From positions 30,779 to 94,778 of the forward strand of contig JARGOP010000012.1 of assembly GCA_029233965.1 (NCBI GenBank): DNA of 64,000 nucleotides, read 5' to 3'. Shown in pieces: positions 1 through 64,000 of the stretch. This DNA is from Verrucomicrobiales bacterium. Its GTDB lineage: Bacteria > Verrucomicrobiota > Verrucomicrobiia > Verrucomicrobiales > DEV007. The notes beneath the pieces were generated by a model. It made no database searches. It saw nothing but the letters and a program-made list of their open reading frames with translations, and was not told the DNA's origin. The translations under genes and the position numbers were made by a program. Positions within the stretch are counted from its first letter, which is position 1. Every line of letters starts with the position of its first letter.

Positions 1-914
1 ACGATGATGGGGAGTTTGAGATCCGTGGTCACCGGACCACTGAGAGGGGTGAGGTCCGGCAGGGGTGCGGCAACCGGTTGTCCGGGGTCGCGATTGGTCA
101 GGAATGTGTTCGAGCGAATGCCGATGGCCATGTTGATCTGCGAGGGGTCGGCGTAGCTGATCGGGGCCATGAGAAGTTCCTGCGGCGTGATGCTGATCCA
201 GACGTTCGGATTATCATTCACCAACTGGCTGATGTATCCCTGGGACCACAGCTTTTCGACTTCGCTGCGAAGGTCGAGCTCCCTGCTCAGCGCCGGCATC
301 AGCTTTGCGGCTTCTTTCTGGACGAACTGACTCAGCGTGCTGTTCAGCATGTTGCTGATGTCGATGCCGCCGAGGCCTCCGATGGAGAGATTGGCTTCCG
401 AGAGACGAAGCCGGGGGACGAACTTCGGATCAATCAGCCAGTTGGGAGTAACCACCGGGGTCATCGATCCCCCGACGATTCCCCCGATTTCGACGGTGCT
501 GTTCAGCGGGAGCATGACGATCTTTGCATCGATGTCACCTTGAAACCGGGCCCCGCCACGAAACTGCGTGGCGAAGGCGAGATTGGATCCGGTGTTTTCA
601 AAGGCGATGTCACCGCGGACTGCCTTCCAGGCGTAGCGCCCCCGCTTGATGCGTTGGTGGAAATCCTTCTGCTCGCCTCCTTCGAACTCGGCGGGGACTT
701 TTGAGTTCGCCAGCGTCGTCATCATTTCGACCGGGATCGCCACGTTGATCGCGACGAGTGAGGTCTCAGAGCGGGGAAGATCAAATTCGCCGATCGGTTG
801 CCCTGTCGGAGGATCAACAAAAATCATGCGCGGTCCGAGGTATCGCGTCGCCAGTGGAAGCAACATGACCAGGCAGAGAAGGACCGCGGCGGCGATGAGG
901 AGAATTTTTTTCAT
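1..914 (-). CDS. Exported/membrane-anchored protein, possibly DUF4403-like (partial; C-terminal part lies off-window)
   Basis: Own translation of the minus strand. ATG at 914..912 gives MKKILLIAAAVLLCLVMLLPLATRYLGPRMIFVDPPTGQPIGEFDLPRSETSLVAINVAIPVEMM...KRGRYAWKAVRGDIAFENTGSNLAFATQFRGG... The N-terminus is a hydrophobic leader. The frame stays open to position 1, so it has no stop in the window and is absent from the ORF track. The family name is from memory only. Confidence 0.6.
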   Translation of the reverse strand, partial: MKKILLIAAAVLLCLVMLLPLATRYLGPRMIFVDPPTGQPIGEFDLPRSETSLVAINVAIPVEMMTTLANSKVPAEFEGGEQKDFHQRIKRGRYAWKAVRGDIAFENTGSNLAFATQFRGGARFQGDIDAKIVMLPLNSTVEIGGIVGGSMTPVVTPNWLIDPKFVPRLRLSEANLSIGGLGGIDISNMLNSTLSQFVQKEAAKLMPALSRELDLRSEVEKLWSQGYISQLVNDNPNVWISITPQELLMAPISYADPSQINMAIGIRSNTFLTNRDPGQPVAAPLPDLTPLSGPVTTDLKLPII

Positions 915-1041
915 GGCACTGGGCAGGTGAGAATGGCGGTAGCAGTAGGGGGATCAGAAAAGCCTTCCGTTGGCTATGGCTCATTCAGGGATACTTGATA
1001 CCGCCGTTTATTTCAAAAGGTTCCCGTGAAACGTTTTACCT

Positions 1042-1836
1042 ATGCTATTCGAGACCGGACAGATCACGTGGGGGCGTCGATCCCTTGCGGATCAGGAGAG
1101 AACTCGTCTCAACTGGGGGAATCTTTTGATCGAACTCAGTTCCGGAGACGGGGAGGTCTATCTTGCGTCGACGACTCTGGATGATTCGGAGATGGGGTCC
1201 GACCTTCAGGATGCCGCGATCGGGTGGACCCGCTGGGCGGTCTGCACAGGCGTGGACGAGCTTGATCTTCACCCGGCCTTCCCTGACCACAGTGTCCTCG
1301 TGCGTCCGGAGATCCTGCTTACGCTGGAGCCCGGTGCGTCGGCCCGGGTTTGGGTCAATATCCCTCCAACGGTCATCGTGAGGGTGAAAGATCGGATTGA
1401 TCAGGTTCTTGCCGAGTTCCCGACTGTCTCTCTGGAGCAGTCATGGTTCGGTCAGCCGGGTAAGGGCGAGCTTTGCTACGAGCTGACTTCGCAGGCCCGA
1501 CAGCAACCCGGTCTCGAAACCTCGGCGGTGGGCATTCAGTGCCCGGTGACGATTGTCAATCAGTCCAGTGAGTCATTAAATGTGACGCGCTTTTGCCTGA
1601 GGGTTGCCGGACTCACGCTGTACGAGTCAGCAAATGGATTGTGGGGCAACGAAACCGTGGTGAAGTATCAGGGCGGCACCAGCGTCAGTCGGGTCACTTT
1701 ACAGAGCGGGCCACCGGCTGAAGCAATCCAGCCGGAAGTTCTCGCGCTCCCGAGGGAGCGGGGGTCGTTTCAAGTAGTCGGGCGGACGTTTCGAACCTTC
1801 AGCCGTCGCGGTAAGGGGGATCTCAGTTTTGAGTAA
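1042..1836 (+). CDS. Hypothetical protein (no motif recognised)
   Basis: 264-aa ORF with non-repetitive, protein-like composition. It is co-directional with nadD, which starts 37 bp downstream. Only short shadow ORFs overlap it. Confidence 0.5.
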   Translation: MLFETGQITWGRRSLADQERTRLNWGNLLIELSSGDGEVYLASTTLDDSEMGSDLQDAAIGWTRWAVCTGVDELDLHPAFPDHSVLVRPEILLTLEPGASARVWVNIPPTVIVRVKDRIDQVLAEFPTVSLEQSWFGQPGKGELCYELTSQARQQPGLETSAVGIQCPVTIVNQSSESLNVTRFCLRVAGLTLYESANGLWGNETVVKYQGGTSVSRVTLQSGPPAEAIQPEVLALPRERGSFQVVGRTFRTFSRRGKGDLSFE

Positions 1837-1873
1837 CCCTTTTCAGGCTGAGATTTCGCCTTAGGATACGGGG

Positions 1874-2461
1874 ATGTCTCATCCTCTTTCGAAACGTTCC
1901 GCTATTTTCGGTGGTTCCTTTGATCCTGTTCACCGCGGCCATCTCGGAATGGTACGGCACGCAATGGAGGCCGTGGAGTTGGATCGGGTCCTCTTCATGC
2001 CTGCCTGTGTCTCACCGTTTAAATCGGGCACGGTTGCCTCGGGGCCGCAGCGGGCAACGATGCTGGAGTTGGCGTTGAATGATGAAGAACTCGACGACGT
2101 TGAGATTTCAACCTTTGAGATTGATCGGAATCAGCCGAGCTATTCGTGGGAAACGGCGACTCACTTCTGTTCCGCTTTTCCGCGAACGGAATGGTACTGG
2201 ATCCTCGGTAGTGACCAGTGGAATTCAATTGATCGGTGGGCTGAACCGGGAAAGCTGCGCGAACTCCTCCGGTTCGTGATCATGACCCGGAATGAAGATC
2301 CGGTGATGGATCGTCCGGGATGGAACTACCTCGCGGTGCCGTATTCTCATCCAGCTTCCTCCAGCGCGATTCGGAAAGACTTCCAATCTCACCTCTCATG
2401 GATGTCTCCTTCGGTTGTCGCTTTCTGCCAACGCGAAGGATTGTATCAGGCTGATTCGTGA
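1874..2461 (+). CDS. nadD: Nicotinate-nucleotide adenylyltransferase
   Basis: N-terminal GGSFDPVHRGHL nucleotidyltransferase motif, about 195 aa, and a C-terminal SSSAIR motif typical of NadD. Confidence 0.9.
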   Translation: MSHPLSKRSAIFGGSFDPVHRGHLGMVRHAMEAVELDRVLFMPACVSPFKSGTVASGPQRATMLELALNDEELDDVEISTFEIDRNQPSYSWETATHFCSAFPRTEWYWILGSDQWNSIDRWAEPGKLRELLRFVIMTRNEDPVMDRPGWNYLAVPYSHPASSSAIRKDFQSHLSWMSPSVVAFCQREGLYQADS

Positions 2462-2516
2462 GGCTCTTGCGAAGAAGAGTTGTTTCGTCAGGCCGGAACA
2501 TGATAGTCTCGCAGGA

Positions 2517-3353
2517 ATGCTCTTCCGAATTGTCACTGTCGCCATTGTGGGCTTCTGGCTCGCCAGTGTCGGGTGGCTTTGCGCCGTCATTTGGGCCCCG
2601 CCGGAATCGAGAATGGCTCAGGTCGATCCGAGAGAAGTTTACGAAGTGTTCTTCGCCTGGAATGAGTCTACGAGGATGACGCTCCTCGAAAACGGAAGTC
2701 GCCGGGGAGAGATCACGATTGCCGGCGGTTCGGGGGATGATCGGAAGACGGGGCTGTTCGTCAATTCCTTTTCCATGACGGGAACGATTGATACGATTGA
2801 TCCATCCAACGATTTTCCGGGAATCGATCTTTCGTGGCGTGGATTGGCCGAGTTCAGCCGGGAACTTGAATTTGATTCAGGGGATTTTTCTGTCCGTATT
2901 CCCGGGCTCAACATGAGTGCTCACGTCAGCCTCGAGGGGAGGCCAATGGTGACAAAGGCCGCTGTTTCGATGAGTGAGATTCCGGTGTTCCGGTTTGATT
3001 CCTCGAAGGACTCTTTCAACTCAGGCTCCCTGCAGTCGCTGCCGCTTGCCGGGGCGTTCGGGGACGGGCTGCCTTTTTCCTCAATGGCAGGAAAGGGCGA
3101 GCTGGATGAGTCTGTGCTCGACAGCCTCAAAGTGGATGCGCGCATGGGGAATTTCACCTTTGGAGGGCGGGATCTCCAGGCCTACCTTCTGATTTTCAGT
3201 TCCGGCGACCACGACGAGGCGATGCGCGTATTCCTCAGCGAAGTGGGGGAGCCGCTCCGCATCGAAACCGATTTCGGGTTTGAAGCGGTTTCTGAAATAC
3301 TCATGCCACTTGAGGCCTACCTGAAAAAGAAAGAAAGCCCGTCCGATGATTGA
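2517..3353 (+). CDS. Hypothetical membrane-anchored protein
   Basis: The ORF runs 2415..3353. The start is placed at internal ATG 2517 (MLFRIVTVAIVGFWLASVGWLCAVIW, one N-terminal TM) because the longer form overlaps the nadD 3' end. Its stop overlaps the ATG of the next gene. Confidence 0.5.
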   Translation: MLFRIVTVAIVGFWLASVGWLCAVIWAPPESRMAQVDPREVYEVFFAWNESTRMTLLENGSRRGEITIAGGSGDDRKTGLFVNSFSMTGTIDTIDPSNDFPGIDLSWRGLAEFSRELEFDSGDFSVRIPGLNMSAHVSLEGRPMVTKAAVSMSEIPVFRFDSSKDSFNSGSLQSLPLAGAFGDGLPFSSMAGKGELDESVLDSLKVDARMGNFTFGGRDLQAYLLIFSSGDHDEAMRVFLSEVGEPLRIETDFGFEAVSEILMPLEAYLKKKESPSDD

Positions 3354-4092
3354 GATTCAGAACCTTTCGATGCGATACGGAGATCTTCTCGCCCTCGATC
3401 ATTTGGATTTGAAGATCGAGAAGGGGGAGTTCTTTGCTTTCCTCGGCCCGAACGCAGCGGGGAAAACGACGACGATCAAACTGCTTACCGGGCTCATGGA
3501 GCCGACTTCAGGGTTCGCTGAGATTTGTGGCTTTGATATCCAGAAGGATTCCATGGAGGCGAAACGGCGGATCGGCTACATTCCCGACGTTGCTGAATTC
3601 TATGACAAGCTGACTCCACTGGAGTTTATGGGGTTCATTGCCGACCTGTTCGAAGTGGATGCTTCCAGAGCGCAGGAGCAGACCCCTGAATTGATGGAGC
3701 AGTTTTCACTCGTGCCCTATGGACGGCAGCGTATCGAGAATCTCAGTCATGGAACACGTCAGAGACTCGCAATTGCGTCAGCGCTTCTGCACGATCCTGA
3801 AGTCATCATCATTGACGAACCGATGGTAGGTCTCGATCCGAAGAACGCCCGGGTCGTAAAAGAGGAGTTGAAAGCGAGAAGCAAAGCCGGGGTCACAGTG
3901 TTTCTTTCGACGCACCTGCTAAATGTGGCTCAGGAACTCGCCGATCGTGTCGGGATCATCAATCACGGAAGGCTTCTCGCCCTTGGCACAGTGGACGAAA
4001 TTTTAGAGCAGACTTCGAAAGGGCGTGATCTCTCCTTGGAGGAGGTCTTTCTTGAAATGACAGGAGATCCCGAAGTCGCAGAAAAAGATTAA
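3346..4092 (+). CDS. ABC transporter ATP-binding protein (ABC-2/DrrA-like type)
   Basis: Walker A GPNAAGKTT, signature LSHGTRQRL, Walker B IIIDEP and H-loop STH. The ATG overlaps the upstream stop by 8 nt (GATGATTGA). Confidence 0.9.
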   Translation: MIEIQNLSMRYGDLLALDHLDLKIEKGEFFAFLGPNAAGKTTTIKLLTGLMEPTSGFAEICGFDIQKDSMEAKRRIGYIPDVAEFYDKLTPLEFMGFIADLFEVDASRAQEQTPELMEQFSLVPYGRQRIENLSHGTRQRLAIASALLHDPEVIIIDEPMVGLDPKNARVVKEELKARSKAGVTVFLSTHLLNVAQELADRVGIINHGRLLALGTVDEILEQTSKGRDLSLEEVFLEMTGDPEVAEKD

Positions 4093-4179
4093 ATTAATTC
4101 TCGCTTTTTCCTTTACAGTTTTGCTCAAATATCCCAAGAACAACCCCTGTCATTTTACCAAAGACCAACAGAATTACTT

Positions 4180-4980
4180 ATGTCAAAAACGATGTCACTC
4201 CTCCTATCCAAGCGTTGGCTCATCACTCTGGGTGTTTTGCTCCTCGTTTCTTTCGCTGCTCCCGACCTCATGGCGCAGGACGCCGATCCCGCGCCGGAGA
4301 GTAAGACTCTCATGGACAAAATCGTGGACGCGGGTTTGTTCATGATTCCGATCGGTATCCTCTCTGTGCTCATGATCACGCTGGCAGTCTTCAATGCGCT
4401 GCAACTTTCAGCGAAAAAGTTTTCCCCGGGCGCCCTGAAAGAGGAGATCCTCGCGAACATGGCTGACGTGCGGGTTCGCAGTTCGATTGATGTTGCGGCA
4501 CAGGACCCATCTTACCTCGGACGTCTCGTCGCGACCGCTTATCCACTCGTTGATGCAACGGATCCTGAAACGCTTGGACGTGGTAAAGTGGAGGATGCGA
4601 TTGCGGATTTTGCGATTCGTGAGAATTCCCGTTACATGTCCTGGATCGGATATTTCTCCGTGATCGCCCAGGCCGCTCCGATGATCGGACTGTTCGGAAC
4701 GGTCGCCGGTATGATCCTTGCGTTCGACACGATGGGACTCAGTGGAGGTGCCGATCCGAGTGCGCTCGCCGGAAACATCTCGCTCGCCCTGATGACGACC
4801 GCCGGTGGTCTTGTTGTGGCGATTCCGAGTATCTTCTGTTTCTACATTTTCAAAAACCGCTTCAACAAGCTGGTTAGCGAAGCGCAGGAAGTGGCGAGCG
4901 AAGGCCTTGATTACGCAGTGGGAACGGTCAATGCCGACCAGCAGCTTGCGAAGGTTCCGGAAGGGATTTCGGAAAGCTGA
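4180..4980 (+). CDS. exbB: MotA/TolQ/ExbB family proton-channel protein (long form with N-terminal signal peptide)
   Basis: Conserved channel segment AQAAPMIGLFGTVAGMILAF and three TM helices. An ExbD pair follows. An 87-bp AT-rich spacer lies upstream. Confidence 0.85.
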   Translation: MSKTMSLLLSKRWLITLGVLLLVSFAAPDLMAQDADPAPESKTLMDKIVDAGLFMIPIGILSVLMITLAVFNALQLSAKKFSPGALKEEILANMADVRVRSSIDVAAQDPSYLGRLVATAYPLVDATDPETLGRGKVEDAIADFAIRENSRYMSWIGYFSVIAQAAPMIGLFGTVAGMILAFDTMGLSGGADPSALAGNISLALMTTAGGLVVAIPSIFCFYIFKNRFNKLVSEAQEVASEGLDYAVGTVNADQQLAKVPEGISES

Positions 4981-5016
4981 TTTGCCTGACCGAATCGTAG
5001 TTTAGGAAAGAACACT

Positions 5017-5469
5017 ATGGCATCTGAAAAACTCAAAGCAGCAATCGAGAGCCTCGATGAAGAGGAACTTCAAATGGACATGTCGTCCATGATCGACCTC
5101 GTTTTCCTGCTTCTGATTTTCTTCATGGTCAGTTCTCACCTCATCATCGTCGAAATTGATAAGCGCGTGAATCCTCCAACCGCAGCCAATGCACAAGTCG
5201 CGAAAAATGCGACGGGGCGGGTTGTTGTCAATATCCTCGCTGACGGTTCGATCTGGGGCCAGGGCGAACAGGAGCTTCCCACAATAGAGGCAATTGAGGA
5301 CTACGTGCGGAATTATAAAGAGCGTAACGACAACAACAGTATCCCGACCCGTCTCAACCTCCGTGCGGATGAGGAAGTGGATACCCGGGTGATTAAGAAA
5401 GTGGTTCAGGCTGCCGGAGACGCCGGGGTCAACGATGTCATCTTCGGCAGTTACGTGGTTGAACGCTGA
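5017..5469 (+). CDS. exbD: ExbD/TolR family biopolymer transport protein
   Basis: N-terminal DMSSMIDLVFLLLIFFMV signature TM, about 150 aa, 36 bp after exbB. Confidence 0.85.
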   Translation: MASEKLKAAIESLDEEELQMDMSSMIDLVFLLLIFFMVSSHLIIVEIDKRVNPPTAANAQVAKNATGRVVVNILADGSIWGQGEQELPTIEAIEDYVRNYKERNDNNSIPTRLNLRADEEVDTRVIKKVVQAAGDAGVNDVIFGSYVVER

Positions 5470-5493
5470 GGCGAATAACGAATCCAAAACGAT

Positions 5494-5949
5494 ATGGCGC
5501 GCAGAAAAGCCCCCAAAGAGGAAGATCCGGCATTGGATATGTCGTCTCTGATTGACGTCAGTTTCCTTCTCCTGATTTACTTCCTCGTCACTTCGACGCT
5601 CGACCCGAAAGAGGCCGACCTCGGCATGACGATGCCGACAAGCCAGTCGACCTCTTCCTCGAGTCCGCCGGAAATCGATCAGATGACGATCGATGTGAAC
5701 AGTTCCGGGCACATAGTGCTGAACGAAGAGGTTCTAGACACCGATCCGGAGAAACGGGAAGTGCCGCTGCTCCTTGATCGTCTTCGTACCTACGCACAGA
5801 CCGCAAAGATGACTGATTCACAGCCGGTCGTGATCATCGCCGCTGATGATGCCGCGAAAGGACAACGATTCGTTGACGTCCTTAATGCCCTTGCAGACAA
5901 AGATGTCGACATTCGAAATGTCACCATCACCGGGTTTAAAGAGGAATGA
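5494..5949 (+). CDS. exbD: ExbD/TolR family biopolymer transport protein (second copy)
   Basis: N-terminal DMSSLIDVSFLLLIYFLV signature TM, 151 aa, 24 bp after the first exbD. Confidence 0.85.
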   Translation: MARRKAPKEEDPALDMSSLIDVSFLLLIYFLVTSTLDPKEADLGMTMPTSQSTSSSSPPEIDQMTIDVNSSGHIVLNEEVLDTDPEKREVPLLLDRLRTYAQTAKMTDSQPVVIIAADDAAKGQRFVDVLNALADKDVDIRNVTITGFKEE

Positions 5950-6099
5950 TCCATGCCCCGCTCCAGTCGGTGGTTGTACAGTTTCGCGGTTTCGTGCCGC
6001 TCAAAATAGTAATACAGGGGCGGTTAAGTTGATCCGGTCCCGGGTATCTCTGTCGACTCGAGCAGCAGTCAGGGAGAAACAGACTCTACAAATTTTAGA

Positions 6100-9000
6100 A
6101 TGAAAATACTTCGCAACAGGAAGCTCTCCTATTTCACTGCGGTATTCGCCGCCGCCGCTCTGACCGGGCTTATTTCCGCTCAGGATGACGAAAGCATCGA
6201 AGGCCTGTATCAGACTGCGGTCGAGCAAAACATGTCAGGAAAGCCGGCGGAAGCGTCGGCGACCTTTGAAAAACTCTTTGATCTCGCCGGGGGAACGGAA
6301 ACTCTCTTTGAGGATTACGGGGCTCAGGCCGGAGGCTTTTTCTTCGATTACGGTCTCACCCTCCTTCCGCAACAGCGCTGGGAAGACGCCAGGGCTGCTT
6401 TCACGACCTGTATTCAGGCCGATGAGATCGCCGAGCGGGTCGAGACTCCAATCAACTCGACGAATGCGCGGAAGAGTCTTGCGACTTTTCAGCTTGGTTT
6501 CTGCGAAGCGCAATTGGGAAATCATGAGGAAGCACTGAAGCTCTATGATGAGTATATGGCCTCGAACCCGCCTGCGGCGGAGCTGGAGCAAATCTACAGC
6601 ACCTACAAATTACGCTACGGGGCGACTCTCATGAAGCTCGGTCGGAATGACGAGGGCATTGCCTCAATTCAGGAGCTGTTCGACAACAAAGAGGATAAGG
6701 GGATTCCAACGCAGTTTCTTGTTCAGGGTCTTCTCGAACTCGGGCTTTCCTGGGTTGAGCAGGCGGAGGCAGCCGGTGGTGACGGCGTTGCTATCGAAAA
6801 AATTTCGAATTCCGCGAATGCTTTTCTCGATGAGAACGAGTCGATGCTGGCCCTCTCGCCGCTCGACAAGTTCCGCTTTGGTTTTTACGATCGCCTTCGC
6901 GTTCTCGGGTTCGAGGCTTCCAAAGTCGGGCTCTATCCGCTTGCGCTCCGGCTTTTCACGATGGTTCCGACTCTCGAGGATGTGAAAGAGGATATCAATC
7001 TGGGCCTCGCCCGTCTCCCTCTCGGTGCCGGAATCCCTTCGCAGTATCAGCAACTCCTCGATCGCATCGAAGCAATGGAAAATGTCGAGTTTCATCCGGA
7101 TGCGGAGACTCTTCGTCTTGTCGCGACTTGCTATGACCGTATGGGGAATTCCCGGGCCGCGAGGGTCGTTTATTGGCATCTCGCTTCCCAGTTTCCCGAT
7201 GCTCCGGCAGCTGCCCGTGGTGAGATTCTTCACGAAGCCTCGCGACTTTCCTCGATCCTTGGTGACTACTCCGGGGCCCGGTATTTTGGCGAAGCCTTCA
7301 ACCGCGAAGTTCCGGAGAATCACCCGTTGAAGAACAACGTCGCTTCCTTCATGCTGCAGTCACTCTTTGCGGCGAAGGACTACGATCAGGTCAAGAGCAT
7401 TGCCGAGCGGGTTCGAGAGCGATACGAGCCGGGTGCTCCGGAGCGCGAGTTGGCTGATTCCTACTACTCGCTGGCGCTTTTCACGACGCAGGATCATGAG
7501 GCGGCCGCTGAGCCGATGAATGAATATATCGCCAACTACCCCAACGGGCAGACTCGAGAGATGGTGATGTATTTCCGCGGAACCAACTCCCTTGTCCTCG
7601 GTAAAATGCGTGAAGCGGCCGAGTATATCGAGGAATTCATCAAGGCTTTTCCGGAATCAGAAGCCTACCTCGACAAAGCACTCGCTGACCTTGCTGTGGC
7701 CCGGTTCAACCTCGAAGACTATCCTGCCTCGATCAAAGCAGCGGATCAACTCGAAGCGGTTCGCCCTGACTCGGTCACGCTCGGACGAACTCTCAATATC
7801 CGGGGCGACTCCTATCTCATTCAGGCCGGCACGATGAAGAGCAAAGAGCAGGAGGAGCAGCGGAAGGAATGGGAAGCCGCCGCTCTCAATTCCTATCTCG
7901 CGGCATTTGAAGCGGCGAAGTCGGCGATCAACGCGGAGCCGGATCGTGCTGATTATCACAAAAATATCGCGGCGGAAGCGCTCTGGAAATCAGCTGACCA
8001 GTATTACACCAATGGCGAAATTGAGAAAGGTCTCGCCCAGTATGATGCCTTCTTCCCCGACTACTCAGGCACCCGTTGGGAGCCACAGATTTCCGTTTTC
8101 TCGCTTGAGCATCTCGAAGCTGCGGATCGCGGCGAAGAGGGTTTGACTCAGGTGGAGAAAATGATTCTCCTTCTGGGGGAGAAGCCACCGGAAGAGCAGG
8201 ATCTTACCCTGCTTCGCCAGGCGATCGGTTCGTATTCGCAGGCTTCGGTCCGCATCCGGGGTGTTGATGAGACGCTCGCGACGCTCGAAGACTTTCCGGG
8301 CATCGATCCTTCGAATCAGGCGTTGCTCACCTGGTTGAAGATTCAGCAGGTCATCGTGCTTCAGGGAAGTCGCAAGGAGATGGAGAAAGACTCTCCGGAG
8401 TATGCGGCGGTCGAAGGAAAGATTGCCAAGGTTTTCGACGATCTGAAAAAGTTCGAGATTCGACAGCTCTCCGAGTTCGCATTGCAGCAAATCGGTCTCT
8501 ATTTCGCCGGAACGGAAAACCCGTTTCTCGGGGTGCCATACTTTGACGAACTTCTGACCCGCACCAACCCGGAAGCAGATCCCTTCAAAGGGGCGGCTGA
8601 GATGGAACTGGGCATCATCGAGATGCGCGCTGCCGACCCCGGGAAGGTTCAATCGGCTCGTGAGCGCTTCCGTCGTGTCATCAACAAATACAAGGATGCA
8701 GAGCTCGTTCCTGAGGCACACCTGAACCTGGCCAAGCTGCACATCAACAGCGAGGAGTGGTCTGATGCGCTTGAACAGCTCGATGTTATCAATCGGAACA
8801 AAAACTATTTTAAAGAACAGCGTCAGAAGCGGGCCGAAGCGCTCTTTCTTCTGGGGAATGTCTACGATGAGATGGAGGATCCGCTCAGAGCAAATCAGGC
8901 TTATGTGGGTTTGATAGGAGCCTACTTCAATTTGCACGACTGGGTCACGCAGGCGTGGGAGCGCTACATTCCCAACAGTCTGGCTGATTTTGAGAAAATG

Positions 9001-9231
9001 CCGACCGAGACGGAAATTGATCGTGCCGCAAAGCGGACAAGGGAGCTGGCACTGTATGAACTCACCCGGAAATACCTCTACCAATGGTCCGAACTCACCG
9101 ATGAGGACGTGCCATCAGGAGCACTTCGTCGCCTTCGCCGTGACGTCGAGCTCATGAAGACTAACCTGCAGATCACTCCCGAGGAGGAGCAGACGATTCT
9201 CATCAAGCTCGGGTTGGCCGACCCTAACTAA
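6100..9231 (+). CDS. Large secreted TPR-repeat protein (1043 aa)
   Basis: Signal-peptide-like N-terminus (FTAVFAAAALTGLISAQ). The rest is all-helical, with recurring TPR-like A..Y......P/W..A..L blocks throughout. Confidence 0.75.
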   Translation: MKILRNRKLSYFTAVFAAAALTGLISAQDDESIEGLYQTAVEQNMSGKPAEASATFEKLFDLAGGTETLFEDYGAQAGGFFFDYGLTLLPQQRWEDARAAFTTCIQADEIAERVETPINSTNARKSLATFQLGFCEAQLGNHEEALKLYDEYMASNPPAAELEQIYSTYKLRYGATLMKLGRNDEGIASIQELFDNKEDKGIPTQFLVQGLLELGLSWVEQAEAAGGDGVAIEKISNSANAFLDENESMLALSPLDKFRFGFYDRLRVLGFEASKVGLYPLALRLFTMVPTLEDVKEDINLGLARLPLGAGIPSQYQQLLDRIEAMENVEFHPDAETLRLVATCYDRMGNSRAARVVYWHLASQFPDAPAAARGEILHEASRLSSILGDYSGARYFGEAFNREVPENHPLKNNVASFMLQSLFAAKDYDQVKSIAERVRERYEPGAPERELADSYYSLALFTTQDHEAAAEPMNEYIANYPNGQTREMVMYFRGTNSLVLGKMREAAEYIEEFIKAFPESEAYLDKALADLAVARFNLEDYPASIKAADQLEAVRPDSVTLGRTLNIRGDSYLIQAGTMKSKEQEEQRKEWEAAALNSYLAAFEAAKSAINAEPDRADYHKNIAAEALWKSADQYYTNGEIEKGLAQYDAFFPDYSGTRWEPQISVFSLEHLEAADRGEEGLTQVEKMILLLGEKPPEEQDLTLLRQAIGSYSQASVRIRGVDETLATLEDFPGIDPSNQALLTWLKIQQVIVLQGSRKEMEKDSPEYAAVEGKIAKVFDDLKKFEIRQLSEFALQQIGLYFAGTENPFLGVPYFDELLTRTNPEADPFKGAAEMELGIIEMRAADPGKVQSARERFRRVINKYKDAELVPEAHLNLAKLHINSEEWSDALEQLDVINRNKNYFKEQRQKRAEALFLLGNVYDEMEDPLRANQAYVGLIGAYFNLHDWVTQAWERYIPNSLADFEKMPTETEIDRAAKRTRELALYELTRKYLYQWSELTDEDVPSGALRRLRRDVELMKTNLQITPEEEQTILIKLGLADPN

Positions 9232-9252
9232 TTCATTTCACGTCCATTTTCG

Positions 9253-10272
9253 ATGAAACTACTACCACACATCATTCTGATCGCGGTTCTGGGTCTGGCT
9301 CCTTCACTTCAGGCTCAGGTCAGGGAAACGCCGGCCACTCTCGGCCTCGTGGCGGGAGGTAATCCGCAGGGCTACGTTCAGAATTCGAACGACAACGGGA
9401 TCCTTTTCGCGACCACCTCCGGTGGAGCGGGACAGCTCATCACCTACGATAAGATTCGTGGTGACGGGCTCGACAAATTGATCCGTTTCGAAGAGCGCGT
9501 CGAAGCCCTTGCGGAAGCACGGGCGCTCTACGCGGCGGAACAATACACAGAAGCTGCCGCCGCTTTTGGTCAAGTAGCGCGCGAATATGCGATCATCCTG
9601 AACGTGCCTCAGAATTTCGCGTCGGAAGCACTCTTTTACCAGGCGGAGAGTCTTCGCCGATCGGGGCGCTATGCTCTTCTCGCACAGGTTCTCAACGCTC
9701 CTGTTGCAAAAACAATTGAGACGAAACTGGATCAGCGCTACCAGAAGGACCTGGAATTCATGAAGCTGTGGTCTCTCCTCGGCGAGGAGAATTACGAGGG
9801 CCTCAAGGCCGCGCTTGCTGCCTACGAAGAGCCGGTCACCGGCGATGCGAAATTGTTGGCGACGCCGAACTTCGTGAAACTGCCGACGACCCAGCTCGCT
9901 CAGTTGGCATTTTTGAGGGCCAAGGTGTTCGACAACGAGGGGGATCAGAGTAGAGCGCTTGATGATTACTATCGGGCTTTCACTCTTGCCTACGGCAATG
10001 ATGCGCTCCTCTCAAAGTTGGCGATGGGTCAGTCCATGCTTATCAAGTCGACTGATCCAAAGCTTGAAAATGCAGGCAGTTCGGTCGCTGCGGAGATGCA
10101 GAGTCTTGCCTACATGTTCAGCCTCCGTTTCGGGCGGAACGCGATGCCGGAGCAGTTTAAGAAATATGCGGTCAGGCCTGCGATGGCGGTCCCTGCTGCT
10201 GCTCCCACAGCAGAAGAGGCCCCTGCTGAGCCGGCAGCGGAAGCTCCGCCGGCAGAAGTTCCGGCCGAATAA
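9253..10272 (+). CDS. Secreted helical (TPR-like) protein with Pro/Ala/Glu-rich C-terminal tail
   Basis: Signal peptide MKLLPHIILIAVLGLAPSLQAQ. C-terminal PAMAVPAAAPTAEEAPAEPAAEAPPAEVPAE. Starts 21 bp after the TPR gene and is followed by a terminator. Confidence 0.6.
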   Translation: MKLLPHIILIAVLGLAPSLQAQVRETPATLGLVAGGNPQGYVQNSNDNGILFATTSGGAGQLITYDKIRGDGLDKLIRFEERVEALAEARALYAAEQYTEAAAAFGQVAREYAIILNVPQNFASEALFYQAESLRRSGRYALLAQVLNAPVAKTIETKLDQRYQKDLEFMKLWSLLGEENYEGLKAALAAYEEPVTGDAKLLATPNFVKLPTTQLAQLAFLRAKVFDNEGDQSRALDDYYRAFTLAYGNDALLSKLAMGQSMLIKSTDPKLENAGSSVAAEMQSLAYMFSLRFGRNAMPEQFKKYAVRPAMAVPAAAPTAEEAPAEPAAEAPPAEVPAE

Positions 10273-10296
10273 GGCAGAGGAAAAGATTCGAGATTG

Positions 10297-10328
10297 AGAG
10301 CGGGGTTCACCTCCCGCTCTTTTTGTTT
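10297..10328. terminator. Hairpin terminator between convergent genes (probably bidirectional)
   Basis: AGAGCGGG (10297..10304) pairs with CCCGCTCT (10313..10320) across an 8-nt loop, followed by TTTTGTTTT. It sits between the stops of 9253..10272(+) and 10329..10922(-). Confidence 0.55.
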
Positions 10329-10922
10329 TCACCACTTGGCGATTTCCTGCCTCACCGGTTCACGTGCGAACCAGATCAGGAAGAAGACGGGAAGCGCCGC
10401 AAGCCAGAGGAGGCCGAAAATCATGCCGCCGTAGACGGCGTAGTCAGTCACCTTCTGCATCATTTCGGCTTCGCGACCACCCATTCCGGTGCCCGCCATT
10501 CCCATGGTTAAATCCATCTGAATCCTCGTCAGCGCCATGCTGCGAAAGGTGAAGTAGCCTCCTGCGAGTATTTTCAAGACTGCCCAGACCTGCAGGGTGG
10601 TCCCGCCTTTCGGGTTTCTTTTCAGCAGCATGATTCCACCTGTCAGGAGAACCACCGCAACCAATCCCAGGGAAACGGCTGAGACGAGGGAGAGGGACTT
10701 CATTTGCTTCATGTAGCCGGTCACCTTCTCTTCTTCGGCGCCCTGCTGAATCATTAATTCCATCTGCGTGTCGACGAAATACAGGCTGATCGGGGAGATC
10801 GCAGATTGGAGGATGCCGAGAATCCCCAGAACCAAAGCAATGATTCCCAGGATTTTCGGCCACTTCACAGGCTGGCCGGGGACCTGGCCGGGATCGATCG
10901 GAGGGGGTGTTGCGGTTTCCAT
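10329..10922 (-). CDS. Hypothetical multi-pass membrane protein
   Basis: 197-aa ORF with 4-5 hydrophobic helices (e.g. ILGIIALVLGILGILQSAI, GLVAVVLLTGGIMLL, IFGLLWLAALPVFFLIWF). Confidence 0.55.
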   Translation of the reverse strand: METATPPPIDPGQVPGQPVKWPKILGIIALVLGILGILQSAISPISLYFVDTQMELMIQQGAEEEKVTGYMKQMKSLSLVSAVSLGLVAVVLLTGGIMLLKRNPKGGTTLQVWAVLKILAGGYFTFRSMALTRIQMDLTMGMAGTGMGGREAEMMQKVTDYAVYGGMIFGLLWLAALPVFFLIWFAREPVRQEIAKW

Positions 10923-11066
10923 AGGCGGGGAGGGTAGTGAAGAAGAGTTTCGAGGTCAATTTCTCCTCTTTCATTTTCTTTTTGCGGAGATCGTATCCGC
11001 AGAGGCCCCTGAAGCGGTGATGAGGTGCGCCCCGTCCTGCTTACCGGAGCTGATTTCGCTTGCTGA

Positions 11067-11585
11067 ATGCCCTTCTTTCATCGTTCCGTGGGCATGAAGT
11101 TGGCCCTTGAAAATCCCATCGGTCCGGTCTTCCGGCTTTCTCCTGAAATCCTGGAGGAAGGACTCGCGGCCTCACACTCCAGTCCCCGCAAGCGGATGCT
11201 CTTTCCGATGCACCGGGGAGCGGAAGATCTCGTTCAGCGCATGGTGAATTTTCTGCAGCCGGGGACCTACATTCAACCGCATCATCATCCGAGAGACTTT
11301 GCGAGCGAAACCATTCTCGTGATGCAGGGGGAAATGGGGTTCGTTGTTTTCGACGGGGAAGGTGAAGTCCAATCCGCTCACCGGCTCGGAGTTGGTGAGG
11401 TTATTGATATTGAAGCCCGTGTCTGGCACGGGGTGCTGGCTCTCGCTCCCGACACTGTGATTCTTGAGATCAAGCGTGGACCCTACGACGAGTCGGACAA
11501 GGTGTTCGCGAATTGGGCTCCTGCGGAGAATGCGGACGGGATGGCTGAATATCAGGCCTCGCTGGAATCGCTGTTTATTGACTGA
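11067..11585 (+). CDS. Cupin-fold metalloprotein, WbuC-like
   Basis: FLQPGTYIQPHHHP...ETILVMQGEMGFVVFDGEGEV...VWHGV matches the WbuC-type cupin pattern as I recall it. An alternative start is ATG 11094 (MKLALENP). Confidence 0.55.
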   Translation: MPFFHRSVGMKLALENPIGPVFRLSPEILEEGLAASHSSPRKRMLFPMHRGAEDLVQRMVNFLQPGTYIQPHHHPRDFASETILVMQGEMGFVVFDGEGEVQSAHRLGVGEVIDIEARVWHGVLALAPDTVILEIKRGPYDESDKVFANWAPAENADGMAEYQASLESLFID

Positions 11586-12289
11586 AACGGATTCGGATTT
11601 TCGATGAGTCCCACGGGGGCGAATACTTTTTCATTCCAGAACCGTTCCACTTCGTGTTGATCGAGAATCTTCTCACTCGCAAACAGTGTCGTCGAAGTCA
11701 GGAGGACGGCGATGAAGAGTTGGAGGAGGAAGATGAGGAGACCTTTGAAAATATCGCAGCTGTAAACGGCAGAGATGTAGAAAGAGAGAAGCACCAGGGC
11801 GACTCCGGCCCCGAAGAGGACGGTCATGGCTCCGCCTCCAATACGGGAGGAGAAAAAGAGATAGACGGAGAACATGAGGACTCCCAGAATCCAGCCTCCG
11901 CCAAAGCCGACGAGTGCGCGGACGGGATTCAACTCTCGCGTCACGATGAATCCCGCGATCCAGAAACCGAGATAGAGCGCGACCACCGGCGAAAAAATCC
12001 AGAGCAGGAGCAAATTCCGTTTCTCGCGGGGCCACGCGGGTTTGTCCGGGAACCCTTTGTAAAATACAGGCGAGATGAGGAGTTTTTGACGGTCCCTTAG
12101 AGATAGGTCTTTGGCGGGAACGAACTCCCCGTCGCCCTGCGTCATGCTGCGGGCGAACCAGATCGATTTTTCCTCGTAGAGAAAAACGGCCGGCTTTCCC
12201 TCGATGGGGTCTCCGGAAACGTGCGTCCAGGCCCGGGCCGGCCCGATGCCTGATAAGAGCGCCAGGAGAAGAAGCAGCCAAAAGCGCAT
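11552..12289 (-). CDS. Hypothetical membrane protein with signal peptide
   Basis: MRFWLLLLLALLSGIGPARA leader, a soluble domain of about 90 aa, then 4-5 TM helices. It is the last gene of the rsmD-waaA-plsY-gpsA co-directional string. Confidence 0.55.
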   Translation of the reverse strand: MRFWLLLLLALLSGIGPARAWTHVSGDPIEGKPAVFLYEEKSIWFARSMTQGDGEFVPAKDLSLRDRQKLLISPVFYKGFPDKPAWPREKRNLLLLWIFSPVVALYLGFWIAGFIVTRELNPVRALVGFGGGWILGVLMFSVYLFFSSRIGGGAMTVLFGAGVALVLLSFYISAVYSCDIFKGLLIFLLQLFIAVLLTSTTLFASEKILDQHEVERFWNEKVFAPVGLIENPNPFQSINSDSSEA

Positions 12290-12300
12290 GACGAAGGGAC

Positions 12301-13296
12301 TTAGTCGTGCTCAGGACGGGGATCCCTTGAGAGCAGTTCCTTCAGCGCCCGGGCACAGGGTTTGTTCTCGTGGATGACCTCGTAGGTCTGATCAATGATC
12401 GGGGTCCGCACGTTGAGTTTGCGGGCGAGTTCGAAGGCGTTTTTTGCGTTCGGAACTCCCTCGGCGACCTGGTTCATCGCATCGATCGCTTCCTGAAGTG
12501 TCCTGCCCTCACCCAGATATCGACCCACCCGGTTGTTCCGGCTGTGGACGCTGTAACAGGTCACGATGAGGTCACCAATGCCACTCAGTCCACGGAAGGT
12601 TTCTTCGCGGGCACCGAGGGCGACTCCAAGACGTGTCATCTCCGCAAGCCCGCGGGTCACGAGAGCTGCTTTGGCATTGTCACCAAGCCCGAGTCCGTCG
12701 GCGGCACCGGCAGCGATTGCGAAGACGTTCTTCACGACGCTGCCTATCTCGATCCCGATGACATCGGAACTGGTGTAGGTGCGGAACCAGGGGAGCCGAA
12801 ATACCTCCTGAGCCTGTTCTGCGATTGCCTCGTCGGCAGAGCCGATCGTCGCGAGCGTCGCCATGCGCTTCGCGACTTCCTCCGCGTGGCTGGGCCCTGA
12901 GAGGACCGCGATGGGATTTCCCGGGAAAAACGACTCAAGAAGCTCATGCATGAGACTGCCGTCCTCCGGATCAATCCCTTTCGTGCAGCTGATGAGGAGA
13001 GTGTCCTTGCTGATTCCGACTTCGGCGAGCTGCTTCAGAACGATGCGGGCCACCTGCGAGGGAACGACGAGAAGGATCAGCGGCATTCCGGCGGCATCCC
13101 TGATGTCGACCGAGCCGCGAATATTGGCGGGAAGTTCGATCTCCGGGAGATATTTTGAATTCCGGTGATTGACATTCACATCTTCGGCAATGGACGGCTC
13201 GTTGCCGTAAAGAACGACATCGAGTCCCCGGTCTGCGAGGGTGAGGGCCAGGGCTGTGCCCCAGCTACCGGCTCCAAGAACAGCGGCTTTTTCCAT
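12301..13296 (-). CDS. gpsA: NAD(P)H-dependent glycerol-3-phosphate dehydrogenase
   Basis: N-terminal VLGAGSWGTALA Rossmann motif, 331 aa, with the classic plsY-gpsA adjacency. Confidence 0.92.
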   Translation of the reverse strand: MEKAAVLGAGSWGTALALTLADRGLDVVLYGNEPSIAEDVNVNHRNSKYLPEIELPANIRGSVDIRDAAGMPLILLVVPSQVARIVLKQLAEVGISKDTLLISCTKGIDPEDGSLMHELLESFFPGNPIAVLSGPSHAEEVAKRMATLATIGSADEAIAEQAQEVFRLPWFRTYTSSDVIGIEIGSVVKNVFAIAAGAADGLGLGDNAKAALVTRGLAEMTRLGVALGAREETFRGLSGIGDLIVTCYSVHSRNNRVGRYLGEGRTLQEAIDAMNQVAEGVPNAKNAFELARKLNVRTPIIDQTYEVIHENKPCARALKELLSRDPRPEHD

Positions 13297-13306
13297 GATG
13301 AATTGC

Positions 13307-13951
13307 TTACGAAGGGGTTTTAGAAGATGAAGACTTCGGGGCGAATCGGTTTTCCTCTCCGCGGCGAAGCCGTTGAATATTGGCCCGGTGCTTCCAGATC
13401 GCGAGAAGGCAGACGAATGCGGCGAGTCCGAAGACGACCCGGTCCCATTGGCCGGAGACTAGGTTTTGAATGCTCAAGGTAATCGGAATCGCGAGAGCCG
13501 CGGCAATCGAGGCCACAGAAACGTAGCGGGTCAGTTTGAGAAAGAGGAGCCAGGTCGCGATCGCGACGAGGATTGGTATCGTAAGAATCGGGATGACCGC
13601 TCCGGCCGTGGTGGCAATCCCTTTTCCGCCTTTAAACTTGAGCCAGAAGGTATAATTGTGGCCGAGGATAGCCGTGATCGCCGTGGCAATGTGGAGTGAC
13701 GAACTGTCGCTCACCGATTTCGCGATGATCACCGGGATCATTCCTTTGAAAATGTCGAGAACGAGGACGGTGATCCCGATGGGTTTCCCGAGGGTCCTCA
13801 GTACATTGGTCGCGCCAATATTTCCGCTCCCGTGGTCGCGGATATCGATGCCCTTCATTTTCCCGGCGAGAAAACCGAAAGGCGTGGCGCCGACAAAGAA
13901 GGCCAGCAGGGCGGGCCACCATTGAGAGAGAAATTCAGAAAGCTCAGACAT
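13307..13951 (-). CDS. plsY: Glycerol-3-phosphate acyltransferase (acyl-phosphate dependent)
   Basis: GSGNIGATNVLRTLGK signature and a multi-TM protein of 214 aa. Confidence 0.92.
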   Translation of the reverse strand: MSELSEFLSQWWPALLAFFVGATPFGFLAGKMKGIDIRDHGSGNIGATNVLRTLGKPIGITVLVLDIFKGMIPVIIAKSVSDSSSLHIATAITAILGHNYTFWLKFKGGKGIATTAGAVIPILTIPILVAIATWLLFLKLTRYVSVASIAAALAIPITLSIQNLVSGQWDRVVFGLAAFVCLLAIWKHRANIQRLRRGEENRFAPKSSSSKTPS

Positions 13952-14035
13952 GGAAAGGAACCCGCGTCGACGGGCGGCAACAATCGATAGAGTGTAGGAG
14001 ATGAGGCGGTCTGTCCAGAAACGGATTTGTTGACC

Positions 14036-15382
14036 TTAAACGGATCCTGATGAGTCACCGAGAATAAAGCGGGCGGTTCTTTCCGCCGCGCCAAGGTGCC
14101 GGGCCATGGCTTCAGTTCCCCGTTCCGCCATCGCTTTGCTTCCTGCCTCATCTTCGAAGGTCTTTACGAGGGCTTCAAACAGTTCATCGGGGGATTTCAG
14201 CTGAAGGATTCCGCGGACCGCATTCAGGTCATCCATCACTTCCGCGAAGTTCTGCATGTTCGGCCCGACAACGACGGGACGGCCCGCGAGAATCGGTTCG
14301 ACGGGATTCTGCCCTCCCTCACCGCAAAAACTTTTTCCAATGATGACGACACTGGCGAGATGAAACCAGGCTCGAAGTTCTCCCGTCGTATTGGCGACCC
14401 AGACGTGGTTGGCGGTATCGACCGGACCCTGTTGGGTCAGTGACTCAACCCTGTTGGGCCCTGCTTTCAACAGGGTGGTGAATCCCTGAGCGGAGAGCCG
14501 GGCGACAATCTCGGCAGCGCGTTCCGCGTGGCGCGGCACGATCACAAGCGCGAGATCGGGCTGCTTTTCGCGGAGTTGGGAGAAAACGGTGGCGATGAGT
14601 TTTTCCTCACCGTCATGGGTCGAACCGGCGAGAAGGATGCGGGCGCCTTCCGGGAATCCTGTCAGTGCGAGCCATGCGCGGATTTCGGCTACTTTTTGAT
14701 CAGAGATTTCGTTTCCGCCCGCCTGATCGAATTTCACGCTCCCGAGCACTTCGATCCGTCCTTCGGGAATGCCAAGGGCGCTCCAGCGGGGGCGATCGAT
14801 TTCGAACGGGACACTGACGGCGTCGAGTTGGGAGAAGATCGGCTCGACGAGGGAGCGGAACTTCGCGTAGCGACGACCGGAGCGGGGAGAAAGCCGGGCA
14901 TTGGCGAGCTTGACGGGAATGCCGCGTTTCCCCGCAGCAGCGAGGAGGTTGGGCCAGATTTCAGATTCAACGAGGACAATCGTTTTCGGCTGGATGAGGT
15001 CGAGAACCCGCGAAACGACCCGGGGCAGATCGACCGGATTGTGGATCACGGTGAGCGTTTCCGAGGTTTTTTCGTCGGCGACGGCGTGCCCTGTGGTGGT
15101 TGTCGTCGTGAGGACGATGTGTTGATCCGGCTCAAGGGACTGGATGGCCTCGACCATTTTCAAGGCGAGAAAGACTTCGCCGACGCTCACGGCGTGGATC
15201 CAGATCGCCTCTTTTCCGGCGATGGCATCGCGAATCTCCGGACGAAACCACCCGAACCGTTGACAAAAATTGCGCTTCAGGCCGCCCCGGCGGATTCCTT
15301 TGATGAGAAACGAAGGAAATCCCAGAAGCAGCACGAAAGGCAGCAGGCTGTTGTAAATCAGATAGACAAAAGCTCTTGGCAT
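14036..15382 (-). CDS. waaA: 3-deoxy-D-manno-octulosonic acid (Kdo) transferase
   Basis: N-terminal membrane anchor, the IWIHAVSVGEV motif, a glycosyltransferase fold and 448 aa. Confidence 0.9.
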   Translation of the reverse strand: MPRAFVYLIYNSLLPFVLLLGFPSFLIKGIRRGGLKRNFCQRFGWFRPEIRDAIAGKEAIWIHAVSVGEVFLALKMVEAIQSLEPDQHIVLTTTTTTGHAVADEKTSETLTVIHNPVDLPRVVSRVLDLIQPKTIVLVESEIWPNLLAAAGKRGIPVKLANARLSPRSGRRYAKFRSLVEPIFSQLDAVSVPFEIDRPRWSALGIPEGRIEVLGSVKFDQAGGNEISDQKVAEIRAWLALTGFPEGARILLAGSTHDGEEKLIATVFSQLREKQPDLALVIVPRHAERAAEIVARLSAQGFTTLLKAGPNRVESLTQQGPVDTANHVWVANTTGELRAWFHLASVVIIGKSFCGEGGQNPVEPILAGRPVVVGPNMQNFAEVMDDLNAVRGILQLKSPDELFEALVKTFEDEAGSKAMAERGTEAMARHLGAAERTARFILGDSSGSV

Positions 15383-15386
15383 GGAA

Positions 15387-15941
15387 TCAGGAGTTCGAAG
15401 TCAGGTAACTGACGCGGGTTTTCCCGTAAACCTTTTCTTTGGCAACATTCCAGAGCGGGCTGTCCGGAAGGGGAGCTTTCGCAAAGCTTTCGAGAACGAG
15501 GAGTCCGTCCGGTTTGAGTGCCTTCGCGAGTTCTTCGTGCTCAAGAAGGGCGGCCAGTAGCGTGGCAGTGTCTTCGTCCCTCGCATAGGGAGGATCGGCA
15601 AAGATGAGATCGAAGTGCTCCTCCGGAATTGTGGACAGGTAGCTGAGAACGTCCCTCCTTACAAAGCGTCCTCCTTCGAGCCGGCTACTCCTGAGGTTGG
15701 CTTCGATCGCTTTATCGGCGGCGGAGCTTTTGTCGACGAAGAGGGCGGAGTTCGCGCCCCGGCTCAGGGATTCGATCCCGAGAGAGCCGGATCCCGCAAA
15801 AAGGTCGAGGACTTCTGCTTTGATGAGCCGTTCCCCGAGCGACGAAAACATGGCTTCACGGACCCTGTCGGTTGTGGGGCGGGTGATGGATGGCGGAACG
15901 CTGAGTCTCAAGCTTCCTGCCTCGCCGGCAATGATTCTCAT
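15387..15941 (-). CDS. rsmD: 16S rRNA (guanine966-N2)-methyltransferase
   Basis: MRIIAGEAGSLRL start region, SAM motif DLFAGSGSLGIESLSRGA and catalytic DPPY. The ORF track extends to 15983, but the conserved N-terminus begins at ATG 15941. Confidence 0.85.
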   Translation of the reverse strand: MRIIAGEAGSLRLSVPPSITRPTTDRVREAMFSSLGERLIKAEVLDLFAGSGSLGIESLSRGANSALFVDKSSAADKAIEANLRSSRLEGGRFVRRDVLSYLSTIPEEHFDLIFADPPYARDEDTATLLAALLEHEELAKALKPDGLLVLESFAKAPLPDSPLWNVAKEKVYGKTRVSYLTSNS

Positions 15942-16085
15942 GGTCAAAACGGGGAGATTATCCCAAGGATTCCCAGTCTCCAATCGTTATTGTCCGTGTG
16001 GCCCTGATGGGGCTGGCTTTTTTCTGGAGAAACAGGATGATTTCGAGGATTATCCCGGTCCCCGATTCCCCGGTTCTTTTTTCTG

Positions 16086-18719
16086 ATGCGTTGGATACGT
16101 CGATTGTTTGTTTTCTTTTGCCTCATTGCGACCGCGTTCGTGATCTGGGGGGCAATCTATGCGCGGAAGCAGGGATTCACCGAGAGCTGGCGGAACCTGA
16201 TCGAGGATGAGTTCAGCGACCGCGGGTATTACACTGAGATCGGAAAAGTGACGCTCGGAGCTTTTCGGGGACTTGTTGCTGAAGATGTGACCTTTTATCA
16301 GGATGTGAAAAAGACCCAGCCGGTTGCGTTCCTCAACGATGTGTATCTCGATGTCGAATTAAGCCGGATCCTGAACAAGGAGGTCTCCGTCAATACCCTC
16401 GATGTTCAGGAGGCACGAATGTCGCTCCCCCTCGAACCCGGGAAACCTGACGGTCGGCGCCTGCAGGTAGAGGGCCTCTCCGGCCGTATTGTGATTACCG
16501 AAAGCATGATCGAGATCGTGAAGGTCGAAGCTTCGGTCGCAGATCTCGATGTTTATCTGAAAGGGACCCTGATCCGCCCATCCCGGAGTCTCGATGGAAA
16601 TGAGGAGGAGGAAAGCGCGACACAGGAGGATCGTTTCCTCAGAGTAAGATCACAACTCCTCGCCACGCTGAATGAACTTGAAAAGTATGAGTTTGTCGGA
16701 GATCGTCCGCAGATCACGATTGAGTTTCGCGGCGATCTCGATGAGTTGGAAACGATTACGGCAGAGGCGGTGATTGAATCCGGGAATTTCCGGCAAAAAG
16801 GACAGCCCTATGAGATTGAGGAGTTGTCGGGCCGGGTCCGTTTTGACGGTCTTGATCGCACGGCGGAGATCGAAGAAATGGTGCTTCGTGACGAGCAGGG
16901 TGAGCTCAATCTCTCCGGGGGGTGGAATGAGGCGTCCGGGCTTTTCGAATTTCAGTTGGAATCAGATGCAGACATTCCCAAACTGGCCGGCCTTTTTGTG
17001 CAGGATCGTCGTCTCGGGGAGATTGTTTTCTTCAATCCACCCGGATTGAAAGCGCAGGGTCATATCGATTGCAATCTTCTCGGAACTGAGGAGGTCGGTT
17101 TTCCCGGGGAAATCATGGGGGAGTTTCAGGCGGAACGGTTTGTGTCACGGGGCACCGTTTTCACGGGGCTCGATTTTGGATTCAGCCTTTCGGGAGAAAA
17201 GTATTACCTGCGAAATCTCCGTCTCGATCATCAGTCCGGCGTTGCTTTCCTGAATCTGAAATACGATCCGTACGGGGTTGATGAAACGATACAGTATCAG
17301 ACCGAGATCAAGCTGGATCCTCATATTTTCAGACCGTTTTTCGATGAAGGGGGGCGGAAATTTATTGATGCGTGGCGCTTTGAAGATACCTCCGCCGTTT
17401 ATCTGGCTGCCGCCGGTCGTGGCGGAAGCTGGGACATGAGGACCTGGGAAAATAAGGGCGTGATTGATCTTCGGAACTTCGCGCTCAACGGAGTGGATTT
17501 CATCGAGATGGAGGCCGATTTCGAGAGCGAGGGGGTTCTTCAGTGGTTTCGAAACATTGCCATGGTGAGGGAGGATGGGCGCATTGATGCCGAAGTGGCG
17601 CAGCACAACACGGCGCTGAAGCTTTGGGAGGTGAAAGGGGTGGAATCGACCATGCCTTTGTCCGCCGGAGCGAAAGCCTTCAGCCCGAAGCTTTCGAAGG
17701 CACTGAGCGCATATCGTTTTGAGAATCCTCCTCTCGTGAGACTCTCGGGGACACTGGATTCACGGCGCCCCGAAGAAGTGGGGGACGAACCCCGGCGGAC
17801 CCGTGTGGAAATTGCGTTCGAAAGCGAAGGTCTCGCGGAATACGATTTTATCGGAAAGACACTAAGGCTGACAAACTCTTCCGGAACCCTCGCGGTTGAT
17901 CGCAGCCGTGTTCACTTGCGTTCGATGCGGGCGGAGGTCCTCGGGGGCGAGCTGCGCCTCGAATACGATGCAAAAAATGTACGCTCACCAGACCGACCCT
18001 TCGATGCCACCATGCAGATCTCCGGGATTCCGATGGAGGCCGTCACGAAGCTCTATGCGGATACCGAATCGGTGAAAGGGAGCGTGGCCGGAACTTTCAA
18101 CCTGTCCGGAAATGCCGCCCGGATTGCCTCCTACAACGGGCATGGCCTGCTTGAAATCACCAATGGCAACCTGTTTGCGATCCCCGTTCTCGGGCCACTT
18201 TCCAAAGCTATTGCGAAAGCAAATCCGAATCAGGAAAGCGCCGGACACAGCATCGCGCGGGAAGCCTCCGCCAGCCTTACGATTGAAAACGGAGTGCTGA
18301 AAACCGACGATCTTGAGGCCTTCACGGACACTTTCCGGGTGCGGGCGGCTGGACAGGTTTCGCTCGTGGACCAGTCCGTCGATTTCGAAGCCATCGTGAA
18401 TCCACGCGATGGAATTACGAGAGCGGTTCTCACTCCGGTGAGCGAGTTGCTCACCTTTTCCTGCACGGGAACGGTTCAGGATCCGGTTTGGAAAGCGAAG
18501 CACATTTCCAATCTCGGAAAGATCCCGGCTCAGGCGATCACCGAAATCACCAACATCCCCGTGGAAGGGATCAGGCGGATCGGGCAGGGGCTGTTCGGGG
18601 AATCGAAGAAAGAAAGGGGAGCCGGCGAGTCCATCCGAGAGGAAACCGGGGGGGAGCCGAACCGTCGCAAGCTCTTCCAACTTCTCCCGCAGCGGAATCA
18701 AACTCCGGTCAACCCCTAG
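16086..18719 (+). CDS. AsmA-family / TamB-like large envelope protein
   Basis: A single N-terminal TM (LFVFFCLIATAFVIWGAIY) is followed by an 850-aa beta-rich repetitive body. The C-terminal region (FRVRAAGQVSLVDQSVDFEAIVNP...TGTVQDPVW) resembles the AsmA C-terminal motif. Confidence 0.6.
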   Translation: MRWIRRLFVFFCLIATAFVIWGAIYARKQGFTESWRNLIEDEFSDRGYYTEIGKVTLGAFRGLVAEDVTFYQDVKKTQPVAFLNDVYLDVELSRILNKEVSVNTLDVQEARMSLPLEPGKPDGRRLQVEGLSGRIVITESMIEIVKVEASVADLDVYLKGTLIRPSRSLDGNEEEESATQEDRFLRVRSQLLATLNELEKYEFVGDRPQITIEFRGDLDELETITAEAVIESGNFRQKGQPYEIEELSGRVRFDGLDRTAEIEEMVLRDEQGELNLSGGWNEASGLFEFQLESDADIPKLAGLFVQDRRLGEIVFFNPPGLKAQGHIDCNLLGTEEVGFPGEIMGEFQAERFVSRGTVFTGLDFGFSLSGEKYYLRNLRLDHQSGVAFLNLKYDPYGVDETIQYQTEIKLDPHIFRPFFDEGGRKFIDAWRFEDTSAVYLAAAGRGGSWDMRTWENKGVIDLRNFALNGVDFIEMEADFESEGVLQWFRNIAMVREDGRIDAEVAQHNTALKLWEVKGVESTMPLSAGAKAFSPKLSKALSAYRFENPPLVRLSGTLDSRRPEEVGDEPRRTRVEIAFESEGLAEYDFIGKTLRLTNSSGTLAVDRSRVHLRSMRAEVLGGELRLEYDAKNVRSPDRPFDATMQISGIPMEAVTKLYADTESVKGSVAGTFNLSGNAARIASYNGHGLLEITNGNLFAIPVLGPLSKAIAKANPNQESAGHSIAREASASLTIENGVLKTDDLEAFTDTFRVRAAGQVSLVDQSVDFEAIVNPRDGITRAVLTPVSELLTFSCTGTVQDPVWKAKHISNLGKIPAQAITEITNIPVEGIRRIGQGLFGESKKERGAGESIREETGGEPNRRKLFQLLPQRNQTPVNP

Positions 18720-18766
18720 TCATCGCTTCCGGCGTTTTTTGAAAACGGATCCTTTCGGTAGGATCG

Positions 18767-18794
18767 CTTGACATCGGGCGTGAGATCACCATTT
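18767..18794 (+). promoter_or_regulatory. Candidate sigma-32 (RpoH)-type heat-shock promoter upstream of htpG
   Basis: CTTGACA (18767..18773), a 13-nt spacer, then CACCATTT (18787..18794). Compare the proteobacterial consensus CTTGAAA-N13/14-CCCCATNT. It lies about 30 nt upstream of the htpG ATG. Confidence 0.3.
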
Positions 18795-18825
18795 TCCCAC
18801 CTCTCAATTTAATTCTCAAAAACCG

Positions 18826-20691
18826 ATGTCATCTACAACAGCACCCGAAAAACGTGAGTTCCAGGCAGAGGTCAGCCAGGTTCTCGATATTGTCATTAAC
18901 TCGCTCTACACGGACAAAGAGATCTTTGTTCGCGAGCTCGTTTCCAACGCGTCCGATGCCCTCGAGAAGCTCCGGCATACGCAACTGACTGAGAATGAAA
19001 TCCACCAACCGGATTTAGAGCTGAATATCACGATCGCGGTCGATAAGGAGGCGAAGACGATCACGATCGCCGACCACGGCCTCGGCATGACGCGCGACGA
19101 ACTGCACGAAAATCTCGGCACGATCGCTCACTCCGGTTCGAAGGCCTTTATGAAGGCTCTCGAAGAGTCAAAGCAGAAGGAAAGCTCACTTATCGGTCAG
19201 TTTGGGGTCGGCTTTTACTCCGCCTTCATGGTTGCTGATGAGGTCGTCGTCCGTACCCGGTCATGGCGGACGGATGGTGAAAGCCTCGTCTGGACCAGCG
19301 ACGGAAAAACCGGCTACGAGATCGAAGATTCCGAAGAGGAAATCGAGCGGGGATCGCAGATCATTCTCAAGCTTCGTGAAGAGTGCGAAGAGTTCGCCGA
19401 AGACGGTCGCATCAAGCAGATCCTCGAAAACTACTCCAGCTTCGTTTCCTTTCCGATCCTCATGGGTGAGGATCGGATCAACACCGTCGAGGCGATCTGG
19501 CGGAAAAAGAAATCCGAGGTCACCGAGGAGGAATACAACGAGTTCTATAAATTCACCGCCAAGGCCTTCGATGAGCCGCGTTACCGCATGCACTTCAGTG
19601 CGGACATGCCGATCGAAATCAATGCCCTTCTCTTTGCTCCGACTGAGAACACCGAACTTTTCGGGATGGGTCAAATGGAAGCAGGCGTTTCGCTCTACTG
19701 CAAAAACGTGCTCATCGACGACAAGCCGGAAGGACTTCTCCCGGAGTGGCTTCGCTTTCTCCGCGGGGTCATCGACAGCGCCGATATTCCGCTGAATATC
19801 AGTCGTGAGTCGATGCAGGACAGCAGCCTCGTTCGCAAGCTCAACCGCGTCGTCACGAAGCGTTTCCTCAAGTTTCTCGATGGAGAGGCCAAAGATGATG
19901 CCGGGAAATACAAAGAGTTTTACGGCAAGTTCAGTCGCTTCCTGAAAGAGGGGATCGTCGTCGATTTTGACCATCGTGAGCCTCTCGCCAAGTTGCTTCG
20001 ATTTGAGAGTTCGATGACTGAGAAGGGCGAGCTGACTTCCTTCGAGGAGTACCTGACCCGGGCCAAAGACGGGCAGGAAAAGATCTACTACCTCTCCGGA
20101 ACGGATCGCGCCGCCGTCGAAGCGGGCCCCTACCTCGAGGCCCTGAAATCCCGCGGTCTCGAAGTGATCTTTTTCACCGACACCATCGATGAATATCTGC
20201 TTCAGCACCTCCGTGAATTCGATGGCAAGTCTCTCGTTTCCGCTGCCAGTGCCGGGCTCGAGCTTGAAGATGACGACAGCATTGAACAGGCCGGTGAAGC
20301 GCTTCCGGAAGAAACGGTGAAGTCACTCTGTGAATTCCTGAAAGAGCAACTCGGTGAATCTGTCGGGAAAGTGGAATCCGGGAAGCGTCTCGTCAGCAGT
20401 CCGGTGGCGGTTCTGACTCCGGAGCACGGTATGGCTCCCCAGATGCGTCAGATGATGCAGGCGATGAACCCCGATGAGCCGCTTCCTCCGATTCAGGTGG
20501 AGATGGAGATCAATCCGCATCACCCGCTTATTCATTCGCTCGCTGCGGCACAGGAGTCGAATCCAGAGCTGGCAAAGTTGGTAGCCGGTCAGCTCTTCGA
20601 TCAGGCGCTTCTCGCAGCGGGTCTTCTTGAGGACCGGACCAGCCTCGTGAATCGCGGTTTCCAGCTCATGGAGGAGGCGCTGAAAAAATAA
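18826..20691 (+). CDS. htpG: Molecular chaperone HtpG (Hsp90)
   Basis: FQAEVSQVLDIVINSLYTDKEIFVRELVSNASDALEKLR GHKL ATPase N-terminus. 621 aa, collinear with HtpG throughout. Confidence 0.95.
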   Translation: MSSTTAPEKREFQAEVSQVLDIVINSLYTDKEIFVRELVSNASDALEKLRHTQLTENEIHQPDLELNITIAVDKEAKTITIADHGLGMTRDELHENLGTIAHSGSKAFMKALEESKQKESSLIGQFGVGFYSAFMVADEVVVRTRSWRTDGESLVWTSDGKTGYEIEDSEEEIERGSQIILKLREECEEFAEDGRIKQILENYSSFVSFPILMGEDRINTVEAIWRKKKSEVTEEEYNEFYKFTAKAFDEPRYRMHFSADMPIEINALLFAPTENTELFGMGQMEAGVSLYCKNVLIDDKPEGLLPEWLRFLRGVIDSADIPLNISRESMQDSSLVRKLNRVVTKRFLKFLDGEAKDDAGKYKEFYGKFSRFLKEGIVVDFDHREPLAKLLRFESSMTEKGELTSFEEYLTRAKDGQEKIYYLSGTDRAAVEAGPYLEALKSRGLEVIFFTDTIDEYLLQHLREFDGKSLVSAASAGLELEDDDSIEQAGEALPEETVKSLCEFLKEQLGESVGKVESGKRLVSSPVAVLTPEHGMAPQMRQMMQAMNPDEPLPPIQVEMEINPHHPLIHSLAAAQESNPELAKLVAGQLFDQALLAAGLLEDRTSLVNRGFQLMEEALKK

Positions 20692-20782
20692 CGATCTTTT
20701 TTTGAAACCATTGGGACCGGTCGGCGTTCACTCATCCACGGGAGAGCAGATTCTTCCGACCAATTAAACCCAATTTAAATTC

Positions 20783-21157
20783 ATGAAAAAAATCTTCATT
20801 CTCGCGACCGTCATCATTTCCGGTCTCGCTTTCAGCCTGCAAGCCGAAGAAGGCGACAAGGGTAAAGGAAAAGGCAAGGGAGACATGGATCCGGCCAAGC
20901 GCGCCGAAGCCATGATCAAGAAGCTCGATACCGATGGTAACGGCACGGTTTCCAAAGCTGAGTTCGCGGCCGGCCCGATGGCAGAAAAAATGAAAGCCAA
21001 AGAGGGCATGCTCGACAAGGTCTTCGCAGCGCGTGACACCAATAAAGACGGTGAGCTCGACCAGGCTGAACTCGCCAAGCCCGGTCCCGGCGGCAAGGGC
21101 AAAGGTCCCAAAGGCGGTGACGGCAAAGGGAAAAAAGGCAAAAAAGACGCTGAGTAA
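20783..21157 (+). CDS. Secreted EF-hand calcium-binding protein with Lys/Gly-rich flanks
   Basis: Signal peptide MKKIFILATVIISGLAFSLQA. Two canonical EF loops, DTDGNGTVSKAEF and DTNKDGELDQAEL. KGKGKGKG and GGKGKGPKGGDGKGKKGKK tracts. Confidence 0.7.
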   Translation: MKKIFILATVIISGLAFSLQAEEGDKGKGKGKGDMDPAKRAEAMIKKLDTDGNGTVSKAEFAAGPMAEKMKAKEGMLDKVFAARDTNKDGELDQAELAKPGPGGKGKGPKGGDGKGKKGKKDAE

Positions 21158-21181
21158 TCCTGAGTCTCAATCAATCGACAA

Positions 21182-21217
21182 AGCCTGCTGATGCGAGAGC
21201 GTCAGCAGGCTTTTTTG
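21182..21217 (+). terminator. Rho-independent terminator
   Basis: A perfect 10-bp stem, AGCCTGCTGA (21182..21191) with TCAGCAGGCT (21202..21211), followed by TTTTTT. It lies 25 nt after the EF-hand gene stop. Confidence 0.75.
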
Positions 21218-21311
21218 TTCCTGATGAAGAAGAGATTCGATCAGGTGACTGTCGGATGATGAGCAGGTTCCTCGGATCGCAGTCGACCATGTTCAGTGAA
21301 TGCCGGGCCTT

Positions 21312-22208
21312 TCAGATCGTTTTCAGAATCTCACGTATCGATGCCTCCGCGCTGGATGCATAGCTTCCTCCGAAAAGAGTAAAGTGATTCAGGAGATGAT
21401 AGAGATTGTAAATCGTTTCCCGAACCGGTTCGGGTGCCGGATTGATTTCCCGATAGGCCTCGTAAAAGGCCGCTGAGAACCCTCCGAACATGCGGGTGAA
21501 GGCGAGGTCGGTTTCGCGATCTCCATAGTAGCTCGCCGGATCGAAAATCACCGGTTCGTCATTCTCAAGAAAGCCGACGTTTCCACCCCAGAGATCGCCG
21601 TGGAGGAGAGAGGGAGAGATCGAAAGACTCCGCAGATGCGAATGGATTGCGGTAAGAACGGCATCCTCCTGATCAAAGCGCTTTCCCCGTTTTTCAGCGA
21701 AGCGGAACTGGGGCGTGAGCCGCTCGGTAATGAAGAAATCGGCCCAGTCTTCGTGCCGATGATTCGACTGTGGCGTGGCGCCAATGTAGTTGTTAAAGGA
21801 TGCCCCGAAAAAGCGGGTATCGGTAGAGTGCGAGTGCAGAGCCGCCAGCTTTTTCCCCAGCGAACGCTGCGCCGCTCCGGAAGCACGCGACGACATCTTC
21901 AATCCCTCCATCGCGAGGAATGCCTTTTCTCTGCCGGACCCGCTCAGGATGGGCCCGGGGACACGGATTGTGTTCGTCGACCGGAGAAGGTTCAACGACT
22001 TCTCCTCCGCGGCAAAGAGCGGAAGCGTTTCAGCGGTATCCTGTTTCAGAAAGAGGAGCCCGCCGTCCTCCTTATCGACGAGCAGAGCTTCGTGGATGCA
22101 GCCTCCGCCTACGGAACGGGCCGTTTCCGGAAGGATGGCCGAGTCCACGTGTTTCTCTAACACTTGAATAATTTCATCCGGAATCATCACGGATTCCCTT
22201 TCCGCCAC
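21312..22208 (-). CDS. Fructosamine/ketosamine-3-kinase family protein
   Basis: Aminoglycoside-kinase-like fold with the LLHGDLWGGN catalytic motif and DPASYYGDRE. An alternative in-frame ATG at 22187 forms a TGATG junction with the upstream gene's stop. Confidence 0.85.
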   Translation of the reverse strand: MAERESVMIPDEIIQVLEKHVDSAILPETARSVGGGCIHEALLVDKEDGGLLFLKQDTAETLPLFAAEEKSLNLLRSTNTIRVPGPILSGSGREKAFLAMEGLKMSSRASGAAQRSLGKKLAALHSHSTDTRFFGASFNNYIGATPQSNHRHEDWADFFITERLTPQFRFAEKRGKRFDQEDAVLTAIHSHLRSLSISPSLLHGDLWGGNVGFLENDEPVIFDPASYYGDRETDLAFTRMFGGFSAAFYEAYREINPAPEPVRETIYNLYHLLNHFTLFGGSYASSAEASIREILKTI

Positions 22209-22672
22209 TCGCGCAGGAATGCCGCACAGCCGTCTTCGAGGAGGTCGAGGACTTTCTCAAACCCCTCCGGACCGCCGTAGTAGGGATCGGGCACTTCATC
22301 CTCGTCGTGCTCTTCGCAGAGTTCGCAAAAAAGCCGGAGCTTCGCGGTGGGATTTCCGCACTGACTCCTGACCTCGAGAAGGTCCTCATAGTTCGATCGG
22401 TCCATCGCAAAAATATGGTCGAAGGTCGCAAAGTCTTCGGGTTGAACCTGGCGTGCGCGCCCCGTCATCGTGATGCCTCTTGCCCGCGCTGCTGCTGTCA
22501 TGCGGGAGTCGGGGGATTTTCCGATGTGCCATCCTGCCGTTCCCGCTGAATCAAGTTCAAAAAAATCAGTGAGGCCTTCCTCCCGGATGAGGTGACGCAT
22601 CACGTTCTCGCCGGAAGGAGATCGACAAATGTTGCCGAGGCATACGAAGAGGAGTCGGGTCGGGGAAGCCAT
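22187..22672 (-). CDS. Low-molecular-weight protein-tyrosine phosphatase
   Basis: Active-site loop LFVCLGNICRSP (C-X5-R-S) at the N-terminus and a DPYYG Asp loop. 161 aa. Confidence 0.9.
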   Translation of the reverse strand: MASPTRLLFVCLGNICRSPSGENVMRHLIREEGLTDFFELDSAGTAGWHIGKSPDSRMTAAARARGITMTGRARQVQPEDFATFDHIFAMDRSNYEDLLEVRSQCGNPTAKLRLFCELCEEHDEDEVPDPYYGGPEGFEKVLDLLEDGCAAFLREWRKGNP

Positions 22673-22681
22673 GAGGCGACA

Positions 22682-23692
22682 TTACCGCTCGACTTCAGTC
22701 CCTTCCAGAAAAGGTTTCCCTGCACTCAGTTGGATCAGGTTTTTGCAGGTCACCCGGGCGATTTCGCTGAGAGCTTCCTCGGTGAGAAAGCCCTGGTGGG
22801 AGGTGATGAGAACATTGTTAAACGTGAGGAGGCGCGCAAGCTCGTCGTCGTGAAGAACATCATGCGAAAGGTCCTCAAAGAAGACGCCTTCTTCGATTTC
22901 GTAGACATCGAGCGCGACACCGCGGAGCTGCTTGTCTTTGAGCGCCTGAATGAGAGCGGTCGTGTTGATCAGTTTTCCCCGGCTCGTATTGATAAGGCAG
23001 GGTGCCTTTTTCATTGACCTGAGCTCCTCTTCATCGATGAGATGATGTGTCTCCGGGGTCAGCGGAGTGTGCAGGGAGATGACATCGCTTTCTGCGTAAA
23101 TCTCCTCCAGCGACGCATAGCGGATGCCATCTTCTGCCGCCCATTTTTCGTCGGGATAGAGATCGTAAGCGAGGACCTCCGTGCCGAAACCACGGAAAAT
23201 CCGGGCGGTGAGTTTTCCAATTTTACCGGTTCCGATGATGCCGACGGTCTTCCCGTAAACGTCGAATCCGACAAGCCCGTTCAGCGAAAAATTCAGTTCG
23301 CGAACGCGATTGTAGGATCGGTGGATACGGCGGTTCAGTGTCAGAAACAGAGTGATGGCATGCTCCGCGACCGCATGAGGAGAGTAAGCGGGGACACGAG
23401 TGACGGAGATTCCGAGTTCCGCAGCGGCGTCGAGATCGACATTATTGAATCCTGCGCATCTGAGGGCAACGAGACGGACTCCGTTTTCTGAGAGTAGTTC
23501 GAGGCAGGCCCGGTTCACGTTGTCATTGACGAAGACGCACACCGCTTGATTGTCCTGTGCGGTAATGGCGGTCGATTCGTTGAGACGAAAAGCATGAAAC
23601 GTAAAATCAAGTTCTCCACTGCGGTTCTGCCGGGTGAAAAACTCCTCGTCGTAAGGCTTGGCATCGTAGAAAGCGACTTTCATACTCTTCAT
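22682..23692 (-). CDS. ldhA: D-lactate / D-2-hydroxyacid dehydrogenase
   Basis: MKVAFYDAKPYDEEFF N-terminus, NAD motif GIIGTGKIG, and catalytic-region LHTPLTPETHHLI plus TSHQGFLT. The ORF track extends to 23806, but homologous sequence begins at ATG 23692 or 23683. Confidence 0.85.
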   Translation of the reverse strand: MKSMKVAFYDAKPYDEEFFTRQNRSGELDFTFHAFRLNESTAITAQDNQAVCVFVNDNVNRACLELLSENGVRLVALRCAGFNNVDLDAAAELGISVTRVPAYSPHAVAEHAITLFLTLNRRIHRSYNRVRELNFSLNGLVGFDVYGKTVGIIGTGKIGKLTARIFRGFGTEVLAYDLYPDEKWAAEDGIRYASLEEIYAESDVISLHTPLTPETHHLIDEEELRSMKKAPCLINTSRGKLINTTALIQALKDKQLRGVALDVYEIEEGVFFEDLSHDVLHDDELARLLTFNNVLITSHQGFLTEEALSEIARVTCKNLIQLSAGKPFLEGTEVER

Positions 23693-23753
23693 TACGTAAG
23701 TCGCGTCAGCAGTCGCTGCATGCAACGTTTTCTCAAAGAATCCCTCGAAATCC

Positions 23754-25094
23754 ATGTCTTCTCTTTTTAATCGTCGCCATTTTCTTGGAACTGCAGCCGG
23801 TGCCACGGCGCTGGCAGGTGTCTCACTCGCTCCCTGGGTCAGGGCCCAGTCGAAATCCGGCAGGAAGTATAAAACTGCACTGATCGGTTCCGGCTGGTGG
23901 GGAATGAATATTCTCCGTGTCGCGATCGAGGACGGCAGTTGCGATGTCGTTGCTCTTTGTGATGTCGATGCCGACGAGCTCGAGGTTTCGGCTGATGAAG
24001 TCGATGGCCTGACCGGGAAGTTTCCGAATATGTACCGCGACTACCGTGAGATGCTCGAAAAGGAGGAGCTTGAGATTGTTATCATTTCGACCCCCGATCA
24101 CTGGCATGCGCTCCAGGGGATCGCCTGCGTTGAGGCCGGAGCTCATGTCTTTGTCGAAAAGCCCACCGGGCACACCATCGGTGAAAGCCGTGCGCTTGTG
24201 GAAGCGGCGAAAGCTGCCGACCGCGTGGTCCAGGTCGGGATGCATCGGCGCATCGGGCCTCACCACGTCAGCGGGATGAAATTTCTCAAAGAAGGCGGAG
24301 CCGGAAATATCGGTATGATCCGCGCTTTTGCCCATGGCGGGGGCGGCTTCGAACAGCCCACTCCGAACGAACCGGTGCCGGATAATCTCGACTGGGATCT
24401 CTACTGCGGCCCCGCGCCGATGCGGCCCTTCAACAAGCGGATTCATCCGGGAGGTTTTCGGAATTTTCTCGATTTCGCGAACGGAACCCTTGGCGACTGG
24501 GGGGTTCACTGGCTCGATCAAATCCTCTGGTGGACCGATGAAAAGCAACCGAAGCGGGTCTACTCCCACGGAGGGCGTCCCGTGAAAGGGGAGGCGATTC
24601 TGAACGAGAAGGAGCAAACCAGCGATGCCCCCGATCATCAGGTCGCGACCTACGAATTCGAAAACTTCACCGCGGTTTGGGAGCATCGTCGTTTTGGCGG
24701 GAACGACGCCGAGAAGTCCAGGGTGGGCTGCTACTTTTACGGAGACAAAGGCACCTTCCACATGGGTTGGCGCGATGGCTGGACCTTTTACCCCGCAAAA
24801 GGCGGAACCCCGATTCACGAGGATCCGAGGTTTGATAACGAAAAAGACGGTCACAATGTCCCGCCACTCTGGCGCGATTTCATCGAGTGTATCGAAGACC
24901 GCTCCCGTCGTCCTGTCGCGGATGCAGAGATTGGGCACTTAGCCACGAACATGAGCCTTCTCGGCATGATCAGTTACAAGGTCGGCCGCAGCATCGAATG
25001 GGATGGAGAAAATGAAACCATTCCCGGAGACGCCGAGGCGGCGGCACTCCTCACCCGCGATTACCGCGGTCCCTGGGAATATCCGACTGTCTAA
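23754..25094 (+). CDS. Gfo/Idh/MocA-family NAD-dependent oxidoreductase with twin-arginine signal
   Basis: TAT leader NRRHFLGTAAGATALAG, Rossmann start KTALIGSGWWG and the family motif VFVEKP. 446 aa. Confidence 0.85.
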   Translation: MSSLFNRRHFLGTAAGATALAGVSLAPWVRAQSKSGRKYKTALIGSGWWGMNILRVAIEDGSCDVVALCDVDADELEVSADEVDGLTGKFPNMYRDYREMLEKEELEIVIISTPDHWHALQGIACVEAGAHVFVEKPTGHTIGESRALVEAAKAADRVVQVGMHRRIGPHHVSGMKFLKEGGAGNIGMIRAFAHGGGGFEQPTPNEPVPDNLDWDLYCGPAPMRPFNKRIHPGGFRNFLDFANGTLGDWGVHWLDQILWWTDEKQPKRVYSHGGRPVKGEAILNEKEQTSDAPDHQVATYEFENFTAVWEHRRFGGNDAEKSRVGCYFYGDKGTFHMGWRDGWTFYPAKGGTPIHEDPRFDNEKDGHNVPPLWRDFIECIEDRSRRPVADAEIGHLATNMSLLGMISYKVGRSIEWDGENETIPGDAEAAALLTRDYRGPWEYPTV

Positions 25095-25097
25095 ATA

Positions 25098-26540
25098 ATG
25101 AAACGAATCTTTTTCCTACTACTGCTGATTGTGCTCAGCCCCCAGCTCCGGGCTGAGGAGCGTCCCCTGAATTTCATTCTCGTCCTTGTCGATGACATGG
25201 GTTGGATGGATCTCTCCTGCCAGGGGAGTGACTTTTACGAAACGCCGAACATTGATCGTCTCGCGACCGGGGGAATGCGATTTACCAACGGTTACGCTGC
25301 CTGCGCGGTCTGCTCTCCGACGCGCGCTGCGGTGCAGACAGGGCGGCATCCACACCGTCTCGGCGTGACTGACTGGATTCGTTCCCGTTTCCAGCGCGGC
25401 GGGCTCGGAACACCCGACGCGAATCCAACGGAATATGTCGGTTCCCCGAAACAAAAACTTCTCTGCCCGCCCAATCCGTTCTGGATGGAACACTCCGAAG
25501 TTACCCTTGCCGAAATGTTGAAGGAGAACGGATATGAGACTGCCTACATTGGGAAATGGCACCTCGGCGATCCTGAGTGGTATCCTGAATCTCAGGGGTT
25601 TGCCGTCAATCGGGGTGGTTGTGATTACGGTCAACCTCCTTCCTTCTTCGATCCGTTCAACCAGCCGAAAGGGAAACACGAATCCCTCCGCGAGGGAATC
25701 TACAAGTTGCCCGGTCGAAAGCCCGGCGAGTATCTGACTCATCGCGAGGCGGATGAAGCCGTCGATTTAATCGCCAAGTGGAAGGACAAACCTTTCTTCA
25801 TCCAGCTCTCCCACTACGCCGTGCATACGCCGATTCAGGCGATCGGGGAAGTGGCGGCCAAATATGAAACGAAGCCCGGCAAAACGCAGCAGAATGCCAA
25901 ATACGCCGCTATGGTCGAGTCGGTCGATGACGCCATGGAGGCAATGCTCGCGGCGCTGCAAGAACAGGGAATTGACGACCGAACCGTGATTCTTTTCACG
26001 AGCGATAATGGAGGCCTCGATCGCGACAGTTCGCCGACGGATAACGCGCCGCTTCGCAGCGGAAAGGGCTATGCCTATGAAGGCGGCATCCGGGTTCCTT
26101 TCCTCATGCGCCTTCCGGGAGTGATTCCTGCGGGAAAAATCAGTGATCTTCCCGTGACCTCAGTCGACATCTTTCCAACCTTCCTCGAAATGGCCGGCGT
26201 TCCTCTTCCTTCGGATCGCTCCATCGACGGGAAGTCGCTTTTCGATCATCTCAAAAGCGGCGGCGGGGCACAGTTGGGTCGTGAGGAACTCATCTGGCAC
26301 TTTCCTCACTATCGCCACGACCCGGGGCCGTATTCCATCGTGCGAAAAGGGGATTGGAAGCTGATCAAATTCTGGGAGGGGATCTACGAACTGTATGATT
26401 TGAAAAACGACCTTTCCGAATCCACGAATCTCGCCGCTGAAATGCCGGAGAAAGTGAAAGAACTGGAAACAATTCTTTTGAAGCAGCTGGAAGAAACAGA
26501 GGCAAAACTTCCGCGCGAAAACCCCGCTTTTAAAGGCTGA
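25098..26540 (+). CDS. Sulfatase (Cys-type, formylglycine-dependent)
   Basis: Signal peptide, LVDDMGW and the CSPTRAAVQTGR sulfatase signature. Starts 3 bp after the preceding gene. Confidence 0.9.
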   Translation: MKRIFFLLLLIVLSPQLRAEERPLNFILVLVDDMGWMDLSCQGSDFYETPNIDRLATGGMRFTNGYAACAVCSPTRAAVQTGRHPHRLGVTDWIRSRFQRGGLGTPDANPTEYVGSPKQKLLCPPNPFWMEHSEVTLAEMLKENGYETAYIGKWHLGDPEWYPESQGFAVNRGGCDYGQPPSFFDPFNQPKGKHESLREGIYKLPGRKPGEYLTHREADEAVDLIAKWKDKPFFIQLSHYAVHTPIQAIGEVAAKYETKPGKTQQNAKYAAMVESVDDAMEAMLAALQEQGIDDRTVILFTSDNGGLDRDSSPTDNAPLRSGKGYAYEGGIRVPFLMRLPGVIPAGKISDLPVTSVDIFPTFLEMAGVPLPSDRSIDGKSLFDHLKSGGGAQLGREELIWHFPHYRHDPGPYSIVRKGDWKLIKFWEGIYELYDLKNDLSESTNLAAEMPEKVKELETILLKQLEETEAKLPRENPAFKG

Positions 26541-26632
26541 TTTGTATTGCGCCCTTTGCAGCTTTTGCGTTTGCTCAGGTCCCGCTAACCTTCTCATTCC
26601 TCCTTCCGGAGAAAATCTGAATTTGTTGAACG

Positions 26633-28489
26633 ATGAAAAAATCTCTCCTTACCTTTCTTGCCGTTTTTGTTTCGGCAGGGGCGACTGCTGCCGAACTTCC
26701 CAATATTCTCTGGGTCACTTCCGAAGACAACGGGCCACACCTGGGTTGCTACGGGGACGACTATGCCGTTTCGCCAAACCTCGACGCGCTGGCTTCGAAG
26801 AGTCTTCTCTACACCCGTGCCAGTTCGAACGCCCCCGTTTGCGCGCCGGCACGAACCACGGTGATTTCCGGAATCTATCCTCCGGCGACAGGAGCTCCCC
26901 ACATGCGTTCGAATGCGCCACTGCCTGCGGAGATTAAAATGTTCCCGGCCTATCTGAGGCAGTTGGGGTACTACACGACAAACAAGTCCAAGGAGGACTA
27001 CAATCTCGAAAAGTCAGACGACGTCTGGGACGAGAGCAGCAACAAGGCCCACTGGAAAAACCGGGCGGAAGGCCAGCCCTTCTTCGCCGTCTTCAACTCA
27101 ACGATTTCCCACGAATCCAAGATTCGAAATAAAATGGAGGACGAGCTTCGCATTCACGATCCCGCGAAGGTTCGGGTTCCTGCCTATCATCCCGACACCC
27201 CTGAAGTCCGCAAGGACTGGGCGCAATACTATGATCGCATCACGCAGATGGATGAAGAGATCGGCAAGTGGCTTAAGGAAGTCGAGGATGCAGGGCTCAG
27301 CGACAACACCATCATTGTTTATTGGGGGGACCACGGTTCCGGAATGCCGCGCAACAAGCGCTGGCCCTACAACTCCGGGCTCCACGTTCCTTTTCTCCTT
27401 CACGTTCCTGAGAAGTTCAAAGAACTCGCCCCTGCGGAATATAGCGCCGGTGGAAAAAGCGATCGCATGGTCAGCTTTGTCGATCTTGCCCCCACGATGC
27501 TGAGCCTCGCCGGGATTGAGCCAAAGGACTTTATGCAGGGTCTCGCCTTCGCCGGAGAATTCGAGGCCGAAGGTGGAGACTACAGCTACGGATTTCGCGG
27601 TCGCATGGACGAGCGCTATGACCTCGTCCGCACCGTCCTCGGCAAGCGCTACGTTTACCTGCGGCACTACATGCCGCATCGTATCTACGGGCAGTACATC
27701 GACTACATGTTCCAGACCCCGACAACGAAGGTTTGGCACCAGATGTATCACGATGGAAAACTGAATGAGGCGCAGTCCCACTTCTGGGAGAAAAAGCCCA
27801 CCGAAGAGCTCTATGATCTTGAGACCGATCCGGACGAAGTGAACAACCTCGTTGGTTCCGCCGGGCATGAGGAGGTCCTCAACAAAATGCGTGCCGCCCA
27901 CATTGCGTGGGAAACGAAGATCCGCGACCTCAGCTTCCTCCCCGAGGCGGAGATTCACAAGCGCAGCAAAGGATCCACTCCCTACGAAATGGGACAGGAC
28001 CCTGCGCAGTATGACTTTGATGCCGCTTTCCGTGCCGCGCAGCTCGCGACTTCACAGAAGGCCGAAGACATCCCTGCGATCATCGAACTGCTCGGCGACA
28101 AAGACCTCGCCGTCCGCTACTGGGGAGCCACCGGATTGCTGATCCAGGAAAAAGCCGGCGTCGAAGCGGGCTACGCTGCGCTTCTCGCCGCACTGGAGGA
28201 TGAATGCCCCAGCGTCGCCATTGTTGCCGCTGAAGGCGTGATTCGTTTTGGTGAGGAAAAAGACCACGAAAAAGCGCTCGATGTCCTCATGAGTTTCGCG
28301 AATCAGAAAGAGGGCAATGTTCACGAAGCAATCCTCGCCGTGAACGCTCTCGACTACGTTGATGAGCTGGCTGTTTCGAGACTGGCCGAGATCAAAGAGT
28401 TGCCGACCAAACCCGGTAAGAACGCGCCTCGCATCGACGGCTACGTTGGTAACCTCCTCAAAAAAATCCTCATGGATTTCGGGGAGTAA
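26633..28489 (+). CDS. Sulfatase (Cys-type) with C-terminal HEAT-like repeat extension
   Basis: Signal peptide, WVTSEDNGPHLGCYG and the CAPARTTVISG signature. The C-terminal 130 aa or so carry HEAT/PBS-lyase-like repeats (LLGDKDLAVRYWGATGL, LEDECPSVAIVAAEGV). Confidence 0.85.
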   Translation: MKKSLLTFLAVFVSAGATAAELPNILWVTSEDNGPHLGCYGDDYAVSPNLDALASKSLLYTRASSNAPVCAPARTTVISGIYPPATGAPHMRSNAPLPAEIKMFPAYLRQLGYYTTNKSKEDYNLEKSDDVWDESSNKAHWKNRAEGQPFFAVFNSTISHESKIRNKMEDELRIHDPAKVRVPAYHPDTPEVRKDWAQYYDRITQMDEEIGKWLKEVEDAGLSDNTIIVYWGDHGSGMPRNKRWPYNSGLHVPFLLHVPEKFKELAPAEYSAGGKSDRMVSFVDLAPTMLSLAGIEPKDFMQGLAFAGEFEAEGGDYSYGFRGRMDERYDLVRTVLGKRYVYLRHYMPHRIYGQYIDYMFQTPTTKVWHQMYHDGKLNEAQSHFWEKKPTEELYDLETDPDEVNNLVGSAGHEEVLNKMRAAHIAWETKIRDLSFLPEAEIHKRSKGSTPYEMGQDPAQYDFDAAFRAAQLATSQKAEDIPAIIELLGDKDLAVRYWGATGLLIQEKAGVEAGYAALLAALEDECPSVAIVAAEGVIRFGEEKDHEKALDVLMSFANQKEGNVHEAILAVNALDYVDELAVSRLAEIKELPTKPGKNAPRIDGYVGNLLKKILMDFGE

Positions 28490-28705
28490 GACGAGCGGAG
28501 GACAAAGCTTTTGTCCGCGAGGGGGAACTCGCCCTTTGAGATTCGGCTTGTCTGATCGGATTCCGGAGAAGAAAGGCCTTCCTTTTTCGCAGAGGACCGG
28601 CTCAACGGGCATTGCAGGGTTGACCCCGGAAGATACAGAATACACGAGGAAGCCCGGGCATTACCGGTTTTTCAGGCGGGGGAGAAACAGACCTCTCCCG
28701 CCGAT

Positions 28706-29014
28706 TTACAATCGCAGGTAGCCTTCGAACGGCTGATCAATTAAGACGATGATCAGATACGAAAAGAGATTTGCCATGATGCTGATGGTCCACGGACGGG
28801 AGAATGCGGTGCGCGAATAAACGAACCCCTCGATCAAGGTCGAAATCCCGAGAGCGAAAGCGCAGGCTCGAATCATGTCATTGCCAAATTCCCCTCCGCC
28901 GACTGAACATTCATTGTGCGGGAAGAAAGGCAGTAATCCGAGGATCGTAATCAGGACGCCTCCGGCGATCCAGGAGGTCACGTTTGCAAAGAGTGGCAGT
29001 GGGATCGAAGTCAC
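28706..29014 (-). CDS. Small hydrophobic protein; start uncertain, possibly the remnant of a longer ORF
   Basis: 102-aa ORF from a GTG start with 3 predicted TM segments. The same frame stays hydrophobic upstream as far as a TAA at 29099..29101 (see findings). Confidence 0.35.
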   Translation of the reverse strand: MTSIPLPLFANVTSWIAGGVLITILGLLPFFPHNECSVGGGEFGNDMIRACAFALGISTLIEGFVYSRTAFSRPWTISIMANLFSYLIIVLIDQPFEGYLRL

Positions 29015-29417
29015 GATGCCTTTGCGACAGTAGAAGTGGAAGGTAAGAAGCTCAGTAGCAAATCCGACGAGAAGCGAATAAGTATAAGGAGGCAGGAGTT
29101 AGGGGCAGTAGTAATCCCAAACGACGTTCCCGGTATACATTTTCTTCGGCGAAGGTGGTCGAGGTTGGTAGCGGCGCCGTCCGGATTTTGGAACGTAGAA
29201 TTCGTGTATATGAGGTGACCCAAGATCCCCGGGGTTGCCATCCTTCCCGTCTGTTCCGGATCGAATCGGGGCGGGACTTCGTATCGGAAGTGGCGGAGTT
29301 CATCGCCACCTTCCTGCCTCTTTCATTCGAGGTTCATGCCCGCAAAGCAAGCAGGGTCCAGTCACGACGACCGGACCCTGTCTGAAATCATGAGTCTTTG
29401 TCAACGCGAAGCGTGGA

Positions 29418-32400
29418 TCACTCCCGCTCCGGGAGCGTAGCGAGATACTTTTTCCGAAGTTCCTCGATTTTGGCCTGCTGCCCAGCGAGGGCGGCTTCCT
29501 GGCGTTTTCTCTCCGCCTCGGCTTCGGCCAGTTCTTTTGCCGCAGCGGCTTCGAGTTGGGCCCGCTCTTCGATCACCTTCGGAGTCTCCCGGGCGACCTT
29601 ACTGGCCTGATCGACCGTTGCTTTGGTGGCATCGGCGGCGGTGTAGGTGGTGGCGAGGAAACCCTCGATATCCTGGAGGCGTTTTCGCAGAGATTCCACC
29701 TCCTCGGTGATTTCTTCGCGGGACTTGTACGCAAGAGCTTCGGCAGCGACGGTCTCGATGACCTGCTCCTCTTCGATTTCTTCGGGCATGTCGCCGACCT
29801 GAACGAGGGCTTCGGGATCCTCTTCGTTGAAGAGCGCGGCAAGCTCGGTGGGAGGGGTATCAGATTGTGCCAGCCCGGCATCGACCTTGAGTTCGGCGAT
29901 GGCGCGATTCGCAACGAGCTGAAGTGCCCGCTCAAGGACCGTGCTCGACTTCTCTTTGAGTTGCTGGTTGCCGTCATTCACCGCCTTCTTTGCCACGGCG
30001 AGCGTCTGCTCGGCCTCGGCCCGGGCTTTCCTTGCTTCGCTGACTTCGGTCTTCGCTTCCACTTCGTCTTCCTTCATACCTTCGAGGTCGATTTCCATGT
30101 CATCGAGTTCCTCGGTCTCAAGCTTCGCGGTGAGGTTGATAGCGGCGGCCTGCCACTTCTTGACAAGAAACTGACTGTCTTTCAGCTCGGCTTTTGCGAT
30201 TTCGATGGACTTCTTCGTCTCCGCTTCTTTCTTCACGATGGCATCGACCCTTCCCTGGGCGCCTTCCTTTTCCCTGGTGGCGGCAGCAAGGGCGTCCTCC
30301 GCGGCCTTGAGAGTTCCCTGCGTCGCCGCAAGCTTGGCCTTAGCACCGTTGAGCTCCGCTTTCGCGGCGACCAATGCTTCGGCTCCCTTCTTCTCTGCGG
30401 CCTGGGCATTGGCGAGGTTGGTCTGCAGCCCGGCTATTTTTGCGCTTGCGTCTGCAAAGGCCTTCTTCGCGGCATCGAGTCCGCCTTTGGCATCGTTGCG
30501 AAGCTTCTCGGCTTCCTGATAGGCTTTTGTCCGGGCGGCGAGGGTGGCGGCAGCTTTGTTTTTCCGGTCCTGAACGGCAGCGAGAGCATCGCGGAGCGGT
30601 TTGAGGGCGGCACCGGCTTTCGCGAGAAGGTCACTTTTCGTTTTTTGATCCGCGGTCTGCTGCTGAATCGTGGAGTTGAGTGAGGCAAGCCTGGCGGTCT
30701 GCTGGTTGACGGCGTCCGTAGCTTTTTTGCTGCCAGTTTCGGCAGTGGCGAGATTTGCTCTGGCCTGATCGAACTCCGCAGTCGCCTGGCGCTCCTTTAC
30801 ACTGGCGCTGGCCTGGGCGTCGACCAGCTCCATCGGAGGAATCTTTCCATCTTTGGAAGCGGCAACCAGAGCCGCGTCGGCTTTCGCTCTTTCGACGGTC
30901 GCACTTTTCAAAATGGCTTCGGCGTTGGCGACCGCTTTCCTGCCCGGATCAACCTGAGCTGTGAATTTGGCGACTGCGGCTTTCGCGTCATTCAGTGCTT
31001 TCGCGACCTGATCCCGTTCCGCCGTCGTTTTCGCAAGCGCTGCATCGGCTGCCTTTTTTGCATTTTCCGCACTGACGCGGGCGGCCGCGAGTTGATCGAC
31101 CTGTTTCTGCTTTTCGGGATCGAGGGCCGGCTTTGAAGCCTCCTCTCTGGCTGCATTGAAAGCCGCAGCGACTGTCGCAAAGTTCTGGTCCCGGGTTTTG
31201 AAATTCGCCTCGGCCTTGGTTGCGGCCCCCTGCGTTGTTTTGACGAGGGCATTCGCGGCATTGAGGGCATCGCCTGCGGCCTTCGTCTTCGCCTGGAGGT
31301 CTGTGAGTGCCTTCTGCGTTTGATCGAGCCGGGGGGTGAGTGCCTTCACCGCACCGTCGAATTTGGCGAACTCTGCCTTTTGAGCATCGCGTTCCCTGGT
31401 TGCTGCCGCGATTTTCTGATCGACCGCAGTGAGCGCGTTACGCGCGTCAGCGAGCTCCTTGGAAACAGTTTTGATGCCCGCTTCCAGTTTTGGCAGCTCC
31501 CCTGTGAGTTCCCTGATGCGTTTTTCAGAGTAGGCAAGCTGCTCTTCGATCGTAGGGGGATTTGGCTCAATGGTGGCGAGCTCAGCTCCGTTTTCGACGT
31601 CCCAGACCTTGATCGTTCCGTGCCAGTCGCCGGTGAAGACTCGCTTGTTGTCGTGGCTGAAGGCAACGCTGAGGACGATGTCGTCAGAAGCGGTGATAGA
31701 CTTGAGTTCCTTTCCGTCTGCCTGCCAAATTTTGACTTTCTTGTCGCGGCCGACTGAGGCGATTTTTCCACCGGGGGAGAAAGTCACGGCGAGAGCGCCT
31801 CCGGGGTGGGCGGCCCACTTTTTGACTTCCTTACCCTCGTTCATTTCCCAAAGGATGATTTGACCGTCTTCACTGCAGGAGGCGAGAAGGTTGCCGTCAG
31901 AACGCCAGGCCACATCGGTCACCGCGGCAGTGTGGCCCTTGAGGGTGTAAAATTCATACCCCGTTGCCGATTCCCAGACATAAAGCCCGCCGTTGCGGCC
32001 GCCCGTTGCGAAGATAACGCCGTCGGGGCTGTAGGCGGCGGTCAAAAGCCAGTCCGGATGCTTTTTGATGCTGCTGGTCTCCTCACCGGCAACAGTGTCC
32101 CAGATTTTGATGTTCCGCTTGGGGCCGCCGAGGATGGCGCTTTTCAAGTCAGGGGAGACATCAGCACCGAGGACGATGTCATACTCCTTGCCGACTTCGA
32201 TGATACGCTCCCCGGTTTTAATGTCCCACGCGACTACGTTACCGGATTTTCCGGCCCGTCCGCCGCCGCAGGAGAGGTATGCACCATTCGGGCTGAACGA
32301 GAGTGTCTGCGGGAAACCTTCGGGGTAGGGGAGGACTCCAAGAAGATCGTAGTCTTCCGAATGGAAAAGAAGAACCTGTTTCTGACCGGCAACGGCAACG

Positions 32401-32939
32401 ATCGGAGCCCAGGGGCTATGTGCCATCGCGGGAACGGCATTGGGCCGCTCGGTGAGGACTTCAGGTTCGAGGATGAGGTGCTCGGGCATCGCCGGGGGAC
32501 CTTCCGGTTTGCCGGTTGAAGTGATGGAGTTGAGATCAATTTTCGGCTTGTCTGACTTTCGGGCCTTACTGCTGGAAGTTTCGAGAAGACCTCCGGCGAT
32601 CCAGTCGGAAAGAATTTTGAGTTCCTTTTCGTCCGCCGGAGTTCCTTTTGGCGGCATAAACGGCTCTTCGGTATGAGCGGAGAGGGTGAAGAGTCGACTG
32701 GATCCCGGATCCTCCGAAGTCACAACGTCTCCACCGGAACCTCCGTTCATCGTTGCTGCGTAGGTGGAAAGATCGAGCCCCCCCTTTGCCTCGTCGGCGT
32801 TGTGGCAGTTCACGCACTTGTTTTCGAGGATGGGGAGGACGTGATCAGCGTAGGTGACCTTGGTCTTCTCATCGGCAGTCAGTGCCGGAATGGCAGCCGA
32901 AGCCGCCAAAATCATGAGGGGAGCAATGATTCTCTTCAT
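29418..32939 (-). CDS. Exported c-type-cytochrome-motif (PSCyt1-like) / WD40 beta-propeller / long coiled-coil protein (1173 aa)
   Basis: Signal peptide MKRIIAPLMILAASAAIPALTA. CVNCH at 32802..32816 sits in a LPILENKCVNCHNADEAKGGLDLS context. There are 6-7 WD repeats (VVAWDIKTGE, IKIWDTVAGE, LYVWESATGY, IILWEMNEGK, VKIWQADGKE, IKVWDVENGA). About 700 aa of Cys-free, Ala/Lys/Glu/Gln/Thr-rich coiled coil follows. Confidence 0.85.
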   Translation of the reverse strand: MKRIIAPLMILAASAAIPALTADEKTKVTYADHVLPILENKCVNCHNADEAKGGLDLSTYAATMNGGSGGDVVTSEDPGSSRLFTLSAHTEEPFMPPKGTPADEKELKILSDWIAGGLLETSSSKARKSDKPKIDLNSITSTGKPEGPPAMPEHLILEPEVLTERPNAVPAMAHSPWAPIVAVAGQKQVLLFHSEDYDLLGVLPYPEGFPQTLSFSPNGAYLSCGGGRAGKSGNVVAWDIKTGERIIEVGKEYDIVLGADVSPDLKSAILGGPKRNIKIWDTVAGEETSSIKKHPDWLLTAAYSPDGVIFATGGRNGGLYVWESATGYEFYTLKGHTAAVTDVAWRSDGNLLASCSEDGQIILWEMNEGKEVKKWAAHPGGALAVTFSPGGKIASVGRDKKVKIWQADGKELKSITASDDIVLSVAFSHDNKRVFTGDWHGTIKVWDVENGAELATIEPNPPTIEEQLAYSEKRIRELTGELPKLEAGIKTVSKELADARNALTAVDQKIAAATRERDAQKAEFAKFDGAVKALTPRLDQTQKALTDLQAKTKAAGDALNAANALVKTTQGAATKAEANFKTRDQNFATVAAAFNAAREEASKPALDPEKQKQVDQLAAARVSAENAKKAADAALAKTTAERDQVAKALNDAKAAVAKFTAQVDPGRKAVANAEAILKSATVERAKADAALVAASKDGKIPPMELVDAQASASVKERQATAEFDQARANLATAETGSKKATDAVNQQTARLASLNSTIQQQTADQKTKSDLLAKAGAALKPLRDALAAVQDRKNKAAATLAARTKAYQEAEKLRNDAKGGLDAAKKAFADASAKIAGLQTNLANAQAAEKKGAEALVAAKAELNGAKAKLAATQGTLKAAEDALAAATREKEGAQGRVDAIVKKEAETKKSIEIAKAELKDSQFLVKKWQAAAINLTAKLETEELDDMEIDLEGMKEDEVEAKTEVSEARKARAEAEQTLAVAKKAVNDGNQQLKEKSSTVLERALQLVANRAIAELKVDAGLAQSDTPPTELAALFNEEDPEALVQVGDMPEEIEEEQVIETVAAEALAYKSREEITEEVESLRKRLQDIEGFLATTYTAADATKATVDQASKVARETPKVIEERAQLEAAAAKELAEAEAERKRQEAALAGQQAKIEELRKKYLATLPERE

Positions 32940-33187
32940 AGTAGTCCGTTGAACGTTACGATCCGAAATCGAGGGTAGGAGATTTTCTCTTGTTGTGAAA
33001 ACTGATAAATATACGATATTTTGAGCGTGTGTCGCGGGTTATTGGATGGCGATATCGCGCGGTTCAGGGGGCCCTTTCGGGTCGTTTGAATCCGCCGCAG
33101 TTCCGCCTCTACGCAAAGACGCCTCTTGTTGCAAAAGGGTTTCAGCTATTAATTCGACAACGAACTATCATCCCACCATCTATTATC

Positions 33188-34522
33188 ATGAAAGGCTGCT
33201 CAAGCTTCTTTAATTCCGGTCTTGCTAACCGTCGCGAGTTCCTTCAAGTCGGCTTCGCTGGCGGCGTAGGACTCTCACTCCCTGAACTTCTCAAGGTCGA
33301 GGCAAATGCGCAGGCCAAGTTTTATGAGTCGAAGGAGGGCGCAGCTAAGTCCCTGATTCACATTTACCTGCCGGGTGGAATGGCGCATCAGGAGACCTGG
33401 GATCCGAAGCCGTATGCGCCGTCGGAATATCGTGGTCCCTACAAGGCGATCAACACCAATGTCGATGGACTCCAGTTCAGTGAGAACTTCAAGAATCTCG
33501 CGAAGGTGGCCGACAAAATGACAGTGATTCGCTCGATGACTCATGGTGAGGCGGCTCACGAGCGTGGAACTCACAACATGTTCACCGGTTACAAGCCGAG
33601 TCCGGCCATTGACTTCCCGAGCTTTGGATCAGTGATTTCGCATGAATTTGGTCCCCGGAAGAATCTTCCGCCCTACGTCTGTGTTCCCAATACACCCAAC
33701 GAATTCGCCGGAACCGGATACCTCAGCTCAATGTATGGTCCTTTCTCCGTTGGAAGTGATCCGGCAGACCTGAAGAATTTCAAAGTCCGTGACCTCACGC
33801 TTCCAAGCGGGGTTGACGGGGCTCGATTCGAGCGTCGTCGCACGCTTCTGGAAGCGGTGGACAGCCATTTCCGCAACATGGAACAGGCGGATCAGATTGA
33901 CGCGATGGATTCTTTCTATCAGAAGGCCTACAGCCTGATCGGTTCCGCCGAAGCCCGTGACGCTTTCGATCTCACGAAAGAAGATGAGAAGGTGAAGGAG
34001 CGCTATGGTAAAAATCAGGCCGGTATGCGGATGCTTCTTTCCCGTCGTCTCGTGGAATCCGGTGTTCGTCTCGTCACGATGACCTATGGCAGCTGGGATC
34101 ACCATGACAAGATTAAAGATAACATCGGCCGTCAGGTCCCTGATTTCGATAAGGCACTGGCGACACTGCTCACCGATCTCGATGAGCGCGGTCTCCTTGA
34201 CTCCACACTCGTGATGGTTTCTTCCGAGTTCGGTCGTACCCCGAAGATCAATAAGACTGACGGTCGTGATCACTGGCCTCGCGTCTTCTCTACGATGCTT
34301 GCCGGTGGCGGTATCAAACGTGGCTTTGTCTACGGATCCTCTGATTCCCTGGCTTCCGAGCCTGATACCAACCCGGTCGACGTTGAATCATTCGCGAAGA
34401 CGGTCTACCACCAGTTGGGAATCAATGCGGATAAAGAGCTGATTGCCCCTGGTCCGCGTCCGATGGAAATCGTTGATGGTGGCTCCGTGATCGAGGAGCT
34501 GATCGCCAAATCTTCGGTGTAA
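33188..34522 (+). CDS. DUF1501-family protein (sulfatase/phosphatase-like fold, TAT-exported)
   Basis: TAT leader NRREFLQVGFAGGVGLSL directly after ATG 33188. Conserved MTYGSWDHH and TDGRDHWP motifs. The ORF track's 33029 start adds an implausible 53-aa extension. Confidence 0.9.
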   Translation: MKGCSSFFNSGLANRREFLQVGFAGGVGLSLPELLKVEANAQAKFYESKEGAAKSLIHIYLPGGMAHQETWDPKPYAPSEYRGPYKAINTNVDGLQFSENFKNLAKVADKMTVIRSMTHGEAAHERGTHNMFTGYKPSPAIDFPSFGSVISHEFGPRKNLPPYVCVPNTPNEFAGTGYLSSMYGPFSVGSDPADLKNFKVRDLTLPSGVDGARFERRRTLLEAVDSHFRNMEQADQIDAMDSFYQKAYSLIGSAEARDAFDLTKEDEKVKERYGKNQAGMRMLLSRRLVESGVRLVTMTYGSWDHHDKIKDNIGRQVPDFDKALATLLTDLDERGLLDSTLVMVSSEFGRTPKINKTDGRDHWPRVFSTMLAGGGIKRGFVYGSSDSLASEPDTNPVDVESFAKTVYHQLGINADKELIAPGPRPMEIVDGGSVIEELIAKSSV

Positions 34523-34549
34523 GGATCTGAATTTTTCATCCCGAAACTT

Positions 34550-37048
34550 ATGAAACGTATTCTGTCTCATCAGAGTGCGGCCTGTTTCGCTCGATTCGCG
34601 AAAGCATCAGCAGTCTTCGGACTGCTGGTTGCTCTTTTCGCAGGATCGGCGCTTGAGGCTGCCTCGCCTGACCTTCAAAACACGACTCCCCGCGGAGCAC
34701 AGCGGGGTGTGGAAACGAGGGTGACTTTTTTCGGTAATCGACTGGAGGACGCCGAGGAGATCATTTTCCATTATCCCGGTATCACTGCGAAGGATCTTCA
34801 GGTGATTGACAGTCGAAAGGTAGAAGCCACACTCGTCATCGCACCCGACTGTCGTCTGGGCGAGCACCACGTTCGCGTCCGGTGTAAGAGCGGCATGAGT
34901 TACGCACGTAATTTCTGGGTTTCTCAGTTCCCGAATGTCGATGAAGTGGAGCCGAACGATGACTTTGATGCGCCTCAAAGAATCGATCTCAATGTGACGA
35001 TTGAAGCAGAGGCGAAGCCGGAGGAGACGGATTACTACCTCGTTTCAATGAAGAAGGGGCAGCGCCTCTCGGTTGAGGTGGAAGGGCTTCGGATCAACAA
35101 TATTGTGAACAACATCGCGATCGATCCCTTTGTATCCATTCTGAACAAGAATCGCTTTGAGATTGCTTCAGCCGACGGATCGGCGCTTTTGAAGCAGGAG
35201 TCAGTCCTTTCCGTCCTGATTCCCGAAGATGGAGATTACATCGTCGAAGTCCGCGATTCGGCGTATCAGGGGCGGGGTCGCTACCGCGCTCACATCGGGA
35301 CTTTTCCTCGCCCTGCCGCTATCTATCCTGCCGGTGGAAAGCCGGGTGAAGAGGTTGAGTTTACTCTTATCGGGGACGTGACGGGGGAATACAAAACCAA
35401 GGCTAAGTTGCCGCTGACCACCGAGGAGGGGACTTTTGGAGTTCTCGGGCAGCACGAAGGCCTCTATCCGCCCTCTCCGAACCTCGTTCGGGTGAGTGAT
35501 TACGACAATGTGCTTGAAAGCGGAGAGAATGACGACATGCGCAGCCCGGATCTTGCATCCGTCGGTGTCCTCCCACTCGCGTTCAACGGGATATTGGAGA
35601 AAGAGGGCGACATTGACTACTTCAAGTTCACCGGCAAGAGGGGGCAAAATTACCGCTTCCGGGTTTACGCGAGCGCGATTGGTTCGCCCGTTGATCCTGT
35701 CCTCAATCTTTACGACAGCCAGTTTAAGTCATTGGGTGGCTCGGATGACGCTAATGGAACGAAGGACAGTCAGGTTGATTTTAAGCCGACCGAGGACGGT
35801 GATTATTTTGTGCGGGTGACCGACATGCTAAAGCGTGGTGGTACCGATTTTGTCTACCGAATCGAGTCAGAGGCCTTTACTCCTGCAATTGAAGTAACCA
35901 TGCCTGAGATGCTGCGGCGCAACCTTCAGTATCGAAAGCAGTTCGATATTCCGCGGGGAGGCTATTACTCCATGGTCGTCAATACGACGCGAAGGAATAT
36001 GTCGGGAGATTTGGTTTTCGACCTGCCTTCGCTTCCTCCGGGAGTGACCTGGGAGTCGGGTACCATTCCGAGGACAGTGAGCCAGTTTCCAATTTTGCTG
36101 AAAGCGGCTCCTGATGCTCCGATCGGGGGAGGGATGTACACCTTGAAGGTGAAAAACACTGACGAAAAATCTCCGGTGGAAGGCACTTTCACGCAGGCCC
36201 TGGATCTCGTCCGGGGACCGCAGAACGGTGTCGAGTACTATACTCGCTATCATGACAAGCTTCCTGTTTCTGTTGTCGAGGAAATTCCCTACAGCATCAC
36301 GATTGACCAGCCGAAGTCACCTCTTGTGCGTGACGGGACGAAGAAGTTGAAGATCCGCGCGCACCGGAAGGACGGCTATGACAAAAAGATCACCGTGAGG
36401 CTGCTCTGGAAGCCGCCGGGAATCACAAGTCCTTCGACAATGACCTTCGGCGAAAAGGATACGGAGCTGGAGTATGAGCTGAATGCGAATGCCTCGGCTG
36501 AAATCAATACGTGGAATATCAACGTCGTTGCTGAATCAGACGCCGGAAAAGGGGTCATGATGACGGCTTCCCCGTTCGTGGAGCTCTCTGTCGAGGAACC
36601 TTTCGTCGGGATGAAACTCTCCATGGCAACTGCGAAGCAGGGCGAAGCAATTGATATGCTCGCCGAAGTCGAGAATCTTCGCGAGTTCGAAGGTCAGGCA
36701 GATGTACAGCTCTTTGCAGTTCCGGCTCATGCCACCGTTCCGGTTGTGAAGATCGACAAATCGACGTCCGATCTCAAGTTGCCGATCCAAACTACGGATA
36801 AAACACCGGTGGGTCAGCACAAGAATCTCTTTTGCACCGTAACTCTTATGCACAATGGCGAACCTGTGGTTCATCGGGTCGGGATGGGCGGTGTCTTCCG
36901 CGTTGATCCGAAGCCGAAAGAGCCGGTTGCTGCGAAGCCGGTTGCCGAGGAGAAGAAAGTGGTGGCAAAAAATGAGCCTGCCGAGAAGCCGCTTTCCCGC
37001 CTTGAGCAACTCCGTCTCGAAGCGCAGAAAGAAGCTGCCGCTCAGTGA
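34550..37048 (+). CDS. Exported protein with two pre-peptidase C-terminal (PPC)-like domains (832 aa)
   Basis: Hydrophobic leader. Two PPC-like modules: VEPNDDFDAPQRI...DYYLVSMKKGQRLSVEV...DPFVSILN...DGDYIVEVRD and SGENDDMRSPDL...DIDYFKFTGKRGQNYRFRV...DPVLNLYD...DGDYFVRVTD. Lys/Pro/Glu-rich tail. Starts 27 bp after DUF1501. Confidence 0.75.
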   Translation: MKRILSHQSAACFARFAKASAVFGLLVALFAGSALEAASPDLQNTTPRGAQRGVETRVTFFGNRLEDAEEIIFHYPGITAKDLQVIDSRKVEATLVIAPDCRLGEHHVRVRCKSGMSYARNFWVSQFPNVDEVEPNDDFDAPQRIDLNVTIEAEAKPEETDYYLVSMKKGQRLSVEVEGLRINNIVNNIAIDPFVSILNKNRFEIASADGSALLKQESVLSVLIPEDGDYIVEVRDSAYQGRGRYRAHIGTFPRPAAIYPAGGKPGEEVEFTLIGDVTGEYKTKAKLPLTTEEGTFGVLGQHEGLYPPSPNLVRVSDYDNVLESGENDDMRSPDLASVGVLPLAFNGILEKEGDIDYFKFTGKRGQNYRFRVYASAIGSPVDPVLNLYDSQFKSLGGSDDANGTKDSQVDFKPTEDGDYFVRVTDMLKRGGTDFVYRIESEAFTPAIEVTMPEMLRRNLQYRKQFDIPRGGYYSMVVNTTRRNMSGDLVFDLPSLPPGVTWESGTIPRTVSQFPILLKAAPDAPIGGGMYTLKVKNTDEKSPVEGTFTQALDLVRGPQNGVEYYTRYHDKLPVSVVEEIPYSITIDQPKSPLVRDGTKKLKIRAHRKDGYDKKITVRLLWKPPGITSPSTMTFGEKDTELEYELNANASAEINTWNINVVAESDAGKGVMMTASPFVELSVEEPFVGMKLSMATAKQGEAIDMLAEVENLREFEGQADVQLFAVPAHATVPVVKIDKSTSDLKLPIQTTDKTPVGQHKNLFCTVTLMHNGEPVVHRVGMGGVFRVDPKPKEPVAAKPVAEEKKVVAKNEPAEKPLSRLEQLRLEAQKEAAAQ

Positions 37049-37090
37049 TTAAGTAATTTTCGTCCTCCCCCTCACTCACATTCAACAACC

Positions 37091-39922
37091 ATGAGAAACA
37101 TCGCTCGCTTATCGCTTTCCCTTGCTCTGTTTTCGGCTGTTTCCTTAAACGCTGAAGAGAACGCTGCCGGAAAAATTGATTTCGCCAGGGACATCCAGTC
37201 GATTCTGGAGTTCAACTGCGTTCAATGTCACCATGAGCCGAAGGTGAAGGGTGGGCTTCGATTTGACGAATCCGCGCTGTTTTTCAAAGGGGGGGATGGA
37301 GGTCCCGCCCTTGTCAAAGGTGATCCGGATAACTCCCTCATGATCGAGATGGTCGAGTTGCCTCATGACGACATTGATTCAATGCCGCCTGAAGGCCGAA
37401 AGCTCTATGATCACGAGATTGCAAAGTTGCGTCAGTGGATCAAGGAGGGCGCTCACTGGCCTGAAGAGTTGGTGCTAGTTGCGAAGAACGAAGATGATTT
37501 CAAGGGTGCCGAGCCTCTTGCGGACAATGGTAAGAAGTTGGTAAAGCTCGAAGCTTTTCCGAAGGACATTAATCTTGAGAAAAAGCGGGACAGCCAGTCG
37601 GTGGTCGTCATGGCGACTTACGATGATGACACCACGGTTGATGTCACGAGGAATGCGACCTTCAACTTTGAAGATCCTTCGCTGATTGATCTAAAGACGA
37701 GGAACCATTTTATCCCGGTCAAAGATGGATCGACCAAGCTGACGGTGAAGGTGGCGGAACACTCGGTTGAGTTGCCGGTCACGGTGACGGAAGCGGCCGT
37801 GGATCGTCCGATCAGTTTCAATCTCGATGTGATGCCGGTCTTCATGCGTGAGGGCTGCAATACGGGCGCCTGCCACGGCTCCGCCCGCGGACAGGATGGA
37901 TTCATGCTTTCCCTCTTCGGTTATGATCCGGACGGGGACCACTTCAGACTCACCCGTGAGTTGGCCGGATACCGAATTAACCTGGCGATTCCCGAGGAAT
38001 CACTCCTTGTCGAAAAATCCATCGAAGCGGTTCCGCACACAGGTGGAAAGCTGATGGAGAAGGGCGGGCATGGCTATAATACGATGGTGGAGTGGATTGC
38101 TGATGGTGCCAGGAACGATGAGAAGGCGGATCTGCCAACGGTGGTTGGGCTTGAGGTATATCCTCCAAAGCTTGTTCTCGAGGGATCGGGTGCTGAGCAG
38201 CAGCTTACCGTTCGTGCGCTCTACTCGGACGGGCACGATCGTGATGTGACTCACCTCGCTGCGTTTGTAACGAACAACGAGCCTACCGCCGCAGTAGACG
38301 AGTGGGGTAAGATCACCGCCGGCAAGCGGGGTGAAGCTTTCATCATGGCCCGCTATGAAACCCAGACGGTGGGTATTCAAACGATCGTGATTCCCGAGGG
38401 GCTGGATTACACCCGCCCTGAGATGACGGAGAACAATTACATTGATGGTTTTGTTCACGATAAACTCCACAAGCTCCGGATGGTGCCCTCCGGGGAGTGC
38501 TCCGATGATGAATTTCTGCGTCGGGTTTCACTCGACATCACGGGCCAGCTTCCGACAGTTGAAGACTACCACGCATTCGTGGGGGATACGGACCCTGAGA
38601 AGCGTGCCAAGTTAGTGGACAAACTTCTTGAACGAAAAGAATTCACCGAAATGTGGGTGATGAAGTGGTCTGAGCTGCTTCAGATTCGTTCCAACAACAA
38701 CATTGCTCTCGGAATTTCCTACAAATCCGCGCTCCTCTACAACGGCTGGCTGCGCGATCAGATTGCAGCGAATACGCCTCTGAACGAGTGGGTCATCGAC
38801 TTGATTGGATCTCAGGGCGGCACCTTTGCCAATCCTGCGACGAACTTCTACCAGGTCGAGCGTGATTCTCTGAAGCTCTCCGAGAACGTGGCTCAGGTTT
38901 TCATGGGAATGCGTCTCCAGTGCGCTCAGTGCCATAACCACCCGTTTGACCGCTGGACGATGGATGATTATTACGGCTGGGCTGCGTTTTTCTCGCAAAT
39001 TGGTCGCAAAGAGGGTGTCGATCAGCGTGAGCAAATCATCTACAACCGCGGGAGTGGCGAAGTGAAGCACCTCATTGGGGGGCGCAACATGGAGCCGAAG
39101 TTCCTTGGTGGCGACATTCCTGATGTGAAAGGCAAAGATCGCCGGGTCGTCATGGCGGAGTGGCTTGCCTCGCCCGATAATCCTTACTTTGGCACCAACA
39201 TTGTGAACATCGTTTGGTCACACTTTTTCGGAGTTGGGATTATCGACCCGGTTGATGATGTCCGCGTCAGCAATCCGGCTTCGAATCCTGAACTTCTCGG
39301 GGCCCTCGCGACCCGCTTCGAAGGGGAATACGGCTACGACTTCAAGCAACTCGTTCGCGATATTTGTAACTCGGCGACATACCAGCGAACCACTCAGGCG
39401 ACACCATCGAATAAGGATGATATGAACAATTTCGCCCGGGCCCGGGTCCGCCGCCAGCGCGCCGAGGTCATGCTGGATACCATCACTCAGGTCACGGAGA
39501 CGAAGAATAAGTTCAAAGGCCTTCCTCTCGGCTCCCGTGCTGTTCAAATCGCGGACGGACAGACGACCGATTATTTCCTCACAACCTTCGGTCGCGCAAC
39601 ACGCGAGACGGTTTGTTCGTGTGAAGTGAAAATGGACCCGAGTCTTTCCCAGGCCCTTCACTTGTTGAACGGGCCAACCGTGACAACAAAGATTGAGCAG
39701 GGGAGTGTCGTGAAGACCCTTCTCGCTGAGGGCAGGACTCCTGCCGAAATTATCGAAAACGTCTACATCCGGGCGTTTACGCGAAAGCCGACCACTGAGG
39801 AAATGAAGCAGTTGATGGCACAAGTGAATGCGGTGGGAGAAGACAAAGCTCAGGTGGAACTCGTTCTCAACGATGTTTTCTGGGCCGTTTTGAACTCGAA
39901 GGAGTTCATGTTTAATCATTGA
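37091..39922 (+). CDS. PSCyt-motif / Big_2 / DUF1549 (PSCyt2) / DUF1553 (PSD1) protein (943 aa)
   Basis: Signal peptide. CVQCHH at 37217..37231. Two Ig-like Big_2-type modules. DUF1549-type RRVSLDITGQLPT. DUF1553-type CAQCHNHPFDRWTMDDYY at 38921 onward. Starts 42 bp after the preceding gene. Confidence 0.9.
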   Translation: MRNIARLSLSLALFSAVSLNAEENAAGKIDFARDIQSILEFNCVQCHHEPKVKGGLRFDESALFFKGGDGGPALVKGDPDNSLMIEMVELPHDDIDSMPPEGRKLYDHEIAKLRQWIKEGAHWPEELVLVAKNEDDFKGAEPLADNGKKLVKLEAFPKDINLEKKRDSQSVVVMATYDDDTTVDVTRNATFNFEDPSLIDLKTRNHFIPVKDGSTKLTVKVAEHSVELPVTVTEAAVDRPISFNLDVMPVFMREGCNTGACHGSARGQDGFMLSLFGYDPDGDHFRLTRELAGYRINLAIPEESLLVEKSIEAVPHTGGKLMEKGGHGYNTMVEWIADGARNDEKADLPTVVGLEVYPPKLVLEGSGAEQQLTVRALYSDGHDRDVTHLAAFVTNNEPTAAVDEWGKITAGKRGEAFIMARYETQTVGIQTIVIPEGLDYTRPEMTENNYIDGFVHDKLHKLRMVPSGECSDDEFLRRVSLDITGQLPTVEDYHAFVGDTDPEKRAKLVDKLLERKEFTEMWVMKWSELLQIRSNNNIALGISYKSALLYNGWLRDQIAANTPLNEWVIDLIGSQGGTFANPATNFYQVERDSLKLSENVAQVFMGMRLQCAQCHNHPFDRWTMDDYYGWAAFFSQIGRKEGVDQREQIIYNRGSGEVKHLIGGRNMEPKFLGGDIPDVKGKDRRVVMAEWLASPDNPYFGTNIVNIVWSHFFGVGIIDPVDDVRVSNPASNPELLGALATRFEGEYGYDFKQLVRDICNSATYQRTTQATPSNKDDMNNFARARVRRQRAEVMLDTITQVTETKNKFKGLPLGSRAVQIADGQTTDYFLTTFGRATRETVCSCEVKMDPSLSQALHLLNGPTVTTKIEQGSVVKTLLAEGRTPAEIIENVYIRAFTRKPTTEEMKQLMAQVNAVGEDKAQVELVLNDVFWAVLNSKEFMFNH

Positions 39923-39956
39923 TACCTCCGGATCATTCTGAGATTATCTTCTCCTC

Positions 39957-39988
39957 AAAAAAGCGGCTCATGGCGAGCCGCTTTTTTT
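39957..39988 (+). terminator. Rho-independent terminator
   Basis: AAAAAAGCGGCTC (39957..39969) pairs with GAGCCGCTTTTTT (39976..39988) across the loop ATGGC. It lies 35 nt after the stop of the DUF1553 gene. Confidence 0.75.
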
Positions 39989-40095
39989 GTGCTTTGGCAG
40001 AACTGGACGTTTCCTTGCATATTCTTTACAACTTCAGGCTCATGCATTCGTCGTTCTCTGCGTTATAAAAGCAATGCAACAACCAGGCTGCCTTC

Positions 40096-43000
40096 ATGAA
40101 AACCCCATTACCGCTTCGCTCGATTCGTCACGTCGTCCTCTCTGGAGTACTGATTCTGATTTCCTTCTCGATTATGAAGACAACGGCCGAAGAAGGGTTC
40201 GATTTCCTTGAGCGATTTGCCCTCGCTGAAGACCGTGGAGCGGTCCTCAATGAGTTGGTTCCCGGTACGGAGGAGTTTTACTACTATTCCGCGTTGCACG
40301 CGCAACAGGAGAAGCGGTTCGATGATGTCGTGGCGCTTCTTGAGCCCTGGATTAAACGGCATGGGGAGACTCCGGGAGTCACGGAGATCAGGCATCGTCA
40401 GGCCCTTCTCGGCTATGAAGTGGATCCTGAAGCCTCGCTGAAATATCTCATCGAGGAACTGGGAGTTCGGTTCGATCACGAACAGGAAAAGCTCGATACG
40501 AAGCCGGATTTCCCGACGAAACTCGACGTAGCCCGGATCGAATGGGATGCCTTTCTGCAGCAGTCAATTCAGCGCAACAGCCTTTCGAAAATCAAAACAT
40601 CAGGCTTTGATCGATTGATTCGGGAGGAAATTCCACTCAATCCAGCGCAGCGTCGCGAACTTCTCAGTCGCCTCGTATTTCCTGATTTTGAAAGGCTCGT
40701 CGGACTGATCGCGGCTGACCTGAGAACTCCGGAGAGCCGGGGCTTTGGCGAGTTCCCGATTCACCTTCAGCTCACGCTTGCACAGCTCGATGAATTGGTC
40801 GGCCTGATGCCTGAACTTGCCAATCATCCCAAATTCGTGGATGCAAGGCTCTTGCGCCTCCGACCGAATGGAGATGTTCTCCTTGAGCACTCCGCGGAGG
40901 AGCGTGCTGCCTATCTCGACCGGCTTTGGGGCTATGTAAGCCAGTTGGCCCCGGCCTTTACTTCGCTCAAGGTTTCCGTTCTGTATCAGCGTCTCCGCGA
41001 GGCTCGTGCCAATGGCGAAGTTCCGCTCGATGAATTTTTGACTTACCTGCGACTGCCGAGGCCTGCGTCCTACATGGCTCCGCGTTATCTGCAGGAGAGA
41101 AATCAGCAGATTGCGATGGCCGATCTCAATGCTGATTTTGCGTCCACAACCGGGTTCCCTCCTGTCGGAAACGATGAAGCCCTCGTTCGGCACTTTCTGG
41201 AAGCTGTGTTTGTCGACGACGAATCCTATCAGCGTTTCAGTCCCTACCTGCGCGAGGACTACCTGAAGCAGGTCTTTGCCGAGACGAAATTGATTCGCGG
41301 GATTGGAGATGCGGCCGACTATTTTTCAATGCTGACGCCCGCGCAGGTTCAGTCGATCCGGGAGCGGGTGGAGATCACATTTCGCCAGGAGAATCCCGAT
41401 GAGTTTACCGCCCGGGATGAGGTAACTTTGAAAGTCGATCTCAAGAACGTCAAAGACCTGATCGTGAAGGTCTACGAAATCAATACGCACAACTACTACC
41501 TCGATCAGCAACGTGAGATCAGCACGGATTTGAATCTGGACGGTCTCGTTGCGAATCAAGAAAAACGGTATCAGTTTGAGCAGGCTTCGCTGATCCGCCA
41601 TGAGGAAAGTTTCACCTTCGATTCCATGCGAGGAAAGCGGGGGGTCTGGGTTGTCGAAATGATCGGAAACGGGATCAGCTCCCGTGCGCTGGTGAGAAAA
41701 GGGAAACTCCAGTATCTTTCCAACACGACACCGGGAGGTGAAATGGTTCAGGTTGTCTCGGAAGACAACGAATGGATCAAGGAAGCATCAATCTGGTTCG
41801 GTGGACGTGTGTATAAGGCTGATGAAGAGGGATCGATACTCCTGCCTTTCTCGAAAGAAGGACGCTCCTCGGTCATCCTGAATGACGGTGAAATCTCAAG
41901 CTTTGCGAGCATAGAGCTTCCACGTGAAACTTACTCTCTCGATGCCGGCTTTTTTCTGGAGCAGGAGTCATTGATTGCGGGCAGAGAGTCAACGGTCATT
42001 GTTAATTCTCAACTGACTCTAAACGGGGAACCGGTCTCGGTGACACTGCTGGAGAATCCAACGCTGCGCATACAGACGACGGACGCTGATGGCGTCGATT
42101 CCATTGTCGAAGTGGAGTCTTTTGACCTGTTCGATGATCGCGAGTCTGTCCACACTTTCCGTGTCCCGGCACGACTTCAAAATATTGCGGTATCGCTTGA
42201 AGGAACACTTCCTCTCGTCAGTGAGGCGGGTGAGTCTCCGGTTCTGACAAGTGAGCGTAATTTTCCGGTGAACGGCATCGATACCGAAAGTCAGGTTTCG
42301 GACCTCTTTCTCAGTCGTTTTGAAGACGGCTATCGGATCGAAGTCCTCGGAAAATCCGGAGAGCCGATTGCTGACCGTCCGGTCACGCTCGTGCTGGCTC
42401 ATGAGGATTTCATGCAGCCCCTTTCAGTGGTGTTGAAATCCGATCCCGCTGGTGTTGTTCGACTGGGAGAACTCGAAGGAATTGCTTTTCTGGAAGCCCA
42501 GTCGCAGGGAACCCGGCAGCGTAGCTGGGCGATCCAGAACGGTCGCTATTCTCACTCAGGTTCGATCCATGCGGTCGCCGGGGAGACGGTGATGGTACCA
42601 TTATCCCGGCCGCCTGCGGTATTGTCGCGCAGCGATTTCGCCCTCTTTGAAGTTCGTTCGGGCATTCATGTGACTGACTTTTTCGATAGAGCCACTCTCT
42701 CCGATGCGGCGGTGGAGATTTCCGACCTCAAGGCGGGAGACTATCGCGTCATCCTTCGCCGTGAGGGCAGGGTGATCGATCTTTACGTAACCGCTTCCGA
42801 AACGCAGATCTCCGGATATGCCCTTTCAAAGAGTCGTCACCTGCAACTGTCAGATCGTTCCCCCCTCCACCTGGGTTCAATCGAGCGGGAAGGTGACAAG
42901 TTATTCATCAAAGTTTCGAATGCCGATGAATTTACAAGGGTTCATCTCGTTGCGACCCGTTTTTTACCGGAGTTTGACCCCTACAAGAGTCTCAAGCGGG

Positions 43001-46000
43001 AAATTGAAATGCCTCTTTTCCGCATCACGCGGGGAAGCAATCAGTCGCTTTATCTGTCAGGAAGAGACATCGGGGAGGAATATCGATACATCCTCGATCG
43101 GCGATCTCTGACACGGTATCCGGGGAACATGCTGGAACGGCCCGGATTGCTCCTCAATCCCTGGGAACTTAACGAAACGAGCACGGAGAGAGACGAAGCC
43201 GAGGCTGGTGATGCCTACAAAAAGGGCGCGGATATGAAAGCGGAGAGCCGTACGGCTCCGGGAACCGCGATGGACCGTGCTCCCGTGGAGGAGCCTTTCG
43301 TTGCGATTTCGCCGTCGCTTCAGTTTTTGAGCCAACCTTCGCTGGTTCTGAGCAATCTCGAGCCGGGTGAAGACGGGATCATCGAAGTGGATGGCTCCCT
43401 TCTCGATGGACGTCAGCACGTTCATGTCGTGGCGCTGAACGCCACGACTTCAACATCGCGGCAGTTCGTTGCCCCGGCTCCTGAAGAGGCCGTTCCATTT
43501 CGAGATCTCCGCCTCACTGAGTCCCTCGACAATAAGAAAAGTTTCACGCAGCAGCGAAAAGTGACCCTGCTTGAGACCGGGGAATCGCTCAGGATTGAGG
43601 ACCTCCGCTCCACGGAGATGGAGTTCTATGACACGATCGAAGAAGTCTATTCAGTGCTTTTTGCGATCAACCCCGATCTCAATTTCGCGAAGTTTGGATT
43701 CATCACGAACTGGAATGAGTTGGACGCCGGCAGAAAGCGGGAACTCTACTCGGACCATGCCTGCCATGAGCTGCATCTCTTTCTTGCGAAAAAGGATCCT
43801 GAGTTCTTCACGGAAATTGTGGTTCCTTATTTGAAGAACAAGAAGGACAAGACCTTCATGGATCTTTACCTGCTCGGGGCAAATCTTGAGTCGTTTCTCA
43901 AGCCGTGGGCATTCAGCCGCCTGAATGTGGTGGAGCAGATTTTACTGGGGCAGAGGCTGGGTGGGGCGTTGCAGAAATCGACTGCCGACCATGTCGTGAG
44001 CCTTCATGAATTGATTCCGTCCGACGTGGGGCAGGAGACTTTCTTTTTCAAACAGGCGCTTCGGGGACGGCGTGCCGGTAGCGGGAATGAACTGGTCCAG
44101 GCAATTCCGGGCGGTGGCGGGTTTGGTTTTGCCGATGGTTTTGGTGAAGTCGCCGCCAGTCCGGCCGCTGTGGCCCCGCCGCCACCGGAAGCACTGGCTA
44201 TCATAAGCAGCCGTGGAATGAGCGGCGGGGTGAACCAATTGGCCAATCTCCGCGAACGGGCCTTGAAAGAGCGTCTCTTCCGCCAAATCGAATCCACCAA
44301 AGAGTGGGCGGAGAACAATTACTACGAAATTCCAATCCAGCAGCAAATTGCGGAACTCGTTTCCGTGAACGGATTCTGGAAGGATTTTGCGAACTGGGAT
44401 GGGAACGGGAACTTCTATTCGCGTGAGTTCACTGCGGCAACGCAAAGTTTCACCGAGATGATGATGGCGCTCAGTATTCTCGATTTGCCGTTCACGGCCG
44501 AAGAGCACGAGATCAGGATCGATGATGTCGAGATGACATTCACCGCTAAGTCACCCGTGATTGTCTTTCACGAGGAAATCGAAGAAGCGGAGCGGACCGA
44601 AGAAGGTACGCCGATTCTTGTCAGTCAGAATTTCTATCGGGAAGATGATCGATTCCGGATCGTGGATGGAGAAAGGGAGGACAAATTCGTGAAAGATGAG
44701 TTTTTGACGGGAGTTGTCTACGGAAGTCAGATTGTCGTCACAAATCCGACTTCCTCGCATCATGTTCTGGATATGTTAGTGCAAATTCCGGAGGGAGCGA
44801 TTCCGGTTGCCGGCAGTGACTATACGAAGTCTTATCCTTTTGCGCTTTCCCCGTTTTCGACGGAGAGGTTGGAAGTCTCCTTCTACTTTCCCGGGGTATC
44901 CGGTGAGAGACTCTTCACTTCCTTTCCTGTCCAGGCGGCCAGGGATGAAAAGGTGATCGCAACGGGGAGCGACATGTCATTCAAGGTCGTGGATCGCCTT
45001 TCCCGGGTTGATGAGGCTTCATGGGATTACCTTTCGCAGGAAGGGACGGAAGAAGAGGTGCTTGATTTTCTAAGGAACGAGAACCTCCATCGAATCAATC
45101 TCAGTCGCATTGCCTGGAGAATGCGGGAGAATATTGATTTTTTCAGAAAGGTCACGGCGCTGATTGCGGAACGACATGCCTACGATGACACGCTCTGGAG
45201 CTACGGCTTGTATCACGGCGTCACTGAGGTCGCGCGGGAATATTTGAATCACCAGGGAAACTTTCTCTCCCAGTCGGGACTCTGGATTGACAGTGAACTG
45301 GTGAGTGTTGACCCGGTTGAGCGGCATTGGTATGAGCATCTCGAATATTCACCTCTTGTGAATGCAAGAGCCCATCGACTCGGGCGGGAACAGTCCATCT
45401 TGAATGACCGCTTCTTGAAGCAGTATCAGTCGCAACTGAAAGTCCTGAGCTACAAGCCGGAGCTTTCGCAGGAAGACAGGCTTGCGATCACCGGATACCT
45501 TTTTCTTCAGGATCGCCTTGAAGACGGGTTGGCCTGGCAGGAATCAATCGAACCCGGAGAGTTGGATTCGCGTCTTCAGTATGACTATCTCGCGGCCTAT
45601 GCTGCCTTCTACCGGGAAGACCTCGAGGCCGCCAAAGCAATCGCTGCGAAGTATGTGGACTATCCGGTTGTTCGCTGGGAGAACCGGTTTGCCGAAGTGG
45701 CACGACAGATTAAGGAAGTGTCAGGAGCGGAGGAAGGTGCCGGAGAGGAGGGCTCGATGGAACAACTTTCTTCAACTGATCCGTTTCTTGAGCTCACCGC
45801 AACGGGTCGTGAGGCAGCTCTGAACTTCCGGAATCTCGACGCTATCGAGGTAAACTATTATGAGATGGATCTTGAGTTCCTTTTTTCAAGTAAACCCTTT
45901 GTTTCCGGTGACAGTGGACAGTTTGCCTATATCAAGCCCAACCTGACTGAAGAGAAAAAGCTGCCTGAGCACGGGGGCGCGTTCACCTTTGAGATCCCGG

Positions 46001-46353
46001 TGGCCTTTGCGAGTAAGAACGTTCTCGTGGAAGTTGTCGGTGCCGGACAGAGGGAGATGATCGCGGTCTACTCGAATCAGCTCAATGTGCAAATGTCAGA
46101 ACGATACGGTCGTCTTGAGGTGAGTCATGACGAGAGGGAAGGTCCGGTATCGAAGGCCTACGTGAAAGTCTATGCGAGAATGAAGAATGGAGATGTTCGC
46201 TTTTTCAAGGATGGCTACACTGATCTTCGTGGTAAGTTCGACTATGTCAGTCTCAGCACAAATGAGTTGGATGAGGTTGAGAAATTCAGTCTCCTCGTCA
46301 TGAGTGAGGAGAACGGATCGCTTGTCACGGAGGTGAGTCCGCCACGCCGGTGA
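40096..46353 (+). CDS. Giant exported/membrane-anchored protein of unknown function (2085 aa)
   Basis: An uninterrupted 6.2-kb ORF. N-terminal hydrophobic segment VVLSGVLILISFSIM. A helical-repeat region of about 450 aa, then many beta-sandwich-like modules. A Gly/Ala/Pro linker at about 44.08-44.20 kb. No catalytic motif recognised. Confidence 0.8.
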   Translation: MKTPLPLRSIRHVVLSGVLILISFSIMKTTAEEGFDFLERFALAEDRGAVLNELVPGTEEFYYYSALHAQQEKRFDDVVALLEPWIKRHGETPGVTEIRHRQALLGYEVDPEASLKYLIEELGVRFDHEQEKLDTKPDFPTKLDVARIEWDAFLQQSIQRNSLSKIKTSGFDRLIREEIPLNPAQRRELLSRLVFPDFERLVGLIAADLRTPESRGFGEFPIHLQLTLAQLDELVGLMPELANHPKFVDARLLRLRPNGDVLLEHSAEERAAYLDRLWGYVSQLAPAFTSLKVSVLYQRLREARANGEVPLDEFLTYLRLPRPASYMAPRYLQERNQQIAMADLNADFASTTGFPPVGNDEALVRHFLEAVFVDDESYQRFSPYLREDYLKQVFAETKLIRGIGDAADYFSMLTPAQVQSIRERVEITFRQENPDEFTARDEVTLKVDLKNVKDLIVKVYEINTHNYYLDQQREISTDLNLDGLVANQEKRYQFEQASLIRHEESFTFDSMRGKRGVWVVEMIGNGISSRALVRKGKLQYLSNTTPGGEMVQVVSEDNEWIKEASIWFGGRVYKADEEGSILLPFSKEGRSSVILNDGEISSFASIELPRETYSLDAGFFLEQESLIAGRESTVIVNSQLTLNGEPVSVTLLENPTLRIQTTDADGVDSIVEVESFDLFDDRESVHTFRVPARLQNIAVSLEGTLPLVSEAGESPVLTSERNFPVNGIDTESQVSDLFLSRFEDGYRIEVLGKSGEPIADRPVTLVLAHEDFMQPLSVVLKSDPAGVVRLGELEGIAFLEAQSQGTRQRSWAIQNGRYSHSGSIHAVAGETVMVPLSRPPAVLSRSDFALFEVRSGIHVTDFFDRATLSDAAVEISDLKAGDYRVILRREGRVIDLYVTASETQISGYALSKSRHLQLSDRSPLHLGSIEREGDKLFIKVSNADEFTRVHLVATRFLPEFDPYKSLKREIEMPLFRITRGSNQSLYLSGRDIGEEYRYILDRRSLTRYPGNMLERPGLLLNPWELNETSTERDEAEAGDAYKKGADMKAESRTAPGTAMDRAPVEEPFVAISPSLQFLSQPSLVLSNLEPGEDGIIEVDGSLLDGRQHVHVVALNATTSTSRQFVAPAPEEAVPFRDLRLTESLDNKKSFTQQRKVTLLETGESLRIEDLRSTEMEFYDTIEEVYSVLFAINPDLNFAKFGFITNWNELDAGRKRELYSDHACHELHLFLAKKDPEFFTEIVVPYLKNKKDKTFMDLYLLGANLESFLKPWAFSRLNVVEQILLGQRLGGALQKSTADHVVSLHELIPSDVGQETFFFKQALRGRRAGSGNELVQAIPGGGGFGFADGFGEVAASPAAVAPPPPEALAIISSRGMSGGVNQLANLRERALKERLFRQIESTKEWAENNYYEIPIQQQIAELVSVNGFWKDFANWDGNGNFYSREFTAATQSFTEMMMALSILDLPFTAEEHEIRIDDVEMTFTAKSPVIVFHEEIEEAERTEEGTPILVSQNFYREDDRFRIVDGEREDKFVKDEFLTGVVYGSQIVVTNPTSSHHVLDMLVQIPEGAIPVAGSDYTKSYPFALSPFSTERLEVSFYFPGVSGERLFTSFPVQAARDEKVIATGSDMSFKVVDRLSRVDEASWDYLSQEGTEEEVLDFLRNENLHRINLSRIAWRMRENIDFFRKVTALIAERHAYDDTLWSYGLYHGVTEVAREYLNHQGNFLSQSGLWIDSELVSVDPVERHWYEHLEYSPLVNARAHRLGREQSILNDRFLKQYQSQLKVLSYKPELSQEDRLAITGYLFLQDRLEDGLAWQESIEPGELDSRLQYDYLAAYAAFYREDLEAAKAIAAKYVDYPVVRWENRFAEVARQIKEVSGAEEGAGEEGSMEQLSSTDPFLELTATGREAALNFRNLDAIEVNYYEMDLEFLFSSKPFVSGDSGQFAYIKPNLTEEKKLPEHGGAFTFEIPVAFASKNVLVEVVGAGQREMIAVYSNQLNVQMSERYGRLEVSHDEREGPVSKAYVKVYARMKNGDVRFFKDGYTDLRGKFDYVSLSTNELDEVEKFSLLVMSEENGSLVTEVSPPRR

Positions 46354-46432
46354 TCGGAGGCAGGTGTGGAGGGGCCGCTGCATTCGGGGTGGCCGCCAGC
46401 CCGCGTGGTTCCTTCCAGTGCCTGCCCTTCGT

Positions 46433-46463
46433 GGTCGAGGTGAAACTCGACCCTCCTCTTTTC
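46433..46463 (+). terminator. Weak candidate terminator after the giant gene
   Basis: GGTCGAG (46433..46439) pairs with CTCGACC (46446..46452) across a 6-nt loop. An interrupted T-tract, CTCCTCTTTTC, follows. Confidence 0.3.
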
Positions 46464-46473
46464 GGAGTGAGAG

Positions 46474-47847
46474 TTAAGATTTTGTTAGAAATTTCTGAAG
46501 CACTTGCGTCAGCGTTTTGATACCCCAATGAAATCCAGTGATCGGGATTCTTTCATCAATGCCGTGAAAGAGAGAGGCAAAGTCGATCTCTTCCGGCAGT
46601 TGCAGGGGGTAAAATCCGTAGCAGATCGCCCCGAGGCGGGCGTAGTTTTTACTGTCGGTAAAACCCTGAATAATTGAAGGGATGACATGAGCTTCGGGGT
46701 CAGCTTCCCTGAGTCCTCTTTCGATTTCTTCGAACAGGGGGGTGTCGGGACTGAAGGAAACAGCGGGAGACTCTTCGAGGATTTCGAACTTGGCGTCCAC
46801 TCCGGGAATTCGTGCGGTGATGTTTTGCAACTCCCGAATGAGGTCGGCGGCATTCTGACCCGGGGCAAGCCGTCCATCAATATCGACCGAAGCGGTAGAG
46901 GGAATCACGTTGATCGGGTTTCCTGTCTTCAACACGGTTGGATTCGCCGTATTCCGGAGAATGGCTTCGAGCGATTTCCTTCGCGACGGGTCCGTCACGG
47001 CGAGAGGCAGGAGCCGGGGGCCGATCACGGGATGAGACAGCAGCGGGGAGAGGGCGCGGGCGGCGGCACCATCAGGCCCGGCAAAGCCGGCGATAAAGCG
47101 ACTGGCTTCTTCGCTTGGATGCCACGGCAATCGTGTCCTACCGATCGCTTCGATGGCTTTTCCAAGATGAACTACGGCGTTGTCGTCTGATGGCAGGGAG
47201 CTGTGACCGGACGTTCCCTTCACCGTCATCCGTATCCAGGCGACGCCTTTTTCCGCCACTTGCACGGGATAGAAGCGCCGGCCTTTTTGATGAACGGTGA
47301 AGCCGCCGACTTCGTTGATGACATATTCAGGATTCTCTCCCAACAAGTCTGCATGATTGTCGACGAGCCATTTTGAACCGTGCCGCGTTCCGGCTTCTTC
47401 GTCACAGACCGCGACAAAAATGAGATCGCGGTTGATCGGGGTCTGCTCTTTCCTCAAGCGGCTCAGCGCGGACAGGCCCATGGCAGCGAACCCTTTCATA
47501 TCGATCGCTCCCCGTCCCCAGATGCAGGTGCCGTCATCAAATCCTGAGAGGGGAGGATGAGTCCATTGTTCAGGATTGGCGGGGACGACGTCGAGATGGC
47601 AACTGAGAATGAGGGGGCGTTCGCACTTCCGATGCGCACCGGCCGGCCAGCGGGCGACGAGATTCGGCCTTTCTCTTGAAGTGCCAACCAGAACCGTTTC
47701 CAGTCCCATCGACTGGCATCTGTTCTCCACCAACTCGATCGCTTCGCGTTCGTTTCCCGGCGGGTTGGTGGTGTCAATGCGGATCAGTGACTGGAGCAGC
47801 GAAACAGCCTCCTCCTTCTCTGCCGCTGAAAATTCGAGGGCGGCCAT
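46474..47847 (-). CDS. M20-family metallopeptidase (ArgE/DapE/CPG2-like)
   Basis: LIRIDTTNPPGNE, HLDVVP, WGRGAIDMKG and CDEEAG metal-ligand motifs. The start is set at ATG 47847 (MAALEF...) because the ORF-track start 47988 would overlap the upstream gene by 113 nt. Confidence 0.85.
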   Translation of the reverse strand: MAALEFSAAEKEEAVSLLQSLIRIDTTNPPGNEREAIELVENRCQSMGLETVLVGTSRERPNLVARWPAGAHRKCERPLILSCHLDVVPANPEQWTHPPLSGFDDGTCIWGRGAIDMKGFAAMGLSALSRLRKEQTPINRDLIFVAVCDEEAGTRHGSKWLVDNHADLLGENPEYVINEVGGFTVHQKGRRFYPVQVAEKGVAWIRMTVKGTSGHSSLPSDDNAVVHLGKAIEAIGRTRLPWHPSEEASRFIAGFAGPDGAAARALSPLLSHPVIGPRLLPLAVTDPSRRKSLEAILRNTANPTVLKTGNPINVIPSTASVDIDGRLAPGQNAADLIRELQNITARIPGVDAKFEILEESPAVSFSPDTPLFEEIERGLREADPEAHVIPSIIQGFTDSKNYARLGAICYGFYPLQLPEEIDFASLFHGIDERIPITGFHWGIKTLTQVLQKFLTKS

Positions 47848-47875
47848 GCGGGCGGATCGTCGGTGTGAAGCAGGA

Positions 47876-48601
47876 TTATCGCCCGGGGCCCGAAGACTTC
47901 GGACCACCGAGGTTATCGCGTTCGAACATTTTGGCCGGGTAACTTCCGATCTGAATGTTCGAAAATTGAAGGGTGATCGTCCTGCCACTGTCAGTGATCA
48001 TCATTTTGGAAAGGAAAGGCCGCCCGTTCGCGGTGTTGTTGTATTCCATCACTGATGAGCGGATCAGCGTGCCTGACTTGGCATAGAACTCGGCCTTTTT
48101 GCCGAGGTTCTTGTCGTTGGTCACCCAGTATTTGATCATGGCATAGGTGTCGCCGAGGGAATTCGCCTTCAGCGAATACACCGTCGCGGCTTCTCCATTC
48201 ACTTCCCCCGCCTCCTGTCCGACGAGCTTGTAGCCGTCGACGAAGCTGGTGGAGGCGATGTCTCCAATCGCCGCATCACCGGAAAGGCGCTGACGCTTGG
48301 AGACCGAAACAGGTCGACTGATCCCGGGTTTCCAGAACCACATGTTGCCTTTGGCTTCGGCAAGGTAGCGGCGGCCCTGAGCGTCCGCCGGTTCGATCAC
48401 TTCCGCGAATACTTTCCCGCCCTGTGAGGTTGCCACAAATTTTGCATTCTTTTCTCCACTGACGCTCACGGTCCATTGGACTCCGGTGTTCCCTGTCGAT
48501 ATGCCGCGGGCCTGCTCTGCTGCGGCAAGGGCGGCTTCGTCTGCCCGGAGAGGGGCAATGAGGAGAGAAATGAGAAAGCAGGAAAGGAATACTCGTTTCA
48601 T
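47876..48601 (-). CDS. LolA-like outer-membrane lipoprotein-sorting family protein
   Basis: Signal peptide MKRVFLSCFLISLLIAPLRA and a 240-aa beta-rich protein. The pattern MWFWKPGISRPVSVSKRQRLSGDAAIGDIAS...Y and the position directly downstream of an FtsX-type permease are typical of this family as I recall it. Confidence 0.55.
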   Translation of the reverse strand: MKRVFLSCFLISLLIAPLRADEAALAAAEQARGISTGNTGVQWTVSVSGEKNAKFVATSQGGKVFAEVIEPADAQGRRYLAEAKGNMWFWKPGISRPVSVSKRQRLSGDAAIGDIASTSFVDGYKLVGQEAGEVNGEAATVYSLKANSLGDTYAMIKYWVTNDKNLGKKAEFYAKSGTLIRSSVMEYNNTANGRPFLSKMMITDSGRTITLQFSNIQIGSYPAKMFERDNLGGPKSSGPGR

Positions 48602-48613
48602 GATGGGTGAAGT

Positions 48614-49858
48614 TTAGACGTGGCCCAGAGAATCTACAATACTTTGCTTCGCGGCGCGGCGTGCCGGGGCGATCGCGGCAAGGGAGGTGAAGAACACCAG
48701 AAGCATCAGGGTGATGAAGAGATACTTCGGCAGGATTCTGATTTCCCAAACGATTTCGCGAGCCGTCACGGGCGGTTCCCAGGTCGGTTGCAGCCAGTGG
48801 ATGAAAAGGGAAAATCCGACCGTAATGAGGAGTCCGGTGAGTGCGCCGATGACCCCGAGGAAAGCACTCTCGATTCCGAAAAGGCGCACGACGCCGGGAC
48901 GCTTGAGACCGATCGCCCGCAAGGTGCCGATTTCGCGGGTCCGTTCCACCACCGCCATTCCGATGGTGTTCAATACGGACATGACAACGATGGTGGCGAT
49001 GATGACAAACACGAGCCCGAAGATGATATCGAACATGCGCTTGGTTCGCAGGTAGAGGCGCGAGACTTCATACCAGGGAATCACCTCCCATTCCTCGGAA
49101 GACAACCTGGTCCGAAGTGTTTCGACGACGGCATCCGTGTCGTCGTCTTCGCTGAGTAAAATCCTGACACAACTGACGCCTTTTGTATCGTAGAGACCCT
49201 GCGCGAGTTCGAGGGGCATGAAAACATAGCGATTGTTCAGCGCTTCGGAGGCGACATCGACGATCTCGAAAACCTGCGCATCAACGGCATTCATCTGGCC
49301 GCTGATCGATGGCGCCATGAGAATAACATCGGTGCCGGGTTCGAGCCCAAGATTTTCCGCCATGCCCGGTGCGATTGAAATCGCATAGGGGGTTTCGTCC
49401 CTGATCTTCTCTCCAACCGCGCCGGGGCCTGAGGCGCTCTTCAGCGCAGTGGACCGTGAAAAGATATCGTCCTTTTGCGAGGGCACCATGGCCTGACCGA
49501 AAAAGAAGCCGGGTTTGCCGTCGTAATCGAGGTTGCCTTTGACCTCCAGCATCCCGGCGGCGAGCTCGATCCGGTCGTCCTCAGCGGAAATTGCCTGAAT
49601 TGTCTCAAATTCGTCGGCCTTGATCAGGTAGGCTGCGGGATCTGACCCGCCGTAGTCCCGGGCGCCCTTCTTCCAGATCTGAACGTGCCCGTTCACCTGC
49701 TCATAGATATGGGCCTCCTCGATGCTGGCAAACATATAACCGGCAAATCCGGCGAAGATGTTGGTTGCAGAATAGCCGAGGGCAACCGCCGCGATCGTCG
49801 TGATTGATCGACGTGAGTTGCGAAGCAAATTTCGGAGGGCCAGAGAGATCCAGTTCAC
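48614..49858 (-). CDS. ABC transporter permease, FtsX/MacB/LolC type
   Basis: N-terminal TM after LRNLLRNSRRS, a periplasmic domain of about 230 aa, then three C-terminal TMs with the REIGTLRAIG motif. 414 aa. Confidence 0.8.
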   Translation of the reverse strand: MNWISLALRNLLRNSRRSITTIAAVALGYSATNIFAGFAGYMFASIEEAHIYEQVNGHVQIWKKGARDYGGSDPAAYLIKADEFETIQAISAEDDRIELAAGMLEVKGNLDYDGKPGFFFGQAMVPSQKDDIFSRSTALKSASGPGAVGEKIRDETPYAISIAPGMAENLGLEPGTDVILMAPSISGQMNAVDAQVFEIVDVASEALNNRYVFMPLELAQGLYDTKGVSCVRILLSEDDDTDAVVETLRTRLSSEEWEVIPWYEVSRLYLRTKRMFDIIFGLVFVIIATIVVMSVLNTIGMAVVERTREIGTLRAIGLKRPGVVRLFGIESAFLGVIGALTGLLITVGFSLFIHWLQPTWEPPVTAREIVWEIRILPKYLFITLMLLVFFTSLAAIAPARRAAKQSIVDSLGHV

Positions 49859-49906
49859 AGTATCTTGGGTGGGAAAAGCTATTGTTACCGGTGGATCGAA
49901 CGCTCC

Positions 49907-50257
49907 TCAAGAGGCAATTGGGACAAACCAATCCTTCACGGGGTCTTTGAGCCAGAAAATGATGAGAGGGATGCAGAGGGGAATGAAGATCACGCTGGTA
50001 AGCCCCATGACCATGAGGGCCAGTCCATAGATCCAGGCCCAGCCCTGCCTCGGGAGAAAAAAAGCCGGAAGAACGGCGGCAGTGAAGAGGAGACCGAGAA
50101 GAATGAAGATCCATCCAACGAGCACTGACTCGGCGGAGGTCATCTCCAACTGCTCCGGCGGGAGAGCAAGAAAAACAACCCCGAGGGCGACGAGGCCGAG
50201 GTAGGTCAGGGCAAGGAGAGCTGCATAGGCACGGAACCAGAGTATCGTTGCAGGCAT
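49907..50257 (-). CDS. Small hypothetical membrane protein (3-4 TM)
   Basis: 116-aa ORF that is almost entirely hydrophobic helices. Starts 5 bp downstream of the DedA gene's stop. Confidence 0.5.
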   Translation of the reverse strand: MPATILWFRAYAALLALTYLGLVALGVVFLALPPEQLEMTSAESVLVGWIFILLGLLFTAAVLPAFFLPRQGWAWIYGLALMVMGLTSVIFIPLCIPLIIFWLKDPVKDWFVPIAS

Positions 50258-50262
50258 AGCGA

Positions 50263-51000
50263 TCAGGCTTTAGAGGGCTTTTTCGCGAAGCGGAAATAGA
50301 GTTTCCGACAACGGGAGAGGAAAACAAGTCGACTCCGCTTCGTGGCGAGAATCTCGAGAATCTTCACAGTGAGGTAGACGACGAGGACCACAGCAATGAA
50401 GACGGGAATCGCATACGACTCATAAATTTTGAGCCAGCTGAAGACGACCTCGCCCAACTGATTGGACAGGCTCACGAGAATGATCGCAGACAGGGCACCC
50501 GCAAGGAACATGAAGAGCGCGAATCGCCAGAGCGGATAATTCAGGACTCCGGCGGCCGCGTAAATTGGAAGCCTTGAACCGGGCAGGAGCCTTGAGGAAA
50601 AAATCAATTTCGCTCCGTGTTCTCGAAACAGGGTCTCCGCCTGAATAATCTGGTGTTCTTTGATGAACCAGCGGAAGGGAACCCGTTTCAGAAGACCGAT
50701 TCCGCCGATGCGTCCCATGAGATAGAGGAGGAGGTCGCCGAGGTAGATCCCCAGAAAGGCCGCCGCCAGCGCCCATTGGAATGAAATAGCGCCTTCGCTG
50801 GCGAGCATTCCGGCGGCGATGCAGGCGAGATCCTCACTGATGAGGGTGGAAAGAGCGATTCCTGCAACCCGCTGCCAGAGCGGGAGTGTTGCTGCGTCAG
50901 AAAGACGATCAAACACCGAGAGATCCGACTCACAGGAGGTCAGGGACAAGACCAGTCCTGCCAGCAGAAGAGCGGCGATCAACTTGTTCGGGCGGGGCAT
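50263..51000 (-). CDS. DedA/VTT-family membrane protein
   Basis: Multi-pass protein with the typical ...ISEDLACIAAGMLA... and GRIGG...FREHGAKLIFSSRLLPGSRLP motifs of DedA/SNARE-associated proteins. Confidence 0.75.
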   Translation of the reverse strand: MPRPNKLIAALLLAGLVLSLTSCESDLSVFDRLSDAATLPLWQRVAGIALSTLISEDLACIAAGMLASEGAISFQWALAAAFLGIYLGDLLLYLMGRIGGIGLLKRVPFRWFIKEHQIIQAETLFREHGAKLIFSSRLLPGSRLPIYAAAGVLNYPLWRFALFMFLAGALSAIILVSLSNQLGEVVFSWLKIYESYAIPVFIAVVLVVYLTVKILEILATKRSRLVFLSRCRKLYFRFAKKPSKA

Positions 51001-51097
51001 GGGCGGGACGACATCAGACTGACGTCCGATGATTCAAAGTTAGCCGATCAAGCCCTGTTGCGCGAATCCTGATTGATGGCCCGGCGTGAAATCACAA

Positions 51098-52912
51098 TCA
51101 GAGCTTTTTCACATACGCGTAGTAGGCGCCCCAAATTTCGCCCTCCCCGGTAACGAAAGTGGCATCGAGCTCCGCAGGACCTTTCTCGAGAGACACTTTG
51201 AAGGTCACATGGGTATCTTCTTTCCCGATCTCTGCGGTAAGCTCTTTTCCTCCAATAGAAAGCTTTGCCGTCTTGAGTGGGATGGCGACTCCTTTGCGAG
51301 TCCGGAAAGCCTGAGTTCCGGGGACGGGTTCGCCGGGCGCGACGCCTGCGGTGAGAGGAACCTTGGCAACATTACCCTCGTTTGGCCAACGACGCAGCTC
51401 AATTTCGTACTCGCCGGCTTCCACCACGTCGAGATACCAGAAGCCGATATTTTCAGGTTTGTTGTCCGCGTCGCGGATATGGCCCTGATTCCAGGGGGCT
51501 AGACCGGTCGTGATCCAGTCGTGCCCGGTAAGACGGGAAGGGTTCTCGGCGGGGTGGCCGATCTTGATGCGTGCCGGATCGCCGAAGGTCGGCTCCAACT
51601 CGGCCCACCACTGGTGGTAAAACTCTTTCAGCCTTGCCGCGACTTCGGGGTGGTCTGCGATGACGTTGTTCTTCTGCCCGGGGTCCTTGTCGATCTCGTA
51701 GAGCTCGTGACGGACTCCCTTCGGGGTGGCGTCATTGACGAGGCGCCACTGGTCCGTCATCACCGCCGACTTGCGCCATTTGATCGGGTCTTTGACCCGC
51801 TGGCTGTCGGTCACAAGAATACGGTCCGGCCAGTCGCTGACCTGATCCTTGCTTTCGAGAAGAGGGCGGATTGAAACGCCGTCAAAGGCCACGTCCCCGG
51901 GAGGCTCAACACCGGCGAGATCAATCAAGGTCGGGACGATATCAACGTGAGCGGTGATGGTTTCGATCATGACTTCCTCATCATAGCCGCCGCCGGGCCA
52001 GTGCAGGAAAAAAGGCACGCGGTGTCCACCGTCGTACTCGCTGCCTTTTTGGCCGCGCATCCCGCTGTTGTGGATGCCGCCACCGGCGGCAGTGCCATTG
52101 TCGGTCGTGAAGATGAAGATGGTGTTTTCAGTCTGACCTTTTTCTTCGAGCCAGTCTCGAAGTGCGCCCACATTTTCGTCGATGTTGGCAATCATGCCGA
52201 AAAAATGTGCGACGCCAGTATTGAGGTCTTTGTAGGGCTCGACGTATTTTTCGGGGGAATGATAAGGGCTGTGAGGCGCGTTCGTCGAAATGTAGCTGAG
52301 AAACGGTTTGCCTGCTTCGAGCTGCGCTTCCATGAAGTCTTTGGCGAAATCAAAATAAACGTCGGTGCAGTAGCCCTCGACTTCGACCGGGGTTTTGTTG
52401 TGAAAGTAGGAGCCGCCGAAGTAGGCGTTGTCCCAGAGGTCGGGAGTCTGCCCGACGCCTCCGCCTCCGTGCCGGAGCACTTCGGTGAAGCCCCGGTCTT
52501 CAGGGCGGAACGGGTAGTTGTCACCGAGGTGCCACTTTCCGAACATTCCGGTCGCATAGCCATTGTCTTTGAAAATCCGGCCGATCGTGACTTCGTTTTC
52601 GCGCAGCATCGAGCGCCCCATGATTGTATGCCAGACGCCGGTCCGGTTGGTCCAGTGGCCCGTCAGGAGCGCGCAGCGGGTCGGGGAGCAGGTCGGCGCG
52701 ACGTGGTAGTCGTCAAGGCGAACTGACTCGTGGGCAAGTTGATCGATGTGCGGGGTTTTCAGAACCGGATTGCCGTGGACGGACAAATCGCCGTAGCCCT
52801 GATCATCGGTGATCACGATGACAATATTCGGCTTCTGCGTCTGAGCGTCTGCCATGATAGCAAAGCCGAGCAGGAGAATGAGCGAGAGAACGAGGAATTT
52901 GACGAACTTCAT
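51098..52912 (-). CDS. Arylsulfatase (Cys-type) with C-terminal beta-sandwich extension
   Basis: Signal peptide, IVIVITDDQGYGD and the CSPTRCALLTGHW signature. 604 aa. Confidence 0.9.
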   Translation of the reverse strand: MKFVKFLVLSLILLLGFAIMADAQTQKPNIVIVITDDQGYGDLSVHGNPVLKTPHIDQLAHESVRLDDYHVAPTCSPTRCALLTGHWTNRTGVWHTIMGRSMLRENEVTIGRIFKDNGYATGMFGKWHLGDNYPFRPEDRGFTEVLRHGGGGVGQTPDLWDNAYFGGSYFHNKTPVEVEGYCTDVYFDFAKDFMEAQLEAGKPFLSYISTNAPHSPYHSPEKYVEPYKDLNTGVAHFFGMIANIDENVGALRDWLEEKGQTENTIFIFTTDNGTAAGGGIHNSGMRGQKGSEYDGGHRVPFFLHWPGGGYDEEVMIETITAHVDIVPTLIDLAGVEPPGDVAFDGVSIRPLLESKDQVSDWPDRILVTDSQRVKDPIKWRKSAVMTDQWRLVNDATPKGVRHELYEIDKDPGQKNNVIADHPEVAARLKEFYHQWWAELEPTFGDPARIKIGHPAENPSRLTGHDWITTGLAPWNQGHIRDADNKPENIGFWYLDVVEAGEYEIELRRWPNEGNVAKVPLTAGVAPGEPVPGTQAFRTRKGVAIPLKTAKLSIGGKELTAEIGKEDTHVTFKVSLEKGPAELDATFVTGEGEIWGAYYAYVKKL

Positions 52913-53004
52913 TATTCCTCAAGCGTGCCTGATGAAACCAGATGCGACAAGGACGCAACCATGGCGCACTGAGGCGTAAATTTCCCCGTGAGATATAGGA
53001 TTGG

Positions 53005-54897
53005 CTAATTCCCTTCGAACTGGAGCTGGTAGAGTCGCTGATATTCCGGGCACCGCTCGAGAAGGACGGCATGCGGGGCTTTATCGAGAACCTTTCCATC
53101 GCTCATGACAACGATTTCATCCGAATCGAGAACTGTGGAAAGGCGATGGGCAATGGCGATCACGGTTTTGCCTTTCGAAAGTTCGCTGATGGCATCCTGA
53201 ATCGCCCGTTCCGATTCCGAATCGAGCGCGGAAGTGGCTTCGTCGAGGAAGAGAATCGGTGCATCGCGCAGGATCGCCCGGGCAATGGAAAGGCGCTGTT
53301 GTTGTCCTCCGGAAAGGGTGCAGCCCTTGTCGCCGAGCATGGTGTCGTAGCCGTGTTCCTGTTCGGTGATGAACTCGTGGGCATGCGCCATTTCGGCGGC
53401 GCGGATGACCTGTTCCTTCGTTGCCTCGAGGTAGCCGTAGCGGATGTTGTTCAAGATGGTGTCGTGAAAGAGGAAAGTGTCCTGACTCACGAGGCCGATT
53501 TGATCCCGGAGTGACTGCTGGGTGTAATCACGGATGTCAACGCCGTCGATCCGGATCGAGCCCTTTCCGGGATCGTAGAACCGGAGAATCAGCGAGAGAA
53601 TCGTCGATTTTCCGGAGCCGCTCTGGCCGACGAGGGCGTAGCGTTTGCCTTGTTCAAAATCGAGAGAGACACCGTTGAGGGCAGGCTTGTCCTTAACGTA
53701 GGAGAACTCGACGTCGCGCAGGGCGATGTTACCTTTGCAGTCCGTGAGCTCCCCGGCGCCGACTTTGTCTTTCACGTCCGGCTCCGCGTCGATGTAGGCA
53801 AAGACTTTGAGCGCGGCGACGAAACACTTTTGCACCTGAATCTGGATGCGGCTGAGAGCTTTGGCATGGGGATACAGGCTGATCAAACCGAGGTTGATCG
53901 TCGTGAAAGTGGCGGTGCTGATGTCGCTTGTCCAGGCATAGAGCATGCCCAGAGAGACTCCGAGAGCGGCGACGATTTCGACCATCGGGGTGGAGATTTC
54001 CATCGCTTTGCGCCAGCGCATAATGAATTGGATGATCTTTCCGTTCCCGTCGTTAAATCGTTTGCGCTGATATTCTTCGCGACTGTGGGCCTTCACGAGG
54101 CGCACTCCGCTGAAGCTCTCGTGCAGGGTGACCATGAGTCCCTCTGATTCCTCCTCCTCTTTTCCGCCGGCTTTGCGAACCTTCCGACTGATTAACGCGA
54201 CCGGAAGAATGCAGAGCGGAAAGACGGTGATGGCCGCGAGGGTGTAGAGCGGATCGAGAATGAGGGCTGTGACAATGATCGCGACAATAGCGATCGGATA
54301 CTGAATCAGCGCACTCAGGAGCTGCGAACCGGCATCGGCAGTGGTCCGGGTCTGATTGGCGACCGTTTGAATCAGCTCCCCCTGCTTGACGTGATTGAAA
54401 AAGCTCAGGGATTGCGACATCAGGCTGGTGAATGATTCATCACGAAGGCGATAGAGCACCTTCATGTTGATCCAGAGCATGCAGTAGGCGTGGAGATAGT
54501 GGAAGAGTCCGCGCAGCAGCATGATGCAAGGCAGGCTGAGGCCGACGATGAGAGCAAAGATCCACTCTTTTCCTTCGACAAAAGCCGGCGGCCGGATTTC
54601 GAAATCCTGAAATACAGGGAGGTCCGCAAAAGGGTAATAGACCTCCTTCATCGGCTGCCCGTCTGCCGCTGGAATAATGATGTCGAAGACGATCTGAAGT
54701 AAGAGAAGGAACGCGCCGTTCACGAGACCGGCGAGAACTCCGAAAAGAATCCCCCAGGCGAGACGTGTGCGATAGGGCCTGAGGTAGGAAAGAAGACGAC
54801 GGAAGACTTTGCGACGATCCTCCGCGAGTTCGTCGGAGGAAGACTTCGCAATGTCGAGCGCGCGCGAAGGCGGCATCTGGTCGGAGGTTTCGGCCAT
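53005..54897 (-). CDS. msbA: ABC transporter permease/ATPase fusion, MsbA-like (lipid A/lipid exporter type)
   Basis: Six-TM ABC exporter domain, then Walker A GQSGSGKST, signature LSGGQQQRLSIARAIL and Walker B ILFLDEATSALD. The start is set at ATG 54897 (MAETSDQ). Confidence 0.85.
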   Translation of the reverse strand: MAETSDQMPPSRALDIAKSSSDELAEDRRKVFRRLLSYLRPYRTRLAWGILFGVLAGLVNGAFLLLLQIVFDIIIPAADGQPMKEVYYPFADLPVFQDFEIRPPAFVEGKEWIFALIVGLSLPCIMLLRGLFHYLHAYCMLWINMKVLYRLRDESFTSLMSQSLSFFNHVKQGELIQTVANQTRTTADAGSQLLSALIQYPIAIVAIIVTALILDPLYTLAAITVFPLCILPVALISRKVRKAGGKEEEESEGLMVTLHESFSGVRLVKAHSREEYQRKRFNDGNGKIIQFIMRWRKAMEISTPMVEIVAALGVSLGMLYAWTSDISTATFTTINLGLISLYPHAKALSRIQIQVQKCFVAALKVFAYIDAEPDVKDKVGAGELTDCKGNIALRDVEFSYVKDKPALNGVSLDFEQGKRYALVGQSGSGKSTILSLILRFYDPGKGSIRIDGVDIRDYTQQSLRDQIGLVSQDTFLFHDTILNNIRYGYLEATKEQVIRAAEMAHAHEFITEQEHGYDTMLGDKGCTLSGGQQQRLSIARAILRDAPILFLDEATSALDSESERAIQDAISELSKGKTVIAIAHRLSTVLDSDEIVVMSDGKVLDKAPHAVLLERCPEYQRLYQLQFEGN

Positions 54898-55034
54898 AGT
54901 AGGGAGGAGTGGACAGGTAAGGGATAAATATCTCTTTCGCAAGAGTTCAAGGGATATGCCGGGCGGGGGATTCCGGCTTTCCTAAGCGGCGAATTTGATG
55001 TAATCTCCAGCCTTTCACTCTCAGGAGCCCGTTC

Positions 55035-55595
55035 ATGTCAGAAGCGTCTCAGAAAACCGAAACCGGATGGTACTGTGTCCGGACCAAGCCCAAGAGTGAG
55101 CACCTCGCCGCCCGCCATTTGCAGAGGTTCGCAAATCTTGATGAGGTCTTCTGCCCCCGAATTCGATACGAGAAGTCGACACGCCGTGGCAAGGTATGGT
55201 TCGTCGAGGCTCTTTTTCCCGGCTATGTCTTTGCCCGCTTCGATCTCGTCGATGACTTGCGGGCTGTCAATGCCGCTTCCGGGGTGACGGGAGTGCTTAA
55301 GTTCGCGGATCAGTTCGCCTGCATTTCCGATGCGGAGATCGCGGAGATGCGCAAAGAATTCCCCGAGGAGGAAAATGAGATCAGGGTGATCGAGCCCAAG
55401 ATCGGGGAGGGTGATGAAGTGATCGTCACTGATGGTCCCATGAGTGGTTTGAATACGGTGGTGACGAAGATAATTGCCGGGCAGAGCCGGGTGCGCGTGC
55501 TGTTGGAGTGGCTCGGCCAGGAGCGCGAAGCGGAGGTCTCGCTTCGTTCCCTCACCAGACCGGGCGAGATCCGGGCGGAGATTCGGGGAGTCTGA
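55035..55595 (+). CDS. NusG-family paralog (RfaH/UpxY-like operon-specific antiterminator)
   Basis: NGN-domain start WYCVRTKPKSEHLAARHL and KOW-like GDEVIVTDGPMSGLNTVV. It is not in the secE-nusG-rplK context and sits at the head of the heptose genes. Confidence 0.75.
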   Translation: MSEASQKTETGWYCVRTKPKSEHLAARHLQRFANLDEVFCPRIRYEKSTRRGKVWFVEALFPGYVFARFDLVDDLRAVNAASGVTGVLKFADQFACISDAEIAEMRKEFPEEENEIRVIEPKIGEGDEVIVTDGPMSGLNTVVTKIIAGQSRVRVLLEWLGQEREAEVSLRSLTRPGEIRAEIRGV

Positions 55596-55660
55596 GTGAA
55601 ATTTGAGAGCGGAGGGATGGGTTGCATTCCGCGAGGGTCCAATTTAGCCTAGCGGCCATC

Positions 55661-56698
55661 ATGGAAGGAGAGTTCATCACGCCGGAGTCACTGCTCGAGA
55701 AGTTTTCGGAGCAGCATATTCTCGTGATTGGTGACGTCATGCTGGATTGGTTTATCTGGGGTAGCGTGGCCCGCATTTCCCCGGAAGCTCCCGTTCCTGT
55801 CGTCGAAGTGCAGCGTGAATCGCGATATCCCGGGGGAGCGGCCAATGTGGCGCGCAATATCACGCCGTTCGGCACGCGAATCGAACTGGCCGGCCTTTAC
55901 GGAACCGATCCGAACGGTGCGCTTCTCGCTCACACCCTCGGCGAGTGTGGAATCGGCACCGGTCTTTGTTTGCAGGACGAAGGAATGCAGACGATCACGA
56001 AAACCCGGGTTGTGGCACGACAGCAGCAGGTCGTCCGCATTGACCGGGAAAAGCGGCGCTCGATTTCGGCGGATCAGGTTGCGGCCTTGATGGAGAATCT
56101 TCAGCCGGTGCTTTCTGATCTCGATGGCATCATCATTGAGGACTATGGCAAGGGGCTCATCACGCCGGAGCTCGTTGACGCTCTCTTGAAGGCTGCTGAG
56201 CCGCACGGGCTTGTGATCACGGTCGATCCGAAACCGGGGAACCCGATTGAATGGCGGGGGGTCACGACGGTGAAGCCGAACCGCTCCGAGGCGTTTGCCT
56301 GTGCCGGGGTGGAGGACCTGAACCGGGACAGCGGCCTCGATCCGCTCGCTGATGAACCACTCCTTTCAGTGGGTCATGCGCTCTTGGAAAAGTGGGCCTG
56401 TCATCAGGTTCTTCTCACGCTCGGTGAGCAGGGGATGCTTGTCTTTTCCGGAGGGGAGGCACCGGTTCTGATGCCGGCAAAAGCGCGCGAGGTTTTCGAT
56501 GTTTCCGGAGCCGGTGATACGGCGATCGCACTTTTCACGCTCTGTCTTTGTGCGGGTCTTCCTGCTTCGAGGGCGGCCGCGATCGCGAATCTGGCGAGTA
56601 GCATCGTCGTCGGAAAGCTCGGCACGAGCCCGATCGAGAAAGCTGAGCTTCTTGAATCCATTCAGCGTGAATATCCGAACGGGATTCCGCTTTCCTGA
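55661..56698 (+). CDS. hldA: D-glycero-beta-D-manno-heptose-7-phosphate kinase (stand-alone HldE domain I, PfkB family)
   Basis: ILVIGDVMLDWFIWG...EAPVPVV N-terminus typical of RfaE domain I. PfkB motif FDVSGAGDTAIA. No adenylyltransferase domain. ATG 55661 is preferred over the TTG at 55622. Confidence 0.8.
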   Translation: MEGEFITPESLLEKFSEQHILVIGDVMLDWFIWGSVARISPEAPVPVVEVQRESRYPGGAANVARNITPFGTRIELAGLYGTDPNGALLAHTLGECGIGTGLCLQDEGMQTITKTRVVARQQQVVRIDREKRRSISADQVAALMENLQPVLSDLDGIIIEDYGKGLITPELVDALLKAAEPHGLVITVDPKPGNPIEWRGVTTVKPNRSEAFACAGVEDLNRDSGLDPLADEPLLSVGHALLEKWACHQVLLTLGEQGMLVFSGGEAPVLMPAKAREVFDVSGAGDTAIALFTLCLCAGLPASRAAAIANLASSIVVGKLGTSPIEKAELLESIQREYPNGIPLS

Positions 56699-56716
56699 TT
56701 TTTCATTTTCTTCCCT

Positions 56717-57319
56717 ATGTCCTCTTCATCCAAACTCATCCAAAAGACTATCGCCGAGCACACCGTGACGGTGGCGGCTTTTCAGGACTCCTGCTCCGGG
56801 GTGATCGAGCAAATGGCAGCGCAGTGCGTGAAGGCGCTCGAAGCCGGAAATAAGATCTGTTTTTTCGGAAACGGGGGAAGCGCGGCGGATGCCCAGCATT
56901 TTGCCGCCGAATTCGTGGTGCGTTTCACCCGGAACCGGAAGGGATTGCCTTCGCTTGCGTTTACGACAGACACTTCGGTGCTGACGGCCTGTGCCAATGA
57001 TTTCGGCTTTGAAGCGGTTTTTGCCCGTCAGGTCGAAGCACTCTGCACGCCGGGAGATATCGTTGTCGGGATTTCAACGTCGGGGAACAGCCCGAATGTC
57101 GTGAAAGGTCTCGAAATCGCGAAGGCTTCCGGGGTCACGACTTTTGCCTTCACCGGGGCAGGCGGCGGACGTTGCGGCGAGTTGGCGGATTTCCTTCTCG
57201 CGGTTCCCTCCGGGGTCACGGCACGCGTTCAGGAGTGTCACCTCATTGCGGGGCATCTCATTTGCGATCTTGGCGAGATTGCCTTTGGCGAAACCGTTTC
57301 CGCTATTTCCGCGAGTTGA
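56717..57319 (+). CDS. gmhA: D-sedoheptulose-7-phosphate isomerase
   Basis: SIS domain with FGNGGSAADAQHFAAEF and GISTSGNSPNV motifs. 200 aa. Confidence 0.9.
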   Translation: MSSSSKLIQKTIAEHTVTVAAFQDSCSGVIEQMAAQCVKALEAGNKICFFGNGGSAADAQHFAAEFVVRFTRNRKGLPSLAFTTDTSVLTACANDFGFEAVFARQVEALCTPGDIVVGISTSGNSPNVVKGLEIAKASGVTTFAFTGAGGGRCGELADFLLAVPSGVTARVQECHLIAGHLICDLGEIAFGETVSAISAS

Positions 57320-59063
57320 GCGCTTTCTCCACCGGAGAGAGGATTTGCTCAAGCTGAGCGAGGGCCGTTTCGGTCTTTTTGATCGCCGCCAGTTGCGGCT
57401 CGTATTTGGAACGATGCTCGCGGCAGACCTTCCGGAGAGGCTCAAACAGGTTCACGAAATCGGCGTAGAACTCCGAAGTCGCGTTCGCAAAGGCCTGCCG
57501 CTGGGTTTTCGCGACTTTTTCGCGATGTTCTTCGATCACGGCTGAGTAGAACGCACGGGTGCGTTTCACGGTATGCGCCCCGACCACCGTTCCGAGGGCG
57601 AGAAAAATCGCAGAGAGCCCGAAGGCAAGGGCATTCCACGGGGTGAGTTCGACCATGGAGAGAATCACTCCTCCAAGTGCGGCGAGGATTGCCGAGAAAA
57701 TGAAGCTCCAGATCGAGCGGCTCCGGCGGGCAAAAAGGCGCCCGAGTTCGTCTTTGAGATGAAGTTCGCGGAGTGCCTCCGCAGTTGCCTCTTCGACCCG
57801 TTCCTGAATTCTCGCATGCGAAGCGGTCCAGTCAGGACTGCCGTCCTCTCCGACACTGAGTTCGAGATTGAAGTGTTGCTGCATCTCTTCGGAAACCCGC
57901 TCCCAGAGATGCTGGACGTCTTCCATGACGGCATTGGAGCCGGCACCGACACTGCGTCGCACCGCTTTCATCGTCGTCGCAAAGATGAGCCCCTCGATCT
58001 CTTCGGCACTCTTGCGTTGCGGAAGAAGAGCGGAAGTGATTCGGAATTCCGAGTCGAGCAATGGTTCGGCCTGAAGTCCTGCTGCCATGAAGCTCTGGTC
58101 GAAGGCTTCAAAGAGTGGCTCGCATTTCTTCAGGGTTCTTTCCTGCTGAATCTTGCTGGCCGGTTCCAGTTCGCTGAGGAGTTCGTCATCGGCCCGGATG
58201 ATTTCCGAAGCAGCCCCGAGCTTTTCTTTGATTTCACCAAGAACGAAGCAGGCAGCGCGCCAGGCATGGATCAGCTTGACGAGCCGTGGTTCGGATGACT
58301 CGACGACTCCTGAGATGAAGCGCTCGAGGCCGGCGATCTGACTGTCTTCAGAAAGCTCTTTGTTTCCGGTTGCCGATGTCTTGGCAAGAAATGCCTGCTT
58401 TGCAGAAACGGCGAATGTCGGAAAATGCTGACCGAAGCGGTGATGGGCCGTTTTTTGCAGATGCTCAAGGATCGCCGCGACCTCCTCTTCAGTGCGAAGA
58501 TCACATTGCTGGAGGACGAAGATGACCTTCTTTTTCCACTGGTGGTGAATGCGGTCGAGAAAGTCCCAGGTGCTCGCCCCCCAGGGGTTCGTCACCGAAA
58601 AGACAAAGATCGCGAGATCGGCCATCGGCAGAAACTGCTCGGTGATGTGCTGATGTGCACTCTCGATGGAATTGGTGCCCGGAGTGTCGACGAGGTTGAA
58701 GTCCTTGAGAAATGAATTGGGGCGAAAGACCTCAACGATGTCGTCGGAAAAATCGAACTCGTGCGCTTCCTCGCCGTATTTGAAAAACGCGATCCGGTCT
58801 GTCGTGGGGATCACGTCGGCGTTGCAGAAGTCTTCTCCGAACAGTGCGTTGAGCAGGGTTGACTTCCCGGCATTCACTTCGCCGACGACGACAAAAAGAA
58901 AAGGGTCCTCAAGATTGGCGAGCAGATTCCTGAGCAGGGCAATGCGTGCCGGGTCGATGCCGCTGTCTTTGCCCAGCTCATTCAGTGATTGTATCGCATC
59001 ACTGAGCTTCTCCCGTGTCTGGAAGTAGTTTTTACCGAGTAGTTCTGTGGAAGTGTCAGCCAC
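57303..59063 (-). CDS. Bacterial dynamin-like GTPase with C-proximal membrane hairpin
   Basis: P-loop VVVGEVNAGKSTLLNALFG (58860..58883) and G3 LVDTPGT. Two adjacent hydrophobic helices, IWSFIFSAILAALGGVILSMVELTPWNALAFGLSAIFLALGTVVG (57561..57713). The remainder is helical. Confidence 0.8.
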   Translation of the reverse strand: MADTSTELLGKNYFQTREKLSDAIQSLNELGKDSGIDPARIALLRNLLANLEDPFLFVVVGEVNAGKSTLLNALFGEDFCNADVIPTTDRIAFFKYGEEAHEFDFSDDIVEVFRPNSFLKDFNLVDTPGTNSIESAHQHITEQFLPMADLAIFVFSVTNPWGASTWDFLDRIHHQWKKKVIFVLQQCDLRTEEEVAAILEHLQKTAHHRFGQHFPTFAVSAKQAFLAKTSATGNKELSEDSQIAGLERFISGVVESSEPRLVKLIHAWRAACFVLGEIKEKLGAASEIIRADDELLSELEPASKIQQERTLKKCEPLFEAFDQSFMAAGLQAEPLLDSEFRITSALLPQRKSAEEIEGLIFATTMKAVRRSVGAGSNAVMEDVQHLWERVSEEMQQHFNLELSVGEDGSPDWTASHARIQERVEEATAEALRELHLKDELGRLFARRSRSIWSFIFSAILAALGGVILSMVELTPWNALAFGLSAIFLALGTVVGAHTVKRTRAFYSAVIEEHREKVAKTQRQAFANATSEFYADFVNLFEPLRKVCREHRSKYEPQLAAIKKTETALAQLEQILSPVEKALNSRK

Positions 59064-59208
59064 GATTTTGGCAGGTCAATTTGGCGATTTGCGACATCTG
59101 AGTGGTGGAATCAGACCGTCGCACGCCCACCCCTGAATGAAGCGAATTATTTCACTTTGCCAAATTAAATATAACGGAGATCCTGATATTGCGTAACGCA
59201 TCCGCAAA

Positions 59209-59811
59209 TCAGTCCGGCCGGGTCATTTGAAAGCGGTCACGGGTCCGGCAGTAACCGGAGGGAACTTCCATTCTCCCGATGGGGGAAAAGGCATCAGGAT
59301 TGACGAGGAGGGAATCCGGGTCGAGCACCCCGGCCCGTGTGTGAATGCGGTCGATGAGTCCGATTACGAGACGGTTTTGACCGATTTCGAGGGTGGACCA
59401 TTCGCGGCACTCAAGGGCAACCGGGGCGATCGTGAGACGCGGCGGGGAAATGGCGACGCTGGGGGTGGTCTCAAGCTTTAGGAGAGCCACTTCACTGATT
59501 CCATGATCGAGTTCCTGTGAGGACTGGTTCATGACTTCCGCGGAGGCTTCGTCGACCAGATTGACGACGAATTCACCGGTTCGCCGGATATTTCGCGCGG
59601 TGTCTTTCGGAATGCCGGGTTCTTTGTCTCCGGGGGCAAAGCCGAGAATAGGAGGGCGGGTTCCGAAAACGTTAAAGAATGAGAAGGGTGCGGCGTTCAC
59701 GACCCCGTTTTCATCCTGAGTCGTGACCCAGGCGATCGGTCTCGGGGTGATGAGCCCGGCCAGAAGCTTGTAGGCGTAGCGCTTGTGCTCGCCGTTGAGA
59801 TCAAACTCCAT
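59209..59811 (-). CDS. Flavin reductase-like FMN-binding protein
   Basis: YKLLAGLITPRPIAWVTTQDENGVVNAAPFSFFNV is the hallmark of this family. The start is set at ATG 59811 (MEFDLNG). The ORF-track extension to 60027 overlaps the upstream gene. Confidence 0.8.
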   Translation of the reverse strand: MEFDLNGEHKRYAYKLLAGLITPRPIAWVTTQDENGVVNAAPFSFFNVFGTRPPILGFAPGDKEPGIPKDTARNIRRTGEFVVNLVDEASAEVMNQSSQELDHGISEVALLKLETTPSVAISPPRLTIAPVALECREWSTLEIGQNRLVIGLIDRIHTRAGVLDPDSLLVNPDAFSPIGRMEVPSGYCRTRDRFQMTRPD

Positions 59812-59840
59812 TTTGACTGTTTCGCGGAGAAACGCCGACC

Positions 59841-60245
59841 TTACTTGATCGAGTTCTTGGCGAGGGGCGGCACGATCAGAGAAGGCTCTTTGCGGTAGGT
59901 TTTCGTGAACTTTTTGCCCCATGCCCCGCTGCAATAGACAGGACGGTAGGTGATCGAAACGGCCTCGTAGGTCTCGAAATTTCCGCACTCCATTCTCTCC
60001 GTCACCGTGATGTCTTCCCGGCACCATTCGATGTTACCGATTACTTCCGGGCTGGGACGGCAGATGTCATGCTTGAGAGAGAACTGAGGGAAAAGCTTGC
60101 AGAAGCTCCGGTCTTTCCTCGGGTAGTGGCATTTCCACTTTGGAGCGATGTCACCGTATTGCTCAGCAGTGACGAAGGCGGGCAAAGCAAAAACGAGAGC
60201 AAGAAGGGCAGAAAGAAATTTCATAAGGTGTGGGAGATACCTCAC
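59841..60245 (-). CDS. Small secreted cysteine-containing protein, unknown function
   Basis: Signal peptide MKFLSALLALVFALPAFVTA (alternative ATG at 60224). Six Cys in a mature region of about 105 aa. Confidence 0.45.
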   Translation of the reverse strand: MRYLPHLMKFLSALLALVFALPAFVTAEQYGDIAPKWKCHYPRKDRSFCKLFPQFSLKHDICRPSPEVIGNIEWCREDITVTERMECGNFETYEAVSITYRPVYCSGAWGKKFTKTYRKEPSLIVPPLAKNSIK

Positions 60246-60436
60246 TCATAGTTGAAAGAAACGCCGGTGAATTCAAGTGGAATCTCAGGCGCGATGCGAT
60301 TCTTCATCGACGATCAAACAGGGTTGGATATCGACCATAACCCTTTCCCCCGGCGATTTACCCCCCGAAAAGTCGTTTCCCTGTTTGCGAATCGACCCGC
60401 GCCATGCAACGAGTGAGAAATTTAAGCTGGAACCCC

Positions 60437-63400
60437 ATGCCGCGAGACACTTCGATAAAGAAAATTCTTCTGATTGGATCGGGACCAATCGTCATTGGCC
60501 AAGGATGTGAATTCGACTACTCAGGGGTTCAGGCCTGTAAAGCTCTTCAGGAGGAAGGCTACACGGTTGTCCTCGTGAATTCGAATCCGGCGACAATCAT
60601 GACGGACCCTGAGTTCGCCTTCAGGACCTATGTTGAGCCCATTACCGCTGAAGTCGTTCAGAAGATCATCGAGAAGGAAAAACCGGATGCCCTTCTGCCG
60701 ACCCTGGGCGGTCAAACCGCGCTGAACACGGCGATGGAGCTTTTCAATTCGGGCTATCTCGATAAAGCCGGTGTCCGCATGATCGGAGCCAATGCCGAAG
60801 CGATCGAGAAAGGCGAGGACCGTCTTCTCTTCAAAGAGGCGATGACCAGGATCGGGCTCGACATGCCGATCTCCGGAGTCGCGCACACAATCGATGAAGG
60901 GTACAAGATCGCCGCCGAAATCGGCTCCTTCCCTCTTATCGTTCGACCTGCCTACACCTTGGGCGGAACGGGCGGCGGCATCGCTTACAACAAGGAGGAC
61001 TTCGACGTGATCGTGCGACGCGGCCTCGATCTTTCTCCGGTCACTGAGGTGCTCATTGAAGAATCGCTCCTCGGTTGGAAAGAGTACGAAATGGAAGTCA
61101 TGCGTGACCACGCGGACAACTGCGTCGTGATTTGTTCGATCGAAAACTTTGATCCGATGGGGGTTCACACCGGTGACTCGATCACGGTCGCTCCCGCCCA
61201 GACGCTGACGGATCGCGAGTATCAGCACATGCGTGACGCTTCCTTTGCGGTCATTCGCGAGATCGGCGTGGAAACCGGTGGATCGAATATTCAGTTTTCG
61301 ATCAACCCCGAGAATGGCCGCATGATCGTGATCGAGATGAACCCGCGTGTCTCGCGATCTTCCGCCCTCGCGTCCAAGGCGACCGGCTTCCCGATTGCAA
61401 AAATCGCCGCGAAGCTGGCAGTTGGGTACACCCTGGATGAAATTCCGAACGACATCACCCGTGAAACTCCGGCAAGTTTTGAGCCGACGATCGATTACTG
61501 CGTCGTCAAGATTCCGAGGTTTACCTTTGAAAAATTCCGCGACGCCGATGCTACCCTGACGACTCAGATGAAGAGTGTCGGCGAGGCGATGTCGATCGGA
61601 CGGACTTTTAAGGAGGCCCTGCAGAAGGCGCTCCGTTCTCTCGAAACCGGGCGATCCGGTCTCGGTAGCGACGGGAAAGATGGAAATCCCGACATCTCCT
61701 ACATTCGCGAGCGCCTCGCGACGCCGAATGCAGAACGCATTTTCTTTGTCCGGCTCGCCTTTGAGGCAGGCCTGACCCTGGAGCAGATTCACGACCTTTC
61801 GAAAATTGATCCCTGGTTCCTCAAGAATATAGAGGACCTTATCATCGCTGAAGGTGAACTCGGGACGGACCTCGATGCGATGGATTTTAAGCGGGCGAAG
61901 AAGCTCGGCTTTTCCGATGCTCAGCTCGCCTGCATCACAGGCACAAGTCATGACGAAGTCCGGGTGAAGCGGAAAGATGCGGGCGTCATTCCCACCTACC
62001 GCCTCGTCGACACCTGTGCCGCTGAGTTTGAGGCCTACACTCCGTATTACTACTCAACCTACGGGATAGAGAATGAGGCCCGTGAGAGTGACAAAAAGAA
62101 AGTCATGATTCTGGGTGGCGGTCCCAACCGGATCGGTCAGGGCATTGAGTTTGACTACTGTTGCGTTCATGCCGCTTTCGCTCTCAAGGAACTCGGATTC
62201 GAGAGCATCATGGTGAACAGCAACCCGGAGACGGTTTCCACCGACTACGACACCAGTGATAAACTCTACTTTGAGCCGCTCACGCTTGAGGATGTTCTGA
62301 ATATTTACGAGCAGGAAGAGTGCTGGGGAGCCATCGTGCAATTCGGGGGACAGACCCCGTTGAACCTCGCTGCCGACATGGAGCGTCATGGCTGCAATAT
62401 CATCGGCACATCCCCGACCAGTATTGAGCAGGCGGAAGACCGTAAGTTTTTCTCGGCGCTTCTCGACAAACTCGGTCTGAAGCAGGCACCTGCCGGGACC
62501 GCGGTCTCTTCTGACGAAGCCGTCGAGATCGCGGGCCGTATTGGCTACCCTGTCCTCGTGCGCCCTTCCTTCGTTCTCGGTGGCAGGGCCATGATGATCG
62601 TGTATCACGACGACGAACTGCGCGAATACATGCAGAATGCGGTCGATGTGAGCCCGGATCGTCCGGTTCTCGTGGACCGCTTTCTTGAAGATGCCACCGA
62701 GGTCGATGTCGATTGTATCTCCGACGGTGACACGACGGTGGTTGGTGCAATAATGGAGCACATTGAGGAAGCCGGTATTCACAGTGGCGACAGTGCCTGT
62801 GTGATTCCTTCCTTTTCGCTGACCGACTCAATGCGCGAGCAGATTTCGATCGCGGCGAAGGCTCTCGCGGTGGAGCTGGGAGTTCGCGGCCTCATGAATA
62901 TCCAGTTCGCGGTGAAGGACGAAGAGCTCTATGTTATCGAAGTGAACCCGCGTGCTTCTCGGACCGTTCCTTTCGTGTCGAAAGCGATCGGGGTTCCGCT
63001 CGCGAAACTCGCGGCGAAAGTGATGGCCGGTGAGAAACTGGTCGACCTCGGATTCACAGAACCGGTCTATCCGACTCACTATTCAGTCAAAGAGGCGGTT
63101 TTCCCGTTTTCCAAGTTCCCGGGCATTGATATCAGCCTCGGGCCTGAAATGAAATCCACGGGTGAAGTCATGGGAATTGATGCCGATCTCGGGATGGCTT
63201 ATGCGAAGGCACAAATGGCGGCTTCCTCACAGCTGCCTTCCGAGGGGAATATCTTCATCAGTGTAAAAGACCGCGATAAAGAGGAAGCCATCGGACTGGC
63301 GAAGGAGTTCAGCGACATGGGATTCACGATTTTCTCGACTTCGGGAACCGCGGAACGCTTTTCTGAAGCCGGAGTTCCCGTGCATCGTCTTCATAAACTT

Positions 63401-63640
63401 GCCGAGGGGCGTCCCAACGTTCTCGATATGATCAAGAACGGTGAGATCGTCATGGTCATCAACACGCCGAGTGGACGGATTCCGCGTCGCGACGAGGTTT
63501 CGATCCGCAGCGGGGCCCTCGCGAACCGGGTTCCGATTATCACCACCCTGAGAGCGGCTCATGCCTGCGTCCGTTCGATTCGTTCGCTTAAGTCTTCGGA
63601 CATGGGCGTGAGGGCACTTCAGGAGTACCATCCCGGCTGA
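60437..63640 (+). CDS. carB: Carbamoyl-phosphate synthase large subunit
   Basis: [23 protein letters not shown] near the N-terminus, a duplicated ATP-grasp halves architecture and an MGS-like C-terminus. The start is set at ATG 60437 (MPRDTSIKK). Confidence 0.95.
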
Positions 63641-63724
63641 GGAAGGGATCGCTTCGTAGACGAAAAATTTGCTTGGCGTCGCGGAAATCGGGATTAGGAT
63701 AAAGCTGTTCAAAAGAATAGTTTC

Positions 63725-64000
63725 ATGGATCACGAGAGCGAGGAACCCGAATTTCCCAATTGGTGGGATGTGCTTGATGAGTCGGTGAAAGATCGACGAG
63801 ATTTCACCGATGAGGCCGGGTCGTCGGGCGTTGTCCTTTCCCCGGAAGATGAGGAAAGGAATGGCATTCCAAGTGGCAGCGGGAGCAGTGGAAGTGGCGG
63901 GAGCGTCTCTGAGCCTGCTCCAGCGCAATATTCCGTTAATGTCGGTCGCGGCTACGAGCGCGAGGTGATCGAAAACGTTTGGAATTTTGCCGAAATTATT
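63725..64000 (+). CDS. Partial ORF (N-terminal 92 codons; continues off-window), unknown function
   Basis: Own translation: MDHESEEPEFPNWWDVLDESVKDRRDFTDEAGSSGVVLSPEDEERNGIPSGSGSSGSGGSVSEPAPAQYSVNVGRGYEREVIENVWNFAEII. No stop before the window end, so it is absent from the ORF track. Confidence 0.35.
   Translation, partial: MDHESEEPEFPNWWDVLDESVKDRRDFTDEAGSSGVVLSPEDEERNGIPSGSGSSGSGGSVSEPAPAQYSVNVGRGYEREVIENVWNFAEII

Follow-up and report, generated by a model that had tools for sequence, protein, structure and literature searches.

Five adjacent genes for large exported proteins occupy positions 29418-46353 of the window, the whole 64,000-nucleotide stretch of a Verrucomicrobiales genome analysed here, and the question they raise is whether they encode a single envelope system and, if so, a new one. 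A sequence-only reading had proposed both. We consider it probable that the block comprises an orthologue of a four-gene DUF1501 module, which would act as one functional unit through a periplasmic enzyme-cytochrome mechanism, and a separate gene for a giant protein resembling alpha-2-macroglobulin.

Organization of the locus

The five ORFs lie where they had been placed. The WD40/PSCyt1 gene (module gene 4; 29418..32939, minus strand, 1173 aa) is divergent, across an intergenic region of 248 bp (32940..33187), from four genes on the plus strand. These are the DUF1501 gene (module gene 1; 33188..34522, 444 aa), the double-PPC gene (module gene 2; 34550..37048, 832 aa), the PSCyt/DUF1549/DUF1553 gene (module gene 3; 37091..39922, 943 aa) and the giant gene (40096..46353, 2085 aa), a neighbour of the module rather than a member. 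Spacers of only 27 and 42 bp separate the first three. The mechanical ORF of DUF1501 reaches back to a GTG at 33029; the start is placed at the ATG at 33188, which relatives conserve and which was also called independently on a near-identical contig. Inspection of the translations by eye bore out the leaders claimed for all five proteins, each N-terminus being hydrophobic and of Sec type except that of DUF1501, which is twin-arginine. Pfam likewise confirmed the DUF1501, double PPC, PSCyt/DUF1549/DUF1553 and WD40 domains.

Two stretches of the divergent region are conserved in an alignment with six related loci, GGCGATATCGCGCGG (33048-33062) and CTCTACGCAAAGACGCCTCTTG (33107-33128); an Rfam search of the 248 bp gave no match. 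A strong terminator had been claimed after the DUF1553 gene, and a plus-strand hairpin resembling an intrinsic terminator is indeed present at 39957..39987, with a perfect 13-bp stem followed by a U run. It would close the DUF1501-PPC-DUF1553 unit. The giant starts 108 bp downstream of the hairpin and is predicted from it to be transcribed separately.

Linkage of the four genes

Linkage was counted over 123 genomic and metagenomic loci, with the PPC protein as anchor and assessable loci as denominators; Verrucomicrobiales-type loci are termed close and Planctomycetota-type loci distant. In 105 of 108 loci (53/55 close, 52/53 distant) the gene directly 5' of PPC is DUF1501, and in 82 of 88 (43/43 close, 39/45 distant) the gene directly 3' of it is PSCyt/DUF1549/DUF1553. 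The gene for the PSCyt1-WD40-coiled-coil protein was found in 56 of 60 (35/36 close, 21/24 distant), but its position depends on the type of locus: every one of the 35 Verrucomicrobiales-type loci has it upstream and divergent, whereas each of the 21 of Planctomycetota type has it on the same strand, downstream. As the linkage outlasts this rearrangement of gene order, it argues for the four genes at 29418-39922 being one co-inherited functional unit. The PPC and WD40/coiled-coil orthologues thus co-occur with one specific DUF1501-DUF1553 pair in both kinds of locus, as the sequence-only reading had anticipated. The DUF1501-PPC pair is kept even in relatives at 30-32% identity, and a minority of loci (L064, L098, L128 and L132) have this pair alone, so that the cytochrome-motif partners must there be either encoded elsewhere or dispensable.

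Median identities in the distant loci (DUF1501 64%, DUF1553 56%, WD40 45% and PPC 40%) indicate strong constraint on the module. The module orthologues of DUF1501 are 54-98% identical to the window protein and its paralogues 25-34%, with no values between, which sets the module DUF1501 apart as a distinct orthologue group on sequence identity.

Relation to a described module and to other systems

The unit is not new. Kamneva et al. 2012 (Genome Biol Evol 4:1375, PMC3542564) described a gene cluster in Planctomycetes and Verrucomicrobia made up of DUF1501, PPC, PSCyt1/Big_2/PSCyt2/PSD1 and PSCyt1/WD40 proteins; they tied it to ‘intracellular membranes’ and reported that it correlates with a compartmentalised cell plan (0.852). 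The window quartet shares the four domain architectures, the pattern of Tat and signal peptides and the clustering in both phyla. Its DUF1501 protein has a twin-arginine leader (N-terminus NRREFLQVGFAGG); the PPC protein has a signal peptide, with residues 450-790 free of annotation; the DUF1553 protein has the PSCyt1/Big_2/PSCyt2/PSD1 architecture; the WD40 protein has PSCyt1 at residues 42-99 and WD40 repeats at about 180-470; and the clustering is kept, in two gene orders, across PVC lineages. We find no essential difference from the module as the passages of that paper present it, and on this comparison of sequences the genes at 29418-39922 are its orthologue. Beyond those passages, the present analysis found that gene order takes two fixed forms, that a coiled-coil-like tail is near-universal in the WD40 protein, that the PPC protein has an LSRLEQLR tail, that the CX4CH segment is invariant and that DUF1501 and PPC are the tightest pair. 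No experimentally defined function was found in the literature searched for the four-gene module, and to that extent the earlier statement that no family member has one stands.

Generic pairs of DUF1501 and PSCyt/DUF1549/DUF1553 genes, of which there are dozens per PVC genome, resemble the module in the adjacency of the two families, with Tat export on one and Sec export on the other, and paralogous pairs of this kind were also seen among the loci analysed (e.g. L035, 15492-20026). The module differs from them in the DUF1501 motif LPGGxAxQE[TSG][WF]DP[KH]P, in the PPC gene that always lies between the two, in the WD40 cytochrome-type gene that usually accompanies them, and in having no carbohydrate-binding module. 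Pairs of HXXSHH (DUF1552) and PSD/PSCyt3 genes show a parallel two-gene design, and one adjoins the distant module in L132. The window DUF1501 matches HXXSHH weakly (E 1.1e-5) and the C-terminus of the DUF1553 protein weakly matches PSD5; membership of these families was rejected, both scores being under the gathering score and the Pfam families different.

The Sox, SorAB and quinohaemoprotein systems combine a Tat-exported catalytic subunit, c-type cytochrome domains exported by Sec and beta-sandwich partners in the periplasm. The module may work like Sox (SoxB hydrolase, SoxAX cytochromes and SoxYZ carrier), SorAB or the quinohaemoprotein dehydrogenases, as an analogy only; Pfam and NCBIfam scans found no sequence or profile similarity of its proteins to any of them.

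The DUF1501 and PPC proteins

Pfam DUF1501 spans the whole of the first module protein (E 4.7e-116). The twin arginines of its leader are at least 90% conserved in the orthologue alignment, which includes two N-terminally truncated fragments, and the protein keeps the polar residues conserved throughout the family, namely E70 (Asp or Glu in paralogues), D72, H124, D304, H306, E347, R350, D361 and H362. Alignment with a sulfatase profile by hhalign (probability 93.7%, E 1.9e-7) covers 88 columns, in the C-terminal part of the core only, and places the SEFGR of DUF1501 on the sulfatase SDNG motif; sulfatase and LtaS are sub-threshold PDB matches in the same region. Homology to the sulfatase/alkaline-phosphatase core is thus seen in part, over these 88 columns, and makes DUF1501 a candidate catalytic subunit. 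It was rejected as a type I (formylglycine) sulfatase since Pfam gave no PF00884 match and the alignment has no conserved C/S-x-P-x-R motif; the stretch C165-V-P-N-T has no Arg where CxPxR requires one, and paralogues do not share it.

The PPC protein has two PPC stretches (Pfam E 1.3e-13), and its family numbers 1028 clusters at 50% identity (E<=1e-30). The orthologue alignment shows a beta-rich C-terminal half, a linker rich in Pro, Lys and Ala, and a terminal helix with the motif LSRLEQLR, which is present in 56/56 close and 50/61 distant orthologues.

The cytochrome-motif proteins

PSCyt1 exceeds the Pfam gathering cut-off in both the WD40 protein (residues 42-99, E 1.3e-11) and the DUF1553 protein. 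It weakly matches Cytochrome_CBB3 and class I cytochromes c in the PDB (4rlr), and has the CxxCH, distal Met and cytochrome-c-like domain of a class I c-type cytochrome, so each PSCyt1 domain is predicted to hold a haem site. In the WD40 protein, CxxCH (42-46) and Met95 of Met95-Pro-Pro are invariant in 84/84 sequences (83 orthologues and the window). After the propeller come about 700 residues rich in Ala, Lys and Glu, a tail that gives SMC-like matches (NCBIfam and Pfam). Nearly all orthologues with an ORF uncut by a contig end have a tail rich in A, E, K, Q, L, R and T, its length being about 170-510 residues in the distant loci and about 700 in those of Verrucomicrobiales. An anti-phage defence system was considered for the locus and rejected: of the five proteins PADLOC matched only this tail, a coiled-coil-driven hit to LmuB (E 1.5e-4), and none of the other four.

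The DUF1553 protein matches PSCyt1, PSCyt2 (DUF1549) and PSD1 (DUF1553) in Pfam, and runs from PSCyt1 through a Big_2 domain, the CX4CH segment and a second Big_2 domain to the helical DUF1549/DUF1553 region. The Big_2-type Ig domains lie at 150-232 and 351-434 in an AF2 model, PDB matches agreeing, and Foldseek and profile searches with this protein gave matches to Big_2/Ig domains only. Eight residues (C256, C261, H262, H316, C611, C614, H615 and H617) are invariant in 89/89 sequences (88 orthologues and the window), forming CX4CH, H316 and CxxCH-x-H (CAQCHNH in the window). C43 and C46 are retained in about 80% of the alignment, and many distant orthologues are without the N-terminal PSCyt1 domain. 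The model has a mean pLDDT of 71 and falls below 50 exactly at the invariant Cys/His segments, which would fit dependence on a cofactor and is proof of nothing. The restriction of the RR leader to DUF1501, with Sec-type leaders on the CxxCH proteins, would accord with the export routes of such proteins.

Alternative roles for the module

The module could instead hydrolyse sulfated or other glycans without redox chemistry, PSCyt, Big_2 and PPC serving as binding modules only. This matches proposals for the generic DUF1501/PSCyt pairs, and He et al. 2017 connected PSCyt genes with carbohydrate-binding modules and sulfatase neighbourhoods. The kinship of DUF1501 to sulfatases points the same way, as do three type I sulfatase genes in the window, one of which (26633-28489) adjoins the module in about 20 Verrucomicrobiales loci. 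The sulfatase neighbour is, however, absent from all distant loci, none of the four module proteins has a carbohydrate-binding module (Pfam) and DUF1501 has no formylglycine motif. Its identity of 54-72% across phyla would be unusual for an enzyme tracking variable polysaccharides, and the invariant CxxCH/Met and CX4CH/His residues are hard to explain unless they are cofactor ligands. We regard a glycan hydrolase as unlikely, though it deserves to be kept in mind.

A mainly structural assembly of the PVC envelope, its function residing in the rod, propeller and Ig/PPC domains with DUF1501 as a non-catalytic fold, seems improbable to a marked degree. The long tail of nearly every complete WD40 protein (about 170-700 residues), the Pro/Lys-rich arm and putative docking helix of the PPC protein and the correlation with cell plan quoted above from Kamneva et al. 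would suit it. Against it, none of the other three proteins is as conserved as DUF1501, which retains both every family-conserved polar residue and its Tat leader, from which an active, cofactor-bearing enzyme is predicted.

The giant protein

The giant is, from its sequence relatives, a conserved PVC family in its own right of about 2100 residues, with more than 1100 homologues (about 2085-2215 residues among the matches listed). It matched nothing in Pfam or NCBIfam even at E<10, nothing in PADLOC, and nothing in the PDB by sequence or profile. A model of residues 905-2085 (the C-terminal 1181; pLDDT 74, pTM 0.50) shows beta-sandwich domains in alternation with two large helical ones, which corrects the giant's description as a pure beta-sandwich protein. 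The best 50 Foldseek matches of this model are mostly C3b, C5, C4b and ECAM, aligned over 640-930 columns (E 3.9e-7 to 5e-4, probability at least 0.9) with TM-scores of only 0.08-0.16, and one homologue is named ‘MG2 domain-containing protein’ in UniRef. The modelled domain array resembles that of bacterial alpha-2-macroglobulin (E. coli ECAM/YfhM) and complement C3/C4/C5, but the giant is about 400-500 residues longer than ECAM (5a42, 1597 residues), matches no A2M-family profile and has no thioester motif (C[GLA]EQ or, more loosely, CxEQ) and a single Cys in total. It may be a thioester-less relative of alpha-2-macroglobulin and complement.

Among loci with 9.5 kb or more downstream, the giant stands full-length beside the module in 9/35 close and 0/28 distant loci; it is missing from 24/35 and 28/28, and two further close loci keep a deletion scar. 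Two loci (L018 and L056) have lost it with the quartet intact. In one Verrucomicrobiales locus (L047) it is 7 kb from the module, behind seven unrelated genes including frr, pyrH and fmt, and its Aeoliella counterpart has no module gene within 10 kb. These neighbourhoods mark it as a lineage-specific neighbour, beside the module only in some Verrucomicrobiales, and not a module member. The proposal of one system therefore holds for four genes, by their co-occurrence in two gene orders, and not for the giant. One envelope machine of all five genes has in its favour their adjacency, four of them on one strand in the window, and the giant-adjacent loci (also L053 and L066), but it is largely refuted by the synteny just described, with the terminator-like hairpin parting the giant from the operon, and is very improbable indeed. 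Within some Verrucomicrobiales the giant may be loosely tied in function to the module, being adjacent or scarred in 11/35 close loci.

A possible mechanism

Most likely, the four module proteins would form a periplasmic complex joining a sulfatase-related metalloenzyme, exported by Tat, to c-type haem proteins, exported by Sec, and to a PPC partner on a tether. DUF1501 would fold in the cytoplasm, perhaps already loaded with metal, before export by Tat, and would be the catalytic subunit, with an Asp/His/Glu site on its sulfatase/alkaline phosphatase-related core. The double-PPC protein would be its obligate partner, maybe a Ca-dependent binding or positioning subunit, with a flexible Pro/Lys-rich arm ending in the conserved LSRLEQLR helix as a docking element. 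The PSCyt1-Big_2-CX4CH-Big_2-DUF1549/DUF1553 and PSCyt1-WD40-coiled-coil proteins would be exported unfolded by Sec and gain c-type haem in the periplasm; they would link the reaction with electron transfer and keep the complex mounted on a long rod. Members of the alkaline-phosphatase superfamily are hydrolases, transferases and mutases, so it is not evident why electron transfer should be needed. That DUF1501 is so highly conserved argues for a substrate that would be an invariant cellular or universal molecule and not a variable glycan.

Organization of the locus

Five open reading frames occupy the region, with the coordinates, gaps and domains that a sequence-only reading had assigned to them. 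The first, at 29418-32939 (-), encodes a protein of 1173 aa with PSCyt1 and WD40 domains (Pfam) and a tail giving SMC-like coiled-coil matches (NCBIfam), here termed the WD40 protein. It is followed by the DUF1501 gene at 33188-34522 (+; 444 aa, RR leader, full-length Pfam match with E 4.7e-116), the PPC gene at 34550-37048 (+; 832 aa, two PPC stretches in Pfam) and the DUF1553 gene at 37091-39922 (+; 943 aa, PSCyt1, PSCyt2 (DUF1549) and PSD1 (DUF1553) in Pfam), the spacers between these four being 248, 27 and 42 bp. A terminator-like hairpin with a perfect 13-bp stem and a U run lies at 39957-39987, and 108 bp beyond it begins the gene for a giant protein of 2085 aa (40096-46353, +) that has no Pfam match even at E<10. 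The mechanical ORF of DUF1501 extends back to a GTG at 33029, but this start was rejected in favour of the ATG at 33188, which is conserved in relatives and is also the annotated start on an almost identical ENA metagenome scaffold of 93.9 kb.

The flanks are ordinary chromosome, with three type I sulfatases [26633-28489 (+), 25098-26540 and 51098-52912], a GFO/IDH/MocA oxidoreductase, HtpG, an M20 peptidase, an FtsX/MacB-type permease and CarB, and the nearest relatives of the locus are found in Verrucomicrobiales metagenome-assembled genomes. PADLOC and Rfam searches returned nothing relevant. Within the divergent intergenic region two blocks, at 33048-33062 and 33107-33128, are kept in related Verrucomicrobiales loci; they are the partly palindromic GGCGATATCGCGCGG and CTCTACGCAAAGACGCCTCTTG, and neither gave a match in the Rfam search.

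Linkage of the four genes

The sequence-only reading proposed that all five exported proteins form one envelope system. This was examined with the PPC protein as anchor, since 10-kb flanks around it span the whole block. All five proteins were compared by tblastn with 45 PPC-anchored loci from species-representative genomes and 80 from metagenomes, and only loci long enough to assess were counted. Close loci, all from Verrucomicrobiales, have a PPC protein at least 57% identical to that of the window; in distant loci, which include one Planctomycetota and one Phycisphaerae MAG, the identity is 28-49%. DUF1501 lies directly upstream of PPC in 53/55 close and 52/53 distant loci, and DUF1553 directly downstream in 43/43 and 39/45, the last figure comprising a script count of 38 plus one locus (L095) missed through a 12-bp overlap. 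The WD40 gene is present in 35 of 36 close loci, always upstream and divergent, and in 21 of 24 distant loci, always downstream and on the same strand. The four genes are thus co-inherited, and the linkage of the same orthologue groups in two different arrangements argues for functional coupling and against mere inherited synteny. For these four, referred to below as the module, the one-system claim is borne out.

The DUF1501 orthologue group is sharply bounded. Identity to the window's DUF1501 protein is 54-98% among module orthologues and 25-34% among paralogues in the same loci, with no values in between. DUF1501 is also the most conserved of the four proteins, its median identity being 86% in close and 64% in distant loci, against 65% and 40% for PPC. 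The family marked by PPC is large, with 1028 clusters at 50% identity (E<=1e-30). Four members at the far end of the family, at 30-32% identity, divide evenly: two retain DUF1501-PPC-DUF1549/1553 and two only DUF1501-PPC. A few further loci (L064, L098) likewise have the pair only. Diverged DUF1553 and WD40 copies were considered for L064 and L098 and rejected, as the neighbours there are unrelated genes. These pair-only loci point to DUF1501-PPC as the tightest core of the module.

Other genes recur nearby. In 24 clustered distant loci DUF1501 is preceded, at a distance of 5-180 bp, by a divergent gene for a Ser/Thr protein kinase, which takes the place that the WD40 gene has in Verrucomicrobiales; by count of assessable distant loci the kinase is upstream of DUF1501 in 19 of 42. 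Where the ORF is uncut by a contig end, the kinase of the clustered loci has about 850-930 aa and a TPR-like C-terminal half [e.g. L098 5771-8443 (-) and L088 5927-8599 (-)], and in one locus this position is taken by a kinase of 545 aa [L131 3569-5206 (-)]. About 20 Verrucomicrobiales loci, but no distant locus, have an orthologue of the 618-aa sulfatase (26633-28489) upstream of their WD40 gene. Near two of the very distant DUF1501-PPC pairs there are, perhaps by coincidence, a gene for a di-haem cytochrome c peroxidase [CCP_MauG; L128 3941-5299 (-)] and a PSCyt3/PSD plus HXXSHH pair [L132 343-4111 (+)].

The giant neighbour

The fifth protein does not belong with the other four. Its gene is found full-length downstream in only 9 of 35 close loci, with two further remnants, and in none of 28 distant loci. 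The remnants (L018 15008-15232 and L056 15599-15823) consist of only the last 77 codons, lying between the DUF1553 and M20 peptidase genes beside an intact quartet; they are deletion scars left when the giant was lost and the quartet retained. The giant also occurs elsewhere. Its family has more than 1100 matches; those listed have about 2085-2215 residues and reach Planctomycetes such as Aeoliella, with 39-43% identity over the full length. In Aeoliella the 10 kb on either side of the giant are free of module genes. In one Verrucomicrobiales genome (L047) the giant and DUF1553 genes are convergent and 7 kb apart, with seven unrelated genes between them, among which are frr, pyrH and fmt. The giant is therefore a neighbour, not a member of the module, and is best excluded from any definition of a ‘system’.

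No relative of the giant was found in searches of Pfam, NCBIfam and PADLOC or of PDB by sequence and by profile. An AF2 model of its C-terminal 1181 residues (905-2085; pLDDT 74, pTM 0.50) shows beta-sandwiches alternating with two helical domains, and the top Foldseek matches of this model are complement C3b, C5 and C4b and E. coli alpha-2-macroglobulin, with E from 4e-7 to 5e-4 and low TM-scores of 0.08-0.16. The thioester motif is absent and there is only one cysteine. With moderate confidence, and on the basis of this C-terminal 57% of the protein, the giant may be regarded as remotely related to the alpha-2-macroglobulin superfamily, but lacking the thioester.

The DUF1501 and PPC proteins

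A profile of the module DUF1501 proteins aligns over 88 columns (probability 93.7%, E 1.9e-7) with one built from sulfatases of the window and its relatives, and SEFGR is paired there with SDNG, the metal-ligand motif of sulfatases. PDB sequence and profile searches gave only weak matches, to sulfatases and LtaS, which are sub-threshold and fall in the same region. The fold relationship is thus partial, and the absence of the formylglycine CxPxR motif means that the protein is not a type I sulfatase. The possibility that it is dead, through a Ser-to-Ala change in GGPS, was rejected, as that position is variable in paralogues too and the conserved polar residues are intact. All polar residues common to module orthologues and generic DUF1501 paralogues are retained, namely E70 (D or E in paralogues), D72, H124, D304, H306, E347, R350, D361 and H362, and for this reason an active metal site is predicted.

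The PPC protein ends (window 36920-37048, residues ~791-832) in a Pro/Lys/Ala-rich linker followed by an LSRLEQLR helix. This motif is conserved across phyla, occurring in all 56 close orthologues and in 50 of 61 distant ones, and may dock, as a tethered helix, onto the propeller or the coiled coil.

Candidate haem motifs of the DUF1553 and WD40 proteins

The candidate haem motifs are invariant. The WD40 protein has CxxCH and the methionine of Met-Pro-Pro in 84/84 aligned sequences, and the DUF1553 protein has CX4CH (C256, C261, H262), H316 and the Cys and His of CAQCHNH (611-617) in 89/89. In the AF2 model of DUF1553 (pLDDT 71), the invariant segments 255-321, 610-621 and 825-854 are those with pLDDT<50, a pattern compatible with cofactor-dependent folding. 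Residues 255-321 (window 37853-38053; GCNTGxCHG...GxDGFxLSLFGxDPxGD) are both the most conserved stretch of the protein and the lowest-confidence portion of the model, and no Pfam model matched them in the search. PDB sequence and profile searches with DUF1553 gave only Big_2 and weak cytochrome c matches. The top 50 Foldseek matches were Ig/Big_2 only, with no solved analogue of the helical DUF1549/DUF1553 fold; the uncut multi-domain model was used, and its two Ig domains dominated the query.

Haem attachment in cytochrome c maturation is periplasmic. The CxxCH proteins have Sec leaders and only DUF1501 has a Tat leader, which is consistent with this. The N-terminal PSCyt1 domain of DUF1553 is absent from a subset of distant orthologues (L041, L043, L089, L099, L100 and others), whose alignments start at about residue 125-153 and leave no space for it; at these loci the sole PSCyt1 domain is on the WD40 protein. 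A coiled coil specific to Verrucomicrobiales, first suggested by tblastn coverage, was rejected, as distant ORFs have tails of the same composition. In nearly all orthologues whose ORF is uncut by a contig end the tail after the propeller is rich in A/E/K/Q/L/R/T; it is shorter in distant loci (about 170-510 residues) than in Verrucomicrobiales (about 700).

A putative periplasmic enzyme

The best-supported reading of the module is a periplasmic multi-subunit enzyme. The Tat-exported DUF1501 protein would be the catalytic subunit and the PPC protein its obligate partner, while the DUF1553 and WD40 proteins, as Sec-exported c-type haem proteins, would transfer electrons and form a scaffold of rod and propeller. 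Co-inheritance, invariant motifs and a partial fold relationship are observed; bound haem, assembly into a complex, the direction in which electrons flow and any substrate are what we infer. Three observations speak against a variable glycan as substrate: conservation across phyla is strong, the module lacks carbohydrate-binding modules, and the sulfatase neighbour is lost from loci beyond Verrucomicrobiales.

A bolder reading, which we consider rather unlikely, makes two separate proposals. The module would be an undescribed kind of periplasmic complex in which an enzyme from the alkaline-phosphatase fold family is coupled to several c-type haems and, along with a tethered PPC subunit, sits on a long rod of coiled coil; its role in PVC bacteria would be a housekeeping one, with a substrate that does not vary. 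The giant, for its part, would found a branch of the alpha-2-macroglobulin superfamily that lacks the thioester and is widespread in the same bacteria.

There is a weak hint of a link to oxygen. Akkermansia muciniphila and Kuenenia are anaerobes. The module is reported absent from the former and DUF1501 from the latter (Kamneva et al. 2012, PMC3542564), and PSCyt genes are enriched in genomes from the epilimnion, the surface layer, an enrichment that in the authors' view may stem from oxygen availability (He et al. 2017).

Relation to known gene clusters

The four genes are orthologous to a published cluster. In Kamneva et al. 2012 (PMC3542564), ‘the most complex gene clusters’ around DUF1501 have four genes: DUF1501 itself, whose product in some cases has a twin-arginine leader, and genes for a protein with a signal peptide and weak PPC domains, for a PSCyt1/Big_2/PSCyt2/PSD1 protein and for a PSCyt1/WD40 protein. 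The cluster was found to be conserved among PVC species, Planctomycetes and Verrucomicrobia included, and its authors proposed roles in targeting to the membrane and in electron transport, with the function unknown. Later papers restate that nothing is known, and our search of the literature on the function of DUF1501, DUF1549, DUF1553 and PSCyt found descriptive genomics only. The proposal of a five-gene system thus stands for four genes; the giant falls away, and so does the novelty, the cluster having been published in 2012.

Among the unexplained gene expansions of Planctomycetes and Verrucomicrobia, those of DUF1501 and PSCyt/DUF1549/DUF1553 rank with the largest; in Rhodopirellula baltica the DUF1549 and DUF1553 domains occur 41 times each. 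The module is the one strongly conserved version of this theme, an orthologue group clearly apart from the paralogues. The present analysis does not reveal its function, but adds the tightest pair (DUF1501-PPC), residues for mutation and a candidate docking helix. The locus is a further case of a known, still uncharacterized module and a good target for the DUF1501/PSCyt problem: as its orthologues are easily recognized without paralogue noise, it offers the best entry point for the genetics and biochemistry of the superfamily.
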